The notes below the pieces were generated by a model that did no database searches, had not been told where the DNA came from, and saw only the letters and a list, made by a program, of their open reading frames with translations. Of a stretch of DNA of 64,000 nt, positions 1 to 64,000 are shown piece after piece. The position numbers were made by a program, and so were the translations under genes. Positions within the stretch are counted from its first letter, which is position 1, and every line of letters starts with the position of its first letter. The stretch is taken from NCBI GenBank assembly GCA_965227515.1, contig CBDDFZ010000001.1:3648001-3712000 (forward strand). Reading direction: 5' to 3'. Source of the stretch: Alphaproteobacteria bacterium. Its GTDB lineage: Bacteria; Pseudomonadota; Alphaproteobacteria; CALKHQ01.

Positions 1-297
1 AAGCGGGCAAGCGCGTTCCATGGCACCGAGCTTGCCGGCATTCTGCGCGCCAACAACGTCGACACCATCCTGGTCACCGGAGTGACGGCGTGCGCGTGCG
101 TGCGGCAGACGATCTGCGATGGGCTGGCGGACGGTTTCCGCACCATCGGCGTGCGCGAGTGCATCGGCGACCGTGTGCCGGGGGCCGTCGCCTGGAACCT
201 GTTCGACATCGACGCCAAGTTCGCCGACGTGCATTCGGTCGATTCCGCGGTCGAGTACCTGGAAACCGTCAACGCCAAGCGGGCCGCCGCCGAATAG
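1..297 (+). CDS. Isochorismatase-family cysteine hydrolase (amidase-like), 5' truncated by window
   Basis: Frame 1 is open from base 1: KRASAFHGT..L..NNVDTILVTGVTACACVRQT..DG...GF, the typical K..SAF and G..T..CV..T motifs of the family. Confidence 0.85.
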   Translation, partial: KRASAFHGTELAGILRANNVDTILVTGVTACACVRQTICDGLADGFRTIGVRECIGDRVPGAVAWNLFDIDAKFADVHSVDSAVEYLETVNAKRAAAE

Positions 298-338
298 CGG
301 TCGCACCAGCATTCATTACAATGGGGGATAACTGAGCG

Positions 339-1538
339 ATGCCGGACACGCACGCCTTCACACCATTCAAGCTCGGGGCATTCGAGCTGAAGAACCGCCT
401 GGTCATGGCGCCGTTGACCCGGCAAGCGGCCGATGCCGACGGCACGCCGACCGATGAGATGGCGGCCTACTACGCGCGCCGGGCGCGCGGCGGCGTCAGC
501 ATGATCATCACCGAGGGCACTTATCAGAACGACGAGTTCGGCTGTAAGGCCTATCTCAGCGAACCCGGCTGCCTCACCGACGAACACATCGCCGGCTGGC
601 GCAAGACCGTGGACGCGGTCCACGCCCACGGCGTGCCGATCATCCTGCAGCTGATGCATGGCGGCCGGGTGACCGACCCACGCTGCCTGTTCGAAGGCGA
701 ACAGCCGGTCAGCGCCAGCGACACGCAAAGCCCAGGCTTCGTGCTCTACACCAACTCCGACGACGAGAAGCATGACCGCGGCATCACCGGCGACTGGCCG
801 TTGGTCACCTTCCCCCCGGCCCGCGCGCTGACCGCCGACGATATCGAGCAAGTCGCCGACGGCTTTGCCGAGGGCGCGAAGCGTGCCATGCAGGCCGGCT
901 TCGACGGCGTCGAAATCCACGGCGCCAACGGCTACCTGCTGTATCAGTTCATCGACCCCAAGCAGAACCTGCGCACCGACGAGTACGGCGGGTCGGCGGA
1001 AAACAACGTGCGCGCTGCGAAACTGGCCTGCCAGAAGGTGCGCGACGCTATCGGGCCGGACAAGATCGTGACTTTGCGGCTGTCCCAGGACGGCGTCGAC
1101 GATTTCGCCGGCGCCTGGCCGGACGGCGTTGAGTATGCGCGCGCGGTCGGCACGGCGTTGCGCGACGCACCGGTCGACGCGCTGCACTGGTCGAGCTTCG
1201 ACTGGTCCGACAACCGCGACCCGAATGCCGATACGCCGATGCCTCAGGTGATCCGAGAGGCAAGCGGCCACGCGATGATCGTCAATGGCGGCATCAGCGA
1301 AGCCGAGCACGTGGAGCAGGTCATCGGCTCCGGCGCCGGCGAGCTGTGCGCGGTCGGGCGGCCGCTGTTCGCCCACCCGGACTGGCCGTATATCATCCGG
1401 TCCGGCGTGCCCTATGACTGGATACCGTTCGACCGCAAGTACGTGGTCAAGCCGCCCTACGACTATGCGCTCGGCTACCCGCTCGACCTGCGAGAGTCGG
1501 CCTGGGACCCGGACACCAGCAAGCGCCGGCAACGGTAG
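339..1538 (+). CDS. NADH:flavin oxidoreductase, Old Yellow Enzyme family
   Basis: LKNRLVMAPLTR, QLMHGGR, AGFDGVEIHGANGYLL.QF, N.RTDEYGGS.EN and GR..AHPD motifs. Confidence 0.93.
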   Translation: MPDTHAFTPFKLGAFELKNRLVMAPLTRQAADADGTPTDEMAAYYARRARGGVSMIITEGTYQNDEFGCKAYLSEPGCLTDEHIAGWRKTVDAVHAHGVPIILQLMHGGRVTDPRCLFEGEQPVSASDTQSPGFVLYTNSDDEKHDRGITGDWPLVTFPPARALTADDIEQVADGFAEGAKRAMQAGFDGVEIHGANGYLLYQFIDPKQNLRTDEYGGSAENNVRAAKLACQKVRDAIGPDKIVTLRLSQDGVDDFAGAWPDGVEYARAVGTALRDAPVDALHWSSFDWSDNRDPNADTPMPQVIREASGHAMIVNGGISEAEHVEQVIGSGAGELCAVGRPLFAHPDWPYIIRSGVPYDWIPFDRKYVVKPPYDYALGYPLDLRESAWDPDTSKRRQR

Positions 1539-1613
1539 GTCTGGCGCAACGCCACACCCCGTCGTCGCCCTTGTGGCTGGCCATTCGCGCATATTGCGAT
1601 GGCGCGGTCGTAC

Positions 1614-1823
1614 CCCTCTCCCATTTCGGGAGAGGGAGGGGCCCAGCCGAAGGCTGGGAGGGTGAGGGCTGGCACGATCGGTCGCGTATGTGCAGGATTC
1701 AGCAAGAAGCGAAGACAACGGAAGGCTTGAAGGCGCCGACGGCGTCTCCGCAGCTTCGCCGCGGCCCTCACCCTCCCGGCGCTTGTCGCGCCGGGTCCCT
1801 CCCTCTCCCGAAATGGGAGAGGG
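1614..1823. repeat. REPIN-like element, CCCTCTCCC..GGGAGAGGG family, copy 1
   Basis: The left arm (1614-1668) and right arm (1765-1823) are inverted relative to each other and each contains internal hairpins. The same arms recur at 9807-10034. Confidence 0.85.
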
Positions 1824-1873
1824 GGTTACAGCGCGCGTACCAGTCGGACTGGGCGGCGGCCGCGAGAATTCAC

Positions 1874-1985
1874 CGTCATGCCCGCACTTGTGGAGCCTGT
1901 CCTCGGACTTGATCCGAGGGGGCATCCACGTCTTTGATCAGACGAAGCTAATTCGTGGATGGCCGGGTCAAGCCCGGCCATGACG
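1874..1985. repeat. Palindromic element, CGTCATGCCCG..GCATCCACGTC family, with a nested hairpin insert
   Basis: CGTCATGCCCGCACTTG..GGCATCCACGTC..CGTGGATGGCCGGGTCAAGCCCGGCCATGACG; related to the element at about 24078-24183. Confidence 0.8.
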
Positions 1986-2007
1986 ATTATTGTGCGGACG
2001 GCCGCCC

Positions 2008-3789
2008 CTACTCCGCGGCCGCGACCGACATCTGCGCGCGGAGTTCCTCGGTCGCAGCCTGGTCGACCGTTTCGGTCTCCAGGTCAACGACCACGCCATA
2101 GACCCTGCGCGCCTCGTCCGCCGAGTAGTAGTCGTCGAGCACGTCGTCCAGCACCAGCGCCGGATCGCGCTCCAGCGGGTTGCCGTAGCCGCCGCCGCAC
2201 GGCGCATAGAACGCCATCACGTCGTTGTCGCGCACGCGCAGGCCGGAGAACTTGGCCGGCGTCGCCTTCGGCGGCTGGTTGTCGTTGACGTTGTAGATCT
2301 CGACCTTGCCGACCACGCCGTCATGGCCGCCGAACACGCCCCACGGCACGTCCTCGTGGCGCTCGCACTCGTGGGTGATGAAGCCGTCGGTCAGCACCCG
2401 CTGCGCCTTCACCACGCCCATGCCGCCATGGAATTTGCCGGCCCCCGGCGAGACGTCGTCGCGCAGTTCGTAACGGTCGCAGATCATCGGGATGTGGACC
2501 GCCAGGTCCTCCAGCGGATTGTTGCGGGTGTTGGCCATCAGATTGTCGACCGCGTCCGGCCCGTCGGACCGTGGACGCCCGCCGTACGAGCCTTCGTTGA
2601 CCTCCAGGAACACCCAATAGTCGCCGCTTGGCCGCACGCCGGAATAGGCGGCGAACGACAGGCTGGCCGAGCTGCCGGCGACCACCTTGTCGGGCAGTGC
2701 CGGCGCCAACGCCTTGTAGATCAGGTCGATCATCCGGTTGCACTGGGTGAACCGGGCCTCGGCCGCGGCCGGGAAGTTCGGGTTGAAGATCGAGCCCTTG
2801 GGCGCGTGGACCGTGATCGGGCGGAACGAGCCCTCGTTGGTCGGCACGCCGCGGCCCATGGTCTCCGCATCCAGCAGCAGCGAGCGGAAGGCGCAGAAGC
2901 AGGCGACCTTGGTCGAGCCTTCGAACGGCACGTTGAAGCCGGTCTCCACCTGGTCGGCCGAGCCGGTCAGGTCGACCAGCACATTGTCGCCCTTCACCTC
3001 GACCCGCACCTTGATCGGCAAGTGGACGCCGCGGTTCTTGCCGTCGTCGTCCAGGAAGCCCTCGGCGAAATACTCGCCGTCCGGGATCTGGGCGATCTGC
3101 TGGCGCATCACGCTTTCGGTGTAGTCCATCAACTGCCGGGTCGCGGCCATCACCGTCTGGTGGCCGAACTTGTCCATCAGCTCCTGGAACCGCTTCACGC
3201 CGAGCCGGGCCGATGCGATCTGCGCGTCCAGGTCGTCCTGCAACTGGCGCGCGGCGCGGCTGTTGTGGCGCAGGAAGTTCCACATCGCCTCGTTGCGCTC
3301 GCCCTTGCGGTAGAGCTTGGTGCCGGCGAACAGCATGCCCTCGGCATAGACGTCGGGAATGTCGATGATCAGGCCCGGGGTCGCCGCACCGATGTCCAGA
3401 TGGTGCGCCGTGTTGGCCGAATAGCCGACCAGCTCGCCATTGTGGAAGATCGGGATGACGATGGCGATGTCGGGCGAGTGGCTGGCGCCGTAGTACGGAT
3501 GGTTGTGGATGACGACGTCGTCCTCGTACCACTCGCCATCCTGCAGGCACTGCTCGATGCCGGCCATGTAGCCGGGCAGCGAGCCGATGTGGAGCGGCGT
3601 CGATTCCGACTCGCACAGCGTGTTGTATTCGGTGTCGAACAGGCCGGCGCCCAGATCCTGCGACTCCCGGATGATCGAGGAGAACGACATCCGATAGAGC
3701 ACGTGGCCCATTTCCTCGGCGATCGTGTCCAGCGCGCCGGAAATCACCTGCAAGGTGATCGGGTCGAGCTTGGGGCTGATTTCATTCAT
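2008..3789 (-). CDS. Hydantoinase B/5-oxoprolinase family subunit (pair 1)
   Basis: EEMG..L.R.SFS.IIRESQD, HNHPY, TAHHLDIG, SPGAGKFHGG.G and PCGGGYGNP motifs. Confidence 0.93.
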   Translation of the reverse strand: MNEISPKLDPITLQVISGALDTIAEEMGHVLYRMSFSSIIRESQDLGAGLFDTEYNTLCESESTPLHIGSLPGYMAGIEQCLQDGEWYEDDVVIHNHPYYGASHSPDIAIVIPIFHNGELVGYSANTAHHLDIGAATPGLIIDIPDVYAEGMLFAGTKLYRKGERNEAMWNFLRHNSRAARQLQDDLDAQIASARLGVKRFQELMDKFGHQTVMAATRQLMDYTESVMRQQIAQIPDGEYFAEGFLDDDGKNRGVHLPIKVRVEVKGDNVLVDLTGSADQVETGFNVPFEGSTKVACFCAFRSLLLDAETMGRGVPTNEGSFRPITVHAPKGSIFNPNFPAAAEARFTQCNRMIDLIYKALAPALPDKVVAGSSASLSFAAYSGVRPSGDYWVFLEVNEGSYGGRPRSDGPDAVDNLMANTRNNPLEDLAVHIPMICDRYELRDDVSPGAGKFHGGMGVVKAQRVLTDGFITHECERHEDVPWGVFGGHDGVVGKVEIYNVNDNQPPKATPAKFSGLRVRDNDVMAFYAPCGGGYGNPLERDPALVLDDVLDDYYSADEARRVYGVVVDLETETVDQAATEELRAQMSVAAAE

Positions 3790-3814
3790 CGCGCAGCACT
3801 CCTCATGGGACGCC

Positions 3815-5890
3815 TCAACTGGTGCGGTTGATCAGCAGATGGCCGTGGTCCAGCACGGTGGCAGCATACCCGTCAGGCACGATTGTCGTCGAATCATGCT
3901 GGATCACGATGGCGGGTCCCGCCACCTGGTTGCCGGGCCGCAGCTTGGTGCGGTCATAGCGCGGCGTGACGGTGGCGGTGCCGTCATCGAAAACCGTTTC
4001 GCGCTCATACATGCGCGCGGCCTCCACCTCGCCGCCGACAGCCTTGTCCAGCGTCGGCAGCTTCATCGGGTCGGTCGGCGCACCGCCGATGACCCGAATG
4101 GTGATCAGCTCCACCTTGCCGTCGTCGAAGGCATAGCCGTAGTCCAGCCGGTGCTGGCGATGGAAGTCGGCGATGATGGCGTCGATGGCCGCCCGGTCGA
4201 TGGGACCGTCCGGCATCGCGGCGCGCAGCTCGAACCCCTGGCCGTGATAGCGGCACTCGGCCACCCGGCGCACGTGCTGGTTGTCGCCGGTCACGCCGTC
4301 GGCGCTCAGTTCCTCGCGGCAATCCTGCTCCAGCCGGGCGACCATGGCATTGATCGCCTTCAGCGCCGCGTCGTCGATGTCGTTCAACGTCGTGATGACC
4401 GAGCCGGTGTGCTCGTACTGGATCTCGGTGACCAGCAGGCCCATGGCGGCGGTGATGCCTGGCGCGACCGGCACCACCACATCCTTGGCCGCGATCGCCT
4501 CGGCCAGCGCCACGCCATGCAGCGGGCCGGCGCCACCGAACGGCATCAGCGTGAACTCGCGCGGGTCGACGCCCTTTGCGACCGAGTTGGACCGGATCGC
4601 CAGCGACATATTGGAGTTGATGACCTTGATGATGCCCAGTGCGGCATCGGTGATCGACATGCCGAGCGGCTTGGCGATCTTGGCCTCGATGGCCTTCGAC
4701 GCCAGATCGGGGTCGATGGGCAGGTCGCCGCCGAGCACCGCGTCGGGGTCCAGCCGCCCCAGCGCCACCTGGGCATCGGTGACCGTTGGCTCCTCGCCGC
4801 CCCTGCCGTAGCAGGCCGGTCCCGGCTCGGCACCGGCCGACCGCGGGCCGACATGGAAGCCGCCGGCCTCGTCCAGATAGGCGATGGAGCCGCCGCCGGC
4901 ACCGATGGTGACCAGGTCGATCATCGGCACCAGCACCGGGTGGCCGTTGACGTAGGTGTCGCGCGGGTTCTTGATCTTCACCTGCCCGTTGGGGATGGTG
5001 CTGATGTCGGCCGACGTGCCGCCGATATCCACCGTGATCAGGTTCTGCCGCCCGGTCAGCGCGCCCTCCGCGCGCGCACCGATCACACCGCCGGCCGGCC
5101 CCGACATCAGGATGTTGACCGCCCGTTGCGAGCAATTCTGCACCGTGGCTAGGCCGCCGTTGGACTGGATCACCCGCAGCCGGGCATTGACGTCGTTCTC
5201 GTGCAGCCGGCCCTCCAGCCGCCGCAGGTAGTGGGTCGTCTTCGGCCCGACGAAAGCGTTCATCGCCGTGGTGCTGAACCGCTCGTACTCGCGCAGCACG
5301 TTGGCGACCTCGCTGGAGCACCAGACGAACGCATCCGGCATGTGCTTCTCGACCAGCTCCTTCGCCCTCAGCTCGTGGCTGTTGTTCATGAACGAGAACA
5401 TGAAGCAGATGATGATGGAGCTGAGCCCGCGGCGCTTGAACACCTCGATCGCGGCCAGCACGTCCTCCTCGCTCAGCGGAGTCTCGACATGGCCGTCCGG
5501 CGGCAGGATGCGCTCGGTCACCGGAATGCGGTTGCGGCGCTTGACCAGCGGGCGGTCCTGCCACGGCACCTCGAAGTGAAGCGAGAAATTATGCGGGCGC
5601 TTGTGGCGGCCGATGTGGAGGATGTCGCGAAAGCCGCGCGTGGTGATCATGCCCACGTCGGCGCCATTGTGCTCGATGGTGATGTTGGTCGCGACCGTCG
5701 TGCCGTGCACCACCAGGTCGAGATCGGGCAACGCCACACCGCTGCGCTCGCAAATCTCGGCGATGCCGCGCAACGTGCCTTCCGACTGATCCTGCGGGGT
5801 GCTCGGCACCTTGTGATAGTAGACGGCGCCGTTCGCCTCCAGAACCAGGTCGGTGTTGGTGCCGCCAACATCTACACCAATGCGAGCCAT
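3815..5890 (-). CDS. Hydantoinase A/5-oxoprolinase family ATP-binding subunit (pair 1)
   Basis: RIGVDVGGTNTD, HGTTVATN, SGPAGG, DIGGTSAD, IGAGGGS, GPRSAGAEPGPACY and FGGAGPLH motifs. Confidence 0.95.
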   Translation of the reverse strand: MARIGVDVGGTNTDLVLEANGAVYYHKVPSTPQDQSEGTLRGIAEICERSGVALPDLDLVVHGTTVATNITIEHNGADVGMITTRGFRDILHIGRHKRPHNFSLHFEVPWQDRPLVKRRNRIPVTERILPPDGHVETPLSEEDVLAAIEVFKRRGLSSIIICFMFSFMNNSHELRAKELVEKHMPDAFVWCSSEVANVLREYERFSTTAMNAFVGPKTTHYLRRLEGRLHENDVNARLRVIQSNGGLATVQNCSQRAVNILMSGPAGGVIGARAEGALTGRQNLITVDIGGTSADISTIPNGQVKIKNPRDTYVNGHPVLVPMIDLVTIGAGGGSIAYLDEAGGFHVGPRSAGAEPGPACYGRGGEEPTVTDAQVALGRLDPDAVLGGDLPIDPDLASKAIEAKIAKPLGMSITDAALGIIKVINSNMSLAIRSNSVAKGVDPREFTLMPFGGAGPLHGVALAEAIAAKDVVVPVAPGITAAMGLLVTEIQYEHTGSVITTLNDIDDAALKAINAMVARLEQDCREELSADGVTGDNQHVRRVAECRYHGQGFELRAAMPDGPIDRAAIDAIIADFHRQHRLDYGYAFDDGKVELITIRVIGGAPTDPMKLPTLDKAVGGEVEAARMYERETVFDDGTATVTPRYDRTKLRPGNQVAGPAIVIQHDSTTIVPDGYAATVLDHGHLLINRTS

Positions 5891-6012
5891 GCGTCGTGTT
5901 CCCCCAGATAGTCAAATGCCAGGCCAGATGTCCAAGCGCCCGATAGCCAGGCAGGTGTGGGCAAGGAAACCTAGCAGTGCGCCAATTCGGCCCGCAACCT
6001 GGATCGGTGCCA

Positions 6013-6028
6013 TGCGAGCGCCGTGCCA
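6013..6028 (-). promoter_or_regulatory. Candidate sigma-54 (-24/-12) promoter for hydantoinase pair 1
   Basis: The minus strand reads TGGCAC-GGCGC-TCGCA, one mismatch from TGGCAC-N5-TTGCA, with correct GG-N10-GC spacing. It lies about 120 nt upstream of the ATG at 5890. Confidence 0.6.
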
Positions 6029-6111
6029 TGCGGCATATCGCGAGACGGTGGCGGCACGCGACGCAACCGGCTAGCGTGCGGCAGCACAATAGCAATCACT
6101 CCAGGACCCAC

Positions 6112-7287
6112 ATGCAGTTCCGTCACGCCGAACAGGACAGTGAAATTCGCGAGGCCGTGACGCGGCTGTGCGCTGGCTTTCCGGGCGAATACTGGCGCGC
6201 GCTGGACCGCGAGCGCACCTACCCCACCGAGTTCGTCGCGGCGCTCACCGAGGCCGGCTATCTGGCCGCCCTGATCCCCGAGGACTATGGCGGGGCGGGC
6301 CTCGGTCTTTCGACCGCTGCCGCGATCCTGGAGGAGGTGCAGCGCTCCGGCGCCAATGCCGGCGCCTGCCATGCCCAGATGTACATCATGGGCCTGCTGC
6401 TGCGGCACGGCAGCGATGACCACAAGCAGCGCTGGCTGCCGGCGATTGCCGACGGCTCGATCCGCTTGCAGGCGTTCGGGGTGACCGAGCCGACCAGCGG
6501 CACCGACACCACAGCCATCCGCACCACCGCGCGGCGTGACAGCGATGGCTATGTCGTCAATGGCCAGAAGGTGTGGACCTCGCGCGCCGAGCACTCCGAC
6601 CTGATGCTGCTGCTGGCACGCACCACGCCGCGCGACGAGGTGGCGAAGCGCACCGACGGGCTCTCGGTGTTCCTGGTCGACCTGCGCGAGGCGCGCGGCA
6701 ACGGCCTGGAGATCCGCCCGCTGCGCGCGATGGTCAACCACGCCACCACCGAGATCTTCATGGACAACATGAGGATTCCGGCCGACAGCCTGGTCGGCGA
6801 GGAGGGCCGCGGCTTTCGCTACATCCTGTCCGGCATGAACGCGGAGCGGATATTGATCGCGGCGGAATGCATCGGCGACGCGCGCTTCTTCATCGAAAAG
6901 GCGGTCGACTACGCCAACGAGCGGCAGGTGTTCGGCCGGCCGATCGGCCAGAACCAGGGCGTGCAGTTCCCCATCGCCCGCGCCTATGCCCAGACCTGCG
7001 CCGCCGCGTCCATGGTCTATCAGGCGGCCGCCCTGTTCGATGACGGCACGGATGCCACCACCCTTGGCGGAGCGGACGCCAACATGGCGAAGCTGCTGGC
7101 GGCCGATGCCTCGTGGGCGGCGGCGGATATGTGCCTGCAGACCCATGGCGGCTTCGGCTTCGCGGAGGAGTACGATATCGAGCGTAAGTTCCGCGAGACC
7201 CGGCTCTATCAGGTGGCGCCGATTTCGACCAACCTGATCCTCTCCTACCTGGCCGAGCACGTGCTGGGCCTGCCGCGCTCGTTCTGA
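6112..7287 (+). CDS. Acyl-CoA dehydrogenase family protein
   Basis: AFGVTEPTSGTDT, NGQKVWTS, RQVFGRPIGQNQGVQF and QTHGGFGFA.EYDIER motifs. The ATG at 6112 follows AGGA; the track's start at 5977 looks over-extended. Confidence 0.93.
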   Translation: MQFRHAEQDSEIREAVTRLCAGFPGEYWRALDRERTYPTEFVAALTEAGYLAALIPEDYGGAGLGLSTAAAILEEVQRSGANAGACHAQMYIMGLLLRHGSDDHKQRWLPAIADGSIRLQAFGVTEPTSGTDTTAIRTTARRDSDGYVVNGQKVWTSRAEHSDLMLLLARTTPRDEVAKRTDGLSVFLVDLREARGNGLEIRPLRAMVNHATTEIFMDNMRIPADSLVGEEGRGFRYILSGMNAERILIAAECIGDARFFIEKAVDYANERQVFGRPIGQNQGVQFPIARAYAQTCAAASMVYQAAALFDDGTDATTLGGADANMAKLLAADASWAAADMCLQTHGGFGFAEEYDIERKFRETRLYQVAPISTNLILSYLAEHVLGLPRSF

Positions 7288-8441
7288 TGGCGGGGGAGGA
7301 TACAGCGCAGCCATTGCCGCTGGCGGGACTGCTGGTCGTCACCGTCGAGCAGGCGGTTGCCGCACCGATGTGCAGCAACCGGCTGGCGGCGGCCGGCGCG
7401 CGGGTGATCAAAGTCGAGCGGCCGGAGGGCGACTTCGCCCGCGAGTACGACCACATCGTCCACGGCGAGAGCGCCTATTTCGTCTGGCTGAACCGGGGCA
7501 AGCAGTCGGTGGTGCTGGACCTGCGCGCGGCAGACGACCTCGCCCTGCTCCGCCGCATGGTGGCGCGGGCCGACGTGCTGGTGCAGAACCTGAAGCCCGG
7601 CGCGCTCGCCCGGCTCGGCATGCCGTTGGAAGACCTGCGCCGCGCCCACCCGCGCCTGATCACCTGCTCGATCTCCGGCTATGGCGACACGGGGCCCTAT
7701 GCCGCCCGCAAGGCGTATGACCTGCTGATCCAGGCTGACAGCGGGCTCGCCTCGCTGACCGGCGGACCGGAAGCGCCTGCGCGCGTCGGCGTGTCGGTCA
7801 CCGACATCGCCACCGGCATGAACGCCTATGAGGCGGTGCTGGAGGCGCTGATCCGGCGCGGCACCACGGGCCGGGGTGCTGCCATCAACGTGTCGATGTT
7901 CGACGCCATGGCCGACTGGCTGACAGTGCCGCTGCTGCAGGCCGAGCACGGCAAGCCGCCGGGCCGTATCGGGCTGAGCCACCCAAGCATCGCGCCCTAT
8001 GGCGTGTTCGCCGCCGCAGACGGCACGCCGGTGCTGATCTCGATCCAGAACGAGCGCGAGTGGCGCAAGCTCTGCGCCGACGTGCTCGACCGGCCGGAGA
8101 TGGCGGGCGATCCCCGCTACGACAACTCGACCGCGCGGGTCGCCAACCGCGTGGCACTCGATGCCGACGTGCAGCAGGCATTCGGCGTCCATGACAGCAA
8201 GGCCTTGACCGCGCGGCTGGCCGCCGCCGACATCGCGTTCGCCACCGTCAACGACATGGCCGGCCTGTCGGCGCACCCGCACCTGCGGCGCATCACGGTC
8301 GACACCCCGACCGGGCCGGTGGCGATGCCGGCCCCGCCTGGCATGATCGACGGCATCGAACCCGCGCCCGGCCCGGTGCCCGAACTGGGCGCGCACACCG
8401 AGCAAATTCGCCAAGAGTTCGCGGAGACAAACGATGACTGA
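7287..8441 (+). CDS. Class III CoA-transferase (CaiB/BaiF family)
   Basis: EQAVAAP, VIKVERPEGDF.R, LNRGKQS, DVLVQNLKPG, SGYG..GP, KAYD and DIATG motifs; overlaps the upstream stop (TGATG). Confidence 0.93.
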   Translation: MAGEDTAQPLPLAGLLVVTVEQAVAAPMCSNRLAAAGARVIKVERPEGDFAREYDHIVHGESAYFVWLNRGKQSVVLDLRAADDLALLRRMVARADVLVQNLKPGALARLGMPLEDLRRAHPRLITCSISGYGDTGPYAARKAYDLLIQADSGLASLTGGPEAPARVGVSVTDIATGMNAYEAVLEALIRRGTTGRGAAINVSMFDAMADWLTVPLLQAEHGKPPGRIGLSHPSIAPYGVFAAADGTPVLISIQNEREWRKLCADVLDRPEMAGDPRYDNSTARVANRVALDADVQQAFGVHDSKALTARLAAADIAFATVNDMAGLSAHPHLRRITVDTPTGPVAMPAPPGMIDGIEPAPGPVPELGAHTEQIRQEFAETNDD

Positions 8442-9798
8442 CGAAACCGCGACTGTTGCCGCATTCGCAGCACGGTTCAGGCAGGAGCACGCGCCTGAAG
8501 AGGTGCGCCGCCGGGTACGCCTGCTGCTGCTCGATGCGCTGGGGAGCGCGATCCGCGCGGGCAAGGAGGCGGAGAGCACGCCGTCGATCGCCGCCGCCGC
8601 CAAGACCGCGTTCGGATCGGGCGACGCGCGAGTTATCGCGGACACGCAAGGCTACGCGCCCGCCGCGGCGGCGGTGATCAACGGGGCGCTGATCCACAGC
8701 CTGGACTTCGACGACACCCACGGCCGCTCGTCGCTGCACTGTGGGGCGGCGGTCATCCCCGCCGCCCTGGCTGCCGCCGAGTTGTCGCCGGTCGCCATGG
8801 ACACGTTGCTAACGGCCATCGCCGTCGGGTTCGAGGTGCAGATCAGGCTCGGCCTTGCGGCCGACCCGCGCGCCCACTACGCGCGTGGGTTCCATCCGAC
8901 GGCGACCTGCGGTGTGTTCGGCGCGGCGGCGGCCGCCGGCATTATCCTCGGTCTCGATGGCGGCCAACTGGAGTCGGCGTTCGGGGCCGCCCTCAGCCAG
9001 TCCGCCGGCTCGCTGCAGTTCCTGGAGAACGGTGCCTGGACCAAGCGCTTCCAGGTCGGCTGGGCATCGGGCAGCGGCCTGGTCGCCGCGTTGTTGGCGC
9101 GCGAGGGCTTCCAGGGGCCGTCCGCGGCCCTGGAAGGCAGGTTCGGCTTCCTCAATGCCTACTCACCCTCGCCCGACCCGGCGAAAGCCACCGGCGATCT
9201 CGGCCAGCGCTGGGAGACGCTGGAGATCGCGGTCAAGCCCTACCCATGCTGCCGCTACATCCACCCGGCGCTGGATGCGTTGCAGGCGCTGAGTGCCGCG
9301 CACGGCGCGGACCGGCTGCGCGGGGCGTCATCGTTCGAAATCGGGCTGCCGGAGCCAGCGATGCGGCTGATCGCCGAACCGGCGGAGGCCAAGCGCCGTC
9401 CGTCATCGGTGGTCGATGGCCAGTTCTCGATGCCGTTCTGCGGCGCCGTACTACTGGCCCAGGGCGCGTTCGGTTGGGACGACTACGGGCGCTACCTTGG
9501 CGACAGCGCGATCAACGACCTGGCAGCCCGCTTCACATGCGCGGTCGATCCGGACATCGACAGCCTGCCGCAGAACTTCGCCGCCCGCGTCACCGTGCGC
9601 AATGGCGGCGAAGCCTGGACGGAAACCGTCGAGGTGGCGAAGGGCGAGCCGGCGAACTTCCTGACCGACGACGAGTTCAAACGGAAATTCGCCACCCTGG
9701 CCGATCCGGTCATCGGGGCCGATGCGGCCGCCAATGTCGTCGCGGCGGTGCTCGATGCGCCCGGCTCATCGCCGCTGTCTTTGTCAGAAGCGATGTGA
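8434..9798 (+). CDS. MmgE/PrpD family protein
   Basis: NG...HSLDFDDTH, GFHPT, KPYPCCRYIH and QFSMP motifs. Confidence 0.92.
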   Translation: MTDETATVAAFAARFRQEHAPEEVRRRVRLLLLDALGSAIRAGKEAESTPSIAAAAKTAFGSGDARVIADTQGYAPAAAAVINGALIHSLDFDDTHGRSSLHCGAAVIPAALAAAELSPVAMDTLLTAIAVGFEVQIRLGLAADPRAHYARGFHPTATCGVFGAAAAAGIILGLDGGQLESAFGAALSQSAGSLQFLENGAWTKRFQVGWASGSGLVAALLAREGFQGPSAALEGRFGFLNAYSPSPDPAKATGDLGQRWETLEIAVKPYPCCRYIHPALDALQALSAAHGADRLRGASSFEIGLPEPAMRLIAEPAEAKRRPSSVVDGQFSMPFCGAVLLAQGAFGWDDYGRYLGDSAINDLAARFTCAVDPDIDSLPQNFAARVTVRNGGEAWTETVEVAKGEPANFLTDDEFKRKFATLADPVIGADAAANVVAAVLDAPGSSPLSLSEAM

Positions 9799-9806
9799 CG
9801 CGACTT

Positions 9807-10034
9807 CCCCTCTCCCCGCGGAACGCGCGGGAGAGGGAGGGGCCCGCGAACCACAGGTTTGCGGGAGGGTGAGGGCTTGGCTTCGACGGAGGGTCGTCGC
9901 CGAATTGTGCGACAGGAATCCCATCCTCTTGCCCTCGAGACCATTGAATGGCGACCGGCCGCACCATGCCCCTCACCTTCCCAGCCTGCGGCTGAGCCCC
10001 TTCCTCTCCCGCACCGCTACGCGGCGGGGAGAGG
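9807..10034. repeat. REPIN-like element, CCCTCTCCC..GGGAGAGGG family, copy 2
   Basis: Arms at 9807-9875 and 9970-10034 match the element at 1614-1823; lies between convergent genes. Confidence 0.8.
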
Positions 10035-10057
10035 AGATAGGACGGCCTAGAATCACC

Positions 10058-11071
10058 TCACGTCGAAATCATCTTCTTCTCGATGCCGACGCCGGCGGCG
10101 ACCGCGCGCTCGTACTCCAGCGGGATGGTCGCGGAGTCCTGCAGCGCGATACCGGTGCTGTCGAACACCGTGATCTCGTCGGCGGAGGTGCGGCCGGGCA
10201 TCTTGCCCGCGACGACCTGACCGATCTCACCGGCGATGTCCGACTCCTTGATCAGGCCCTGTTGCAGCGGCACGTTGATTTCGCCGTCAGTGCGGCACTG
10301 GCGGATGTCGTCGACGAAGATGCGGGCGCGCTGCAGGATGGCTGGCTCCAGTTCCTGATCGCCGTCCTTGTCCGCCCCGACCGCGGCGATGTGGGTGCCG
10401 GGCGCGATCCACTCGTCCTTCACGATGGGACCCCGCGCAGGCGTCAGCGTCACCACCACATCGGCGCCAACGACCACGGACTCGAGGTCGGTCGAGGTCT
10501 TGATGGGCAGGTTCTCGTACTTCGGCTGCTGGGTCTCGGCGAAGTGGTCCAGAGTCTTCTGGCTGCGGCTCCACACCCGCACCTCGTCCCAGTCGAACAC
10601 GGCGTTGCAGGTCGCCAGCGCGCCCTCGGCCATGTGGCCGGCGCCGACGATGGCGAGCGTCTTGCTGTCGGGCCGGGCCAGCCACTTCGCCGAAACCGCC
10701 GCCGACGAGCCGGTGCGCATCACCGTGTGGTGGCTGCCGTCGACGATGGCGAGCGGAAAGCCGGTCTCCGGGTGGGTGTAGATCAGGATCGAGAACACGG
10801 TCGGCAGGCCGAAGCGGTCGCGGTTCTGTTCGCGGATCGACACCCACTTGCAGGCGGCGGCCTCCGGCTCCTCGATGTAGGACGGCATCGCCTCCCACTC
10901 GCCGGGGTACTTGTCGAGCACGATGTGGCCCTTCGGCTCCATGAAGAACCGGCCCTCGCCATGCATGCGATAGGCCTGCTCGACGCACCCGTTGTACTCG
11001 GCGGGGCTGAGCAGCCCCATCATGTCAGTGCGGCTGAGGATCAGTGTCTTGCGATTCGACCAGTTTTCCAT
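10058..11071 (-). CDS. Ornithine cyclodeaminase/mu-crystallin family (imine reductase/deaminase-like)
   Basis: AMPSY, KWVS, T.MRTG..AAV, GAG.MA, GTHI.AVGAD and VFDSTGIALQD motifs. Confidence 0.92.
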   Translation of the reverse strand: MENWSNRKTLILSRTDMMGLLSPAEYNGCVEQAYRMHGEGRFFMEPKGHIVLDKYPGEWEAMPSYIEEPEAAACKWVSIREQNRDRFGLPTVFSILIYTHPETGFPLAIVDGSHHTVMRTGSSAAVSAKWLARPDSKTLAIVGAGHMAEGALATCNAVFDWDEVRVWSRSQKTLDHFAETQQPKYENLPIKTSTDLESVVVGADVVVTLTPARGPIVKDEWIAPGTHIAAVGADKDGDQELEPAILQRARIFVDDIRQCRTDGEINVPLQQGLIKESDIAGEIGQVVAGKMPGRTSADEITVFDSTGIALQDSATIPLEYERAVAAGVGIEKKMIST

Positions 11072-11850
11072 CCAATTTCCCTCTCGGGTCGCTGCGGACT
11101 TTCACCCGGCCCGGGTTCGGGCGTGCCGAAGCGTTCGAACATGCCGGTGAAGGGCTTGGCCTCGGGCGGGCGATAGGTGAAGTGCCGGCTGGTGGTCTTG
11201 CCGAGCTCAACCAGCCCCTCGGCCATCTTCACCGCGCAGACCACGCCGTCGAGCACCGGGATGCCAAGCTCGCGTTCCAGGTCGGCGGCGAACGACGCGA
11301 AACCGGCGCAGCCGAGCAGGATGGCCTCCGCCGTGTCCTCTTCCATCGCGCGCCGGGCCTCGTCACGCAGCGCCTGCATCGCGCCGGTCGGATCGCGCTC
11401 GATGTCGAGCACATAGTACGGCGTGGTCCGCACCGAGACGCATTTGAGGCTGAAGCCGTAACCGGCCACCATCTCCTCGATCATGGTGCGGATGCGCGGG
11501 ATGACGGTGACCACCGAGAAGCGTGCCGCCAGCATGGCGGCGGTGTAAAGCGACGTCTCGCCGATGCCGAGCACGGGCTTGGCCGTTGCCTCTCGCGCGC
11601 CCTGCAGGCCGGGATCGCCGTAGCAGGCGATGACGAAGGCGTCGCAGCCGTCGCGGTCGCCCTTCATCACCTCGTCGATGGTGCCGGGGGCGGCCATGTA
11701 CTCGTCATAGTAGGACTCGATGCTCGCCGGCCCGAACTCCGGGTTGGTGGCGACGATCTCGGTGCCCTGGCGCGCCACCATGCGGCCAGCCTCGCCGATG
11801 GAGCGGGTCATCTCCGCCGACGTGTTCGGGTTGATGATCTTGATCTTCAT
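11041..11850 (-). CDS. Hydantoin/allantoin racemase (Asp/Glu/hydantoin racemase family)
   Basis: INPNTS..MT, GPASIE and both catalytic Cys motifs (IACYGDPG, LGCAG). Confidence 0.92.
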   Translation of the reverse strand: MKIKIINPNTSAEMTRSIGEAGRMVARQGTEIVATNPEFGPASIESYYDEYMAAPGTIDEVMKGDRDGCDAFVIACYGDPGLQGAREATAKPVLGIGETSLYTAAMLAARFSVVTVIPRIRTMIEEMVAGYGFSLKCVSVRTTPYYVLDIERDPTGAMQALRDEARRAMEEDTAEAILLGCAGFASFAADLERELGIPVLDGVVCAVKMAEGLVELGKTTSRHFTYRPPEAKPFTGMFERFGTPEPGPGESPQRPEREIGWKTGRIARH

Positions 11851-13655
11851 GATGCTCCTCCCGCCGCTCCGGCGCGCAGCGCCTCGGTTGCGGCCATGTC
11901 CAGCTCAAGGGCCTCATTGCAGACGACGCCGTAGTCCCGCCGCGCCTCGTCCACGTCAAGATAGCCGTCGCGCACGTCTTCCAGCACCTGGGCCGGGTCG
12001 CGCTGCATCGGGTCGCCGTAGCCGCCGCCGCACGGCCCGACCATCACGATCTTGTCGCCGGCGGCCATCGCCTTGTTCGGCAGCTTCGACGGCAACTCGG
12101 TATCGGCGCCTGCCTGGGCGCGCACGCCCAACGCCGAGGTACGCCCATCGCCGCCGCCGTCCATGCCCCAGGGGGCGTAGACGTGGCCCTCGCCTTCCAC
12201 CGACACGCCGCCGTCCTCCAGGAACTCGAACTCGCGTATCGAGCCGATGCCGCCCCGCCACTGGCCGGGCGGGCAGGCATTGTCCCGCAGTTCGTATCGG
12301 TTCACCCGCAGCGGCAGGTGGGATTCGATATCCTCGATCGGGTTGTTGCGGGTGTTGGCATAGAGGGTGTCTACGGCGTCCATGCCGTCCTTGCCGTGCC
12401 GCCCGCCGTAGCAGCCCTCGTGGATCTCCATGTGCACCCAGTGCTCGGCATCGCGGATGCCGGAGAACGCCACCACGTGGAGGTTGCCGACACCGGCCGA
12501 CACCTGTTTCGGCACCACCTGCCCCAGCGCCTTCATTAGCGTGTCGGCAGCCTGGTTGCCGGCGCAGAAGCGGGCGATGGTCGGCGCCGGGAACGAGGGG
12601 TTCACCAGGCTCTTTTCCGGTGCGGTGATGTGGATCGGCCGGGTCAGGCCCGAGTTCTGCGGGATGTGGCCGTGGGTCACGGTGTCGAGCAGGATCGAGC
12701 GCACGGTCAGCCAGACCGCGCAGTCGGTGGTGCCCTTCAGCGGCATGTTGATCGGCCGGTCGTCCACCTGCGGCGCGGTACCGGTGAAATCCACCGTCAG
12801 GTCGCTGCCGTCCACGATGGCGGTCACCTGGATCGGCAGGTCGCGGCGCTTCGGGTCGTCGCTGTCCTCGTAGCCATCGATGAAGGTGCGCGCGGTGTAG
12901 CGGCCGTCCGGCAGGGCCTGGATGGCGTCGCGCATCAGGCGCTCCGAATAGTCCATCAGGTTCTCGTACGCCGCTTCCACCGTCTCGATGCCGTACTGGT
13001 CGATCAGGCTGACGAAGCGGGCGGCACCGATGCGGGCGGCGGCGATCTGCGCTTCCATGTCGCCGAGCACGAGGTCGGAGGCGCGGATGTTGTCGCGCAA
13101 CATCTGCCAAAGTGCGGCGTTGCGCTTGCCGCCCTCATAGAGCTTCAGTGCCTTCATCTGCAGGCCCTCGGCATAGGCGTCCATGGCATCGACGATGCCG
13201 CAACTGCCGGGGCTGAGCGCGCCGATATCCAGATGATGGGCGGTGGTGACCGAGAAGCCGACCAGCCTGTCCTTGTCGATGAACACGGGCACCAGGAAGG
13301 CCACGTCCGGCCCGTGGGAAGCGCCGTGATAGGCCGAGTTGTGGATGACGATATCGCCCGGTGTCAGCGTGTTGCCGCGCTCGGCGAACAGGCCGAGCAC
13401 GCCCTCGACATAGCCGGGGATCGGCCCGGACTGCAGCGGCGTCGACTGCGGTGTCTCGCAGAGCTGGCGGCCCCGGGCGTCGGTCAGCGCGGCGCCGAAA
13501 TCCTCCGACTCCCGGATGATCGAGGAATAGGACATGCGCATCAGCTTGTGCCCCATCTCGACCGCGATGTTCTCCAGCGCGCCCTGGATGACGCTGGCGG
13601 TCACCGGATCGATGCGATTGCGCAACTGCGTGTCGGTCAATGCATCCGCTGACAT
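11847..13655 (-). CDS. Hydantoinase B/5-oxoprolinase family subunit (pair 2)
   Basis: SSIIRESEDFG, TAHHLDIG, NTRNNPIEDIE and PCGGGYGDP motifs. Confidence 0.93.
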   Translation of the reverse strand: MSADALTDTQLRNRIDPVTASVIQGALENIAVEMGHKLMRMSYSSIIRESEDFGAALTDARGRQLCETPQSTPLQSGPIPGYVEGVLGLFAERGNTLTPGDIVIHNSAYHGASHGPDVAFLVPVFIDKDRLVGFSVTTAHHLDIGALSPGSCGIVDAMDAYAEGLQMKALKLYEGGKRNAALWQMLRDNIRASDLVLGDMEAQIAAARIGAARFVSLIDQYGIETVEAAYENLMDYSERLMRDAIQALPDGRYTARTFIDGYEDSDDPKRRDLPIQVTAIVDGSDLTVDFTGTAPQVDDRPINMPLKGTTDCAVWLTVRSILLDTVTHGHIPQNSGLTRPIHITAPEKSLVNPSFPAPTIARFCAGNQAADTLMKALGQVVPKQVSAGVGNLHVVAFSGIRDAEHWVHMEIHEGCYGGRHGKDGMDAVDTLYANTRNNPIEDIESHLPLRVNRYELRDNACPPGQWRGGIGSIREFEFLEDGGVSVEGEGHVYAPWGMDGGGDGRTSALGVRAQAGADTELPSKLPNKAMAAGDKIVMVGPCGGGYGDPMQRDPAQVLEDVRDGYLDVDEARRDYGVVCNEALELDMAATEALRAGAAGGAS

Positions 13656-13660
13656 CTCAC

Positions 13661-15724
13661 CTACTCCTTTCGAAGCGTCATCGTGCCGTCTTCGTGCGCG
13701 GTGGCGGTCCAGCCCGGCGGCACGACCGTCGTCGTGTCGGTCTGGACGATGATTACCGGCCCCTGCAATGCCACGCCGGTCGGCATCCGCTCGCGATCAT
13801 AGTAGCCGGTTTCGAACCCCTGCAACGCGCCATCGACGCTGAACATGCAGCGCGCCTGCCGCAGCAGCGCATCGTCCATCGCGCCTTCGGACTTCAGCGC
13901 AGGCGTTTGCAGCGTGGGCATGGCGCCGATGCCGACGACGCGGATATTGACGATTTCGATCGGGCTGTCGGGGAAGGCATGGCCGTACTCGGCCTCATGC
14001 CTGGCATGGAACGCCTGCCAGACGCCCTCCATCGTATTGTCGTCCAGCGTGCCATCCGGGAACGGGATGCGCAGCTCGTAGCCTTGGCCGACATAGCGCA
14101 ACTCGCCGGACCGGCTGAGCGCGATGTCGGCCGGGTCGATGCTGTCGGCCGCGAACCGACCGACCAGATCCTCGGCCAGCGCCGAGAAGTCGCGGTCCAG
14201 CCGCGCCAGGTCGACGGCGCCCTGCACCATGAACTCGGTCTTGATGGCGTCGTACTTCAGGTCGGTGGTCAGCAGGCCGGCGGCCGACGTGATGCCGGGG
14301 TGCGCCGGCACCACCACTTCGGGAATGCCGAGCAGGTCGGCAACCTCGGCGCCATGCAGCGGCCCGGCGCCGCCGAACGCCACCAGCGCGAAGTCGCGCG
14401 GATCGAGCCCCTTCTGAACGGTGCGGGATCGGATGGCATTGGCCATGTTGGCGTTGACGATGGTCAGCACGCCGGCCGCACAGGCATGCGCCGACAGGCC
14501 CAGCTCCTCCGCCAAGCCGCCGATCACCCGCTCGGACGCCGCGGCATCCAGCGCCATGGCGCCGCCAAGGAAATGCTCCGGATCCAGGCGCCCCAGCACC
14601 AGATTGGCATCGGTGACCGTCGGCCGTGTGCCACCGTTACCATAGGCCGCCGGCCCCGGCGTCGACCCCGCGCTCTGCGGCCCGACACGGAACGCACCGC
14701 CCTTGTCGACCTGGGCGATGCTGCCGCCGCCGGCACCGATGGTCTCGATGTCGATCATCGGAACTAGCACCGGGAATCCGCCGATCTGGGTGTCGCGCGC
14801 CGCGGCCTCCTGGATCAGGCCGTCCTTGACGATGCCGATATCGGCGCTGGTGCCGCCGACATCGAAGGTGATGACGCGACCCCGGCCGGCGGCCGACCAT
14901 GCGCCGCCATGCACGCCTGCGGCCGGGCCCGACAGCAAGGTCAACACCGGGTTCTGGGTCACCATGGCCGGGGTCAGCGCGCCGCCGTGGCTGCCCATCA
15001 CCCTGAGCGTGGCATCCAGCCCGGCCGAAACCAGGCCACCCTCGAAATTGGCCACGTAGCGCCGGACCTTCGGCCCGATGAAGGCGTTCATCGCCGCGGT
15101 CGTGAACCGCTCGAATTCGCGGAACTGTGGCGCCACGCCGGCTGAGTGGACCACGAAAACGTCCGGGCATTCGGCGGCCACGATCTCTGCCGCGCGCCGC
15201 TCGTGTGCGTCGTCGAGGTAGGAGAACAGGAAGCAGACCGCGATGGCCTCGACACCGTCTGCGCCGAGCTGGCGCGCGGCCTCGCGCACCCCATCCTCGT
15301 CCAGCGGGGTCAGCACGTGGCCGTCGGGCGGCGCGATCCGCTCGTCCACGACAAGGCGGTGCCGGCGCCGCACCAGCGGCGTCGCCTGCCACGGGATGTC
15401 CTGCATGATCGAGTAGTTGAGCGGGCGCTGATGGCGGCCGATGTGCAGCACGTCGCGATAGCCCCGGCTGGTGATCATGCCGGTCTTGGCGCCGTCGTGC
15501 TCCAGCACCGCGTTGGTGGCGATGGTCGTGCCGTGGAAGACGACGTCGATGTCGCCGGGCTGCACGCCGGCCTTCGCGCAAAGCTCCGCGATCCCGGCCA
15601 TCGCACCCACCGAAGGGTCTTCGGTGGTCGTCGGCACCTTGTGGATGGTGGTCCTGCCGCTGCCTGTCTCGGTGTGGATCAGGTCGGTGAATGTGCCCCC
15701 GACGTCGACGCCTATCAGATGCAC
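13661..15724 (-). CDS. Hydantoinase A/5-oxoprolinase family subunit (pair 2)
   Basis: IGVDVGGTFTD, HGTTIATN, SGPAAG, DVGGTSAD and FGGAGPLH motifs; GTG start. Confidence 0.94.
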   Translation of the reverse strand: MHLIGVDVGGTFTDLIHTETGSGRTTIHKVPTTTEDPSVGAMAGIAELCAKAGVQPGDIDVVFHGTTIATNAVLEHDGAKTGMITSRGYRDVLHIGRHQRPLNYSIMQDIPWQATPLVRRRHRLVVDERIAPPDGHVLTPLDEDGVREAARQLGADGVEAIAVCFLFSYLDDAHERRAAEIVAAECPDVFVVHSAGVAPQFREFERFTTAAMNAFIGPKVRRYVANFEGGLVSAGLDATLRVMGSHGGALTPAMVTQNPVLTLLSGPAAGVHGGAWSAAGRGRVITFDVGGTSADIGIVKDGLIQEAAARDTQIGGFPVLVPMIDIETIGAGGGSIAQVDKGGAFRVGPQSAGSTPGPAAYGNGGTRPTVTDANLVLGRLDPEHFLGGAMALDAAASERVIGGLAEELGLSAHACAAGVLTIVNANMANAIRSRTVQKGLDPRDFALVAFGGAGPLHGAEVADLLGIPEVVVPAHPGITSAAGLLTTDLKYDAIKTEFMVQGAVDLARLDRDFSALAEDLVGRFAADSIDPADIALSRSGELRYVGQGYELRIPFPDGTLDDNTMEGVWQAFHARHEAEYGHAFPDSPIEIVNIRVVGIGAMPTLQTPALKSEGAMDDALLRQARCMFSVDGALQGFETGYYDRERMPTGVALQGPVIIVQTDTTTVVPPGWTATAHEDGTMTLRKE

Positions 15725-15761
15725 GCCACCCTACCCCCGCACTCGTCCGCTGGCCTTGTGA

Positions 15762-16856
15762 TCACCCTTCCAGCACGTGGATCTGGTCGGCCCGCCACGA
15801 CACGATGGCCGTCTCGCCAATCGACAACGGCTCCTTGAAGAACAGATCGTCGGGCACGTAGGACACGAATTCGTCGTCGCCCGGCACGCTCAGCGTCACC
15901 TTGACGTAGGTGCCCTGGTACTCGATGGCGCGCACGGTCCCCAACACATGGTTGGGGCTGCCGTCGACACCGTCGCCGTGCGCCACGGCGGTGTAGTCCC
16001 GGCGGATCGAGAGCGCCACGTGCTGGCCATTCGAAAACGTCTTGCCGCCGCTGTCGAACTGATACGCCTGGCCCTGCTCGCCGCGCAGGTTGACCGTGGT
16101 CCCCGAGACCGATTCCACCGCACCGCTCATCACGTTCTGGCCGCCCATGAAGCGGGCGACATAACCGTTGTTGGGGTGCGCGTAGACGTCCACCGCCGAC
16201 GATGTCTGCGAGATGTGGCCCTGGTCCATCACCACCACCTGGTCGGCAACCGCGATCGCCTCGAGCTGGGTGTGGGTGACGTGGATAAAGGTGATGCCCA
16301 GGTCGCGCTGCATCTGCCTGAGCTCGCTGCGCATCTGCAGGCGCAGGAATTCGTCGAGCGCCGACAGCGGTTCGTCCAGCAACAGCACCCGCGGATTGGT
16401 GATCACTGCGCGGGCCAGCGCCACGCGCTGCTGCTGCCCGCCGGAAAGCTGCGCCGGCATGCGGCCTGCCAACTGGTCGAGCTGGACCCGTTGCAAGGTC
16501 TCGAACGCCTTCTCGCGGCGCTCCGTTTTGCCCATGCCCTGCATCTTCAGCCGGAAGGCGACATTGTCCAGCACCGACAAGTGTGGGAACAGCGCATAGC
16601 TCTGGAACATCATCGCCGTTCCGCGTTCCACCGGCGTCTTGCCGATCACCGGCTGGCCGCCGATCGTCACCTCGCCACTGCTCGGGCTCTCGTGGCCGGC
16701 GATCATGCGCAGGATCGTGGTCTTGCCGCAGCCGCTGGGGCCGAGCAGGCAGCAATAGGTGCCGCCCTCGATGGTCAGGTCGATGTTGTCGACGGCCTTC
16801 AGGTCGCCAAAGGTCTTGGTGACGCCCTTGAGTTGTATTTCGCCAGGCTTGGTCAT
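15762..16856 (-). CDS. ABC transporter ATP-binding protein (PotA-like)
   Basis: Walker A GPSGCGKT, signature LSGGQQQR, Walker B LLLDEP and a C-terminal TOBE-like region; likely start MTKPGEI at 16856. Confidence 0.93.
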   Translation of the reverse strand: MTKPGEIQLKGVTKTFGDLKAVDNIDLTIEGGTYCCLLGPSGCGKTTILRMIAGHESPSSGEVTIGGQPVIGKTPVERGTAMMFQSYALFPHLSVLDNVAFRLKMQGMGKTERREKAFETLQRVQLDQLAGRMPAQLSGGQQQRVALARAVITNPRVLLLDEPLSALDEFLRLQMRSELRQMQRDLGITFIHVTHTQLEAIAVADQVVVMDQGHISQTSSAVDVYAHPNNGYVARFMGGQNVMSGAVESVSGTTVNLRGEQGQAYQFDSGGKTFSNGQHVALSIRRDYTAVAHGDGVDGSPNHVLGTVRAIEYQGTYVKVTLSVPGDDEFVSYVPDDLFFKEPLSIGETAIVSWRADQIHVLEG

Positions 16857-16864
16857 GAGTGCGT

Positions 16865-17695
16865 TCAGGTTCCTTGCCGCCGGCGGTGCCGGATATATGC
16901 GATCGAGCCCAGGGCCAGCGCGATGGCCGCAAACGAGATCAGCGTGGTGACGGTGCCGAGCGCATAGAGCGCGGGCGACGTCACGTTCGTGGTCATGGTG
17001 TAGATCTCGATCGGCAGCGTGTTGCGCGAGCCCACGGCCACCCAACTGCGGGGGAATTCATCGTAGGAGAGCGTGAAGCCGAACAGCGCCACCGCGATGA
17101 TGCCGGGCAGCACGATAGGGATGACCACCTGGGTCAGCCGCTGCCAGCGGTTGGCGCCCAGGTCGTAGGCCGCCTCCTCGTACGCCGGGTTCAGGCGGCT
17201 GAGCACCGCGAACATGATCAACAGCCCGAACGGCAGCGTCCAGGTCAGGTGCGCGCCCAGGCCGGACGAGTACCAGCGCGTCGGGATATCGAAGAACTCG
17301 CGGAACGAGATCTGGATACCGACGCTCAGCACCAGGCTGGGCATGATCAGGCTGATCAGCACCATGTAGAACAGCACCGCGGAGCCCGGGAACTTGCGGC
17401 GGAACGCCAGGCCGGCGGCGACCGACACCACGACGGTGATGATCATGACGATGAAGGCCAGCGGCAGCGTGCGTGAGAACGCGCCGCCGACGTCGCCGGT
17501 GCGGGCCTGGCCGAACAGCGCCTCGAACCAGTGGAAGCCGGGGTCGCGCAGCGGGAACACAAGGCCGCCGGTCGGACCCTGGAACGACAGCACGAAGATC
17601 GAGATCATCGGCCCGTACAGGAACAGCACGAACAGCGCGAACACCGCTGCCAGTACGTAGAACGTCCAGGGACGCTTGCCACGTTGTTGCTGCAT
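16865..17695 (-). CDS. ABC transporter permease (PotC-like)
   Basis: Hydrophobic helices; EAA loop EEAAYDLGA; FTLSYDEF. Confidence 0.9.
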   Translation of the reverse strand: MQQQRGKRPWTFYVLAAVFALFVLFLYGPMISIFVLSFQGPTGGLVFPLRDPGFHWFEALFGQARTGDVGGAFSRTLPLAFIVMIITVVVSVAAGLAFRRKFPGSAVLFYMVLISLIMPSLVLSVGIQISFREFFDIPTRWYSSGLGAHLTWTLPFGLLIMFAVLSRLNPAYEEAAYDLGANRWQRLTQVVIPIVLPGIIAVALFGFTLSYDEFPRSWVAVGSRNTLPIEIYTMTTNVTSPALYALGTVTTLISFAAIALALGSIAYIRHRRRQGT

Positions 17696-17701
17696 GTGCC
17701 C

Positions 17702-18559
17702 CTAGCCCGTCAGTTCTTTGCGCACATCGACAATGCGGAACACCGCCAACGCGATCAGCACGACGATAATCAGCAGGATGATGGAGTTCGCCGCGACGCG
17801 CGGGTAGTTCTGGATATTGAGGTCGTTGGCGACGCCGAACGAGACCGAGCCGGAGAGGCCGCCGCTCATGACGGCCACGACGTAGAAGTCGCTCATCACC
17901 AGGGTCACCACGAACACGGTGCCCAGCGCGATACCCGTCTTCGACAACGGGATAATCACGTTCCAGATCACGCTCCAGCGGCTGGCGCCGGCATCGACCG
18001 CCGCCTCGACCAGGTTCTTGTCGATGCGCGCCATGGCGTTGAAGATCGGCACGATCATGAACAGCGTGAACAGGTGGACATAGGCCACCACGACCGAAAA
18101 GTCGGAGAACAACAGCCACTTCACCGGCTCGTCGACCACGCCGGCGTCCATCAGCGCGGCGTTGATCAGCCCCTCGGTGCCGAGCAGCGGCTTCCACGAA
18201 ATCATGCGGATGATGTTGGAGGTCCAGAACGGCACCGTGCAGACCAGGAACAGGCCGATGGCAACCAGGATGGAGCGGATGTGGAAGACCAGGAAATAGG
18301 CGATCCAGAACCCCAGCACCAACGTGATCACCAGCACGATGGCGGTGAATTTGAGACTGGACAGGTAGAGCTGCAGGTTCACCGAACTGGTCAGCACGTC
18401 GATGTAGTTTTCGAACGTGAAGTCCGGAACGCTGCCCGTGTAGAGCACGAAGCGATAGACGCTGACCACCAGCACCAGCGCCATCGGCACGACCAGAAAG
18501 ATCAGCAGCACCAGGGCCAGCGGCGTTACCTGCAAGAGCGCGAGCGTGTTCCGTGTCAT
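17702..18559 (-). CDS. ABC transporter permease (PotB-like)
   Basis: Hydrophobic helices; PFWTS.IIR; EAAVDAGAS loop. Confidence 0.9.
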   Translation of the reverse strand: MTRNTLALLQVTPLALVLLIFLVVPMALVLVVSVYRFVLYTGSVPDFTFENYIDVLTSSVNLQLYLSSLKFTAIVLVITLVLGFWIAYFLVFHIRSILVAIGLFLVCTVPFWTSNIIRMISWKPLLGTEGLINAALMDAGVVDEPVKWLLFSDFSVVVAYVHLFTLFMIVPIFNAMARIDKNLVEAAVDAGASRWSVIWNVIIPLSKTGIALGTVFVVTLVMSDFYVVAVMSGGLSGSVSFGVANDLNIQNYPRVAANSIILLIIVVLIALAVFRIVDVRKELTG

Positions 18560-18596
18560 CTGGCCGGGGTCATCTGGTCGGGGTCATCTGGTCGTG
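18555..18596. repeat. Three tandem 14-bp repeats at the permease start
   Basis: GTCATCTGGCCGGG / GTCATCTGGTCGGG / GTCATCTGGTCGTG. Confidence 0.9.
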
Positions 18597-18692
18597 CTTG
18601 CCCTGTCGATCATGCATTCGCATTTGAGGGTATCGAAAATTCGGGGACGGCCATCGGCCGCCCCCGTCCTGCATCGGATGCAAACCTGATGC

Positions 18693-20003
18693 CTAAGCGG
18701 CGTTGAACTCGTTCCACTTGGCGAACAGGAACTCCGCCTCGTCCATCAGGTTGTTCCAGACCGCGACCTTGCTGAAGCGATCCTCGTAGGAGCCGCCGTC
18801 GCGCACGTCGCCCGGCTGGTTGGTCACGTCGCCGGTCGGGCTGGTGATGACGTCGGTCGCCGGCTGGCCGCCGTAGAAGAAGCCCCACTCGTTCTCGGTC
18901 AGGAAGTCCTTCGCCGTCTCCGGCACCGAGATGTAGTAGCCCTGCTTGGCGATGAAGCCGCCGGTCCAGCCGGAGACGTACCAGTTCAGGTACTCGTAGG
19001 CCGCATCGAGCCGGATGCCTTCCAGGTGCGACATCAGCGCCAGGCCGTTGCCCCAGCCGCGCAGCCCCTCTTTCAGGTGCACGTACTCGCAGTCGATGCC
19101 CTGGGTGCGCACCGCGGTCACCGCCGGCGACCACATCGACTGGATCAGCACCTCGCCGGCCGCCATCAGGTTCACCGACTCATCGAACGTGTTCCACAGG
19201 GCGCGCCAGTGGCCGTCCTGCTTCAACTGGATCAGTTTGTTGATGGTGGCTTCCAGCTCGTCGCGGGTCGGGTTGCCCTTATCGGCGTAGGTCAGTTCGC
19301 CCGACGCCTCCATGGCCATGATCGCGTCCATGATGCCGATGGTCGGGATGTTCTGGATCGCGGTCTGGCCGGCGAACTCCGGATTGAACAGCTCGGCCCA
19401 GCTCTCGACCGGGCGGCCGATCAGGTCGGGGCGAATGCCCAGGGTGTCGGCGTTGTACACGCCGGGCATGAAGGTCGCCCACTCGGTCGGCCCGTCGGTG
19501 AACCCACCGTCGATGCCGTCGCGATACATCAGCTCGAACGGCGAGTCGCCCTCGCGGCTGACCTCGGCGCCCTCGAACTGGCCCTCGGTGTAGATGGGCG
19601 TCATCTTGTCCCACAACGAGATGCGGTTGACGTCGACCGCCTGGGTCACGCCCTGCGGCACATAGATCTTGGTCTGCCAGATCTCGCTGTCCGCGACGTC
19701 GATGGATTCCGGCTCGTTCGACATCCGGTTCAACAGGCCGCCATGGTCGGTGACCGACATTTCCACCGTGAAGCCCAGATCCTCGCTGGCCTGGCGCGAG
19801 ATGTCGATCAGCGTCGAATACGACATGCCGGTGTGATTGATGGTGATGTCGCGGATTTCCTGCGCCCAGATGGTCGGGGCGCCAATCACGCTGGTCGTCG
19901 CGGCGGCACCGGTTGCGGCGGCAGCACCCTTCAGCACCTTGCGGCGGCTGATGTCCCCGGTGACGGCCTGCTCGGCGGCATTCGACGTTTTCGGCTTGGT
20001 CAT
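18693..20003 (-). CDS. ABC substrate-binding protein (PotD/PotF-like), Tat signal
   Basis: SRRKVLK twin-arginine leader; YNADTLG.RPD and QSMWSPA motifs; ATG at 20003 follows GGGGGAG. Confidence 0.88.
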   Translation of the reverse strand: MTKPKTSNAAEQAVTGDISRRKVLKGAAAATGAAATTSVIGAPTIWAQEIRDITINHTGMSYSTLIDISRQASEDLGFTVEMSVTDHGGLLNRMSNEPESIDVADSEIWQTKIYVPQGVTQAVDVNRISLWDKMTPIYTEGQFEGAEVSREGDSPFELMYRDGIDGGFTDGPTEWATFMPGVYNADTLGIRPDLIGRPVESWAELFNPEFAGQTAIQNIPTIGIMDAIMAMEASGELTYADKGNPTRDELEATINKLIQLKQDGHWRALWNTFDESVNLMAAGEVLIQSMWSPAVTAVRTQGIDCEYVHLKEGLRGWGNGLALMSHLEGIRLDAAYEYLNWYVSGWTGGFIAKQGYYISVPETAKDFLTENEWGFFYGGQPATDVITSPTGDVTNQPGDVRDGGSYEDRFSKVAVWNNLMDEAEFLFAKWNEFNAA

Positions 20004-20327
20004 GCTGTCTCCCCCTGGATCATCGGCCGCGTACGGCACGCATCCGCTCGATAAACGAAAACCTGCCGGCCGGGGCGATTCCGGATCGTCCCATGCTGCA
20101 GGCGCGTACGAAAATTTCAGTTGGTTCCTCGACGAATGTCAAGGCATTGCGCATTCCGGACGGTGTAATTTATTGATGCAGGGGAAAAGTTTTTACGCGG
20201 CCGCCCAGGGGTAGCCGACTCTTTGTGATGGACATGACCCGCGGTCTCGTTGGACCCTTGCTGCGCCGCACCAAGGCACACCGGGGCTGGCGATGACCGG
20301 CGGGGCGACTGAGGGAGGGTACACGGA

Positions 20328-21206
20328 ATGGCCAAGGAAATTTTCTGCGCGTTCGGAGTCGACGTCGATGCGGTTGGCGGTTGGCTGGGCTCCTATGGTG
20401 GCGAGGACAGCCCCTGCGACATCTCGCGCGGCATGTTCTCCGGCGAGGTCGGGTCACTGCGCCTGCTCAAGCTGTTCGACCGCTGGGGCATCAAGACCAC
20501 GTGGTTCATCCCCGGCCATTCGATCGAGACGTTCCCCGAGCAGATGAAGGCGGTTGCGGATGCCGGCCACGAGATCGGCATGCACGGCTACAGCCACGAG
20601 AACCCGATCGCCATGTCCCCGGATCAGGAAGAGGCAGTGATGGACAAGTCCATCGCCCTGATCGAGGAGTTGTGCGGGCGGCGGCCGACCGGCTTCGTCG
20701 CGCCATGGTGGGAGTTCTCCCCCATCTCCAACGAGCTATTGCTGAAGAAGGGCATCAAGTACGACCACTCGCTGATGCACGACGACTTCACGCCCTACTA
20801 CGTGCGGGTCGGCGATAGCTGGACCAAGATCGACTACACCAAGAAGGCCGAGGAGTGGATGAAGCCGCTGGTGCGCGGCACCGAGACCGACCTGATCGAA
20901 ATCCCGGCCTCGTGGTACCTGGACGACCTGCCGCCGATGATGTTCATGAAGGCGGCGCCGAACAGCCACGGTTTCGTCAATCCGCGCCACCTGGAGGAAA
21001 TGTGGCGCGACCAGTTCGACTGGGTCTACCGCGAGATGGACTATGCGGTGGTCACGTTCACCATCCACCCAGACGTGTCCGGCAAGCCGCAGGTGCTGCT
21101 GATGCTGGAGCGGCTGTACGAGCACATCATCGGCCACGCGGGCGTCACGTTCACGACGTTCGATGCCATCGCCGACGATTTCGCCAAGCGGTCGCCGCGG
21201 ACCTGA
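20328..21206 (+). CDS. Polysaccharide deacetylase (CE4) fold amidohydrolase, HpPgdA/PuuE-like
   Basis: [30 protein letters not shown] and TIHPD motifs; no signal peptide. Confidence 0.88.
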
Positions 21207-21223
21207 CCGCGCGGGCACGGGCG

Positions 21224-21571
21224 ATGTGCGGGCTTTGCGGCATGCTGGGGGTCGACGTTCACTGGAGCGACGCCGCCAGCACGCCCGAAGCCTTCGTCGG
21301 CCGGGACATATCGCGCCGGCGGGATCGTGCCGAACGCATCACGCTGATCGATCGCATCCTGCGCCCTGCCGGCATTCGGGCCCGTGACTGGCAGGGCACG
21401 TCCTATGTGCTGTCGACCCTGACCGGCAAGACCGCAGTGGTCGATCATCTGGGCCGTCTTTGGGCGGAGGCGGAGCGTCTGGCCGGGCGCCCGCTCGACC
21501 CGCTTGCCCCGGATCTGATCGTCGCCCTGGAGCGTGCCGGCGAACCGGAAGCGGCCGATGCCGGCATATGA
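21224..21571 (+). CDS. Small hypothetical protein (115 aa) with N-terminal MCGLCG
   Basis: The ATG at 21224 opens an ORF that fills the gap between the deacetylase and CobW genes and overlaps the CobW start; plausible codon usage. Confidence 0.75.
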   Translation: MCGLCGMLGVDVHWSDAASTPEAFVGRDISRRRDRAERITLIDRILRPAGIRARDWQGTSYVLSTLTGKTAVVDHLGRLWAEAERLAGRPLDPLAPDLIVALERAGEPEAADAGI

Positions 21572-22589
21572 GGCGTTCATCCCGGTCAATGTGCTGACCG
21601 GCTTCCTGGGCAGCGGCAAGACCAGCCTGCTGCAGCGCCTGGTGCGCGCGCCGCAGATGGCGCGCACCGCCGTGCTGATCAACGAGTTCGGCGAGATCGG
21701 GCTCGACCATTTGCTGCTGGAAGCGGTCGACGAGGGCACGGTGGTGCTGCAAAGCGGCTGCGTGTGCTGCACCATTCGCGGCGACCTGCGCGATGCGATC
21801 CGCGATCTCTACGGCAAGCGCGAAAGCGGCGCGGTGCCCTATTTCGACCGGCTGGTGATCGAGACCACGGGGCTGGCCGATCCCGCCCCCATCGTCAGCA
21901 CCCTGATGGCGGACCCGATGATCCGCCACCATTTCCGCCTGGGCAACGTGGTCACCACCGTCGACGGGCAGCACGGCGTGCTGCACCTGGCGGACAACCC
22001 GGAATCGGCCAAGCAGGCCGCCGTGGCCGACCGGTTGGTGATCACCAAGACCGACATTGCCGATGCCGATGGGGTCGCGGCTGTGCGCCGCGCGCTCGCC
22101 GCCATCAATCCCACCGCCGGCGTCTATGACGGCGCCCATGACGCGCTGGACCCCGACGACCTGTTGCGCGCCGATGTCTACGACCCGGCGACCAAGGCGG
22201 CCGAAGTGCAACGCTGGCTGCAGGACGAAGCGCCCGGCACCGCTCATGGCCACGCCCACGACCCGAACCGCCACGACCGCGATATCCACGCGTTCTCCAT
22301 CGTCGAGGATCGCCCGCTGGACTGGTCCGCCTTCGGGCTCTGGCTCACCATGCTGCTGAACCGCCATGGCGACCGCGTGCTGCGGGTGAAGGGCATCCTG
22401 AACGTCATCGGCACGTCGGCGCCGGTGGTGCTGCACGGCGTGCAGTACACGGTGCATCCGCCGGTGCACCTGCCCGACTGGCCGAGCAAGGACCGGCGTT
22501 CGCGCATCGTGTTCATCGTGCGCGGCCTGGACGAGGCGGCGATCCGGCGCTCGCTGATGGCCTTCAACCGGCTCGCCAACGCGGCCTGA
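21558..22589 (+). CDS. CobW/COG0523-family metallochaperone GTPase
   Basis: GFLGSGKT, INEFGE, GCVCC, ETTG, TKTD, a short His patch HGHAH and the C-terminal LRVKG motif. Confidence 0.93.
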   Translation: MPAYEAFIPVNVLTGFLGSGKTSLLQRLVRAPQMARTAVLINEFGEIGLDHLLLEAVDEGTVVLQSGCVCCTIRGDLRDAIRDLYGKRESGAVPYFDRLVIETTGLADPAPIVSTLMADPMIRHHFRLGNVVTTVDGQHGVLHLADNPESAKQAAVADRLVITKTDIADADGVAAVRRALAAINPTAGVYDGAHDALDPDDLLRADVYDPATKAAEVQRWLQDEAPGTAHGHAHDPNRHDRDIHAFSIVEDRPLDWSAFGLWLTMLLNRHGDRVLRVKGILNVIGTSAPVVLHGVQYTVHPPVHLPDWPSKDRRSRIVFIVRGLDEAAIRRSLMAFNRLANAA

Positions 22590-22615
22590 CCGACCCAAGC
22601 AGCCGACCAAGGGGG

Positions 22616-24031
22616 ATGAACATGAGCACGGTACTGATCCGCAACGGCCGCATCATCACCGCCGTCGACGACTACAAGGCCGACATCGTGGTGCAGGACG
22701 GGCGCATCCACACCATCGGCCGCGATATCGAGGTCGGCGGCGATGTCGAGGTGCACGACGCCTCCGGCCTCTACGTCTTTCCCGGCGGCGTCGACGTGCA
22801 CACGCACCTGGACTGGGAGTTCGGCGTCGCGCGCACCGTCGACACGTTCGAGACCGGCACCATGGCCGCGGCCTTCGGCGGCACCACCACGGTCATCGAC
22901 TTCTGCAACCAGAACATGGGCGAGAGTCCGCTGGTCGGCCTGGAGGACTGGTACGGGCGCGCCGCCAGCGCCTGTGTCGACGTCGCCGCCCATATGATCA
23001 TGCTCGACGTCAACGACCAGTCGCTGGCCGACATGAAGACGCTGATCGACCGCGAAGGCGTGACCACGTTCAAGCTCTTCATGGCCTATCCCGGTGTGCT
23101 GATGCTGGACGACGGCGCGCTGTTCAAGGCGATGCGGCTGGCCGGCAACAACGGCGCTATGATCTGCGTCCATGCCGAGAATGGCGGCGTAATCCAGGTG
23201 CTGGTCGAGGAAGCGGTCGCGGCCGGCAACACCTCGCCGAAGTACCACTCGATCACCCGGCCGACGATCATGGAGGGCGAGGCCACCCACCGCGCCATTC
23301 GAATCTCCGAACTGGCCGAGGTGCCGCTCTACATCGTCCACCTGTCGGCGGCCGAGGCGCTGTCGGCGGTGACCGAGGCGCGCGACCGCGGCATTCCGGT
23401 GCATGCGGAGACCTGCCCGCACTACCTGTTCCTGACCGACGAAGAATACGACCGGCCGGAGTTCGACGGCGCCAAGTATGTGATGACGCCGCCGCTGCGC
23501 ACCCACCATCACCAGGAGGCGCTTTGGCGGGGGCTCAGGACCGACGACCTGCAGGTGATCTCGACCGACCATTGCCCGTTCTGCTTCGCCGAGCAGCCCT
23601 ATGGCATCAAGTTCTCCAAGCAACAGGGCATCGACGACTTCAGCAAGATCCCGAACGGCGCGCCGGGCCTGGAGACCCGCCTGCCGCTGGTGTTCGACGG
23701 CGGCGTGCACGACAAGGGCATGTCGCTGAACCGGTTCGTCGAGCTGACCGCCACCACGCCGGCCAAGCTGTTCGGCCTGTTCCCGAAGAAGGGCACCATC
23801 GCGGTCGGCACCGACGGCGACATCGTGCTGTTCGACCCGAACGAGAAGTGGACCATCCGCGCGGCCGAGCACCACAGCCGCATCGACTATTCGCTGTTCG
23901 AGGGGCGGCAGGTCACCGGCCGGGTGAAGAAGGTGTTCTCACGCGGCCGCATGGTGGTCGACGGCGACAACTGGCACGGCAAGGCCGGCGGCGGCCAGAT
24001 CCTGAAGCGCGGCCAGGCCGGGATGGCTTGA
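22616..24031 (+). CDS. hydA: Dihydropyrimidinase/D-hydantoinase
   Basis: PGGVDVHTH, GGTTTVIDF, carbamylatable Lys in FKLFMAY, VHAENG, VHLS, ETCPHYL, STDHCPF and IPNG motifs. Confidence 0.93.
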   Translation: MNMSTVLIRNGRIITAVDDYKADIVVQDGRIHTIGRDIEVGGDVEVHDASGLYVFPGGVDVHTHLDWEFGVARTVDTFETGTMAAAFGGTTTVIDFCNQNMGESPLVGLEDWYGRAASACVDVAAHMIMLDVNDQSLADMKTLIDREGVTTFKLFMAYPGVLMLDDGALFKAMRLAGNNGAMICVHAENGGVIQVLVEEAVAAGNTSPKYHSITRPTIMEGEATHRAIRISELAEVPLYIVHLSAAEALSAVTEARDRGIPVHAETCPHYLFLTDEEYDRPEFDGAKYVMTPPLRTHHHQEALWRGLRTDDLQVISTDHCPFCFAEQPYGIKFSKQQGIDDFSKIPNGAPGLETRLPLVFDGGVHDKGMSLNRFVELTATTPAKLFGLFPKKGTIAVGTDGDIVLFDPNEKWTIRAAEHHSRIDYSLFEGRQVTGRVKKVFSRGRMVVDGDNWHGKAGGGQILKRGQAGMA

Positions 24032-24077
24032 GGTTCTCAACGTCATCGGTGCAGGTGGCGCAACACAAACAATCACC

Positions 24078-24813
24078 GTCATGCCCCGGCCGGCCGGAGG
24101 CCGAGTCCCGGGTATCCACGTCTTTGAAACGGCAGACGATGCAAAGAAAGACGTGGATGCCCGCAACAAGTGCGGGCATGACGATTGTGAATGATTTCAA
24201 CAAGATACCCCGTCATTGCGAGGAGCGCCGAAGAACGGCGCGACGCGGCAATCCGCAGTAAACGTAGCCCGGGTGGAACGAAGTGTAACCCGGGGACATC
24301 GAGCCGCCGGCACCCGAACCCGGGTTCCGCTGCGCTCCACCCAGGCTACTTATGTTTGCCGGGACAACGAATAATCATCGTCGCCCTCGCCCTTGTGGCG
24401 AGGGCCTATTTGCATGGAAGTTCGAATTCGAGCCTGATGGGCCGCACAGTTGGACCCAGCCAATGACCTGCGCCTCCGCGACCAGTTGCCGAATGACCCG
24501 CATTCCTGGCGTATTGGACGTGAATGGGTCCTCGCCACAAGGGTGAGGACGACGACTGGATACAGCAATAGCCGTAGCCCGGGTGGAACGTAGTGGAACC
24601 CGGGGACATCGAACCGCAGGCACCCTAAATGACATTCAGACGCCATCGGCCCCCGTGCCGAGGGCCCATGGTTGCGGTAGCGCGCTCCGTCCCGTGGGAG
24701 CGCAACTACAAGGAACAGCGCTGCGACAGAACTTCTTCGCAACTATGGATCACATGAGGCAATCCATTGGCGCAAATGCATAAATAGGCCCTCGGCACAA
24801 GGCCGAGGGCGTC
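24078..24813. repeat. Mosaic cluster of six REP/REPIN-like units from four families
   Basis: CGTCATG family (about 24078-24183); CGTCATTGCGAG half (24211-24254); GTAG-type doublet (24264-24349) plus a half copy (24574-24625); two GTCGCCCTCGCC-type doublets (24380-24553 and 24639-24813). Confidence 0.85.
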
Positions 24814-24882
24814 AAGTATTGATGAGATCGGCAGAGCCGTCGAAGCCTGCCAGTCGCCAAGCGCGGCCCCGACTGCCCTCAC

Positions 24883-25632
24883 TCAAATCATGTAGTCGCC
24901 GCCGTTCATGTTCATCGACGCGCCGAGGTAGTAGGCGCCGTCGTCGCTGGCCAGCAGCAGGGCGGTCGGCGCCACTTCCGAGGTCTTGCCGAAGCGCCTG
25001 ATCGGTAATTCGCCGAGCTTGTTGTCCAGCCAATCCTGCGGGATCGCGCGCAGCAGCGGCGTGTCGATAGGGCCCGGGTTGATGCAGTTCACCGTGATGC
25101 CCTCGGCCCCCACCTCATAGGCCAGCGCGCGGGTGAAGCCCATGATGCCGGCCTTGGCCGCGCAATAGTGCACCATGGTCGGCGCGCCCTTGTGCGCCAG
25201 TTGCGACGAGAAGTTGATGATCCGCCCCCAGCCCTTGGCCTTCATTGCCGGCAGCACCGCACGGGTGCACAGGAAGGTGCCGCGCATGTGTACGCCGATC
25301 ATGGTATCCCACGCCTCGGTCGTCATTTCGTGCAGCATGCAGGTGGCATCGATGCCGGCACAATTGACCAGGATGTCGACGTCGCCGATCTCCGCCGCGA
25401 TGGCGCCGAAGGCTTTGGTGACCGCTGCCTCGTCGCTGACGTCGGCGACCACGCTGGCCGACTTGGCGCCCGCCTGCATGTCCGCCTCCGCCAGCACGGC
25501 CGCCGCCGCATCGCCGTTCAGGTCGACCACGCCCAGCGCCGCCCCCTCGCTGGCGAACAACAGCGCGATTTCCTTGCCGATGCCGCTGCCGCCACCGGTG
25601 ACCAGTGCCGCCTTACCCGCCAGTTTTCCCAT
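24883..25632 (-). CDS. Short-chain dehydrogenase/reductase (FabG-like)
   Basis: TGGGSGIG, VNCAG, catalytic Y..AK (HYCAAK) and PGPIDT motifs. Confidence 0.93.
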   Translation of the reverse strand: MGKLAGKAALVTGGGSGIGKEIALLFASEGAALGVVDLNGDAAAAVLAEADMQAGAKSASVVADVSDEAAVTKAFGAIAAEIGDVDILVNCAGIDATCMLHEMTTEAWDTMIGVHMRGTFLCTRAVLPAMKAKGWGRIINFSSQLAHKGAPTMVHYCAAKAGIMGFTRALAYEVGAEGITVNCINPGPIDTPLLRAIPQDWLDNKLGELPIRRFGKTSEVAPTALLLASDDGAYYLGASMNMNGGDYMI

Positions 25633-26728
25633 GATCCTCTCCCGTTGCTTCCGCCCGTGCGCGTTCGGCGGCCTCGGCGGCCGACTTCAGCGCCGCCTCC
25701 GAGACACCCGCGCTCAAAATGCGCTCCGCCTCTTCCTGGAAGGCGGCGAAATAGTCCACGGCGCGCTCCTGGCGCGCAACTTCGTCGTGCCGCAGGCAAT
25801 GCACCTGATGCCCTGGTTCGACGGTCTCGGCCGGCGGCCGGGTGGCGCGGCACCGCTCCTCCACCATCGGGCAGCGGCTGGCCAGAAAGCAGCCGTCCGG
25901 CAGGTCGATGGGGCTGGGGATCTCGCCCTCCAGCCTGATGTCGGTCTCCCGCCGCAGCCGGGGGTTCGGCAGCAGCACCGACGACAACAGCCCGACCGAA
26001 TACGGGTGGCTGGGCGTCGCGAACAGCTTCGCCGCCGGCCCCTGCTCCACGATCATGCCCAAATAGAGCACCGCGACCCGGTGGCTGATGTGACGCACCG
26101 CCGACAGATCGTGGGAGATGAACAGGTAGGCAGTGCCCAGTTCCTTCTGCACGTCGATCAAGAGGTCGATCACCTCGGCCCGCGCGGTCGGATCCAGCGC
26201 CGACGTCGGCTCGTCCAGAATGATGATCTCCGGGTCGGAGATGATCGCCCGCGCAATGCCGACGCGCTGCTGCAGGCCCATGGAGATTTCGGCCGGATAG
26301 GCATCCAGCAGTGTCTCGGTGATGCCGACCCGCGCCGCAGCCAGCCGGGTCTGATGGTCGCGGTCGGCCCTGTTGACGCCAGCCGCGCGCAGCGGCTCTG
26401 AGATCAACTGATGCACCCTGTGCCTGGGGTCGAGGGACTCCGCCGGCTCCTGGAACACGAGCTGCAACTTGCCGCGCACCTCCGGCGAGCGCACGGTGCG
26501 GCGCCCGCCCATCTGGAGGTCGCGGAAAGTGATGTTGCCGGCCGTCGGCCGGATCAGCCCCAGCACGCAACGGCCGATGGTGGTCTTGCCGGAACCGGAC
26601 TCGCCCACCAGCGCCAGCGTCTCGCCATGGTCGAGCTGGAACGACACGTCGTTGACCGCCTGGACCACGGCCTTGGTCCCCGCAATCGGGAAGTGCTGGA
26701 CCAGGTTTTCAACGGTCAGAATAGGCAT
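25613..26728 (-). CDS. Oligopeptide/dipeptide-type ABC ATP-binding protein (DppF-like)
   Basis: GESGSGKT, degenerate signature ISMGLQQR, DEPTSALD, HPYS and C-terminal GC.LA.RCP. Confidence 0.92.
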   Translation of the reverse strand: MPILTVENLVQHFPIAGTKAVVQAVNDVSFQLDHGETLALVGESGSGKTTIGRCVLGLIRPTAGNITFRDLQMGGRRTVRSPEVRGKLQLVFQEPAESLDPRHRVHQLISEPLRAAGVNRADRDHQTRLAAARVGITETLLDAYPAEISMGLQQRVGIARAIISDPEIIILDEPTSALDPTARAEVIDLLIDVQKELGTAYLFISHDLSAVRHISHRVAVLYLGMIVEQGPAAKLFATPSHPYSVGLLSSVLLPNPRLRRETDIRLEGEIPSPIDLPDGCFLASRCPMVEERCRATRPPAETVEPGHQVHCLRHDEVARQERAVDYFAAFQEEAERILSAGVSEAALKSAAEAAERARAEATGEDHGKTGG

Positions 26729-26731
26729 CTA

Positions 26732-27754
26732 TCAGCGATCGATCGGGAAGTGGCAGCGCACGGCATGGTCGTCGCGCAGCGGACGCAACGGTGGTGCCTC
26801 TGCATTGCAACGGTCCTGCGCGCGCACACAACGGTGCCGAAACACGCAGCCGCCATCGCCGGCACGGGTGGTGGCATCCTGCGGCATGTCCTCGCGCAGC
26901 CAGTACCGGCGCAGCTTGGCGTTGTGGGAGAACGCGGCTAGCAGCAGCACCGTGTAGGGGTGGGCGGGGTTGTCGAAGAACTCGCCGCGCTTGGCGACCT
27001 CGACGATTTCGCCGGAATAGATCACCGCCACGCGGTCGGCGAAGTGGGCGGCGATGCCGATGTCCCGGGTGATGAACAGCATCGACGAGCCGCGATCCGC
27101 GATCAGCTTGCGCAGCAGCTCCAGCACCTGGGCCTGCACGGTGACGTCCAGGCCCGATGTGGCATCGTCGGAGATGATGAACTTGGGCGAGCACGCCAGC
27201 GCGATCGCCATCACCACGCGCTGCGCCATGCCGCCGGACAGCTCGTGCGGAAACGCCTTCATGCGGCGGGCGGGGTCCGGGATCTGCACGTCCCTCAATA
27301 GGGCCAGCGTGCGCGCCTTCACCTCGCGCTCGCCCAGCGACAGATGATGGCGCAGCACGTCGCCGATCTGGCGGCCCACCGTGCGCAGCGGGTCAAGCTC
27401 GCCGCGCGGGTTCGATACCACCATGGCGATGTCGCGGCCGCGCAGCTCGCGCAACCTGGTCTCATCGATGGTGGTGATCTCATGGCCGTCGAATGCGATC
27501 GAGCCGCTGTCGATGCGCCCGGGCGGCGGCACCAGCCTGAGCGCGGCGCGGGCCAGCATGGTCTTGCCGGACCCGGACTCGCCCACCAGCGCCACCACCT
27601 CCCCCCGGGCGACCGACAGCGTGATGTCGTGCAGCACGGTCTGGCGCGCGTGCCCAAACCTGGGAAACGACACCGACAGACCGCTGATGTCGATCAGCGG
27701 GGCGTTTGCCGCATCTTCGACCTGGTCGGTCATTTCGGTTGCCGGCAATGCCAT
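26732..27754 (-). CDS. Oligopeptide/dipeptide-type ABC ATP-binding protein (DppD-like)
   Basis: GESGSGKT, FPHELSGGMAQR, DDATSGLDV and HPYT motifs; alternative start at 27733. Confidence 0.92.
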   Translation of the reverse strand: MALPATEMTDQVEDAANAPLIDISGLSVSFPRFGHARQTVLHDITLSVARGEVVALVGESGSGKTMLARAALRLVPPPGRIDSGSIAFDGHEITTIDETRLRELRGRDIAMVVSNPRGELDPLRTVGRQIGDVLRHHLSLGEREVKARTLALLRDVQIPDPARRMKAFPHELSGGMAQRVVMAIALACSPKFIISDDATSGLDVTVQAQVLELLRKLIADRGSSMLFITRDIGIAAHFADRVAVIYSGEIVEVAKRGEFFDNPAHPYTVLLLAAFSHNAKLRRYWLREDMPQDATTRAGDGGCVFRHRCVRAQDRCNAEAPPLRPLRDDHAVRCHFPIDR

Positions 27755-27814
27755 CTCAGCGCGCGCCCATTTCAGCGTGTGCCCATCTCAGCGTGTGCCC
27801 ATCTCAGCGTGTAC
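27751..27814. repeat. Four tandem 16-bp repeats spanning the permease stop and ATPase start
   Basis: CCATCTCAGCGCGCGC / CCATTTCAGCGTGTGC / CCATCTCAGCGTGTGC / CCATCTCAGCGTGTAC. Confidence 0.92.
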
Positions 27815-28814
27815 GGGGATCGATGGCGAAATAGATCAGGTCGACGATCAGGTAGATCACCAGCGACAGCACGGCGGAGGCTAGCACGAAGCCCAAGACC
27901 GGATTGAAATCGGCGTTGAGCACGCCATTGACCGCGTACTGTCCGGCGCCGCCCCAACTGAACACGATCTCCACCAGCACCGCGCCGCCGATCAGGAAGC
28001 CATAGAGCACGCTGACGATGGTGACCACCGAGGGCAGCGCGTTGCGAAACGCCTTGCGCGAGATGGTCTTGGGCGGCAGGCCGCACATCTCCGCATACTT
28101 GCTGAAGTCGGACTCCAGCATGCGCTCCATCGTCGACTGGGTCATCTTCAGGATCGGGCCGGCATTGATCAGGCCCAGGGTCACCACCGGCAGGATCAAG
28201 TGGCCGGCGGCGTTCAGGAACGCATCCCAGTTGCCGGCGATGATGCTGTCGATCAGCAGCGACCCCGTGATCACTTGCGGCGGCAGGATGGAGAAGTCGA
28301 TGCGGCCTAGTGGCGCCGGCACCGCGCCCAGGATGGTGTAGAAGACGAAGATCAGCACCATGCCCAGCCAGAAGTCCGGCAGCGCGCCGGCGAACAGGCC
28401 GTAGTAGTCGGCAATCTTGCGCAGCACACCCTTCTTGCGGCGGGCGCCGGCAACGCCGAGCGGCACGCCGATGACCAGGGCCAGCAACAGGCTGAGCGTG
28501 ATCAGCTCCAGGGTTGCCGGCAAGCGTTGCGCCAGATCCTCGGTGACCGGCAGCGTCGTCTGCCACGACGTGCCCAGGTCGCCTTGCACGACATTGCCCA
28601 GATAGATCAGGAACTGGTCGAACACGGACTCATCGAGCCCCAGTTCGGTGCGCAGGTCGGCCAGGGCGGATTCGGTGGCAAACGGCCCCAGCATCAGCAC
28701 CGCCGGGTCGCCAGGGATCAGCTTGATCAACAGGAAGCTGACCAGAAGGATGCCGACCAGTTGCGGCACCACGAAGATCATGCGCTTGCCGATATAGATG
28801 GCGAGGACGCGCAC
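27804..28814 (-). CDS. Dipeptide-type ABC permease (DppB-like)
   Basis: PGDPA, GLD, GDLGTS, LPATLEL, PDFWLG and VEIVFSW motifs; GTG start at about 28814 after GGAG. Confidence 0.9.
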   Translation of the reverse strand: MRVLAIYIGKRMIFVVPQLVGILLVSFLLIKLIPGDPAVLMLGPFATESALADLRTELGLDESVFDQFLIYLGNVVQGDLGTSWQTTLPVTEDLAQRLPATLELITLSLLLALVIGVPLGVAGARRKKGVLRKIADYYGLFAGALPDFWLGMVLIFVFYTILGAVPAPLGRIDFSILPPQVITGSLLIDSIIAGNWDAFLNAAGHLILPVVTLGLINAGPILKMTQSTMERMLESDFSKYAEMCGLPPKTISRKAFRNALPSVVTIVSVLYGFLIGGAVLVEIVFSWGGAGQYAVNGVLNADFNPVLGFVLASAVLSLVIYLIVDLIYFAIDPRTR

Positions 28815-28819
28815 GGCCG

Positions 28820-29797
28820 TCAGCTCCCCTTGGCCGGCGTATCGGCCCGCTGCTCGACCAGCTCGCCGACAATGGCGCGGCGGCGCGCCGGGTCGGCCAG
28901 CGTCTCGATGCTGGAGCCGATCAACGCGAACGCGAACACCGTGATCGCCAGCGCCAGGCCGGGGAAGATCGACGGCCACCAGTGACCGGTGACGATGTTC
29001 TGGAAGCCCATCGCGATCATGCTGCCCCATTCGGGCGTCGGCGCCTCCACCCCGGCGCCGATGAAGCTGAGCGCTGCGGTCAGCAGCACCGCCCAGCCGA
29101 TGTTGACCGAAAGCTGCGCCAACACGGGTGCGATGGCATTGGGAATGACGTGGCGGGTCATGATCGCGAAGTCGGAGGCGCCGGCGACATAGGCCGCCTC
29201 GACATAGCGCAGGCGGCGGACGGAGAGCGCCTGCGCGCGCATCAATCTAAGGTAGATGGGCGCGTTCACGAAGGCGATGGCGAGCACGAGGCTCTGCACG
29301 CTCTGCCCCATCACCGCGACCACGGCGATGGCGAACACGAACACGGGAAACGCCTGGATCACATCGGCCGCGCGCATGATGAAGCCGGAGCCGATCTTGC
29401 CCCAGCCGCGCACGGACTCGTAGTAGCCGGCAATCGCGCCCAGCGCGACGCCGACGATGGCGGAGGTCAGGGTTCCGGCGAGTGCAATCGCCAGGTCGAT
29501 GCGCGGCGCATAAAGGACGCGCGAGAAGATATCCATGCCGGTGGCATCGGTGCCCATCAGATAGGGCCAGCCCGGCGGTTGCAGATAGACCGACGGGTCG
29601 GCCTTGATCGGGTCGAAGGGTGCGACCACCGGCGCGAAGATCGCCAGCAGGATGATGATGCCGACCAGGATATAGCCCAGGGCAAATGACGGGCGGCGGC
29701 GCAGCACGGCGAGGAAGAACCTCAAACGGCCACGCCACGCGCCGCCGCGCGACGGCGATATGTGCGGGCGCACGGTGGCGCCCGCAGTCTCTGTCAT
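28820..29797 (-). CDS. Dipeptide-type ABC permease (DppC-like)
   Basis: GTD..G.DIFSR, YVEAA..AGAS, HVIPN, LSFIG.G and PEWG motifs. Confidence 0.92.
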   Translation of the reverse strand: MTETAGATVRPHISPSRGGAWRGRLRFFLAVLRRRPSFALGYILVGIIILLAIFAPVVAPFDPIKADPSVYLQPPGWPYLMGTDATGMDIFSRVLYAPRIDLAIALAGTLTSAIVGVALGAIAGYYESVRGWGKIGSGFIMRAADVIQAFPVFVFAIAVVAVMGQSVQSLVLAIAFVNAPIYLRLMRAQALSVRRLRYVEAAYVAGASDFAIMTRHVIPNAIAPVLAQLSVNIGWAVLLTAALSFIGAGVEAPTPEWGSMIAMGFQNIVTGHWWPSIFPGLALAITVFAFALIGSSIETLADPARRRAIVGELVEQRADTPAKGS

Positions 29798-29827
29798 GCT
29801 CGCCTGCTCGGTCAGGGATTACCCCGA

Positions 29828-31495
29828 TCAGCCACGCGAGAAGTCCTGGAAACGCATGTTGTTGGACGTGTAGTACGTCCACCCCATCAGGTCCGCCTTT
29901 CGCGCCATGGTGTAGTTCGGGTAGGCGATGAAGGTCCATGGCGCTTCGTCCATGATGATCTCCTGCGCCTCGCCCATCGCCTCCAGCCGCGTGTCCTCGT
30001 CGGCGGTCGATGCGGCAATCGCCAACAGCTCGTCCACCCGCTCGTTCACGTAGTTGGAATAGTTCACGAAGCTCTCGGACTGGAAGTAGAGCTGCATGGA
30101 ATAGCCGGGGTCCGGGCACCACGGGCTGTCGACGTAGAAGATCATCGGCTCGCCGCGCTGCGACACCGCATTGTAGAACGAGCCCGCCGGCACCTTCTTG
30201 AGCTGCAGCTCGATACCGATCTCGCGCAGCGACGACTGGTAGAGGATGGCGATCGGCTCCTGCACCGGATCGCCGGCGTTGTAGGACAGCGTGGTCTCGA
30301 AACCGTCGGCCATGCCGGCCGCCGCCAACAGCTCGCGCGCCTTGTCCAGGTCGTATCCGTACGGATCGAGCTCGACGTAGCCAGGATAGATGTTGGGCAT
30401 GCAGCCGTTCAGCGGCGATGCCAGCCCCTGGTAGACCGACTGCATCACCTGCTCGCGCGGGAAGGCGAAATTCATCGCCCGGCGCACATCCGCATTGTCG
30501 AACGGCGCGATCTTCGCGTTGAGCTCGATCCAGATCATGAACGAGGCCGGCACGGTTTCCACCGCGACCTCGGGCACCGACTGCAGGCTGATGATCTCCA
30601 GCGGCTGCAGGTACTGGGCGATGTCGACGGCGCCGCCCTGCAGCAACTGCACCCGCGCGGCCGACGTCGGCACCTCTCGGAAGATGACCGTGTCGATGGC
30701 GGGCTTGCCGGCCCAATAGTCCTCGCGCGCCCTGAACACGGCCTGCTGGCCGCGGGTGAGCTGCTCGATCACATAGGGGCCGAAGCCGGCGCTGTCGTTC
30801 TCGATGAACTGGGTGGCCCACGGGTCGTCGTCGGTGGCCATCTCCATGCACTTCACGGAGTCATAGATCGGGCCGCCATAGAGGTTGGGCTGGATCTTCA
30901 GCAGCAGCGGGTTCGGCTCGTCGAGATTGAACGACACCTCGTACTTGCTCTCCACGACCACGTCCTCGGGCCGGTTGAGGCCGATCACCGCGGTGTAGAA
31001 CGCGCCCAGCGCCCCCAGGCCGAACTTGCGGTCCCAGGTCCATTTGACGTCGTCCGCGGTCAACTCGTTGCCCCAGTTGCTCATCACGCCTTCGCGCAGC
31101 TTGAACCGCGCGAAACGGCCCTCGGGGTCGATCTCCCAGCTTTCGGCCAGCTTGCCGACCATCTTCACGCCGCCCGGCTGGTCCGGGTGATAGCTGATGT
31201 CCTCGCGGCTGGCCGTCGGCACGCCCTCGTCCGGGATGATCTCGAAGCCCAGCAAGTGGTCGTACATCGCCGCAATCGCCTCGAACGTGCCCAGCGACAC
31301 GTCGAACTCGCAGTCCAGGCTTTGCGGGGTGGCGGGGGCCGCGATCACCATCGTCGTGCCGTCCTGGGCGGCGGCCGGCGAGATGCCGATGATCTTCGGC
31401 ATGACGGCAATGGACGCCAGCGCCGACGTGGTTTGCATGAACTTCCGGCGATCGACTGCCAGCTTCGGATTCCAACCAACCTTCATTGCCTGCAC
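29828..31495 (-). CDS. ABC substrate-binding protein, family 5 (peptide/opine/nickel), Tat signal
   Basis: DRRKF leader; LAESWE..F.LREGV..GNELTADDV.W, GPY, VRRAM and YDLDKARELL motifs. Confidence 0.92.
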   Translation of the reverse strand: MQAMKVGWNPKLAVDRRKFMQTTSALASIAVMPKIIGISPAAAQDGTTMVIAAPATPQSLDCEFDVSLGTFEAIAAMYDHLLGFEIIPDEGVPTASREDISYHPDQPGGVKMVGKLAESWEIDPEGRFARFKLREGVMSNWGNELTADDVKWTWDRKFGLGALGAFYTAVIGLNRPEDVVVESKYEVSFNLDEPNPLLLKIQPNLYGGPIYDSVKCMEMATDDDPWATQFIENDSAGFGPYVIEQLTRGQQAVFRAREDYWAGKPAIDTVIFREVPTSAARVQLLQGGAVDIAQYLQPLEIISLQSVPEVAVETVPASFMIWIELNAKIAPFDNADVRRAMNFAFPREQVMQSVYQGLASPLNGCMPNIYPGYVELDPYGYDLDKARELLAAAGMADGFETTLSYNAGDPVQEPIAILYQSSLREIGIELQLKKVPAGSFYNAVSQRGEPMIFYVDSPWCPDPGYSMQLYFQSESFVNYSNYVNERVDELLAIAASTADEDTRLEAMGEAQEIIMDEAPWTFIAYPNYTMARKADLMGWTYYTSNNMRFQDFSRG

Positions 31496-31954
31496 CCTCC
31501 GATGTTTTACGGCCGATAAGTCACTGCCGTCGCGGACAAGGTCCGACGAGAGCCATCACGGTTTCCCATCGCGGATGATGGAACACCTGAAACCGAAAGA
31601 CAATGGCCAATATTCCCAACAATAAATGCCAACGGCAGCGAAAAGAATACTGATGTTATCACGCCGCCAACACACAATATCTTTGCTGCGGTGCACAATA
31701 TCAGTTTTTCACTATGGAAGTAACCATTATGACAAGCAGGTTTGTTACATGCCCAGAGCGAAATCCATCGGCTCGGCGGTCGTGTACAAAGCCTGACTTG
31801 GCATCAAGGAAGCCTGGATTCGATAGACAACGGCGCCGCAGCAACTTGACTGTGAATAAAAATTGTTGCCGGACAATCGGGGCGAGGCCCCAACTTGCAC
31901 GAGCACCCGCCGGCACGGGGCGACCCTTGGGCCCCGCCCGGCGTCAGCGCGACG

Positions 31955-32803
31955 CTACTTTACGGCACCCAAGGTGAGGCCGGCGATGAAGTGCTTCTGC
32001 ATAAGAAAGAACATCGCGACCGGAGGCAGCGCGGCCACAATGGAGCCCGCACTCATCAAGTGGTAGGCGGCCCGAAACTGTGCGTTGAACGAGGTGATGC
32101 CGGCCGTGACGGGCTGGGCGTCCGGCCCCTGGGTCAGCACGACGGCCCAGAAGAAATCGTTCCAGATGAACGTAAAGATCAGAACGCTGAGCGCAGCGAT
32201 CGCCGGCTTCATCAGTGGCAGCACGACGTACCAGAAGATACGCCACTCCGCGACGCCTTCGACACGCGCCGCTTCGATCAGCGGGTAAGGTAGAGCGCGG
32301 ATGAAATTGCGCATGAACAGCGTGCAGAAGCCCGATTGAAAGGCGACGTGAAACAAGATCAGGCCAAGTTTGGTGTCATATAGCCCGAGATCGAGGGTGA
32401 AGTCGCGTACAGGCACCATCAGGATCTGGAACGGCACGAAATTGCCAGCTACGAACATGAAGAAGATCAGCAAGTTGGATCGAAACTTGTAGATACCAAG
32501 GGCGAAACCGGCCATGCACGACAGCGCAACGGCACCTATTACCGTTGGCACTGTGATGATGACCGAATTCAAGAGGTATTTGGGCATGTCGGAGTTGAAA
32601 AATACTTGCCCGTAATTGTGACCGCCTTCGAACGAACTCGGCAAGCCCCAATAATTGCCCTCCGTGAAGTCGATGTCCGGCTTTATGGAGAAAATCGCGA
32701 CAGCGATCAGCGGCGCCAGCCACAGGATCAGGGCCAATGGCAACAGGGATTGATAGCTGACCTGCCAGCCCCGAGAGGCCTGCTGAATGGGGCGTGGAAA
32801 CAT
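31955..32803 (-). CDS. Carbohydrate (CUT1) ABC permease
   Basis: EAARVEG, WNDFFW and QKHFIAGLT.G motifs; start MFPRP at 32803. Confidence 0.92.
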   Translation of the reverse strand: MFPRPIQQASRGWQVSYQSLLPLALILWLAPLIAVAIFSIKPDIDFTEGNYWGLPSSFEGGHNYGQVFFNSDMPKYLLNSVIITVPTVIGAVALSCMAGFALGIYKFRSNLLIFFMFVAGNFVPFQILMVPVRDFTLDLGLYDTKLGLILFHVAFQSGFCTLFMRNFIRALPYPLIEAARVEGVAEWRIFWYVVLPLMKPAIAALSVLIFTFIWNDFFWAVVLTQGPDAQPVTAGITSFNAQFRAAYHLMSAGSIVAALPPVAMFFLMQKHFIAGLTLGAVK

Positions 32804-32804
32804 C

Positions 32805-33752
32805 TCAGCGGACCTTCTCTTCTTTCCACATGGAGTAGAGGAAATAGGCGATGAAGAACAACATGATGACGAACAACACCACCGCGATGGCCGCGCCATA
32901 TCCCATACGGAACCCGTATTCCGACAGCGCTTTTTCGAACATGTAGAACGACAGTACGCGGGTCTGACCGAACGGCCCGCCATTCGTCATAATGGCGATA
33001 AGGTCGAAGGACCTCAGCGCGCCAATGATCGTGACCACAAAGGCGATGAAGGTCGCGGGCTTCAGTTGGGGCACGATGATGTACCACAGCATGCGCCATC
33101 CCTTGGCCCCGTCCAGTCGCCCGGCTTCAATCTGCTCCGGGTCAACGGCGTTCAGGCCGGTCAGGTACAGAATCATGCAGTAGGCGGTCTGTGGCCACAG
33201 GCCAGCGGCAATGATGCCATAGGTGGCGAGTTCAGGGTCGCCAAGCACATTCAGCGTGCCCAGCCCCAGGCCTTCCAGAATGCTGTTCAGTAAGCCAAAC
33301 GTCGGATCATAAAACCAAGTGAACACCAGGCCGACCACAACTTGGCTGATCACAAATGGGAAGAAAAAGAGCGACTTGTATAGGCGAATCCCGACGACGG
33401 TTTGATTAAGGAACAAAGCAATGAACAGGCCGGCCGGGATGGCCAGCAAATACAGGATCAGCCACTTGAAGTTATTCCACAGTGAGACCTCGAAGGCCCC
33501 GTCTTCCATCAACTCGCTGTAGTTATCGAGGCCGACATACTCCGCCTCGCCCAGACCATCCCAATCGTATAGCGAGATCGAGAAGCTGTCGTAGATCGGA
33601 ATGATGACATAGAAGGCAAAAAACAGGATTGCCGGCGCCAGGAACAACCAAGGCGTGATCGCGATTTCGTTGCGTTTGTACCACCCGCGCTGCTGCGGGC
33701 CTGGCGCCCCGCCAGCGTCGGCTTGCGTATCGGGCATTGTTGCAACAGACAT
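32805..33752 (-). CDS. Carbohydrate (CUT1) ABC permease
   Basis: YVGLDNY, EAGRLDGA, SFD..MTNGGP and GYGAA motifs. Confidence 0.92.
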   Translation of the reverse strand: MSVATMPDTQADAGGAPGPQQRGWYKRNEIAITPWLFLAPAILFFAFYVIIPIYDSFSISLYDWDGLGEAEYVGLDNYSELMEDGAFEVSLWNNFKWLILYLLAIPAGLFIALFLNQTVVGIRLYKSLFFFPFVISQVVVGLVFTWFYDPTFGLLNSILEGLGLGTLNVLGDPELATYGIIAAGLWPQTAYCMILYLTGLNAVDPEQIEAGRLDGAKGWRMLWYIIVPQLKPATFIAFVVTIIGALRSFDLIAIMTNGGPFGQTRVLSFYMFEKALSEYGFRMGYGAAIAVVLFVIMLFFIAYFLYSMWKEEKVR

Positions 33753-33840
33753 CAGCGTGCTCCCGGATTATTCGGCGCAAGCGCAGGGCTTGGTGGGCGG
33801 CAACGGCTACAGAGTGGTTTGGACGGCGGTTCCCTCGTCC

Positions 33841-33879
33841 AAAAAGGGGGGATCGGGCCTCAGGACGACGCCCGATCCC
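33841..33879 (-). terminator. Hairpin with U-tract after the SBP gene (attenuator or mRNA stabiliser)
   Basis: GGGATCGGGC-11 nt-GCCCGATCCC followed by CCCTTTTT on the minus strand. Confidence 0.7.
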
Positions 33880-33891
33880 AGGTCGAGAGGT

Positions 33892-35151
33892 TTACTCGTA
33901 AACGCGCTCGGCAACGCTCTCCAGGCGGTTCAGGATGTCATCCAGATTGTCCGGAAACACCATGAACTCCTGCAGGCCCTGCATGGCCTCGGCCGCCATC
34001 TCCGCTGGGAAGTCGCGGTCGAAGAACTGCGCAACACCGCCCGGGCTATTGGATGACAACATCTCGAATCCTTCGTTCAAGAACTTGTCGTCGTCCACGG
34101 AAGACAGCGCGTTGACCGGCAGCTGGCCAAGGTTCTCGCCATTGTTGATCATGGTCTGCACGTCGGCCGATACCACGAATCGCAGAAACTCGCGCGCAGC
34201 TTCCTTGTTGGAAGCGTTGGAGGGGATGTGGAAAGTATCAGTCGGCGCGTCTTCCGCCATTTCGACGTCCGGATTGATCGCCGGGAACTGGAAGAAGTCC
34301 AGCTTGCTGTCGTCCAGACCGGCTTCGCGCAGCGGCGCTACAGCAAAGTTTCCGATCAGGATGCCAGCCGAGTCACCGGAAACGATGAAGGGCAGCGACT
34401 CCTGCCAGCTGTAGGTCTGGTGGTTCTCGACATAGGCACCCATGTCGATGAGCTGGCGCCAATTCGCGAACGTCTCGCGGACCCGGTCGTCGGTCCAGCT
34501 CACCTCGCCGGCGGCGAGCTGCATGTGGAAGTCGAACCCGTGGGTGCGCAAATTGATGTAGTCGAACCAACCGCCTGCGGTCCAAAGGAACTTGGTGCCG
34601 ATGGTAAAGCAGCTACGGCCGGAATCGATGATCGCCTGGCAATTGGCAATGAACTCATCCCACGTCGCCGGCTCGGTCAGGCCCAGTTCCTCGTATATGT
34701 CCTTCCGGTAGTACACGCCCCACTGATAGTAGGTGTAGGGCACGCCCCACTGGCTGCCGTCGATGGTCAGGGCGCCCTTGGTCGAGGCCAGATTCTCGGC
34801 GATCTCCGGCTCCTGCCACAGGTCTGACACATCCTCAAACAGGCCGGCGTTCACATATGGCGCCATGCGATTGGCTGCGTACCAGGTCGCCACATCCGGC
34901 GCATCGGCCGTCAAGAAGTTGCGAATCTGGGTCTTATACGCCTCGCGATCGATCACCGTCGTCTCGATGTTCAGATCGGGATGCATTTCCTGGAACTGAG
35001 CGATAACAGCTTCCATCGTCGCCCGTGGTGCCGGGTTGGACGTGTCCAGGAAGATATTAAGATCGCCGGACAGAGACTGCGCATAGGCGCCACCTGTCAG
35101 AAGCGTTGACGCCGCAAGTGCCGCGGCTGACCATTTAGTTCTATTTAGCAA
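33892..35151 (-). CDS. Carbohydrate ABC substrate-binding protein (alpha-galactoside candidate)
   Basis: Signal peptide ending AYA-Q; GVPY.YYQWG.YYRKD..P.TWDE (SBP family 1); TTG start after GAGGAAG. Confidence 0.88.
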   Translation of the reverse strand: MLNRTKWSAAALAASTLLTGGAYAQSLSGDLNIFLDTSNPAPRATMEAVIAQFQEMHPDLNIETTVIDREAYKTQIRNFLTADAPDVATWYAANRMAPYVNAGLFEDVSDLWQEPEIAENLASTKGALTIDGSQWGVPYTYYQWGVYYRKDIYEELGLTEPATWDEFIANCQAIIDSGRSCFTIGTKFLWTAGGWFDYINLRTHGFDFHMQLAAGEVSWTDDRVRETFANWRQLIDMGAYVENHQTYSWQESLPFIVSGDSAGILIGNFAVAPLREAGLDDSKLDFFQFPAINPDVEMAEDAPTDTFHIPSNASNKEAAREFLRFVVSADVQTMINNGENLGQLPVNALSSVDDDKFLNEGFEMLSSNSPGGVAQFFDRDFPAEMAAEAMQGLQEFMVFPDNLDDILNRLESVAERVYE

Positions 35152-35346
35152 GACTTCCTCCTCGTCGTTCCGCCGAAAATTGTCCGGCAGTTTGATTGCA
35201 GAAAACCTGGACAGCCTTCGCACTGAACGTTCCTCCCGGTCCAGCTGCACTCAAATCAATCCAACACGGATTTTTACTGAAGGCCGAGGTATTACAATAC
35301 CCCAATCTACATTGTCCGCTTGAGTTCTTTTGTTCCCCGCCTTGTA

Positions 35347-36401
<1,055 letters not shown>

Positions 36402-36405
<4 letters not shown>

Positions 36406-36584
36406 CGTCGGTTCGTCCCGGGGCGTTGCATTGTTTGCTTGGGTGTCGGCGTGGAATGTCGTCGTGCCGCAACGGCGCGGCCGACAAGCGACAGGCAGTC
36501 GGGAGCCACACTCCCCTGCGGCGCCTGGGCGGCGTCGACCAATCTGGCGCAATCGTCCAATCTAAGGTTGACCGGTACGGCCAA
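36402..36584 (-). pseudogene. 60-codon ORF, possible gene remnant or leader ORF
   Basis: GGGAGG Shine-Dalgarno just before the TTG; stop overlaps the ATPase start (ATGA); no recognisable domain. Confidence 0.3.
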
Positions 36585-36746
36585 GATGTCCTCCCACGAC
36601 CGCGATTTCTATTGACGCCGTTCTTGTGGCGAACGGTCTTTTGATCGTCGGTCTTCGTTTATTGCAGGACCACTTATATCGCAGGCCCTTTAGCCGCACC
36701 AGAACCGGCGGCGACATGCTGTCACAGTCGGGGTTGTCGGCGCGCC

Positions 36747-36787
36747 GGTCTTCTCATCGGCTGTAATTTGATTCCTGAATTGTAAGA
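36747..36787. promoter_or_regulatory. Candidate MelR binding site upstream of the sugar ABC operon
   Basis: GGTCTT-N19-TTCCTGAATTGTAAG, repeated with identical spacing upstream of melA. Confidence 0.55.
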
Positions 36788-36858
36788 TGTCGGCGCATCG
36801 CCGCTTGCACGCACGTCATTTGGGCGTTTACCGTCTAGGCACATAGGGTGCGGTTGAA

Positions 36859-37779
36859 GTGTCCCAACCGCCAGTCGATCTCAGGGAAGGGGACATGCTC
36901 TACGACGGCATTGGCATTGGCCGGGACGGCGAGCCGCCGTTGGTCATCGAGCGGCACCGGGCAGCACCGATGCCGGAGACCCATTGGCACAGCCATGTCG
37001 AGGTCAACTACCTGGCCGCGGCCGCCATGACCTATGCCATCGGCGGGCGCGAGGTTGAGGTGCCGTCGCGCCGCATCGCCCTGTTCTGGGCCGCGGTCCC
37101 GCACCAGGTCGTGGCGGTCGGCGACGATAGCGAGATCGCCATCGCCTACCTGCCCCTGCAGGAATTCATGCGCTGGCCGCTGCCGCTGGGCTTTCGCCAT
37201 GCCGTGCTGCACGGCGACTTCGTCGTCGCCGACAGGGGTGAGGCCGCGGATGCCGCTGACTTCGCGCGCTGGCAGCGCGACTGCCAGTCCGGCGACGGCC
37301 GCATGGTGCAGCAGGCGCTGGCAGAGATACACTTGCGCCTGAAACGGATGGCCCTGTCGGGCTGGGGTGTCGCCGGCGCGGCCGATGTCGCCTGGCAAGC
37401 CCCTGACGGACCGTCGTCGCGCGGGCTGACCCATGTAGAGGCGATGGCGACATTCATCGCCGCCAACTACGAGGATCCGATCCGCATCGAGGATATCGCC
37501 AACCATGTCGGCCTGCACCCGAACTATGCAATGAACCTGTTCAAGCGCCTGGTCGGCATGCCGGTGTCGCATTATCTCACCCGGCACCGGCTGAGCCACG
37601 CCCAGGCATTGCTGGCCGACACTGACCGCAAAATCCTGGACGTGGCGATGGAGTGCGGCTTCGGCTCGCTCAGCCGGTTCTACGAGGCCTTTCGCTGCCG
37701 CTTCGGCGTGACCCCGAAGCAATACCGCAGCGCGTGGCGGCGCTCCGACCGGGAGCCCGGCTACGCGGGCTCGCAATGA
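36859..37779 (+). CDS. melR: AraC-family regulator, MelR-like
   Basis: M...HWHSHVEVN, LFWAAVPHQ, VGLHPNYAMNLF and GFGSLSRFY motifs as in MelR; adjacent to melA. Confidence 0.8.
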   Translation: MSQPPVDLREGDMLYDGIGIGRDGEPPLVIERHRAAPMPETHWHSHVEVNYLAAAAMTYAIGGREVEVPSRRIALFWAAVPHQVVAVGDDSEIAIAYLPLQEFMRWPLPLGFRHAVLHGDFVVADRGEAADAADFARWQRDCQSGDGRMVQQALAEIHLRLKRMALSGWGVAGAADVAWQAPDGPSSRGLTHVEAMATFIAANYEDPIRIEDIANHVGLHPNYAMNLFKRLVGMPVSHYLTRHRLSHAQALLADTDRKILDVAMECGFGSLSRFYEAFRCRFGVTPKQYRSAWRRSDREPGYAGSQ

Positions 37780-37814
37780 CGCGCTAGATCGGGATCAGCT
37801 TACGCTGAATCTGC

Positions 37815-37885
37815 CCAGCCCTCACCCCCACCCGGCCACCCACGAATGTATCCTGTCTGGGTGGCCGGGTGGGGGTGAGGGCTGG
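37815..37885. repeat. Perfect 28-bp inverted repeat between convergent melR and melA
   Basis: CCAGCCCTCACCCCCACCCGGCCACCCA, a 15-nt loop, then the exact reverse complement. Confidence 0.9.
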
Positions 37886-37907
37886 TACCGACTGAAATGA
37901 TCATGCG

Positions 37908-39221
37908 CTACCTTAGCGCCGGCATCCAGTTGCCGTGGGCGGCGATCAGGTCGTCGACCAGCGCCCAGATCTGATCCAGGTCCAGTTCCGCCGCCGTGTG
38001 CGGGTCCAGCATGGCGGCGTGGTAGACGTGCTTGCGCTTACCCGTCGCCAGCGCCTCCACCACCAGCGACTGCACGTTGATCTGGGTTTGCATCATCGCC
38101 GTCAGGTGGGGCGGCAGCGCGCCGACCCGATGCGGGTGGACGCCGGTGCGGTCGACGGTGCACGGCACCTCCACACAGGCGTCAGCCGGCAGATTGTCGA
38201 TCAGGCCGGCATTGGGCACGTTGCCGTTGAAGACATACGGCACACCGGTGGTCGCCGCCTCCATGATCGCGGCGGCGAACTCACAACTCCGCTCCAGGGC
38301 CAGCGGCTTGCCCGCGAGCACCTCGTCGGCGCTCGCCTGCCACTCCGCGACCTGCGCCTCGCAGCGGCGCGGGTACTCGTCGAGCGGGATGTTGAAGCGC
38401 TCGATCAGGTCCGGCCGGTCGCGCTTGATGAACCAGGGCACGTATTCCGCGAAGTGCTCGCTGGACTCGGTGACGAAATAGCCGGTGCGCTTCAACAGCT
38501 CGTAGCGCACGCGGTTGTCGTCGGGCACACCGCCATTGGCCGCCACCGCCTGCAATCGGGGATACAGGTCTTCGACGTGGCCGTCGGCGTGATGCTTCTC
38601 GAACCGGGTGTAGAACGCCATGTGGTTGATGCCGGCGCACTCGTAAGCAATGTCGTCGACCGCCTCGCCGAGGTCCTCGGCCAGATCCATCGCGGTGAGC
38701 TGCACGCTGTGGCAGAGCCCGACCACCTTGATGTCGGGGGCAAGCCGCGCCAGCGCCCAGCAGTTGATCGCCATCGGATTGACGTACTGCAGCATCAGCG
38801 CATCGGGGCACAGCCGGCGCATGTCCGCGGCGATGTCCAGCAGAACCGGGGCGGTGCGCAGGCCGCGCATGATGCCGCCCACCCCCAGTGTGTCGCCGAT
38901 GGTCTGGCGCAGGCCGTATTTCTTCGGCACCTCGAAGTCGGTCACCGTGCACGGCTCGTAGCCGCCGACCTGGATCATCAGGATCACGAAGTCGGCGCCG
39001 TCCAGGCAGCGCACGCGGTCCGTGCTGGCGAATATCGTGGGCGTGGCATCGGCAGCCTCGGCCATGCGCCGCGCCACCTGTTCCGACACGTCAAGGCGGC
39101 CGGCGTCTATGTCGTGCAGGGCAATCGTCGCCGACTTCAGCGCAGGGGTCTGCAACACGTCGGCCACGATGCGCCGCATGAACACGGTGCTGCCGGCCCC
39201 GATGATAGCAATGTGCGGCAC
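37908..39221 (-). CDS. melA: NAD+-dependent alpha-galactosidase, GH4
   Basis: IGAGSTVF, QVGGYEPCTVTDF, QTIGDTLG.GGIMR, YVNPM, GLCHSVQ, AGINHMAF and TESSEHFAEY motifs. Confidence 0.9.
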   Translation of the reverse strand: MPHIAIIGAGSTVFMRRIVADVLQTPALKSATIALHDIDAGRLDVSEQVARRMAEAADATPTIFASTDRVRCLDGADFVILMIQVGGYEPCTVTDFEVPKKYGLRQTIGDTLGVGGIMRGLRTAPVLLDIAADMRRLCPDALMLQYVNPMAINCWALARLAPDIKVVGLCHSVQLTAMDLAEDLGEAVDDIAYECAGINHMAFYTRFEKHHADGHVEDLYPRLQAVAANGGVPDDNRVRYELLKRTGYFVTESSEHFAEYVPWFIKRDRPDLIERFNIPLDEYPRRCEAQVAEWQASADEVLAGKPLALERSCEFAAAIMEAATTGVPYVFNGNVPNAGLIDNLPADACVEVPCTVDRTGVHPHRVGALPPHLTAMMQTQINVQSLVVEALATGKRKHVYHAAMLDPHTAAELDLDQIWALVDDLIAAHGNWMPALR

Positions 39222-39291
39222 GAATGCCCCCGGCTTGTGGATATCTGGTCGTGAATGTGCGGCGGTTAGCTAAGCGCCTCACCCGCCCGGC

Positions 39292-39331
39292 GGTCTTATC
39301 GCCGCCGCCGCAACACTTCCTGAAATCTAAG
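39292..39331. promoter_or_regulatory. Candidate MelR binding site upstream of melA
   Basis: GGTCTT-N19-TTCCTGAAATCTAAG; core is 13/15 identical to 36772-36786. Confidence 0.55.
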
Positions 39332-40271
39332 CCGCACCATCCGGCATCTCATCGTGCTTCAGGTTCAGCCAGTCGAGGTGTTGCTGTGCCAACTCGACCT
39401 TGAAGGCGGCCATGCTGTCGTTCAGTTCGTCGATCGAGCGCGGGCCGATCAGCGCGTAGGACGGGAACGGCTGGCACAGCACATAGGCGGCGGCGACGTG
39501 CGCGGCCTCGACGCCGAAGCGCGATGCCAAGGCCGCGGCACGCCTGCGGCGCTCCCGGTTGTCGGCGCTGTCGAAACAGTCGTCCGGCCGGGTGCCCTCC
39601 GGCAGCGCGGCCATCGCGCCGGCATCCTGGTAGAAGTAGCCGCGGGCCTGCGAGGACCACGAAAAGTGGGTCATCTGGGTCTCGGTCAGGAACGCCAGCG
39701 TCGCGTCATCGGACGAGGAAATGCAGCCATCCCACACCGGGCGCTGCATGTGCGCCAGCGACAGGTTGTTGTTGAGGATGGCGAAGCCCTGCTTACCGCT
39801 GCGCGCGGCATAGTCGTTGGCGGCCTGCATCCGGCCGACGGTCCAGTTGGAGCCGCCGAACACCGTGACCAGCCCGGCGTCGACCTGAGCGTTCAGCACG
39901 TCGACAAACTCGTCGACCGGCACATCCGCATTGTCGCGATGCATGATGAAGATCGGCGCGCGCGGCAGTTGCAGCCGGTCGAGCGACTCATGCAGCTGCG
40001 CGACCAGTGCCTCCGGGTTGCAGTTCGGCGTGTGCGCGCCCTTGACGACGACCACGGTCCGGTCGGCAACGCCTGCATGCTTCAGCCAGGCCCCCAGCGC
40101 GCGCTCGCACGCCCCGTTCTGATAGATGTGCGCGGTGTCGAACGTGGTGCCGCCGCATGCCAGGAACGCATCCCAGATCGGCGCCCCCTCCTCCATCGTC
40201 AGCTTGTTGTCGCAGCCGAGGATCAGCTTCGACACATCGACATCCAGGCCAGCCGGCCTTCCGTATTGCAT
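39327..40271 (-). CDS. Aldo/keto reductase
   Basis: FDTAHIY, VVKG, SLDRLQ, MHRD and GGSNW motifs; ATG at 40271 after GGAG. Confidence 0.9.
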   Translation of the reverse strand: MQYGRPAGLDVDVSKLILGCDNKLTMEEGAPIWDAFLACGGTTFDTAHIYQNGACERALGAWLKHAGVADRTVVVVKGAHTPNCNPEALVAQLHESLDRLQLPRAPIFIMHRDNADVPVDEFVDVLNAQVDAGLVTVFGGSNWTVGRMQAANDYAARSGKQGFAILNNNLSLAHMQRPVWDGCISSSDDATLAFLTETQMTHFSWSSQARGYFYQDAGAMAALPEGTRPDDCFDSADNRERRRRAAALASRFGVEAAHVAAAYVLCQPFPSYALIGPRSIDELNDSMAAFKVELAQQHLDWLNLKHDEMPDGAA

Positions 40272-40389
40272 GGCGTCTCCAATGAGGAACAAGCGCGGGC
40301 GATGACCCGCCAGCGACCGCTACGACTGCGCTGGCGGGGCGGGCAATGTCAATGGCAATGGGTCAACCAAGGCTCAGACAAAAACGCGA

Positions 40390-41523
40390 TCAGAGTGCCG
40401 CTCCGGCGCGGCGCGCGCCCTCGCCCAACGTGGCCAGCTTGGCATAGGCGATCTCGGGGTCGATGGCGCCGAAGCCGGCAAAGGTGCCGAAACCGCAATC
40501 GGTGCCGGCAATCACGCGCTCGGGCCCGACGATGTCGACGAACCGCGAGATACGCTCGGCGACCAGGCTCGGGTGCTCGACGAAATTGGTCGTGGTGTCG
40601 ATGACACCGGGCACCAGCACCGTGTCCGCCGGAATGTCGGCGGCCCGGTCCGCGATCACCCGCCATTCGTGCCCGTGGCGCGGGTTGGCGGTCTCGAACA
40701 GCAGATACTGCGCGCGCACGCTCATCAGTACGTCGAGCACGCGCTCCAGGCCGATATCGCAAACGTGGGGACCTTCGTAATTGCCCCAGCAGATATGCAC
40801 CCGCACCCGGTCGCGCGGCACGTTGCGCAACGCTTGGTTCAATGCCGCCACGTTGGTGCGCGCCTCTGCCACGAAGGCGTCGTCGGACAGGTCCTGGAAC
40901 ATCATGTGCCGGGAGAGCGCCAGGTCCGGGCAGTCGAGCTGCAGGTCGAGCCCGGCGGCGGCGATGGCTTCGTACTCGGCGGCCATGGCCTCGGCCAGCG
41001 CTTCCAGATACGCCTGCCGGCTGGGGTAGTGCTGGTTGGGCAGGAACAGCGAAATGACGCCGGGGGACGCGGCGTTCATGAAGCCCCGTTCCACGCCATT
41101 CGCCGCCATGGCGGCTTTCAGGCGCGCGATGTCGGCCTCCAGCTCCCCGGTGTCCTTCGAGGTGACCGGGCCGGTGCACTGTGGGCGCGCGTATTTCGGC
41201 GTGGCGCCGCTGGCGGCCAGGCGCTTCAGGAACGAGGGGAACTGCTGCAGGTCGGCCGGCGGGCTGCGCGGCGTGTCGCCGGAAAAGCCCGTGTAGCGGT
41301 CCTTCACATAGGTGGCGTAGGAGATTTTCGACATCTCGCCGTCGGACACGATGTCGATGCCGGCATCGCGCTGCCGTCCCACCGCTTCAGTGACCGCTTC
41401 GTCCAGTGCGGCATCGAAGGCGGCCTGGTCGACGGCCTCGCCATTCTCGCGCGCGAAAATCTGGTCGACGACCGCTTGGGGGCGCGGCAGCGAGCCGACA
41501 TGCGTGGTCAGGATTTTCGGCAT
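40390..41523 (-). CDS. Cobalamin-independent methionine synthase II-like (single-barrel MetE/epoxyalkane:CoM transferase family) Zn enzyme
   Basis: THVGSLPRP, SDGE, QLDCP and the Zn-ligand motifs HICWGNY, FE and DCGF. Confidence 0.88.
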   Translation of the reverse strand: MPKILTTHVGSLPRPQAVVDQIFARENGEAVDQAAFDAALDEAVTEAVGRQRDAGIDIVSDGEMSKISYATYVKDRYTGFSGDTPRSPPADLQQFPSFLKRLAASGATPKYARPQCTGPVTSKDTGELEADIARLKAAMAANGVERGFMNAASPGVISLFLPNQHYPSRQAYLEALAEAMAAEYEAIAAAGLDLQLDCPDLALSRHMMFQDLSDDAFVAEARTNVAALNQALRNVPRDRVRVHICWGNYEGPHVCDIGLERVLDVLMSVRAQYLLFETANPRHGHEWRVIADRAADIPADTVLVPGVIDTTTNFVEHPSLVAERISRFVDIVGPERVIAGTDCGFGTFAGFGAIDPEIAYAKLATLGEGARRAGAAL

Positions 41524-41564
41524 GGTTCCATCATTCTTTGCTCTGATCTCTCATACCCAACCTC

Positions 41565-41740
41565 GTCACCCTCGCGCTTGTCGCGAGGGTCCATTGGCGT
41601 GGCAGGCGCCATGTTGCGCATCGCATGCTCGAACTCTGACCCGCATCGAACATGCCAGCCTTCCCCTGTCGCTATTTCCTCATTGGAGGCGAAAGGGCCT
41701 CGGCGCTGAAATGGGTCCTCGCCACGAGGGCGAGGACGAC
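41565..41740. repeat. REPIN-like doublet, GTCGCCCTCGCC family
   Basis: 30-bp arms GTCACCCTCGCGCTTGTCGCGAGGGTCCAT and ATGGGTCCTCGCCACGAGGGCGAGGACGAC. Confidence 0.85.
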
Positions 41741-41765
41741 AATCGTAGGAACTGTTTCATCGCGA

Positions 41766-42746
41766 TCACTCCCGTGTCGGGCCGGCGTCGTCGCCGGTCT
41801 TGCGCACGCGGAACAAGGCGGTCTCCCCGTTCATGGTCGGCGCAAGGCTTCGCTCGACACCGGCGGGCAGTGAGCACACGTCGCCCGGCGCCAGCGTGGC
41901 GGCGGCGCCGTTGGTGGCGACACGCCAGTGCCCGCGATGCACCATCAAGACCTCGTGCCGGTCGGGCGTGTAGGGCGCGCCCTCGCCGTCTTGCCCGCTT
42001 TGCAGGAACGCGACCTCGAAGCCGGTGCGGTCACGGATCATCGTGGAGTTGCCGGTGCCGATGACGGTCGCTGGCACGTCCGCCGACAATGCCTTCATGT
42101 CCCAGTAGCGGCGCACGAAACGGGGCACGACATCGGCGGCGGGCGTTTCCGGGAATTCGGCCAACTCCGCGTCGGTCAACAGCGGCATCGGGGCCACGCC
42201 GTCCGGCAGCCGTTCGCCCTTGGCGGTGTCATAGAGCCGTCCGGTCTCCGCCAGCACCAGGCCATGCTCCCGCGCCGCCTCGATGACGTGGGGCGCCCAC
42301 ACAACCCCGCCACCGGCGTCGTCGCCGCCCAGGATCGACATGATCATCCCGTAGTCGGTGCCGATGTTCTCGAACCCGCGGAAGATGCCCGTGGGAATAT
42401 CGAAGATGTCGCCTTCTTCCAGCACCACCTCGCCAGCGGCGCCGTGCAGGCCCCAGAAGAAGCGCCAGCGCCCATGCAGAACGAAGAACACCTCGGCGGT
42501 GCGGTGGGAGTGCATGGAATTCTTGCAGCCCGGCGGTTGGCCGGCGGCGCCGATGTTGAAGCCCGGCGTGTCGTGCAGGTGCACGTGCTGGTCGGTGCTC
42601 TCCGAAACGCCGGCGCCGATGATGGTGAAGTTCTCCTTGCGGTCGGAACCAGGCGTGTGCGCGTCGATGAAGGCGGTGCGGCACGGCTTCAGGTCGCCAT
42701 AGCGCACGATGCGGGATTCAAGCTCGGACGGCGTCATGGCGGTCAT
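41766..42746 (-). CDS. Cupin-domain protein (probable bicupin)
   Basis: HSHRTAEVFFVLHG..GDIFDIP.G cupin motifs; a second degenerate cupin (EVLMVHRG..L.PGD..LPAG) at the C-terminus. Confidence 0.8.
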   Translation of the reverse strand: MTAMTPSELESRIVRYGDLKPCRTAFIDAHTPGSDRKENFTIIGAGVSESTDQHVHLHDTPGFNIGAAGQPPGCKNSMHSHRTAEVFFVLHGRWRFFWGLHGAAGEVVLEEGDIFDIPTGIFRGFENIGTDYGMIMSILGGDDAGGGVVWAPHVIEAAREHGLVLAETGRLYDTAKGERLPDGVAPMPLLTDAELAEFPETPAADVVPRFVRRYWDMKALSADVPATVIGTGNSTMIRDRTGFEVAFLQSGQDGEGAPYTPDRHEVLMVHRGHWRVATNGAAATLAPGDVCSLPAGVERSLAPTMNGETALFRVRKTGDDAGPTRE

Positions 42747-43711
42747 GCACCCCGGTGCAACAGGATCTGCTTCCAGATCGCCGTTTCGTCATAGAGCACC
42801 CATTCGCGCCGCAAGCCCCATGGGCCGAATTCGGCATGGCTGAAGCCCATGAGATGGACCGGCGCGCCAGAGGGCGGACCGAACGGGCCCCAGCCATCGT
42901 GCCGCCCGTCCAGCGACCAGCGCAGGGCCGCGCGCGGCGGCATCTTCGGGTCGTCGCGTCCGATCCGGTGGTGGACAGCGAAGGTCGCGGCGGGAAAGGC
43001 GGATCGCAGGCCCAGCCAGAAGGCGTCCGCCGCCGCCCAGCCATGGCCCGATACGCCACCCGGGTGCTCAAGATGGCAGGCGCGGTCGTAGGTCGAGGGA
43101 ATGGCAGCGAAGTCGGCGTTCATGACGCGCCGCAGCAGGTCGGCATACTCCTCCCCGGCGGCATGATCGTTGCCCTTGCCGGTGTAAATGAGCGGCGCGT
43201 CCCGGTCCGGCGTGAAGGGCCGGCTTGCATGCTCCGGGCCGCCCTCGGCGGCGATGCGGTCGGCAGCGTACTGCTGGGGCGCGATGCCCAACTGCCGCAC
43301 GATCGCGCCCTGATCGCGCACCAGCCACTCGTCATAGACCTGGTTGTTGCGGCAGGCGCAGTCGGCGATGGCGCGGTAGCGCAGCGTCTTGCCCGTCGCC
43401 GGGCCGTATGTGCCGCTGGCCAGGTGCGTGGCGGTGCACATCAGCCGGTGGGAAGACAGAAAGTCATCCTCGGTGCCCGACCAGATGACGTCCTCGCCGA
43501 ACAACTGACGATCCGGCAGTTCAGCCAATGTTGCGGTGGTGGCCGCGATGACCGCCTGGTTGCCGGTGACCACGCCGGCCGGCGACCGCACCGCGATGTC
43601 GTCGGTGTAGTAGTGATTGAGGGTATCGACGCCCCTGTCTTCCCAGATCTCCTTGGTGATGCCGAGAATGTAGTCGGGCGGATCGGCGAACTTCGGGTCG
43701 AAGCCCTTCAC
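42743..43711 (-). CDS. SnoaL-like/ester cyclase (NTF2-fold) protein, two domains
   Basis: EIWEDR..L..YY..D, ATH..G.YGPATGK, EWLVRD; second domain G.H.G.G.FG.PSG..EWVLYD. Confidence 0.78.
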   Translation of the reverse strand: MKGFDPKFADPPDYILGITKEIWEDRGVDTLNHYYTDDIAVRSPAGVVTGNQAVIAATTATLAELPDRQLFGEDVIWSGTEDDFLSSHRLMCTATHLASGTYGPATGKTLRYRAIADCACRNNQVYDEWLVRDQGAIVRQLGIAPQQYAADRIAAEGGPEHASRPFTPDRDAPLIYTGKGNDHAAGEEYADLLRRVMNADFAAIPSTYDRACHLEHPGGVSGHGWAAADAFWLGLRSAFPAATFAVHHRIGRDDPKMPPRAALRWSLDGRHDGWGPFGPPSGAPVHLMGFSHAEFGPWGLRREWVLYDETAIWKQILLHRGA

Positions 43712-44724
43712 GTGGCAGCCTCCGTGGGGATGCGCGCAGACGTGCGCACGATGAGCGGCGCGTCGATGATCGTGCGCTGGGGCTCACTGTCCCCGCGCTC
43801 GATCCGCGCCAGCAAGGTATCGACCACCGCGTCCACCATGTCGTCGGCGGATTGCCGGATCGTGGTCAGGCCATAGGTCGGCCAGGCGGCCTGGGGCACG
43901 TCGTCGTAGCCGACGATGGACACGTCTTCCGGCACCCTGAGCCCGAACTCGCCGCGCAGCACGTCCATGACGGCAATCGCCATGTGGTCGTTGGCGACGA
44001 ACACGGCGTCGGGACGGTCCGCGCGTTCGAACATGCGGCGTGCGGCGGCCTCCGCATCCGGAAAGCTGTAGTTGCCGACGTCGCGCGCGAAGAGGCTCAG
44101 GCCGTGCGCCTCCAGGCCGGCGAGGAACCCGGCTTCGCGGTCGCGCTGGGTCGCAGCACCTTCCCAACCGGCGATGTAGGCAATGCGCTTGTGCCCACCC
44201 GCGGCAAGGAATTCGGCCAGCCTTCGGCCACCCGCCAGATTGTCGCCGGTGACGGCGGAAAACCTGGGATCGTCCTGGGCGCGGTTGAACAGCACGACCG
44301 GCACCCCGGCATCGTCGCACCGCGCGGCCAGGTCGGACGACATGGACGCCGACGCCAGCACGATGCCATCGGCCTGGTAGTTCAGGATCTTGTCGAGCAG
44401 GTCGTCGACATTGGCCGCCGTCTGCGGCGCCATGAACATCAAGATGTGGTAGCCGCGCTGTTGCAGCGCGCGTGACAGCAGTTCCAGCGCGGTCGGGTAG
44501 AACAGATTGTCCAGGTAGGCGACGACCAGACCGATGATGCGGCTGCGCCCGGTGATCAGCGAGCGGGCAAGCGCATTCGGCCTGTAGCCAAGCTCCTGCG
44601 CCGCCTTCAGCACCTTGGCGCGCGTCTTGATGCTGACGCTGCCGCCGGGGGTGAAGGTGCGGCTGACCGCCGATTGGCTGACCCCGGCATGTCGCGCCAC
44701 GTCGGTGGAGGACGGCCTGCTCAT
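43708..44724 (-). CDS. LacI-family transcriptional regulator (HpsR-like by context)
   Basis: DVARHAGVSQSAVSR HTH, LGYRPNALARSL, ND.MA, VPEDVSIVGYDD and LTTIRQ motifs. Confidence 0.93.
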   Translation of the reverse strand: MSRPSSTDVARHAGVSQSAVSRTFTPGGSVSIKTRAKVLKAAQELGYRPNALARSLITGRSRIIGLVVAYLDNLFYPTALELLSRALQQRGYHILMFMAPQTAANVDDLLDKILNYQADGIVLASASMSSDLAARCDDAGVPVVLFNRAQDDPRFSAVTGDNLAGGRRLAEFLAAGGHKRIAYIAGWEGAATQRDREAGFLAGLEAHGLSLFARDVGNYSFPDAEAAARRMFERADRPDAVFVANDHMAIAVMDVLRGEFGLRVPEDVSIVGYDDVPQAAWPTYGLTTIRQSADDMVDAVVDTLLARIERGDSEPQRTIIDAPLIVRTSARIPTEAAT

Positions 44725-45272
44725 GCCCCCTCACCATCGCGCCGCGGCGTTGCAGCGTCTGCCTCGTCGTGCCCCTGGTCGAACTTCTCCCACCCCTCGC
44801 CGTTGAAGGGGTCGACGCCGAGCTGGCGCATCACGTGGGGGAAATCGACCATCACCCAATTGTCGACGATCTTGCCGTCCTTCACTTTCCAGAAGTCCAT
44901 GTAGCGGATCTCGACCCGCTTGCCGGTGGGCGCGATGCCCATGAACTCGCCCGAGTGCACCGCCTCCTGCCGGCCGAAGGCGGCCATCCACTCGCCCTCC
45001 GCGATCCGCGCCTCATCGATGCACACCTTGTCCGAGAACGCGGCCTGGAACGGGCGTTGCCAGTTGTCCTGGAACTCGCGCAAGCCCGCCTTGGTGCCAC
45101 AACCGGCATTGCCGTACCAATGGAAACCGTTGGCAAAAAACGCACCGATATCGTCGATGCGGTGGTCGTTCAGCCCGTCGACCATGGTCTCGACAACACG
45201 TCTGGTCTCCGCCGTCTTCGACAGATCGTTCTCGCGGGTCAGGGCCGCTTGCGGAGGGCGGGCGCCAGCCAT
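44721..45272 (-). CDS. SnoaL-like/ester cyclase protein, single domain
   Basis: WYGNAGCG, HSGEFMGIAPTGK, MDFWK..GKIVDNWVMVD; ATG at 45272. Confidence 0.85.
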   Translation of the reverse strand: MAGARPPQAALTRENDLSKTAETRRVVETMVDGLNDHRIDDIGAFFANGFHWYGNAGCGTKAGLREFQDNWQRPFQAAFSDKVCIDEARIAEGEWMAAFGRQEAVHSGEFMGIAPTGKRVEIRYMDFWKVKDGKIVDNWVMVDFPHVMRQLGVDPFNGEGWEKFDQGHDEADAATPRRDGEGA

Positions 45273-45286
45273 TAGCTCTATCCCCT

Positions 45287-46411
45287 CTAGCCCTTCACCG
45301 CACCGGCGGTCAGGCCGGAGACGATCTGGCGCTGGAACACCATCACCAGCACGAACAGGGGCGCTGTGATGGAGACGGCCGCGGCAACGGCCTCCACCTG
45401 ATCGGTCATCGTGGTTTCGCGGTTGAAGTATTGGGTGATGGAAGGAACCATGGTCATCGATTGCGCGTCCAGCAACAGTGCGGTGACCAGATAGTCGTTG
45501 TAGGCCAGCAGGAACGAGAACAGGCCGGTGGTGATCACCCCCGGCCACATCACCGGCATGATGACGCGGCGGAACGCCTCGAAATGGGTGCAGCCGTCGA
45601 CCCGCGCCGCCTCGTCGAGCTCGGCCGGAATATTCATGAAGAACGAGCGCAGCATCCAGATCGTGAAGGGCTGGTTGATCGACACCAGCACCACGATCAC
45701 CGCCCACGGCTGGCCATAGAACCCGAGATCGATGAACGGCGGCAGGTAGCCGGTGACCAGCACCGAATGCGGCAGCGCGCGGAAGATCAGCGCCAGGATC
45801 AGCAGCCAGAACGCAAGAGACGAGGGCGTGCGCGCCAGGGCGTAGCCGGCCAGCGTGCCCACGGTCAGCGAGACGGTGACCACGCCGGCGGTGACCAGCA
45901 TCGAGTTCAGGAAGTTGTTGTAGAAGCCGTTGTCGACCCAGACCGCCTCATAGTGCTGGGTCGTCATCCCGATCAGCGGATCGACCAGAAAGCCGCCGCC
46001 GGTGGCGCTGCGCAGTGTCTCGGAGATCAGCGGCAGCAGCCAGACCAGTACGAGGCCCACGGCGATGAGGAAGAGCACGCCGGCGACGATCCAGCCGACC
46101 CAGACCTGGCCCGAGACGGCCAGGGTGCGCGCGGCCATCGCGCCATGGCGGCGGGCGAGCCGGGCCGCGAACCAGATCGCGGCAATACCGAGCACGATGT
46201 CGACCGGCGAGAGCCCCGCTCCCGCCGTGCGGGTTGCCGGCCCGAAGATGACGTCCAGTGGGTTGGACGCGAACGCGTCCACCGGCAGCTTGAACGACAT
46301 CACCATGATCCAGAACAACGGGAAGGCCGCGATCAGCATCCAGAATGCGAGGAAGCCGGCCGAGGTCAGTTTCAGCCCCCAGGGCTGGCGCATTGCGCGT
46401 GTTTCCGCCAT
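45287..46411 (-). CDS. Carbohydrate ABC permease with an N-terminal insertion
   Basis: DEAARVDG, YNDY and QRQIVSGLTAGAVKG motifs; two extra hydrophobic helices. Confidence 0.9.
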   Translation of the reverse strand: MAETRAMRQPWGLKLTSAGFLAFWMLIAAFPLFWIMVMSFKLPVDAFASNPLDVIFGPATRTAGAGLSPVDIVLGIAAIWFAARLARRHGAMAARTLAVSGQVWVGWIVAGVLFLIAVGLVLVWLLPLISETLRSATGGGFLVDPLIGMTTQHYEAVWVDNGFYNNFLNSMLVTAGVVTVSLTVGTLAGYALARTPSSLAFWLLILALIFRALPHSVLVTGYLPPFIDLGFYGQPWAVIVVLVSINQPFTIWMLRSFFMNIPAELDEAARVDGCTHFEAFRRVIMPVMWPGVITTGLFSFLLAYNDYLVTALLLDAQSMTMVPSITQYFNRETTMTDQVEAVAAAVSITAPLFVLVMVFQRQIVSGLTAGAVKG

Positions 46412-46420
46412 CGCCGCCCC

Positions 46421-47449
46421 CTATCGCTTCCTGTGGTGGTCGCGCCAGGTGCGCATCAACAGCGGGATCAACAGGATCACGATCCCGACCATGGTCAGCA
46501 TCGAGGTGGCCGACGCGCGCGAGACCGAGCGGTTGCCGCTGTCGTCAGGCGTCAGGAAGTTGAAAGTCAGCCATTGCAGCGATATGCGATGCGCCTGGGA
46601 GCGGAAGCCGATCACCTCCTCGAACACCCGGTAGGCGTCCATCAGGTGGATCAGCGCGATGAACACGATCAGCGGCATCAGGTGCGGGATGACGACGAAG
46701 CGCAACCGCTCCCAGCGCGACGCGCCATCGACGACCGCGCTCTCCAGCGTGTCCATGTTCACCGTTTGCAGGCCGGCGTAGAACACGACGAACGCGAATG
46801 GCGCCACGTGCCAGACGCGGTAGAAAAGCATCAGCACCTCGATCGCCCAGCCATTGGCGAACACCGAGACGTCGTGGCCCAGCATCGCCTCCAGGGCATT
46901 TGTCATCAGCCCGTCGCCGACGAACAGCCAGCGGATCGACAGCGCGCCGATGACCGGCGTGATGATGAACGGCAGCAGCGAGACGAAGATGATCGGGCCG
47001 CGCAGGCGCTTGATGGCGTTGTTGACCGCGACCGCGATCGCCAGGCCGACGCCAATGACCAGCGGCAGGGTGATCAGGGTGAAGGTCAGGGTGAACCTGA
47101 GCGCCTTGTAGAAGTCGATGTTGAGGAGGTCGGCGAGCCCGCCGCCCGCGGCCGAGAAGGCGTCGGCCACCGCCTCCGGCTGCAGCAGGCTGACATAGAC
47201 GTCGAACCCGACAAATGTGGTTTCGGTGACCGGCTGGCCATTCTCATCTAGCACTTGTTGGCGCCGCACCTCCTCGGTGCACACCGGGTTGGGGAAGCCC
47301 GGCGTGCAACTCTCGACCGTCACCTCCTCGAATACCGACTGGGTGAGCAAGAACGACTGCACCAGCACGCTCGCCAGCGGTGCGGCGATAAAGATCACCA
47401 TCAGCGCGACCGACGGCGCCACGAACGCGATGAACGTGCGGCGTTTCAC
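46421..47449 (-). CDS. Carbohydrate ABC permease
   Basis: LPFIITPV, ESAVVDGAS and DAYRVFE motifs. Confidence 0.9.
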   Translation of the reverse strand: MKRRTFIAFVAPSVALMVIFIAAPLASVLVQSFLLTQSVFEEVTVESCTPGFPNPVCTEEVRRQQVLDENGQPVTETTFVGFDVYVSLLQPEAVADAFSAAGGGLADLLNIDFYKALRFTLTFTLITLPLVIGVGLAIAVAVNNAIKRLRGPIIFVSLLPFIITPVIGALSIRWLFVGDGLMTNALEAMLGHDVSVFANGWAIEVLMLFYRVWHVAPFAFVVFYAGLQTVNMDTLESAVVDGASRWERLRFVVIPHLMPLIVFIALIHLMDAYRVFEEVIGFRSQAHRISLQWLTFNFLTPDDSGNRSVSRASATSMLTMVGIVILLIPLLMRTWRDHHRKR

Positions 47450-47517
47450 GTGCGGGGTCCCAGCGGAGTCCAGGCAAGGGCGGCGCGCAGCCCATCCGGC
47501 AGCGCGCCAGCCTCAAC

Positions 47518-48735
47518 CTATTGGATCAGCCCGCTCTCCTTGGCCAGGCTCAGATAGGCGGCCTCCACATCGGCCAGAGTCTGCTCGGCGCTCTCGTCAC
47601 CGAGCAGGAAGTCGGCGATGTTGTCGCCCAGCGCGGTGTGCATCAGGCCCATCTCCGTCGACGCCGGATAGGACGGTGCGCCAGCGATGGCGGAGTCGAT
47701 GGCGCCCTGCGCCACCGGGCTCGGCTCGAAGCCATCGATCAGCCACACGGCGACATCGTTGTTGGCCTGCACCATCTCGGTGTCCAGGCCCTCCATTGCG
47801 ACGCGGAACGCGGCCTCGGCCTCCTCGTCGGGGATGTTCTTGGCGATGACGATACCGTCCCACCACAGGGTGGTCGCCGGTGCACCGCCTTCGACGGCGG
47901 CCGGAGCGGCGGCCATCGTCACCAGGCCGACCACGCTGGACTCCGCCTCGTCGTCCATGGCGCCGGCGCGGCTCGCCCACAGATTGGCCATGGCGATGTC
48001 GCCCTGCTGGAACTGCTGCTGCACATAGGTTGAGTCGGAGACCAGGAACTCGGGGTCCATATAGGCGGTCAGCGCCTTCAGCATCTCCAGCGCCTGCACG
48101 CCCTGCTCGTTGTTGACCGACGGCGTCAGGTCGTCGTTGAAGAACGCGCCGCCGAAGCCGAGGTACATATTGATGAATTCCTCGCCCAGGTTCCAACCGG
48201 TCATGAACGTGCCGCCGATCGGGTAGTCCACCACCCCGGCCTCCTGGATCACCTCGGCCGCGGCCAGCATCTCGTCATAGGTTGTAGGCGGCGCCAGGCC
48301 CAGGTCGTCGAAAATATCGGATCGGTACATCAGGTGCTGGGCGTTCACCATCATCGCGATCGCCATGATGTCGCCGTCGATGGAGATGAGCTGGTTCGGG
48401 GTCAACTGGCCGCCATACGCCTCCACCAGGTCGTTCAGCGGGCGGATGGTGCCGTCGTTCAGCAGCGGCACCAGGGTGCCGTTGGCGACCCCGCCGACAT
48501 GATAGAGCGACGGATCGGCGGCGAAGCCTGTCGGTTGCTTGGTGCGAAACTCCTGGTCGAGCTCGGCATTGACGTTGCCGCACTCGGCCATCGCGCCGGT
48601 GACCGCTTGCCAGGCTTCGAACGCCGCCGACAGCATGCTGATCTCGACATCGTTCTCGAACGCGCATTCGGCGAACGCGCCGCCAGCCGGCGCAATCGCG
48701 CAGGCCGACGCCAAGGCGATGGTGCGAAGCTTCAT
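47518..48735 (-). CDS. Carbohydrate ABC substrate-binding protein
   Basis: Signal peptide ending AFA-E; LMYRSDIF..PPTTYDEM; ATG at 48735 after GGGAG. Confidence 0.88.
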   Translation of the reverse strand: MKLRTIALASACAIAPAGGAFAECAFENDVEISMLSAAFEAWQAVTGAMAECGNVNAELDQEFRTKQPTGFAADPSLYHVGGVANGTLVPLLNDGTIRPLNDLVEAYGGQLTPNQLISIDGDIMAIAMMVNAQHLMYRSDIFDDLGLAPPTTYDEMLAAAEVIQEAGVVDYPIGGTFMTGWNLGEEFINMYLGFGGAFFNDDLTPSVNNEQGVQALEMLKALTAYMDPEFLVSDSTYVQQQFQQGDIAMANLWASRAGAMDDEAESSVVGLVTMAAAPAAVEGGAPATTLWWDGIVIAKNIPDEEAEAAFRVAMEGLDTEMVQANNDVAVWLIDGFEPSPVAQGAIDSAIAGAPSYPASTEMGLMHTALGDNIADFLLGDESAEQTLADVEAAYLSLAKESGLIQ

Positions 48736-48774
48736 GTCAATCTCCCTGAGTTTCAATTAGGGGCTGCCTGAGGT

Positions 48775-49851
48775 TCAATTGGTTGGCGGGGCGGCGGCGG
48801 GCTCGATCCGCTGCCCGTTCTCGCGGTCGAACAAATGGCAATGGGCGACCGGGACGTGGAAGCCGACCGTGTCGCCGATTTCGGCGCGGTAGTCCTTGTC
48901 GGCCTTGACCGCGACCAGGGCGCCGCCCGCGCGCACCGTGACCATGGTCGAATCGCCAAGCAGTTCGATGGAGAAGATCGGCGCCGCCACCTCAGCGCCC
49001 TCGGGCGGGCCGACACGGGCGTCCTCCGCCCGGAAGCCGAGCGTCACCGGGCCGCGCTCGCCGGTGACCAAGCCACCGATCTCGACGTTGTCGCCGCGGA
49101 AGATGCCGTCGGTCACCTCGCCCTCCATCAGGTTCATCGCCGGCGAGCCGATGAACCCGGCCACGAACGTATTGGCGGGGTTGTTGTAGATCTCGGTCGG
49201 TGAGCCGACTTGCTGCACGACGCCGTGGTTCATCACCACCACGCGATCGGCCAGCGTCATCGCCTCGATCTGATCGTGGGTGACATAGATCGTCGTGACT
49301 TCCAGCTCGTGCTGCAGGTTCTTCAACTGCGCCCGGGTCGAGACGCGCAACTTGGCGTCCAGATTGGACAGCGGCTCGTCCATCAGGAACACCTGCGGCT
49401 GGCGCACGATGGCCCGCGCCAAGGCCACGCGCTGGCGCTGTCCGCCGGAGAGCGCGGCCGGCTTGCGGTCCAGCAACTCGGACAGCTCCACCATTTCCGC
49501 GGCCCTGCGCACCCGCTCGTCATGGGCGGCGGTCGGCACCTTGCGCACCTTCAGCGGGAAGCGAATGTTCTCGTAGACGGTCATGTTCGGATAAAGGCCG
49601 TAGCTCTGGAACACCATCGCCACGTCGCGGTCCTTGGGCTCCAGGTCGTTCACGACCCGGCCGCCGATCAGGATCTCGCCCTCGGTCGCGTCCTCCAGGC
49701 CGGCGACCATGCGCATGGTCGTGGTCTTGCCGCAGCCCGACGGGCCAAGCAGCACCAGGAACTCGTGGTCCTCCACCGTCAGGTCGAACTTGTCGACCCC
49801 GACGAAGCTGCCCCAGCGCTTGGAGACGTTTCGCAGTTGGATTTCCGCCAC
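48775..49851 (-). CDS. Sugar ABC ATP-binding protein
   Basis: GPSGCGKTT, LSGGQRQR, DEPLSNLD and FIGSPAMN motifs; GTG start after GAGAGG. Confidence 0.93.
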   Translation of the reverse strand: MAEIQLRNVSKRWGSFVGVDKFDLTVEDHEFLVLLGPSGCGKTTTMRMVAGLEDATEGEILIGGRVVNDLEPKDRDVAMVFQSYGLYPNMTVYENIRFPLKVRKVPTAAHDERVRRAAEMVELSELLDRKPAALSGGQRQRVALARAIVRQPQVFLMDEPLSNLDAKLRVSTRAQLKNLQHELEVTTIYVTHDQIEAMTLADRVVVMNHGVVQQVGSPTEIYNNPANTFVAGFIGSPAMNLMEGEVTDGIFRGDNVEIGGLVTGERGPVTLGFRAEDARVGPPEGAEVAAPIFSIELLGDSTMVTVRAGGALVAVKADKDYRAEIGDTVGFHVPVAHCHLFDRENGQRIEPAAAPPTN

Positions 49852-49864
49852 CGGCAGACCTCTC

Positions 49865-49880
49865 TTGCATACGAATGCAA
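49865..49880. promoter_or_regulatory. LacI-type operator, copy 1
   Basis: TTGCATACGAATGCAA, a near-palindrome with central CG in a divergent intergenic region; exact reverse complement of 59698-59713. Confidence 0.8.
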
Positions 49881-49934
49881 AGAGTGTAGTCATGGGTTCG
49901 AAGAACGACAACCAATTTGTGGTGGCGCCCTGTA

Positions 49935-50915
49935 ATGAACGATCGCGAAGCCGCACGAGATTTCCTGACCCAACTCATGGCCGCGGACGACGCGGGCTGC
50001 GCGCGGCTGCTGACCGATGGGCTGGCAACCGACAGCCGCTGGCAGGTGGCGCACCCGGTCAATGACCTGGCCGGCCCCGAGGCGGTCTTCGAGGGGTTGC
50101 TGCACCCGCTGCGAACCGCCCTGCCCGGCGCAATGCGGCGCGACGAGATTTTCCTGGGCGGCCGGTCGCGCGTGTCGCAGGGCACATGGGTCTCGGCACT
50201 CGGCCACTACGTCGGCAACCTCGTCGAACCGCTGTTCGGCATTCCGGCCAACGGCAAGCTCGTGTTCCTACGCTATGGCGAGTTCTACAGGCTTGAGGGC
50301 GGGCGGATCGCGGAGGCGATCATCCTGTTCGACCTGGTCGACCTGATGCGCCAGGCCGGGTGCATGCCCCTGCCCGCCCTGCTCGGCACCGAAATGCTGT
50401 TCCCGGCCCCGGCCACCCACGACGGTGTCTGCCCCGACGCGCCGGATCGCTCCGATGCGTCTGCCGAACTGGTGGAAGCCATGCTCGGCGACCTCCATGC
50501 CTACGACCCCACAACCTTCGCCAGCGCCAACCAGACCGGCGCGGGCGGCTACTGGCATCGCGACATGCTGTGGTACGGTCCGGGCGGCATCGGCTCCAAT
50601 TTCACCTATGCGGGTTTCGACCGCGACCACCGGGTCGCCTTCCTGACCGCGTTTCCGGACCGCAAGGGCGGCAACCACTTCGCGCGCTTCGGCGATGGCG
50701 ACTATGTGTGCTCAGGCGGATGGCCTTCCATGACCGCGACCCATCGCGGCCCCTATCTCGGTGTCGAGGCGACGAACCGCGCGATCACCATGCGGGTGAT
50801 GGACTTCTGGCGGGTGGCCGGTTCGAAGATCATGGAGAACTGGGTGCTGATCGACATGGTGCACCTGTTCGACCAGTTGGGCGTGGACCTGATCGCACAG
50901 TGCAGCGCGCGCTGA
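49935..50915 (+). CDS. SnoaL-like/ester cyclase protein, two domains
   Basis: FGIPANGK..EFYR..G.I.E; WYGPGGIG; H.GPYLG..T..MDFWR...KIMENWVLID. Confidence 0.85.
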   Translation: MNDREAARDFLTQLMAADDAGCARLLTDGLATDSRWQVAHPVNDLAGPEAVFEGLLHPLRTALPGAMRRDEIFLGGRSRVSQGTWVSALGHYVGNLVEPLFGIPANGKLVFLRYGEFYRLEGGRIAEAIILFDLVDLMRQAGCMPLPALLGTEMLFPAPATHDGVCPDAPDRSDASAELVEAMLGDLHAYDPTTFASANQTGAGGYWHRDMLWYGPGGIGSNFTYAGFDRDHRVAFLTAFPDRKGGNHFARFGDGDYVCSGGWPSMTATHRGPYLGVEATNRAITMRVMDFWRVAGSKIMENWVLIDMVHLFDQLGVDLIAQCSAR

Positions 50916-50928
50916 TCTGTAGACGCGC

Positions 50929-51900
50929 CTACCGGCCCATTGACGCGTCGAACTGGGCGTAGAACTGCTGCACATCCCGCCCGAAGGACTGCCGGAACGC
51001 CGACCGCCAATTCATCCCGCTGCCCAGCATGCGCCAGAACGTCGGCAGGCTGCCGATCCCGCTCTGCATCACCAGGTCCTGGACGGCGACCCGCGCCACC
51101 GGCCATTTCAGCTCCGGGGTCCAGTCGCGCTGCGCCTCCATGCTGGACAGCACCGGCGCGCCGTTGGTCGACCAGGCGCGCGCCACCAGCCGATCCTCAT
51201 CGAACCTGTGCCACGCGCCCGGGTCCATGGTCTCCACCAGCATCGAGTAGGCGATGTACTCGCTGGCACCCTCGATCAGCCAGATCGGCCCGAACAGTTC
51301 GGTCGTATTGGTGGGATCGGTCAGCAGGAACGAGTCGCGGTCTCCCGCAAAATCGTGCTGCATGATGTGCGCCATCTCGTGCGCCAGCAGATGGTTGCGT
51401 TGCAACCTGCGTTGCGCCAGTTCGGCGCTGACGCCTTCGCGCCCCGTGTTGACGACGATGAAGTTATCGCCGGCCTGCCCCGTCGAGTTGGCTATCCGGG
51501 CGACGAAATCGACCGGCAGAGTGTCATCGACGTGCGCAACGACCTGATCGCGGAGCCAGTAAGGATCGGCGGACGCGAATATCGCCAGCGGCCGGTCGCG
51601 CTGATATCCGAAATGACTATGCAGATAGGCGGCCGCCATTGCCGCCCCCTCCGCAATGTAACGGCGGTCCGCGGCCGAAACGTTGTCGTCGAAACCGAAC
51701 GACATCGTGCCCTGCTGGGCGCCCGCAACAATGCCCAGGGAAGCGGCGCCGGCGGCCGGCGAGACATCGGCAACGACATCGCTGGCCTGGGTCGAGGCGA
51801 CCTGAAAAGGCTGCCTGCTCTTCGGCTGGCAAGCACCCAGAAGTGCTACGATGACAACGGCAGAAACAATAAATACATTTGTATGCAACTTAAATATCAT
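50929..51900 (-). CDS. Hypothetical lipoprotein with HEXXH zinc-peptidase-like motif
   Basis: Lipobox-like LLGAC; LAHEMAH and downstream WLIEGASEY (gluzincin-like pattern). Confidence 0.6.
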   Translation of the reverse strand: MIFKLHTNVFIVSAVVIVALLGACQPKSRQPFQVASTQASDVVADVSPAAGAASLGIVAGAQQGTMSFGFDDNVSAADRRYIAEGAAMAAAYLHSHFGYQRDRPLAIFASADPYWLRDQVVAHVDDTLPVDFVARIANSTGQAGDNFIVVNTGREGVSAELAQRRLQRNHLLAHEMAHIMQHDFAGDRDSFLLTDPTNTTELFGPIWLIEGASEYIAYSMLVETMDPGAWHRFDEDRLVARAWSTNGAPVLSSMEAQRDWTPELKWPVARVAVQDLVMQSGIGSLPTFWRMLGSGMNWRSAFRQSFGRDVQQFYAQFDASMGR

Positions 51901-51949
51901 CGTAGCCCCCCAAGATTAACAATAGGGCGCAATATCGAGGGCCGCAATA

Positions 51950-52717
51950 TTACCCTGCCGTCCAACCGCCGTCGATCAGCAGCGATGTGCCGGTCACCAT
52001 CGCGGACGCATCTGACGCCAGGTAGACGATGGCGCCCATGATGTCCTCGATGTTGCCGATGCGGCCCAATTTGATCTTGCTCTCGATCCAGCGCATCCGC
52101 TCGGGGTTGGAGAATGTCTGTTCGGCCAGGGGCGTGCGGATGAAGGTCGGGCCGATGGTGTTGACCCGGATCCCATGCGGTCCCCACTCGATCGCCATCG
52201 CCTTGGTGAACCCCTCGATGGCGAATTTGGAGGCGCAATAGACCGCGCGGTCCAGCCCGCCGACATGACCCATCTGGGACGAAACGGTGACGATGGAGCC
52301 CGGCTTGCCGGCGTCGATCAACCCCTTGGCAACCGCCTGGGCGAGGAAGTAGGCGCCGCGCAGGTTGACCGACATCACCGCGTCATAGTCGTCCGGCGTG
52401 GTCTCCACCGCCGGAGTATGGCGGGCAATGCCGGCCGAATTGACCAGCACGTCGAAGGGACCGTGGCGCGCAATCGCCTCCGCCGCTGCCTCGACATTGG
52501 CGATGTCGAGCGGAAGGGCCTCGGCAGACCAGCCCTCGCCGGTTATGGCAGCGGTCGCTTCCTCCAGGCGTTCGAGCCCGCGCGCGGCAAGCACGACGTG
52601 GGCACCGGCCTCGGCGAGAGCAACGGCGCAGCCGAAGCCGATGCCGGACGATCCGCCGGAAACCAGCGCGCGCCGGCCGTCCAGCCGCATGGATGGCGTG
52701 CGCGGAATGCCCGTCAT
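51950..52717 (-). CDS. hpsO: SDR oxidoreductase, HpsO-like (DHPS-associated dehydrogenase)
   Basis: PRTPS.RLDGRRALVSGGSSGIG, SSQMGHVGG, YCASK and PTFIRT motifs; in the same operon as hpsN. The SDR call is firm; the hpsO assignment rests on context and recalled similarity. Confidence 0.7.
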   Translation of the reverse strand: MTGIPRTPSMRLDGRRALVSGGSSGIGFGCAVALAEAGAHVVLAARGLERLEEATAAITGEGWSAEALPLDIANVEAAAEAIARHGPFDVLVNSAGIARHTPAVETTPDDYDAVMSVNLRGAYFLAQAVAKGLIDAGKPGSIVTVSSQMGHVGGLDRAVYCASKFAIEGFTKAMAIEWGPHGIRVNTIGPTFIRTPLAEQTFSNPERMRWIESKIKLGRIGNIEDIMGAIVYLASDASAMVTGTSLLIDGGWTAG

Positions 52718-53739
52718 CGCTTCATGCCCCATCGCGCCTTGTTGAATTCGCGCAGGCGCGCGAACACGTCGACGCCAAGCTGCGCATAGACGTCGAGCAG
52801 GTCGACCATCACCCAATTCTCGCGGATCAGCCCATCCTCCAGCCGCCAGAAGTCCAAACTGCGCATGGTGATGCGCTTGCCGGCCGGCGCAATGCCCATC
52901 CAGCCGTCATGGGTCAGGGTCTGGATCATGTCGGGCCAGCCGGTGACGCCGGCATACGCGCCCTCGGCAAAGAAATGATAGACGATCTCGTCGACATACT
53001 GACCGCGGTCCGGCATGGCATTGAGGAACGGGATCTGGTGCCAGTTGCGGAAGCCCTCGATACCGCGCCCGGTGCCGATGCCCGACGGGCCATACCACGT
53101 CATCCGCGGGTGCCAATAGCGTTCCATCTCCATCACTTCCGGTCCGCCCTGCGACGGGTGCCGCTTCATCGCCGTCAGCATATCGATGATGTGCTGGCGG
53201 GTGGCGATGGCCATGTCCGGATCGTGCGGGCCCAGCCCATCCTGGGACGCCGGCCCGGGCACGTGCCATTCGCGGCCCAGGCTGGGCGCCATCGGCCAGG
53301 CGCCGGCCTGCATCATCACCTCGGGAATGTCCCACAGCGCCTGCATCTCGACCACGCGGCCGTCCTCGACCCGAAAGAACTCATGAAAGCGCATGTGCGC
53401 GAGGTGGCCAGTGGGCGGAATGTCGAGCCAGGGCTCGGCGAACGTGCCGAGGTAGAAGCCGCCGCAGCCGACCCATTGGTCGCCATGCGGGGTCTCGCCG
53501 GCAATAACGATATGGTCGCGCCGCTCCAGGTCTGGCCACGCTGAATGGAGTGGTCCCAGGGCACGGCCATACAGGCCGTCCGCACCGTCCATATCCTCGA
53601 ACGGATAGGCCAGATGCACGGCGGCATCCGGCGCGAACGCATCCGCCAGCGCCGCCCGGACGCTGTCGGGCGCGAAGTCATAGAGCGCGCGGCGCAACGG
53701 CGCCAACCGCGCCGTGTTGGCGGCGTGGATATCGGTCAC
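52714..53739 (-). CDS. SnoaL-like/ester cyclase protein, two domains
   Basis: WLDIPPTG..RFHEFFR; WYGPSGIG; WMGIAPAGK..LDFWR..GLIRENWVMVD; ATGA overlap with the SDR gene. Confidence 0.85.
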   Translation of the reverse strand: MTDIHAANTARLAPLRRALYDFAPDSVRAALADAFAPDAAVHLAYPFEDMDGADGLYGRALGPLHSAWPDLERRDHIVIAGETPHGDQWVGCGGFYLGTFAEPWLDIPPTGHLAHMRFHEFFRVEDGRVVEMQALWDIPEVMMQAGAWPMAPSLGREWHVPGPASQDGLGPHDPDMAIATRQHIIDMLTAMKRHPSQGGPEVMEMERYWHPRMTWYGPSGIGTGRGIEGFRNWHQIPFLNAMPDRGQYVDEIVYHFFAEGAYAGVTGWPDMIQTLTHDGWMGIAPAGKRITMRSLDFWRLEDGLIRENWVMVDLLDVYAQLGVDVFARLREFNKARWGMKR

Positions 53740-53742
53740 GTG

Positions 53743-55068
53743 CTACTCGGCGGCATCCCGGTAGGGTGCCGGCTCGCCATAGGGCACGTTGATGCCGCCA
53801 TAGCGCCGCACCCTGACGTTGGCCTGCTCGGCATGGCCCACGAACCCCTCCAGCATGCACAGCCGCGAGCAGTATTCGCCCACCTGGGTGGCGGCCTCGT
53901 CGGTCAGCACCTTCTGGTAGGAGTGGGTCTTCAGGAACTTGCCGACCCACAACCCGCCGGTATAGCGCCCCGCCTTCTTGGTCGGCAGGGTGTGGTTGGT
54001 ACCGATCACCTTGTCGCCGTTGGAGACGTTGGTGCGCGGCCCCAGGAACAGCGCGCCATAGGCGGTCATGTTGTCCAGGAACCAGTCGTCGCGGTCGGTC
54101 ATCACCTGCACGTGCTCGGAGGCGATGTCGTCGGCGACCGCCAGCATCTCGTCATAGTCGTCGCAGAGGATGACCTCGCCATAGTCGCGCCAGCTCGCCG
54201 ACGCGGTCTCCGCAGTGGGCAGGATTTGCAGCAGCCGGTCGACCTCGGCCAACGTTTCCTCGGCCAGCTTGCGCGAATTGGTGACCAGGATCGCCGGCGA
54301 GTTGTAGCCGTGCTCGGCCTGGCCCAGCAGGTCGGTGGCGCAGAGCTCGGCATCCACCGTGTCGTCGGCGACGATCAAGGTCTCGGTCGGCCCGGCCAGC
54401 AGGTCGATGCCGACGCGCCCGAAGAGCTGACGCTTGGCCTCGGCGACATAGGCATTGCCGGGACCGACCAGCATGTGCACCGGCTCGATGGTCTCGGTGC
54501 CGAGGGCCAGCGCGCCGACCGCCTGGATGCCGCCGAGCACGTAGATCTCGTGCGCGCCGCCGAGTTGCATCGCCGCGATCACCGCCGGGTTGGGCTCGCC
54601 CTTGAACGGCGGTGTGGCGGCCGCGATGCGCGGCACGCCGGCCACCGAGGCGGTCAGAACCGACATATGCGCCGACGCCACCATCGGGAACTTGCCGCCG
54701 GGCACATAGCATCCCACCGACTGCACCGGAATGTTGCGGTGGCCCAGGATGACGCCGGGCAGCGTCTCGACCTCGACGTCGGTCATCGAGGCGCGCTGGG
54801 CCTCGGCGAACCGCCTGATCTGCGCCTGGGCAAAGCGGATGTCGGCCATGTCGCGGTCGGAGACACGGCCCATCAGCGCCTCGATCTCGGAGGACGACAG
54901 CCGGAAACGTTCGGGCGTGTAGCCGTCGAACTTGGCGGACAACTCCCGCACCGCCGCGTCGCCACGCGCGGCGATACCGTCCAGCGTCGCCTCGACGACC
55001 GCGCGCACCTTGGCGTCGTCGTCCGCCCGGTCTTCGGCCGGCTTGCCGCGTTTGAGGTAGGTGGTCAT
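53743..55068 (-). CDS. hpsN: Sulfopropanediol (DHPS) 3-dehydrogenase, HisD paralogue
   Basis: HisD fold motifs ([27 protein letters not shown]) but [13 protein letters not shown] where HisD has GDY..G.NH; no his genes nearby; adjacent SDR and LacI regulator. Confidence 0.82.
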
Positions 55069-55091
55069 GCTCGGTTTCCTTCTAATTCCAA

Positions 55092-55195
55092 CGTCATCGC
55101 GAGGCTGCGTCAGCAGCCGCGGCGATCCAGGCGTTCGTCGCGGCTGTGCCGATATCGCTCTGGATTGCCGCGTCGCTCCGCTCCTCGCAATGACG
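55092..55195. repeat. Palindromic element, CGTCATTGCGAG..CTCGCAATGACG family
   Basis: Inverted arms; the right arm is complementary to the half element at 24211-24254. Confidence 0.8.
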
Positions 55196-55218
55196 ATGAG
55201 TGGAAAACACACTCACCG

Positions 55219-56274
55219 TCACCCCCTGATCCGCTGCTCGGTGGCGGCATCGAAAAGGTAGACATGGGCCCCTGCCAGCGACAGTGACACCGTGTCGCCG
55301 ATGGCGCGGCGCATGCGGCGTTCGCCCTTGGCAACGATGCGCTGACTGCCGATCTCGATCGTGACCAGCACGCTCTCGCCGGTCGGCTCGAAGGCGTAGA
55401 CCGACGCGTCGAAGTCGCCGGCGCCGGCCTCGCCGACGCTGATGTCCTCCGGCCTGACTCCGAGCACGACCCCTTCGCGGTCGCCCGGCACGTTGCAAGG
55501 CACGCTCAACGGGCCGGCGGCAAACCGACCGCCCTCAAGCCGTCCCTCGATCAGGTTCATCGCCGGCGAGCCGATGAAACCGGCGACGAACAGATTGGCC
55601 GGATCGTCGTAGATCTCATCCGGCGGCCCAAGCTGCTGGATGACGCCGTGGTTCATCACCGCCACCCGGTCGGCCAGGGTCATCGCCTCGATCTGGTCGT
55701 GGGTGACGTAGACGGTGGTGATCGCCAGCTCGTGCTGCAGGTGCTTGATCTCGGCGCGCATGGAAACCCTGAGCTTGGCATCCAGGTTCGACAGCGGCTC
55801 GTCCATCAGGAACACCTGCGGCGTGCGCACGATGGCGCGGGCCAGGGCCACGCGCTGGCGCTGGCCGCCGGACAGCTCGCGCGGCTTGCGGTGCAGCAGG
55901 TCGGCGAGCTGTACCTTCTCGGCCGCTTGCTGGACGCGCGGCCCGATCTCCGGCTTCGGCGTGCCGCGCACATCGAGCGGGTACCCGATGTTGCGCGCCA
56001 CCGTCATGTGCGGATAGAGGCCGTAGTTCTGGAACACCATGGCGATGTCACGGTCTTTCGGCAGCTCGTCGTTGACCATGCGGTCGCCGATCCAGACCTC
56101 GCCCTCGCTGGGGTCCTCCAGACCGGCGATCATCCGCATGGTGGTGGTCTTGCCGCAGCCCGACGGGCCCAGCAGCACCAGGAACTCCTGGTCGGCGATG
56201 TCGAGCGACTGGTTGTCGACGGCGACGAAGTCGCCCCAGCGCTTGCTCACATTTTCCAGCCTGACGCCAGCCAT
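55219..56274 (-). CDS. Sugar ABC ATP-binding protein
   Basis: GPSGCGKTT, LSGGQRQR and DEPLSNLD motifs; real start MAGVRL at 56274. Confidence 0.93.
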   Translation of the reverse strand: MAGVRLENVSKRWGDFVAVDNQSLDIADQEFLVLLGPSGCGKTTTMRMIAGLEDPSEGEVWIGDRMVNDELPKDRDIAMVFQNYGLYPHMTVARNIGYPLDVRGTPKPEIGPRVQQAAEKVQLADLLHRKPRELSGGQRQRVALARAIVRTPQVFLMDEPLSNLDAKLRVSMRAEIKHLQHELAITTVYVTHDQIEAMTLADRVAVMNHGVIQQLGPPDEIYDDPANLFVAGFIGSPAMNLIEGRLEGGRFAAGPLSVPCNVPGDREGVVLGVRPEDISVGEAGAGDFDASVYAFEPTGESVLVTIEIGSQRIVAKGERRMRRAIGDTVSLSLAGAHVYLFDAATEQRIRG

Positions 56275-57101
56275 CAGCGTACCGCCCCCATGGTCATGCC
56301 CTGCACGAAATGACGTTGGATGATCAGCGCCAGCACGAACATCGGCACCATGATGATGATGCCGGCGGCCGCCAGCAGGTTCCACTGGTCGCCTTCCTCC
56401 GCCTTGAACAGGGCGAGGCCCACCGGCAGGGTCACCGCGTCCTTGGTGGTCAGGATCAGCGCGAACAGGAAGTCGTTCCAGGCGATGATGAAGCAGAAGA
56501 TGGCACCGGTGATGATGCCGGGGGCGGCCATCGGCATTACGATGCGCACGATCACCTGCATGCGTGTCGAGCCGTCGACGAGGGCCGCTTCCTCGGTGTC
56601 CTTCGGTATCCCGTCGATGAACCCTTTGATCATCCATATCGCGAAGGGCATCACGATCGACAGGTTCACCAGCACCAGGCCGTACCAGGTGTCGGTGATC
56701 TTCAGGTCGCGAAACATCAGGAAGAACGGCAGCACGATGACCACGGCGGGCACGAACTGGGTGGCCAGGATCATCACGAACATCACCCGCTCGCCACGCA
56801 TGCGAAAGCGCGAGAACGAATAGGCGGCACAGGTCGCGATCGGAATCGCGATGGCCACGGTGACCGTGGCGACGAGCGTGGAGTTCCACAGCTTGTCGCC
56901 CAGATCGTAGGGCGCATCGAACACGGTGGCGTAGTTGTCGAGCGTCGGCTCGAAGAAGAGCTTGAGCTGGTAGACGTCGACGTGGGTCTTGAACGAGGCG
57001 AGCGCGATCCAGGCGATCGGCACCATCATGAACAAGACGACCAGCACGATCAGCGCGACCTTGCCCGCCTCGACCAGCCGGCGTTTCTGGCGGTTGGTCA
57101 C
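56274..57101 (-). CDS. Carbohydrate ABC permease
   Basis: EEAALVDG, WNDFLFA and QRHFVQGMT.G motifs; GTG start at 57101. Confidence 0.9.
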   Translation of the reverse strand: MTNRQKRRLVEAGKVALIVLVVLFMMVPIAWIALASFKTHVDVYQLKLFFEPTLDNYATVFDAPYDLGDKLWNSTLVATVTVAIAIPIATCAAYSFSRFRMRGERVMFVMILATQFVPAVVIVLPFFLMFRDLKITDTWYGLVLVNLSIVMPFAIWMIKGFIDGIPKDTEEAALVDGSTRMQVIVRIVMPMAAPGIITGAIFCFIIAWNDFLFALILTTKDAVTLPVGLALFKAEEGDQWNLLAAAGIIIMVPMFVLALIIQRHFVQGMTMGAVR

Positions 57102-58033
57102 CGCGCGCCCCGGAACACGAAACGGGTGTACAGGAATGTGAGACCGATCATCGGGATCACCATGATCCAGGCGACGGCGGCCGCGTAACCCATGTCGTAG
57201 TACTTGAAGCCCTGGAAATACGCGTAGTGGGCCAGGGTCTGGGTCGCGGTGCCGGGGCCGCCATTGGTCAGCATGTAGACCTGATCGAACGTCTTCAGCG
57301 AGAAGATGGTTTTCAGGATGACGACGACCGCCAGCACCGGGGCGAGTTGCGGCAGGGTGACGTCCCGAAACACCCGCCAGGTGGAGGCACCGTCGACCTG
57401 GGCCGCCTCGACTGTTTCGCGCGGCACCGCGGCGAGCCCGCCGATCAGCACCAGTGTCAGGAACGGGATCCAGCCCCACACATCGGCCAGCACCACAACG
57501 ACGAACGCCAATGTCGGATCCGACAGCCAGGAAATCTCGGCCAGCGGCGGGATCAGCACGCCGAAGAAGGCGTCGAACAGGCCGAACTCAGGATTGAACA
57601 TGAACCGGAACGACACGCCCACCAGCGCCGGGCTCATGGCGAACGGCAGGATCAACAGCGTGCGCACGGTGAAGCGCAGCCGGCCGCCCGGCGCCAGCAG
57701 CATCGCGATGCCCAGCGCAAGCACAGTGGTGATGGCAACGGTCAGCACGGTGTAGACCGCGGTGACGAGCACGGAGTTCCAGAACGCCGGCTCGCAGAAC
57801 AACGCCCATTCGTAGTTGTCGAACCAGACGAACGGGCCCGGCTCGTTGGACCGCCCCAGGTCCCACCGGCGGAACGACAGCACCAGGCTATCGATCAGTG
57901 GATAGATGGCGGTGGCGAACACCACCACCACCGCCGGCAGCACCAGCAGATACTTCAGGTGGCGGTCGCGCAGCCCCCCGCGCCGCCAGGGGACATCGCG
58001 GGTGGAATTGGCGGCCTGGGCGGAGGTGGTCAT
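57098..58033 (-). CDS. Carbohydrate ABC permease
   Basis: EAAQVDGAS, FDQV..LTNGGPG and MGYAAA motifs. Confidence 0.92.
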   Translation of the reverse strand: MTTSAQAANSTRDVPWRRGGLRDRHLKYLLVLPAVVVVFATAIYPLIDSLVLSFRRWDLGRSNEPGPFVWFDNYEWALFCEPAFWNSVLVTAVYTVLTVAITTVLALGIAMLLAPGGRLRFTVRTLLILPFAMSPALVGVSFRFMFNPEFGLFDAFFGVLIPPLAEISWLSDPTLAFVVVVLADVWGWIPFLTLVLIGGLAAVPRETVEAAQVDGASTWRVFRDVTLPQLAPVLAVVVILKTIFSLKTFDQVYMLTNGGPGTATQTLAHYAYFQGFKYYDMGYAAAVAWIMVIPMIGLTFLYTRFVFRGAR

Positions 58034-58068
58034 GGCCTAACCAACGCAGAGCCTGTCAATACATGCTC

Positions 58069-58240
58069 GTCGCCCTCGCCCTTGTGGCGAGGGCCCATTC
58101 CTGTCGAGGCTCCGCCATCTCGTGCGAAGCCTCGACTTCGGGGCGCATGCGGTCTCATCGCTGGACCAACCACAATGCCCTGTTCGGCAAGAAGAGCAAC
58201 CGCCACATAGATGGGCCCTCGCCACAAGGGCGAGGGCGAC
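58069..58240. repeat. REPIN-like doublet, GTCGCCCTCGCC family, with perfect 30-bp inverted arms
   Basis: GTCGCCCTCGCCCTTGTGGCGAGGGCCCAT (58069-58098) and its exact reverse complement (58211-58240). Confidence 0.9.
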
Positions 58241-58262
58241 AATGCTTCTTCTTTCTTCGACC

Positions 58263-59603
58263 CTACTCGTCGTAGTACCCGGCACGGCCCAGCACGCGCT
58301 CGACCTGCTCGGCCGCCTCCAGCATCAGCTCGCGGGTGTCGCCACCGGCCGCTGCCTCGGCAATCGCGGCCGACAGGATGTCGCCGACCTCCGTCCATTC
58401 CGGGATTTGCGGCATGATGTCGGAGTTCTGCAGCGACGCCCAGGCGGCCTCCTGGATATTGCTGTTGGCCGCATTGACCTCCGCGTCGGTTAGGTTCGCG
58501 ATGTGGGTGACCACGTTGTTGATAATGGTCTCACCGGCAACCTCGCGCTCGGTCGCGTTCGCCTTCTCCAGGTCGGGGTTCGACAGCCACTTCAGGAACT
58601 CCCAAGCCGCATCCTGATTCTCGGAGTACTGCGAGATCGAGAACGGCATCGAAATGGCGTATGTGGCGGTGGTGCCCTGGTACGACGGCATGCCGACAAA
58701 GCCGACCTGATCGGCGGTCAGCACAGATTGTTCCGGATTGGTCATTGGCGAATAGGCCCACCACCAGACCGGGATCATGGCGGAGTTGCCCTGCTGGAAC
58801 GACTGGCGCGCGTCCTGCTCCACGAAAGACAGCGACGCCGGGTTGGTGACGCCTTCGGTGTGAAGCTTGATGTACGCTTCCGTCGCGGCCAATGCCTCCT
58901 CCGAGGTCCAGGCCGGCTTCATGTCCTCATCGAACACATCGCCGCCGACAGCCCACAGGAAGTTCAGCCAGATGAACAGGTTCTGCCGGTTGCCGTCGTT
59001 GTTGTAGTAGAGCGCGAGCGGCTCGATATCGAGGCCGGCCTCGCGGATCAGCCGCGCCGCCTCGATCACGTTGTCCCACGTGGTTGGCGGCTCGGCGCCC
59101 ACCTGCTCGAAGATGTCGGTGCGGTAGAACATGAGCTGGGCATGGGCGCGCAACGGGAAGCCCAGGGTCTCGCCCTCGAACTGCGCAGAGCGCGCGAACG
59201 CCGGCGGATAGCGGTCCATCGAGATGCCGTCGCGGGCCATCCAGTCGTCGATGCGGACCAGCCAGTGCGCGTTCGGCGGCCCCCAGCTATCGAGATAGTT
59301 GACCAGATCGAACGAGCCGTCGGCCGCCACGCCCACCGCCGACACTTTTTCCTGCAACGCGGTGAAGGGAATGAAGGTCCATTCGGTCTCGATGCCGGTC
59401 AGTTCGGTGAATTCGCCGTCTCGCAGCATCAGGCCGTCGAATTGCGGCGTGACCACCGACAGGATCTGGAGGGTCGTGCCCTCGAAGGGCTTGCCGGGCA
59501 GCAGGCCATACGGCAGTTCGTCCTGCGCCATCGCAGGGAAAGCCAAGGCACCTGCCAACAGGAATGCACCGAGCCCGGCGATCGGGCGCGCGTTCGAGTT
59601 CAT
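58263..59603 (-). CDS. Carbohydrate ABC substrate-binding protein
   Basis: Signal peptide ending AMA-Q; MFYRTDIF..PPTTWD; AAWEFLKWL; ATG at 59603 after GGAGGGAG. Confidence 0.9.
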   Translation of the reverse strand: MNSNARPIAGLGAFLLAGALAFPAMAQDELPYGLLPGKPFEGTTLQILSVVTPQFDGLMLRDGEFTELTGIETEWTFIPFTALQEKVSAVGVAADGSFDLVNYLDSWGPPNAHWLVRIDDWMARDGISMDRYPPAFARSAQFEGETLGFPLRAHAQLMFYRTDIFEQVGAEPPTTWDNVIEAARLIREAGLDIEPLALYYNNDGNRQNLFIWLNFLWAVGGDVFDEDMKPAWTSEEALAATEAYIKLHTEGVTNPASLSFVEQDARQSFQQGNSAMIPVWWWAYSPMTNPEQSVLTADQVGFVGMPSYQGTTATYAISMPFSISQYSENQDAAWEFLKWLSNPDLEKANATEREVAGETIINNVVTHIANLTDAEVNAANSNIQEAAWASLQNSDIMPQIPEWTEVGDILSAAIAEAAAGGDTRELMLEAAEQVERVLGRAGYYDE

Positions 59604-59697
59604 CGTTTGCTCCCTCCAACTTGAGCTTTTTCCTCGGCCCGGATCGTGCGTCCGCCGGCACCGATGGCTCAATTCTGACAGCCTAGTATGCGTGATT

Positions 59698-59713
59698 TTG
59701 CATTCGTATGCAA
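59698..59713. promoter_or_regulatory. LacI-type operator, copy 2
   Basis: TTGCATTCGTATGCAA, about 95 nt upstream of the SBP-hpsN operon. Confidence 0.8.
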
Positions 59714-59926
59714 TATACAACAATTGCGATGCCGATACGGCACCGGATTTGATCGTTCGGCTCGATGCCACCGCGCGCACCTCCGCCTCATTCCTCCAGC
59801 TCAACCCGTCCTGCAGCGAGGACGCCATCGGCGTCCGCAGTGCGTGTCGGCGCGTTCACAGACGCCGCCGTCGCTGGATCATGCGATGCCAGATGGTTGA
59901 CAACGGACGCCAGTTACTGAATGAAT

Positions 59927-59941
59927 TTACATCGGATGTAA
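59927..59941. promoter_or_regulatory. Palindrome upstream of the SorC-family gene (candidate operator)
   Basis: TTACATC-G-GATGTAA in an AT-rich stretch flanked by TGAA...TTCA. Confidence 0.5.
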
Positions 59942-59966
59942 GAAATTTCATCTGCGGCGGAGTGGA

Positions 59967-60932
59967 ATGGCGCAAAGCTCGGCAGGCATTGACAAGGACT
60001 CCAGCTTGGCGATCCGTGCAGCGTGGCTCTACTACGCGGCCGGCCTGAACCAGGCGACGGTTGCCCAACGGCTGGGTGTCTCCAGCGTGAAGGCGCACCG
60101 GCTCGTTGCGCGCGCGACACAGGCCGGCGCGGTCAAGGTCACCATCGACGGACAGGTTGCGGAATGCGCCGCCGTGGAGAGCGCGCTGGCCGCCACTTAC
60201 GGCCTCGACTACTGCGAGGTCGTGCCGGACCTGGGCGAAGAGGGCCTGCCCGTGCGCGCCCTGGGGATCGCCGGGGCATCGTACCTGCGCCGCGCGATCG
60301 AGAACGGCCAGCACGGCGTCATCGGCGTCGGACATGGGCGCACGCTCGCGGCAGTCGTGGACCAGTTACCCAGCATCGCCTCAAGGTCGGTGCAGTTCGT
60401 GTCGCTGCTCGGCGGCCTGACGCGCAACTTCTCGGCCAATCCGCATGACGTGATGCATCGCATCGCCCACAAGACCGGCGCGCCGGCATTCGTCATGCCG
60501 GTGCCGTTCTTTGCCAACAGCGCCAAGGACCGGGAGATCCTGCTCGCTCAGCGCGGCGTGAGCGAGGTGTTCAACGTCGCGGCCCAATCCGATCTCAAGA
60601 TCGTCGGCATCGGCACCGCCGAGCCCGAAGCCTCGCTCGTGTCATCCGGCATGATCGAGCCGTCGGAAATCCAGGACGTCAGGACAAAGGGCGGCGTGGG
60701 CGAGTTGCTCGGCCATTTCTTCGACGCCGACGGAAGCCGGATCGAAACCGCGCTGACGGCGCGGACGCTCTCGATCGGCCTGGAAGATGTGAAGGATACA
60801 AGAGTTGTCGCCGTCGCCGGCGGCAAGGACAAGACCTGCGCCATCAGGTCTGTCCTGATGAGTGGCTGCCTAAGCGGGCTCATCACCGACGAGCGCACAG
60901 CCGTGGCGCTCGCCCATCTGGCTTCATCCTAA
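59967..60932 (+). CDS. SorC/DeoR-type sugar-binding transcriptional regulator
   Basis: AAWLYY..LNQ..VA.RLGVS HTH; IGVGHGRTL, VGIG, VAGG.DK and LITDE motifs. Confidence 0.92.
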   Translation: MAQSSAGIDKDSSLAIRAAWLYYAAGLNQATVAQRLGVSSVKAHRLVARATQAGAVKVTIDGQVAECAAVESALAATYGLDYCEVVPDLGEEGLPVRALGIAGASYLRRAIENGQHGVIGVGHGRTLAAVVDQLPSIASRSVQFVSLLGGLTRNFSANPHDVMHRIAHKTGAPAFVMPVPFFANSAKDREILLAQRGVSEVFNVAAQSDLKIVGIGTAEPEASLVSSGMIEPSEIQDVRTKGGVGELLGHFFDADGSRIETALTARTLSIGLEDVKDTRVVAVAGGKDKTCAIRSVLMSGCLSGLITDERTAVALAHLASS

Positions 60933-60963
60933 GCGCGGAAATCAAAAAGGGAGGAACCGTCGC

Positions 60964-62409
60964 ATGTACGAGAGAGAAAAAGATCTCATCGACGCCTATG
61001 TCCGTGGTTCGGTCAGCCGCCGCAGCATGCTGCGCGGCCTATCATCCATGGGCGTTACGGCAGCGACCGCTGCCGTGCTCGTCAACGCCGGTGCTACGCG
61101 AGCGCTGGCGCAGAACGGGTTCGATTGGCAGAAGTACGCTGGCACGACGGTCAAGCTGCTTCTGAACAAGCACCCGTACACCGACGCCATGATTGCCAAT
61201 CTCGACAACTTCAAGTCGCTCAGCGGCATGGACGTCGTCTATGACGTGTTCCCGGAAGACGTCTACTTCGACAAGGTGACCGCGGCGCTCAGCTCCGGCT
61301 CGTCCGAGTACGATGCTTTCATGACCGGCGCCTACATGACCTGGACGTACGGTCCGGCCGGCTGGATCGAGGATCTGAACGAGTGGATCACCGACGACGC
61401 CAAGACGAACCCGGACTACAACTGGGAGGACATGCTGGAAGGCGTGCGCAAGTCCTGCGCCTGGAACGGCATTCCCGGCGGTGCGCTCGGGTCCGACGAC
61501 GCCAAGCAGTGGTGCATTCCGTGGGGCTACGAGCAGAACAACCTGGCCTACAACGCGGCCATGCTGTCCAACGCGGGCGCCAGCGTGCCCACCAACCTGG
61601 ACGAGCTGCTCGAAGCGGCGGCGGCGGCCCAGGCGGGCAATGACGGCATCTACGGCATCGGCGTGCGTGGCTCGCGCAGCTGGGCGACGATTCACCCCGG
61701 CTTCCTCTCCGGCTACGCCAATTTCGGGCAGACCGACCTCACGGTCTCCGACGATGGCATGCTGTCGGCCGCGATGAACACCGACGTCTCGAAGGAGTTC
61801 CACGCCAAGTGGGTCCAGATGATCCAGGATTCCGGCGCGCCGGACTGGTCGACCCACACCTGGTACCAGGTCGGCACCGATCTGGGCGCGGGCAAGTCGG
61901 CAATGATCTACGACGCCGACATCCTGGGCTACTTCATGAACGGCGGCGACAACGCCATGGCTGGCGAACTGGCCTATGCGCCGTTCGCGGCCAATCCGGA
62001 AGCGTCGGCACCGACGCCGAACATCTGGATCTGGTCACTCGCCATGTCGTCCTTCTCCAACCAGAAGGACGCGGCCTGGCAGTTCCTGCAGTGGGCCTCC
62101 GGTCCGGAGCATGGCCTGTTCGGCGCCACGCAGATGGACTTCGTCAACCCCGTCCGCCAGTCGGTCTGGGACGACGCAGGCTTCCGCGACCGCCTGTCGA
62201 GCAGCTATCCCGGCTATGTCGAGATGCACGACGTCTCAGCACCGGGTGCGTCGATCAAGTTCACGGCGCAGCCGCTGTTCTTCGATCTGACCACCGAGTG
62301 GGCGGCGACGCTGCAGAAGATGGTGGCCAACGAGGTGCCCGTCGACGAGGGTCTCGACCAGCTGGCCGAGAGCGTCAACTCGCAGCTCGAGGAAGCAGGC
62401 CTCCACTGA
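60964..62409 (+). CDS. Sugar/polyol ABC substrate-binding protein, Tat signal
   Basis: SRRSML leader; strong SD GGGAGGA; SBP family 1 features; AAWQFLQWA. Confidence 0.9.
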   Translation: MYEREKDLIDAYVRGSVSRRSMLRGLSSMGVTAATAAVLVNAGATRALAQNGFDWQKYAGTTVKLLLNKHPYTDAMIANLDNFKSLSGMDVVYDVFPEDVYFDKVTAALSSGSSEYDAFMTGAYMTWTYGPAGWIEDLNEWITDDAKTNPDYNWEDMLEGVRKSCAWNGIPGGALGSDDAKQWCIPWGYEQNNLAYNAAMLSNAGASVPTNLDELLEAAAAAQAGNDGIYGIGVRGSRSWATIHPGFLSGYANFGQTDLTVSDDGMLSAAMNTDVSKEFHAKWVQMIQDSGAPDWSTHTWYQVGTDLGAGKSAMIYDADILGYFMNGGDNAMAGELAYAPFAANPEASAPTPNIWIWSLAMSSFSNQKDAAWQFLQWASGPEHGLFGATQMDFVNPVRQSVWDDAGFRDRLSSSYPGYVEMHDVSAPGASIKFTAQPLFFDLTTEWAATLQKMVANEVPVDEGLDQLAESVNSQLEEAGLH

Positions 62410-62418
62410 TCAGAACCA

Positions 62419-62447
62419 AGGGGCGCCCGAACACCACGGGCGCCCCT
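62419..62447 (+). terminator. Stem-loop after the SBP gene
   Basis: AGGGGCGCCC-9 nt-GGGCGCCCCT with no U-tract, so more likely an mRNA stabiliser. Confidence 0.55.
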
Positions 62448-62523
62448 GCCTACTCTGAACGAATATCCCGTATGAGGTATTCTTCGGCGCCGATCGCCAG
62501 GAGCGATACGGGGAGAGCGCTGC

Positions 62524-63444
62524 ATGTCCGCCACGTCGATTGAGAGCCCGCGACGCCGCATCCGCGTCGGCCGCCGAGCGCTGCCCTATGTGCTCAGCCT
62601 GCCGGCCCTGATCGTCTGCATCGGCATCCTGATCCCGTTCTTCACGTCCGTCATTCACTCGCTACAGCGGTACCGGGCGACGCAGCCGTGGGCGCGGCAG
62701 TTCAATTGGGGCGAGAACTACCTCAACTTCCTGTCCGATTCCTCGTTCTGGAACACGCTCAAGGTCTCGATGACCTATGCGGTCCTGACCGTCGGGCTGG
62801 AGCTGCTGCTCGGGCTGGGCATCGCGCTGTTGCTGCAGAAGCGCACGCGCTTCAACAACTTCGTCTCCATCATGCTGCTGATGCCGCTGATGACCGCACC
62901 GGCGCTGGCATCGCTGATGTGGAAGCTGATGACGAACCCGGGCTTCGGCATCCTCAGCTATTTCGCGTCTCTCGTCGGGCTTGAGGATTTCCGCTGGGCG
63001 TCCGATCCGGCTACCGCGATGCTGACCGTCGTTCTTGTCGACATCTGGGTCTACACGCCGTTCATCATGATCCTGCTACTGGCCGGCCTCAGATCGCTGC
63101 CGACCCAGCCGTTCGAGGCGGCGGCGCTGGATGGCGTGCCGCGGTTCTTCGTGTTCTGGCGCATCACCCTGCCGATGCTGACGCCGTTCCTGCTGACCGC
63201 CACGCTGTTCCGCGTCATCGAATCGATCCAGCAGTTCGACATCATCTACGCCATGACCCAGGGCGGCCCCGGCGATACGCTGACCGTGTTCCAGGTCGAG
63301 GCCTACCTGAACTTCTTCCAATCCACCAATGTCGGCCGCTCCGCCGCGCTGCTGATGATCCTGTGGGCGATCACCTATGTCCTGTCGATGATCTTCATCA
63401 AGCAGTGGCTGAAGCTGCGCGATCGACAGCGCGGCGAGCTCTAG
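62524..63444 (+). CDS. Carbohydrate ABC permease
   Basis: EAAALDG and QFD..MTQGGPG motifs. Confidence 0.92.
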   Translation: MSATSIESPRRRIRVGRRALPYVLSLPALIVCIGILIPFFTSVIHSLQRYRATQPWARQFNWGENYLNFLSDSSFWNTLKVSMTYAVLTVGLELLLGLGIALLLQKRTRFNNFVSIMLLMPLMTAPALASLMWKLMTNPGFGILSYFASLVGLEDFRWASDPATAMLTVVLVDIWVYTPFIMILLLAGLRSLPTQPFEAAALDGVPRFFVFWRITLPMLTPFLLTATLFRVIESIQQFDIIYAMTQGGPGDTLTVFQVEAYLNFFQSTNVGRSAALLMILWAITYVLSMIFIKQWLKLRDRQRGEL

Positions 63445-63454
63445 AGGTTCGGAT

Positions 63455-64000
63455 ATGGAGCACACTGGCACCTTCGAGCGGATTATCCGGATCGTCGCCA
63501 TCTGGGCGGTGATCCTGTTCTTCATGTTCCCGATGTTCTGGATCTTTCTGATGAGCTTCCAGACCAACGAGACGATCCTGCGCGTACCGCCCTCGATCGA
63601 CTTCATACCGACGTTCGAGAACTACGTCGCGCTGATCTCCGGCAAGTTGGAGACCAATGCCGGGACGCTTGAAATCAACTTCATGTCCAACCTGGCGAAC
63701 TCCCTTCTGCTGGCGGCGGCATCGGTGGCCGTCGGCCTCTGCCTCGGCGTTCCGGCGGCCTACGCCTTCGGGCGGCTGAAGTTCCGCGGGTCGGAGGACA
63801 TCGCCTTTACGCTGCTCAGCTTTCGGTTTGCGCCGCCCCTGCTGGTGATCCTGCCGCTGACGGTCTACTTCAACGATATCGGGCTTGCCGATACCTATAT
63901 GGGGCTGATCTGGGTCTACCAGTTGATCGTGCTGCCGCTGATCCTGTGGATCGTACGCGGCTATTTCGAGGATATCCCGGCCGATATCGAATACGCCTAC
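63455..64000 (+). CDS. Carbohydrate ABC permease, 3' truncated by window
   Basis: Not in the ORF track. Manual translation gives MEHTGTFERIIRIVAIWAVILFFMFPMFWIF..SFQT..PTFENY..NS..GVPAAYAF..RGYFEDIP, open to the window end. Confidence 0.88.
   Translation, partial: MEHTGTFERIIRIVAIWAVILFFMFPMFWIFLMSFQTNETILRVPPSIDFIPTFENYVALISGKLETNAGTLEINFMSNLANSLLLAAASVAVGLCLGVPAAYAFGRLKFRGSEDIAFTLLSFRFAPPLLVILPLTVYFNDIGLADTYMGLIWVYQLIVLPLILWIVRGYFEDIPADIEYAY

Follow-up and report, generated by a model that had tools for sequence, protein, structure and literature searches.

DHPS is an algal sulfonate. Its dehydrogenase, HpsN, is defined by the motif G-R-Y-A/S-H, with His126 hydrogen-bonding the sulfonate (PMC11382572). 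Two further papers describe cross-activity between E. coli HisD and HpsN (PMC11131964) and oxidation of L-cysteinolate by an HpsN homologue (PMC12814064). Within a 64,000-nucleotide stretch of alphaproteobacterial DNA (the window), two minus-strand operons, A and B, and one divergent SnoaL gene on the plus strand include a gene for a HisD-family protein ~50% identical to solved HpsN structures. The original prediction took this locus for an hpsN/hpsO regulon serving an organosulfonate pathway. We favor a different reading, with a probability of roughly 0.6: a LacI regulon that takes up and breaks down a polar compound resembling a sugar or polyol, with an HpsO/HpsN-like end module.

Pfam, NCBIfam, and GC3 frame analysis bear out the domain content and gene order claimed for the two operons (Table 1). 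The predicted number of SnoaL proteins, four, is right, but three of them are tandem two-domain proteins (322 to 341 aa), giving seven SnoaL/NTF2 domains in all; likewise, the gene described as a cupin is present but encodes a bicupin. The lipoprotein gene between the SDR and divergent SnoaL genes is absent from the earlier description, and its product has no Pfam match. The start codon of SBP_A is uncertain and must fall below operator copy 1.

Table 1. Features of the locus, by position in the window
Feature	Position	Strand	Evidence or context
LacI-type palindromic operator copy 1	59698-59713		upstream of SBP_A, operon A; exact 16-mer, reverse-complement orientation
SBP_A, CUT1 solute-binding protein, importer A	58263-~59672	-	SBP_bac_1 1.5e-33
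REP-like inverted-repeat element, operon A	58069-58240		SBP_A/permease gap; 41-nt arms, 88% complementary
Importer A permease 1	57098-58033	-	BPD_transp_1 (Pfam)
Importer A permease 2	56274-57101	-	BPD_transp_1 (Pfam); start chosen
Importer A MalK-type ATPase	55219-56274	-	ABC_tran, OB_MalK, TOBE_2 (Pfam)
HisD-family dehydrogenase, GKFPM clade, 441 aa	53743-55068	-	PF00815 3.5e-133
Tandem SnoaL/NTF2 protein A, 341 aa	52714-53739	-	SnoaL + SnoaL_2, two stretches (Pfam)
SDR partner of HisD-like enzyme	51950-52717	-	adh_short_C2 6e-61
Lipoprotein, HEMAH motif, 323 aa	50929-51900	-	signal/lipobox and HExxH read from sequence
Divergent tandem SnoaL/NTF2 protein, 326 aa	49935-50915	+	SnoaL 1e-24
LacI-type operator copy 2	49865-49880		divergent promoter region; exact 16-mer
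Importer B MalK-type ATPase	48775-49851	-	Pfam; start chosen
SBP_B, CUT1 solute-binding protein, importer B	47518-48756	-	SBP_bac_1 + SBP_bac_8 (Pfam)
Importer B permease 1, 342 aa	46421-47449	-	BPD_transp_1
Importer B permease 2, 374 aa	45287-46411	-	BPD_transp_1
Single-domain SnoaL/NTF2 protein B1, 183 aa	44721-45272	-	SnoaL 2e-23
LacI-family repressor	43708-44724	-	LacI HTH + Peripla_BP_3 (Pfam)
Tandem SnoaL/NTF2 protein B2, 322 aa	42743-43711	-	SnoaL + SnoaL_2
Bicupin, 326 aa	41766-42746	-	Cupin_2; one metal site
REP-like element between bicupin and MetE-like genes	41565-41740
MetE-like (Meth_synt_2) protein	40390-41523	-	PF01717 6.6e-12
Aldo-keto reductase (AKR), doubtful member	39327-40292	-	PF00248

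The 16-bp operator TTGCATACGAATGCAA lies in both promoter regions, as predicted, on opposite strands, and the genome contains no further exact copy. Allowing up to three mismatches, the operator search returned five strand-matches against 0.28 expected, a number reached in none of 100 shuffles. With up to two mismatches, the pattern matches only two places in the 5,518,080-base genome (~5.5 Mb), and a reversed control pattern matches none. Copy 2 sits 14 nt upstream of the chosen ATPase B start. A third match, with three mismatches (51873-51888), falls inside the first codons of the lipoprotein gene and is probably due to chance. Among related loci, taken as the best 80 of at least 590 pattern matches in a species-representative genome collection, 64 carry operator-like sites (141 sites; 20 shuffles gave 29.5 on average). 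The typical arrangement is a pair of sites upstream of the ATPase gene, at ~40 and ~95 nt, and in some loci a site precedes the HisD-like gene. These sites support the view that operon A, operon B, and the divergent SnoaL gene form a single, putatively LacI-repressed regulon.

At least 587 relatives exist, since 587 of the 590 pattern matches listed encode one. Synteny was counted by tblastn, at thresholds of our choosing, in the 52 of the best 80 loci that have full flanks. The SDR is present in 47 of these, LacI in 46, SnoaL B2 in 44, the bicupin in 43, SnoaL A in 41 (hence 41 to 44 for the tandem SnoaL genes), and the MetE-like gene in 38; importer B is found in 38 to 40 (ATPase B at ≥65% identity in 40) and SnoaL B1, at ≥45% identity, in 27. 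In marine and soil Proteobacteria alike, conservation of the HisD paralogue and SDR extends to the SnoaL, bicupin, and MetE-like genes. Relatives usually carry a single operon, ATPase-SBP-perm-perm-SnoaL-HisDL-SnoaL-SDR-LacI-SnoaL-cupin-MetE-abH-RraA, and a divergent SnoaL gene placed as in the window; the terminal alpha/beta-hydrolase and RraA-like genes are missing from the window cluster. Literature searches found no publication describing the cluster, in line with the prediction that its composition matches no described pathway.

Two proposed members fare less well. Importer A occurs in 1 of the 52 full-flank loci, L048, where it directly precedes the HisD-like gene as in the window; this locus also holds the only SBP_A orthologue among the 80 (69% identity). 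AKR, GH4, lipoprotein, and SorC genes were found in none of the 52 by tblastn, which makes AKR membership doubtful; on present sequence evidence, the lipoprotein gene is an insertion outside the conserved cluster. A terminator-like hairpin (40310-40295) precedes the AKR gene, and such hairpins are no commoner here than in shuffles. REP-like elements occur genome-wide (~249 near-copies of a 21-mer core), one of them in the 243-nt gap between the bicupin and MetE-like genes and one in the SBP_A/permease gap. The two importer ATPases are 62% identical. SBP_B has distant solved relatives only, and those of both binding proteins include SmoF (sulfoquinovosyl glycerol) and a glycerol-3-phosphate binding protein.

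The HisD-family protein finds its best PDB matches in HpsN (8wwe and 8v35, E ~1e-112, versus 1e-77 for HisD). HpsN carries G-R-Y-A/S-H, whereas the window protein reads G-K-F-P-M, and therefore lacks the sulfonate-binding His; both retain the Asp-Lys pair (GDK). GKFPM and GDK are kept in 80 of 80 orthologues (the best 80 of at least 590 matches), and Met replaces the His in all 80. In our tree, the GKFPM clade and the GR[YF]xH (HpsN) clade are sisters, and HisD, an HpsN-type gene, and a GKFPM-type gene occur together in all five relatives' genomes examined. These comparisons show that the HisD-like enzyme is a paralogue and not an orthologue of HpsN, so the name hpsN does not hold and the substrate is probably not DHPS itself. 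The window protein retains Lys353, a residue that in HpsN contributes to sulfonate binding, and with the HisD/HpsN cross-activity noted above this makes activity on DHPS or another sulfonate possible.

An organosulfonate pathway, in which accessory enzymes would free DHPS, sulfolactaldehyde, or a closely similar sulfonate such as cysteinolate from a larger sulfonated compound and the HisD paralogue would oxidize it as HpsN does, draws on this kinship with HpsN, on the retained pair that coordinates Zn and helps bind sulfonate, and on the reported L-cysteinolate oxidation. The LacI, transporter, HisD-like, and SDR layout resembles hps clusters, and close homologues are labeled sulfopropanediol 3-dehydrogenase by JGI and in one UniRef entry. 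Luciferase-like monooxygenase and acyl-CoA-dehydrogenase-like families are found in sulfur-scavenging clusters, and one related locus (L007) has both beside the HisD-like gene. We nevertheless consider this pathway unlikely. Besides the lost His, a canonical HpsN-type gene is kept in 5/5 relatives; in the one read (G001), it lies elsewhere, in a full cluster of LacI and TRAP-HisD family-SDR-Zn-ADH genes. The SDR is not specifically HpsO-like, contrary to its predicted name: in the PDB, gluconate 5-dehydrogenase, L-xylulose reductase, and KduD rank highest among its solved relatives, and HpsO comes 12th. No desulfonating or sulfite-handling enzyme is recognizable among the Pfam-scanned conserved neighbor families. 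In the window's genome, nothing reaches the Xsc cut-off (best 274.6 bits versus 676.4), and there is no two-subunit SuyAB-type gene, the sole UxaA/SuyB-family gene encoding a fused 572-aa GarD-like protein.

Two accessory proteins have invariant residues. The bicupin has invariant H79, H81, and E85 in our alignment, a modeled structure (AF2 pLDDT 83) matching the generic bicupin fold, and a weak best PDB profile match to acireductone dioxygenase (E 2.5e-4). In the MetE-like protein, four residues (H243-x-C245, E277, and C343) are invariant in 45/45 orthologues, and all NCBIfam methionine-synthase models score far below cut-off. SnoaL A (AF2 pLDDT 79.7) matches the tandem NTF2 epoxide hydrolases Lsd19/MonB and single-domain SnoaL-like proteins in Foldseek and is 37% identical to the divergent SnoaL protein.

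On paper, every conserved family would have a role in a ring-opening pathway for mycosporine-type sunscreens or their gadusol/4-deoxygadusol core. NTF2 enzymes and the hydrolase would strip amino-acid substituents, the MetE-like enzyme would move the enol ether's methyl onto a thiol, the HisD-like enzyme would oxidize the hydroxymethyl on a tertiary carbinol, and the bicupin would cleave the reductone ring so formed; in relatives, the RraA-like aldolase would split a product resembling 4-carboxy-4-hydroxy-2-oxoadipate. The acireductone dioxygenase match, the RraA-like and hydrolase genes ending relatives' operons, the sugar-type transporters (CUT1, or MFS_2 in L012), and the occurrence in marine and soil bacteria are consistent with this scheme, and no MAA catabolic genes emerged among the papers listed in our literature search. 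Its chances nonetheless seem slim. Against the solved CHA aldolase, the RraA-like protein reaches only E 8.5e-4, and the RraA-like and hydrolase genes are missing from the window cluster. Nor does it explain the HisD-like/SDR pair recurring beside unrelated transporters and other partners: TAXI-TRAP; LIV-type ABC with 3HCDH and BKACE; and a Mo-hydroxylase. In four of five pair-only genomes, single-protein queries found no match to the bicupin or MetE-like genes (genome completeness is unstated); the fifth gave weak matches (35% over residues 3-176 and 34% over 2-91). The HisD-like gene also occurs without the SDR, beside LLM and ACAD-like genes or beside pntAB-acs on pRL8. In the HisD-like tree, these loci lie scattered among those with the full cluster. 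A pair occurring alone fits the prediction that the extra enzymes feed a HisD-paralogue step.

We judge it very unlikely that the import is a glycosylglycerol or other X-CH2-CH(OH)-CH2OH conjugate (glucosylglycerol, (iso)floridoside, or a deacylated glyco- or betaine-lipid head group) whose glycerol end the HisD-like enzyme turns into a glycerate conjugate. CUT1 importers handle glyceryl compounds, as the distant SBP relatives illustrate, HpsN's own substrate is a glyceryl-type sulfonate, a GH4 alpha-galactosidase gene adjoins the window cluster, and in L074 the gene immediately upstream of the HisD-like one is GH63-like, of the mannosylglycerate-hydrolase type. However, these glycosidases are not conserved (the GH63-like gene is in one locus), and the seven NTF2 domains, bicupin, and MetE-like enzyme are left without a role. 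That the HisD-family gene serves histidine biosynthesis amid unrelated sugar-transport operons, in a genome with no canonical hisD, is scarcely credible: the genome has only two PF00815 genes, and the other (C2:530515-531744) aligns as GNF versus GDY and NAVLPT versus NHVLPT of HisD, but it passes the hisD model cut-off (439 bits versus 243.8), whereas the window gene sits in a LacI-controlled operon in conserved synteny with catabolic genes, and its orthologues (79 to 86% identity) coexist with canonical HisD in 5/5 relatives.

In the preferred reading, the regulon would serve a compound that is polar and resembles a sugar or polyol. Two CUT1 ABC importers would act as alternatives, taking up this compound or several of its kind. 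Dismantling or trimming it may then be the task of the SnoaL/NTF2 proteins, with their seven domains, together with the metal-binding bicupin and the MetE-like zinc/thiol enzyme; isomerization or hydrolysis, cleavage of a ring or C-C bond, and transfer of a methyl or alkyl group to a thiol are possible reactions. By analogy with HpsO/HpsN, the SDR's point of attack on a terminal alpha-hydroxyketone or 1,2-diol would be the penultimate carbon, and the HisD-like Zn/NAD enzyme would take the terminal CH2OH to the carboxylate in a four-electron oxidation, yielding a 2-hydroxy acid. The recurrence of the HisD-like/SDR pair with other partners favors such an end module, as does the SDR's kinship with gluconate 5-dehydrogenase, L-xylulose reductase, KduD, and HpsO, all four of which act next to a terminal CH2OH. 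We infer this order of steps; rather than working upstream, the accessory enzymes may serve a side branch. An ancestral single operon appears to have split in the window's genome, which would place the HisD-like/SnoaL/SDR block behind importer A with its own operator copy. On our best reading, the regulon is an undescribed one, and it is common to hundreds of marine and soil bacterial species.

The gene map of the window, built from GC3 frame analysis and Pfam and NCBIfam scans, distributes the cluster over two minus-strand operons, A and B, and one divergent SnoaL gene (see the table). It agrees with the original prediction except for a predicted lipoprotein gene that separates the SDR from the divergent SnoaL gene and was missing from that gene list. 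The lipoprotein has no Pfam or NCBIfam match, its gene has a GC3 of 0.80, below most neighbouring genes, and no counterpart is found in the 80 related loci described below. The bicupin and MetE-like genes of operon B are separated by 243 nt. Importers A and B are both complete CUT1 sets, each with an SBP_bac_1 protein, two BPD_transp_1 permeases and a MalK-type ATPase with TOBE/OB domains (Pfam). Their binding proteins are ~30% identical over partial length and their ATPases 62% identical, and by sequence comparison we regard them as different systems. Two flanking regions show no conservation with the cluster: an AraC-type regulator (+) and the GH4 alpha-galactosidase (-) at 36859-39221 on the AKR side, and, at 59967-64000 on the other flank, a SorC/DeoR-type regulator (Sugar-bind domain, 1.2e-72) with a third CUT1 ABC system behind it.

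Genes of the cluster and its flanks, with the number of related loci, of 52 with full flanks, that hold a match at the minimum identity in brackets
Gene	Window coordinates	Strand	Remarks	Loci with a match
SBP_A, CUT1 solute-binding protein, operon A	58263-~59672	-		
Permeases of importer A, operon A	57098-58033, 56274-57101	-		
MalK-type ATPase A, operon A	55219-56274	-		
HisD-family dehydrogenase, operon A	53743-55068	-	441 aa; PF00815 3.5e-133	
SnoaL A, operon A	52714-53739	-	tandem SnoaL protein, 341 aa	41 (at least 55%)
SDR, operon A	51950-52717	-		47 (at least 55%)
Predicted lipoprotein	50929-51900	-	323 aa; HEMAH (HExxH) motif	
Divergent tandem SnoaL gene	49935-50915	+	326 aa	42 (at least 30%; may include cross-matches to SnoaL A)
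ATPase B, operon B	48775-49851	-	start as chosen	38-40 for importer B components (40-65% by component)
SBP_B, operon B	47518-48756	-		as ATPase B
Permeases of importer B	46421-47449, 45287-46411	-	both unusually long	as ATPase B
SnoaL B1, operon B	44721-45272	-	183 aa	27 (at least 45%)
LacI, operon B	43708-44724	-		46 (at least 50%)
SnoaL B2, operon B	42743-43711	-	tandem SnoaL protein, 322 aa	44 (at least 50%)
Bicupin, operon B	41766-42746	-	326 aa	43 (at least 55%)
MetE-like gene	40390-41523	-		38 (at least 60%)
AKR	39327-40292	-		
GH4 alpha-galactosidase	37908-39221	-	adjoins AKR end; NF011657 652.7 bits vs cut-off 486	
Third CUT1 system, SBP	60964-62409		not conserved with cluster	
Third CUT1 system, permease	62524-63444		not conserved with cluster	

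To place the dehydrogenase among its relatives, we scanned a species-representative collection (one genome per species) with a back-translated pattern, which gave at least 590 matches, at least 587 of them confirmed, and analysed the best 80 with 10-kb flanks. Genera among these best 80 of at least 587 are Ruegeria, Roseibium, Planktomarina, Rhizobium, Devosia and Microvirga; one Puniceispirillales MAG, one SAR92-clade MAG and several Granulosicoccaceae MAGs are also among them. Synteny was counted by tblastn with the window proteins in the 52 full-flank loci among them; gene positions in the lower-GC loci L048, L024 and L069 also come from tblastn. SnoaL A, SnoaL B2, the bicupin and the MetE-like gene accompany the HisD-like gene in 38-44 of the 52 loci, which bears out the proposed co-conservation of SnoaL, cupin and MetE-like genes with the dehydrogenase. 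The AKR and importer A, also proposed as pathway members, do not share this pattern: at 45% identity or more, importer A is found in 1 of 52 loci and the AKR in none, nor are the GH4, lipoprotein, SorC or AraC genes (0/52 each). In relatives the conserved genes form a single operon, ATPase-SBP-permease-permease-SnoaL B1-HisD-like-SnoaL A-SDR-LacI-SnoaL B2-bicupin-MetE-like, facing a divergent tandem SnoaL gene. Downstream of the MetE-like gene, 24 of the 80 loci carry an alpha/beta-hydrolase gene and 21 an RraA-like gene; many loci stop earlier.

The LacI protein combines a LacI HTH with a periplasmic-binding-fold sensor, as judged by domain scan. A 16-mer, TTGCATACGAATGCAA, lies at 49865-49880, 14 nt upstream of the chosen ATPase B start and inside the divergent promoter region that also serves the plus-strand SnoaL gene. 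The identical 16-mer is present on the opposite strand at 59698-59713, upstream of SBP_A, so that both promoter regions carry exact copies, as had been noticed before. Allowing up to 3 mismatches, the window has 5 strand-matches against 0.28 expected, a number reached by none of 100 shuffles; allowing up to 2, the whole 5,518,080-base genome has only these two places, and a reversed control pattern has none. As the genome carries the 16-mer at these two promoters alone, we predict that the two operons and the divergent SnoaL gene form one LacI regulon with this sequence as its putative operator. A third operator-like match at 51873-51888 (3 mismatches) was rejected as chance because it falls within the first codons of the lipoprotein gene. 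Scanning the 80 related loci for TTGCAT-N4-ATGCAA with up to 2 substitutions identifies 141 operator-like sites in 64 loci, compared with a mean of 29.5 (maximum 40) over 20 mononucleotide shuffles. A typical relative has two such sites, ~40 and ~95 nt upstream of the ATPase gene, and several have one immediately upstream of the HisD-like gene. Scans for terminator and promoter consensus sequences gave chance-level results.

The best solved relatives of the HisD-like enzyme are the DHPS (2,3-dihydroxypropane-1-sulfonate) 3-dehydrogenases of R. pomeroyi (8wwe, E 2.3e-112) and C. pinatubonensis (8v35, 2.3e-111), with matches to HisD structures beginning at 1.4e-77. Close homologues are labelled sulfopropanediol 3-dehydrogenase by JGI and one UniRef entry and histidinol dehydrogenase by NCBI; the protein also passes the TIGR00069 domain model, which does not separate the paralogues. 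The CpHpsN structure paper describes G-R-Y-A/S-H (HpsN) versus G-S-A-P-L (HisD) as a separating motif, whose final residue in HpsN, His126, coordinates Zn in the free enzyme and, with Lys353, hydrogen-bonds the sulfonate in the product complex (PMC11382572); a roseobacter paper highlights the same Arg-Tyr-Ser triple (PMC11131964). In HMMER alignments the window protein reads G-K-F-P-M at this position and retains the Asp-Lys pair (GDK; Asp352-Lys353 of HpsN), as do 80 of 80 orthologues (the best 80 of at least 587). The sulfonate-binding His is thus absent, and the QAEH Zn ligands, SEH(V), GH and the catalytic Glu-His are kept in alignments with HpsN-type and HisD sequences.

In a midpoint-rooted FastTree of 61 full-length representatives and the window protein (62 of 150 listed 50%-identity representatives were kept, excluding lengths outside 395-480 aa), the GK[YF]P[LM] group, to which the window protein belongs, appears as the sister of the GR[YF]xH group. 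Further, each of five cluster-carrying genomes searched for PF00815 holds three paralogues: a HisD type (GLASY...GDY), an HpsN type (GRY[SA]H...GDK, 45-49% identical to the window protein) and a GKFPM type (79-85% identical). The HpsN-type gene of one of them (G001) lies in the textbook arrangement, with LacI, DctP-DctQ-DctM, HisD family, SDR and Zn-ADH genes, ~40 kb away from the NTF2-rich cluster. The changed motif, the sister clade and the coexistence with an HpsN-type gene argue that the window enzyme is an HpsN paralogue with a predicted altered substrate pocket and not HpsN, the identity first given to it.

Other HisD-family variants were also seen. The window genome has only two HisD-family genes and no canonical HisD or HpsN-type gene; the second gene, at C2:530515-531744 (locus L001), is of a divergent type, reading GKGAF, GNF and NAVLPT versus the GLASY, GDY and NHVLPT of canonical HisD. 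In another genome, G003, this divergent type is present alongside canonical HisD. A further subtype, 45-47% identical to the window protein, has GRYPL or GRFPL with SDK (L073:18466-19707, L079:16574-17815 and L031:8506-9750); it adjoins an amidase gene near the cluster at L073 and L079, and at L031 the two genes are ~90 nt apart.

The HisD-like/SDR pair also occurs outside the full cluster. Nine loci of at least 15 kb are without all four accessory markers (SnoaL A, SnoaL B2, bicupin and MetE-like); eight shorter loci are uninformative on these markers. The pair is found with LacI and a TAXI-TRAP transporter (L030, L063), with a LIV-type ABC system, a 3-hydroxyacyl-CoA-dehydrogenase-like gene and a BKACE gene (L047; partly L080 and L030), with a ribose-type ABC system (L053) and with a molybdenum hydroxylase (L019). 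At L007 the HisD-like gene has no adjacent SDR and lies beside luciferase-like and acyl-CoA-dehydrogenase-like genes. Similarly, plasmid pRL8 of Rhizobium johnstonii 3841 (L088, 43991-45301) carries an 82% identical orthologue, pRL80041, without an adjacent SDR, neighboured by a divergent LacI-like gene, pntAB and acs. The pRL80041 protein is listed, in a table only, as detected in bacteroid proteomics (PMC7105596). CoxMSL-like genes of pRL8 are described as pea-rhizosphere-specific in a transcriptome paper whose main text does not mention pRL80041 (PMC3333776), and we found no function for it in the main texts of the literature. In the HisD-like tree these loci are mixed with full-cluster loci, and bicupin and MetE-like queries have no match in four of five pair-only genomes and weak partial matches in the fifth. 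These two observations suggest that the HisD-like/SDR pair is a self-sufficient end module, with the accessory enzymes working ahead of it or on a side branch. Two loci have an MFS gene preceding the HisD-like gene, MFS_2 (glycoside-pentoside-hexuronide type) at L012 and MFS_1 at L004, and at L074 a second CUT1 set is accompanied by a GH63-like, mannosylglycerate-hydrolase-type gene.

Seven SnoaL/NTF2 domains are spread over the four SnoaL proteins, all of which match PF07366/PF12680; the NF033407 score is 43.6 bits, below its cut-off of 200. They have the NTF2/SnoaL fold in common with SnoaL/AknH cyclases, Lsd19 and MonBI-MonBII (1sjw, 3rga, 9kw6), and the two-domain architecture of three of them matches Lsd19/MonB best (Foldseek). 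An AF2 model of SnoaL A (pLDDT 79.7) aligns with the tandem NTF2 epoxide hydrolases Lsd19 and MonBI-MonBII at TM 0.32-0.40, and its single domains match SnoaL-like proteins at TM 0.7-0.86; the ESM Atlas returned only "ester cyclase" clusters. Unlike these enzymes, to which identity is 13-22%, the window proteins have a catabolic context, and neither the locus nor the conserved neighbour families scanned with Pfam in the 80 related loci include PKS genes. A single metal site is present in the bicupin, with H79-x-H81-x3-E85 invariant in 27 sequences. The bicupin has no match in a solved-structure sequence search; its best PDB profile match is a weak one to acireductone dioxygenase (E 2.5e-4), and its AF2 model (pLDDT 83.1) resembles many generic bicupins at TM ~0.5 (Foldseek). 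The MetE-like protein falls far below every methionine-synthase cut-off (best NCBIfam model NF003317, 94 bits vs 406), and all 45 orthologues compared keep its H243-x-C245, E277 and C343, a pattern that we take to be a putative zinc/thiol site of the MetE-type alkyl transferase kind. Solved-structure searches with the MetE-like protein, SnoaL A, the binding proteins and the RraA-like protein gave distant, non-diagnostic matches only.

The arrangement in this genome is unusual. Its HisD-like/SnoaL A/SDR block sits behind importer A with its own operator, whereas relatives place the block between SnoaL B1 and LacI. The order SBP_A-permA1-permA2-ATPase_A-HisD-like is found in one other genome (L048, a Rhodospirillales MAG, 69-82% identity), where it continues SDR-LacI-SnoaL B2-bicupin-MetE-like. 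The shared front and the displaced block suggest that this genome joins the front part of an "A-type" cluster to a "B-type" cluster without the block. Inverted-repeat REP/MITE-like elements of ~170 bp lie inside both operons at gene junctions (58069-58240 and 41565-41740), with further copies at 24380-24553 (and 24793); their 21-mer core has ~249 near-copies genome-wide (up to 3 mismatches), 189 on contig C1 and 60 on C2. ATPase A and the HisD-like gene are separated by 150 nt (55069-55218) that contain a palindromic stretch, cgtcattgcgagg ... cctcgcgatgacg, resembling a further dispersed repeat at the relocated block's junction. Close alpha/beta-hydrolase and RraA-like orthologues are absent from the window cluster, the best elsewhere in the genome being 37% and 41-44% identical, respectively. 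With its split operon, duplicated operator and two alternative importers, the locus offers an example of pathway rewiring.

Several known systems share parts of this composition. The Agrobacterium smo cluster, LacI-controlled with a CUT1 importer (SmoF 7nbz, SQ-glycerol binding), has the same transporter class and regulator type, and SmoF is among the distant solved relatives of SBP_A and SBP_B, no nearer than maltose, sorbitol and chitobiose binding proteins; the window cluster lacks a sulfoquinovosidase, a monooxygenase and any other smo enzyme. The RraA-like and alpha/beta-hydrolase genes that end the operon in relatives, and an Amidohydro_2 gene in some, recall the end steps of protocatechuate 4,5-cleavage and gallate degradation (CHA/HMG aldolase, 3noj), but the RraA-like match to the solved aldolase is weak (E 8.5e-4) and these genes are absent from the window cluster. 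The homarine hom operon, as described in PMC13236597, was considered and judged unrelated.

We read the cluster as an operon for uptake and catabolism under LacI control that includes an HpsN-like step. We favour, with a probability of roughly 0.6, an undescribed LacI regulon in which a polar compound would be imported, trimmed by the NTF2, bicupin and MetE-like enzymes and finished by the SDR and HisD-like four-electron oxidation, as in HpsO/HpsN, on a substrate other than that of HpsN. Each of the enzyme families has been described before, but their combination and the pathway appear new, and no description of this gene combination was found in the main texts of the literature.

The original prediction of an organosulfonate pathway is the rival that fares best, although we consider it unlikely. 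The cluster resembles hpsKLM-hpsN-hpsO-hpsP of Ruegeria pomeroyi and Cupriavidus pinatubonensis (8wwe, 8v35), as described in PMC11382572 and PMC11131964, in its LacI-type regulator, binding-protein-dependent importer and HisD-family four-electron dehydrogenase, which has the GDK Asp-Lys pair and is neighboured by an SDR. It differs in having CUT1 ABC importers where hps has a DctPQM TRAP system, in lacking an HpsP-type Zn-ADH and in adding seven NTF2 domains, a bicupin and a MetE-like enzyme. The SDR is closest among solved structures to gluconate 5-dehydrogenase (177 bits), L-xylulose reductase and KduD, with HpsO (8wwf) ranking 12th at 146 bits. Xsc was not found above cut-off in the window genome (best 274.6 bits vs 676.4), and the sole UxaA/SuyB-family (GD_AH) gene there encodes a fused 572-aa GarD-like protein. 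Reported HisD/HpsN cross-activities (PMC11131964) and an HpsN that favours L-cysteinolate (PMC12814064) leave room for sulfonate activity. In the HpsN/CuyC/CuyB/CuyA D-cysteinolate pathway of Bilophila and Desulfovibrio, HpsN-like enzymes are described as taking L-cysteinolate as a second substrate in another genetic setting; the enzyme there retains the substrate-binding residues of HpsN and lies together with cuyABC (PMC12814064), genes that the window cluster lacks.

More speculatively, and with quite low odds, the cluster could encode a wholly undescribed route through which abundant bacteria of sea and soil break down an algal, fungal or plant metabolite that is methylated, cyclic or conjugated; the mycosporine/gadusol sunscreen core is the candidate that can be named most concretely. 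NTF2-fold enzymes would cleave bonds, a chemistry that this fold is not known to perform in catabolism, the MetE-like zinc enzyme would move a methyl or alkyl group to a thiol, the bicupin would open a ring, and the HpsN-like dehydrogenase and SDR would finish the carbon skeleton. A specific mycosporine/gadusol ring-opening scheme is very unlikely: it gives every family a role on paper but leaves the stand-alone HisD-like/SDR pair unaccounted for, and no paper on mycosporine catabolic genes was found in the main texts of the literature. We regard a glyceryl-conjugate scheme as highly improbable. A histidine-biosynthesis role is scarcely credible: the enzyme shares fold, Pfam family, QAEH Zn ligands and catalytic Glu-His with HisD (1k75, 4g07), but a housekeeping HisD identity was rejected on its GDK instead of GDY, its LacI-controlled catabolic operon and the separate HisD in relatives, and it is ~42% identical to roseobacter HisD.

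Spread so widely, the pathway would mark a blind spot in understanding how algal or plant carbon is consumed. The cluster also bears on meta-omic studies, which count hpsN from labels such as sulfopropanediol 3-dehydrogenase that some sources give to GKFPM-type homologues; a preprint reports genes under the name hpsN in Planktomarina and SAR92-clade MAGs (10.1101/2024.12.10.627767). G-K-F-P-M versus G-R-Y-A/S-H provides a simple separator of the paralogue from true HpsN, and separating the two could alter estimates of DHPS cycling.
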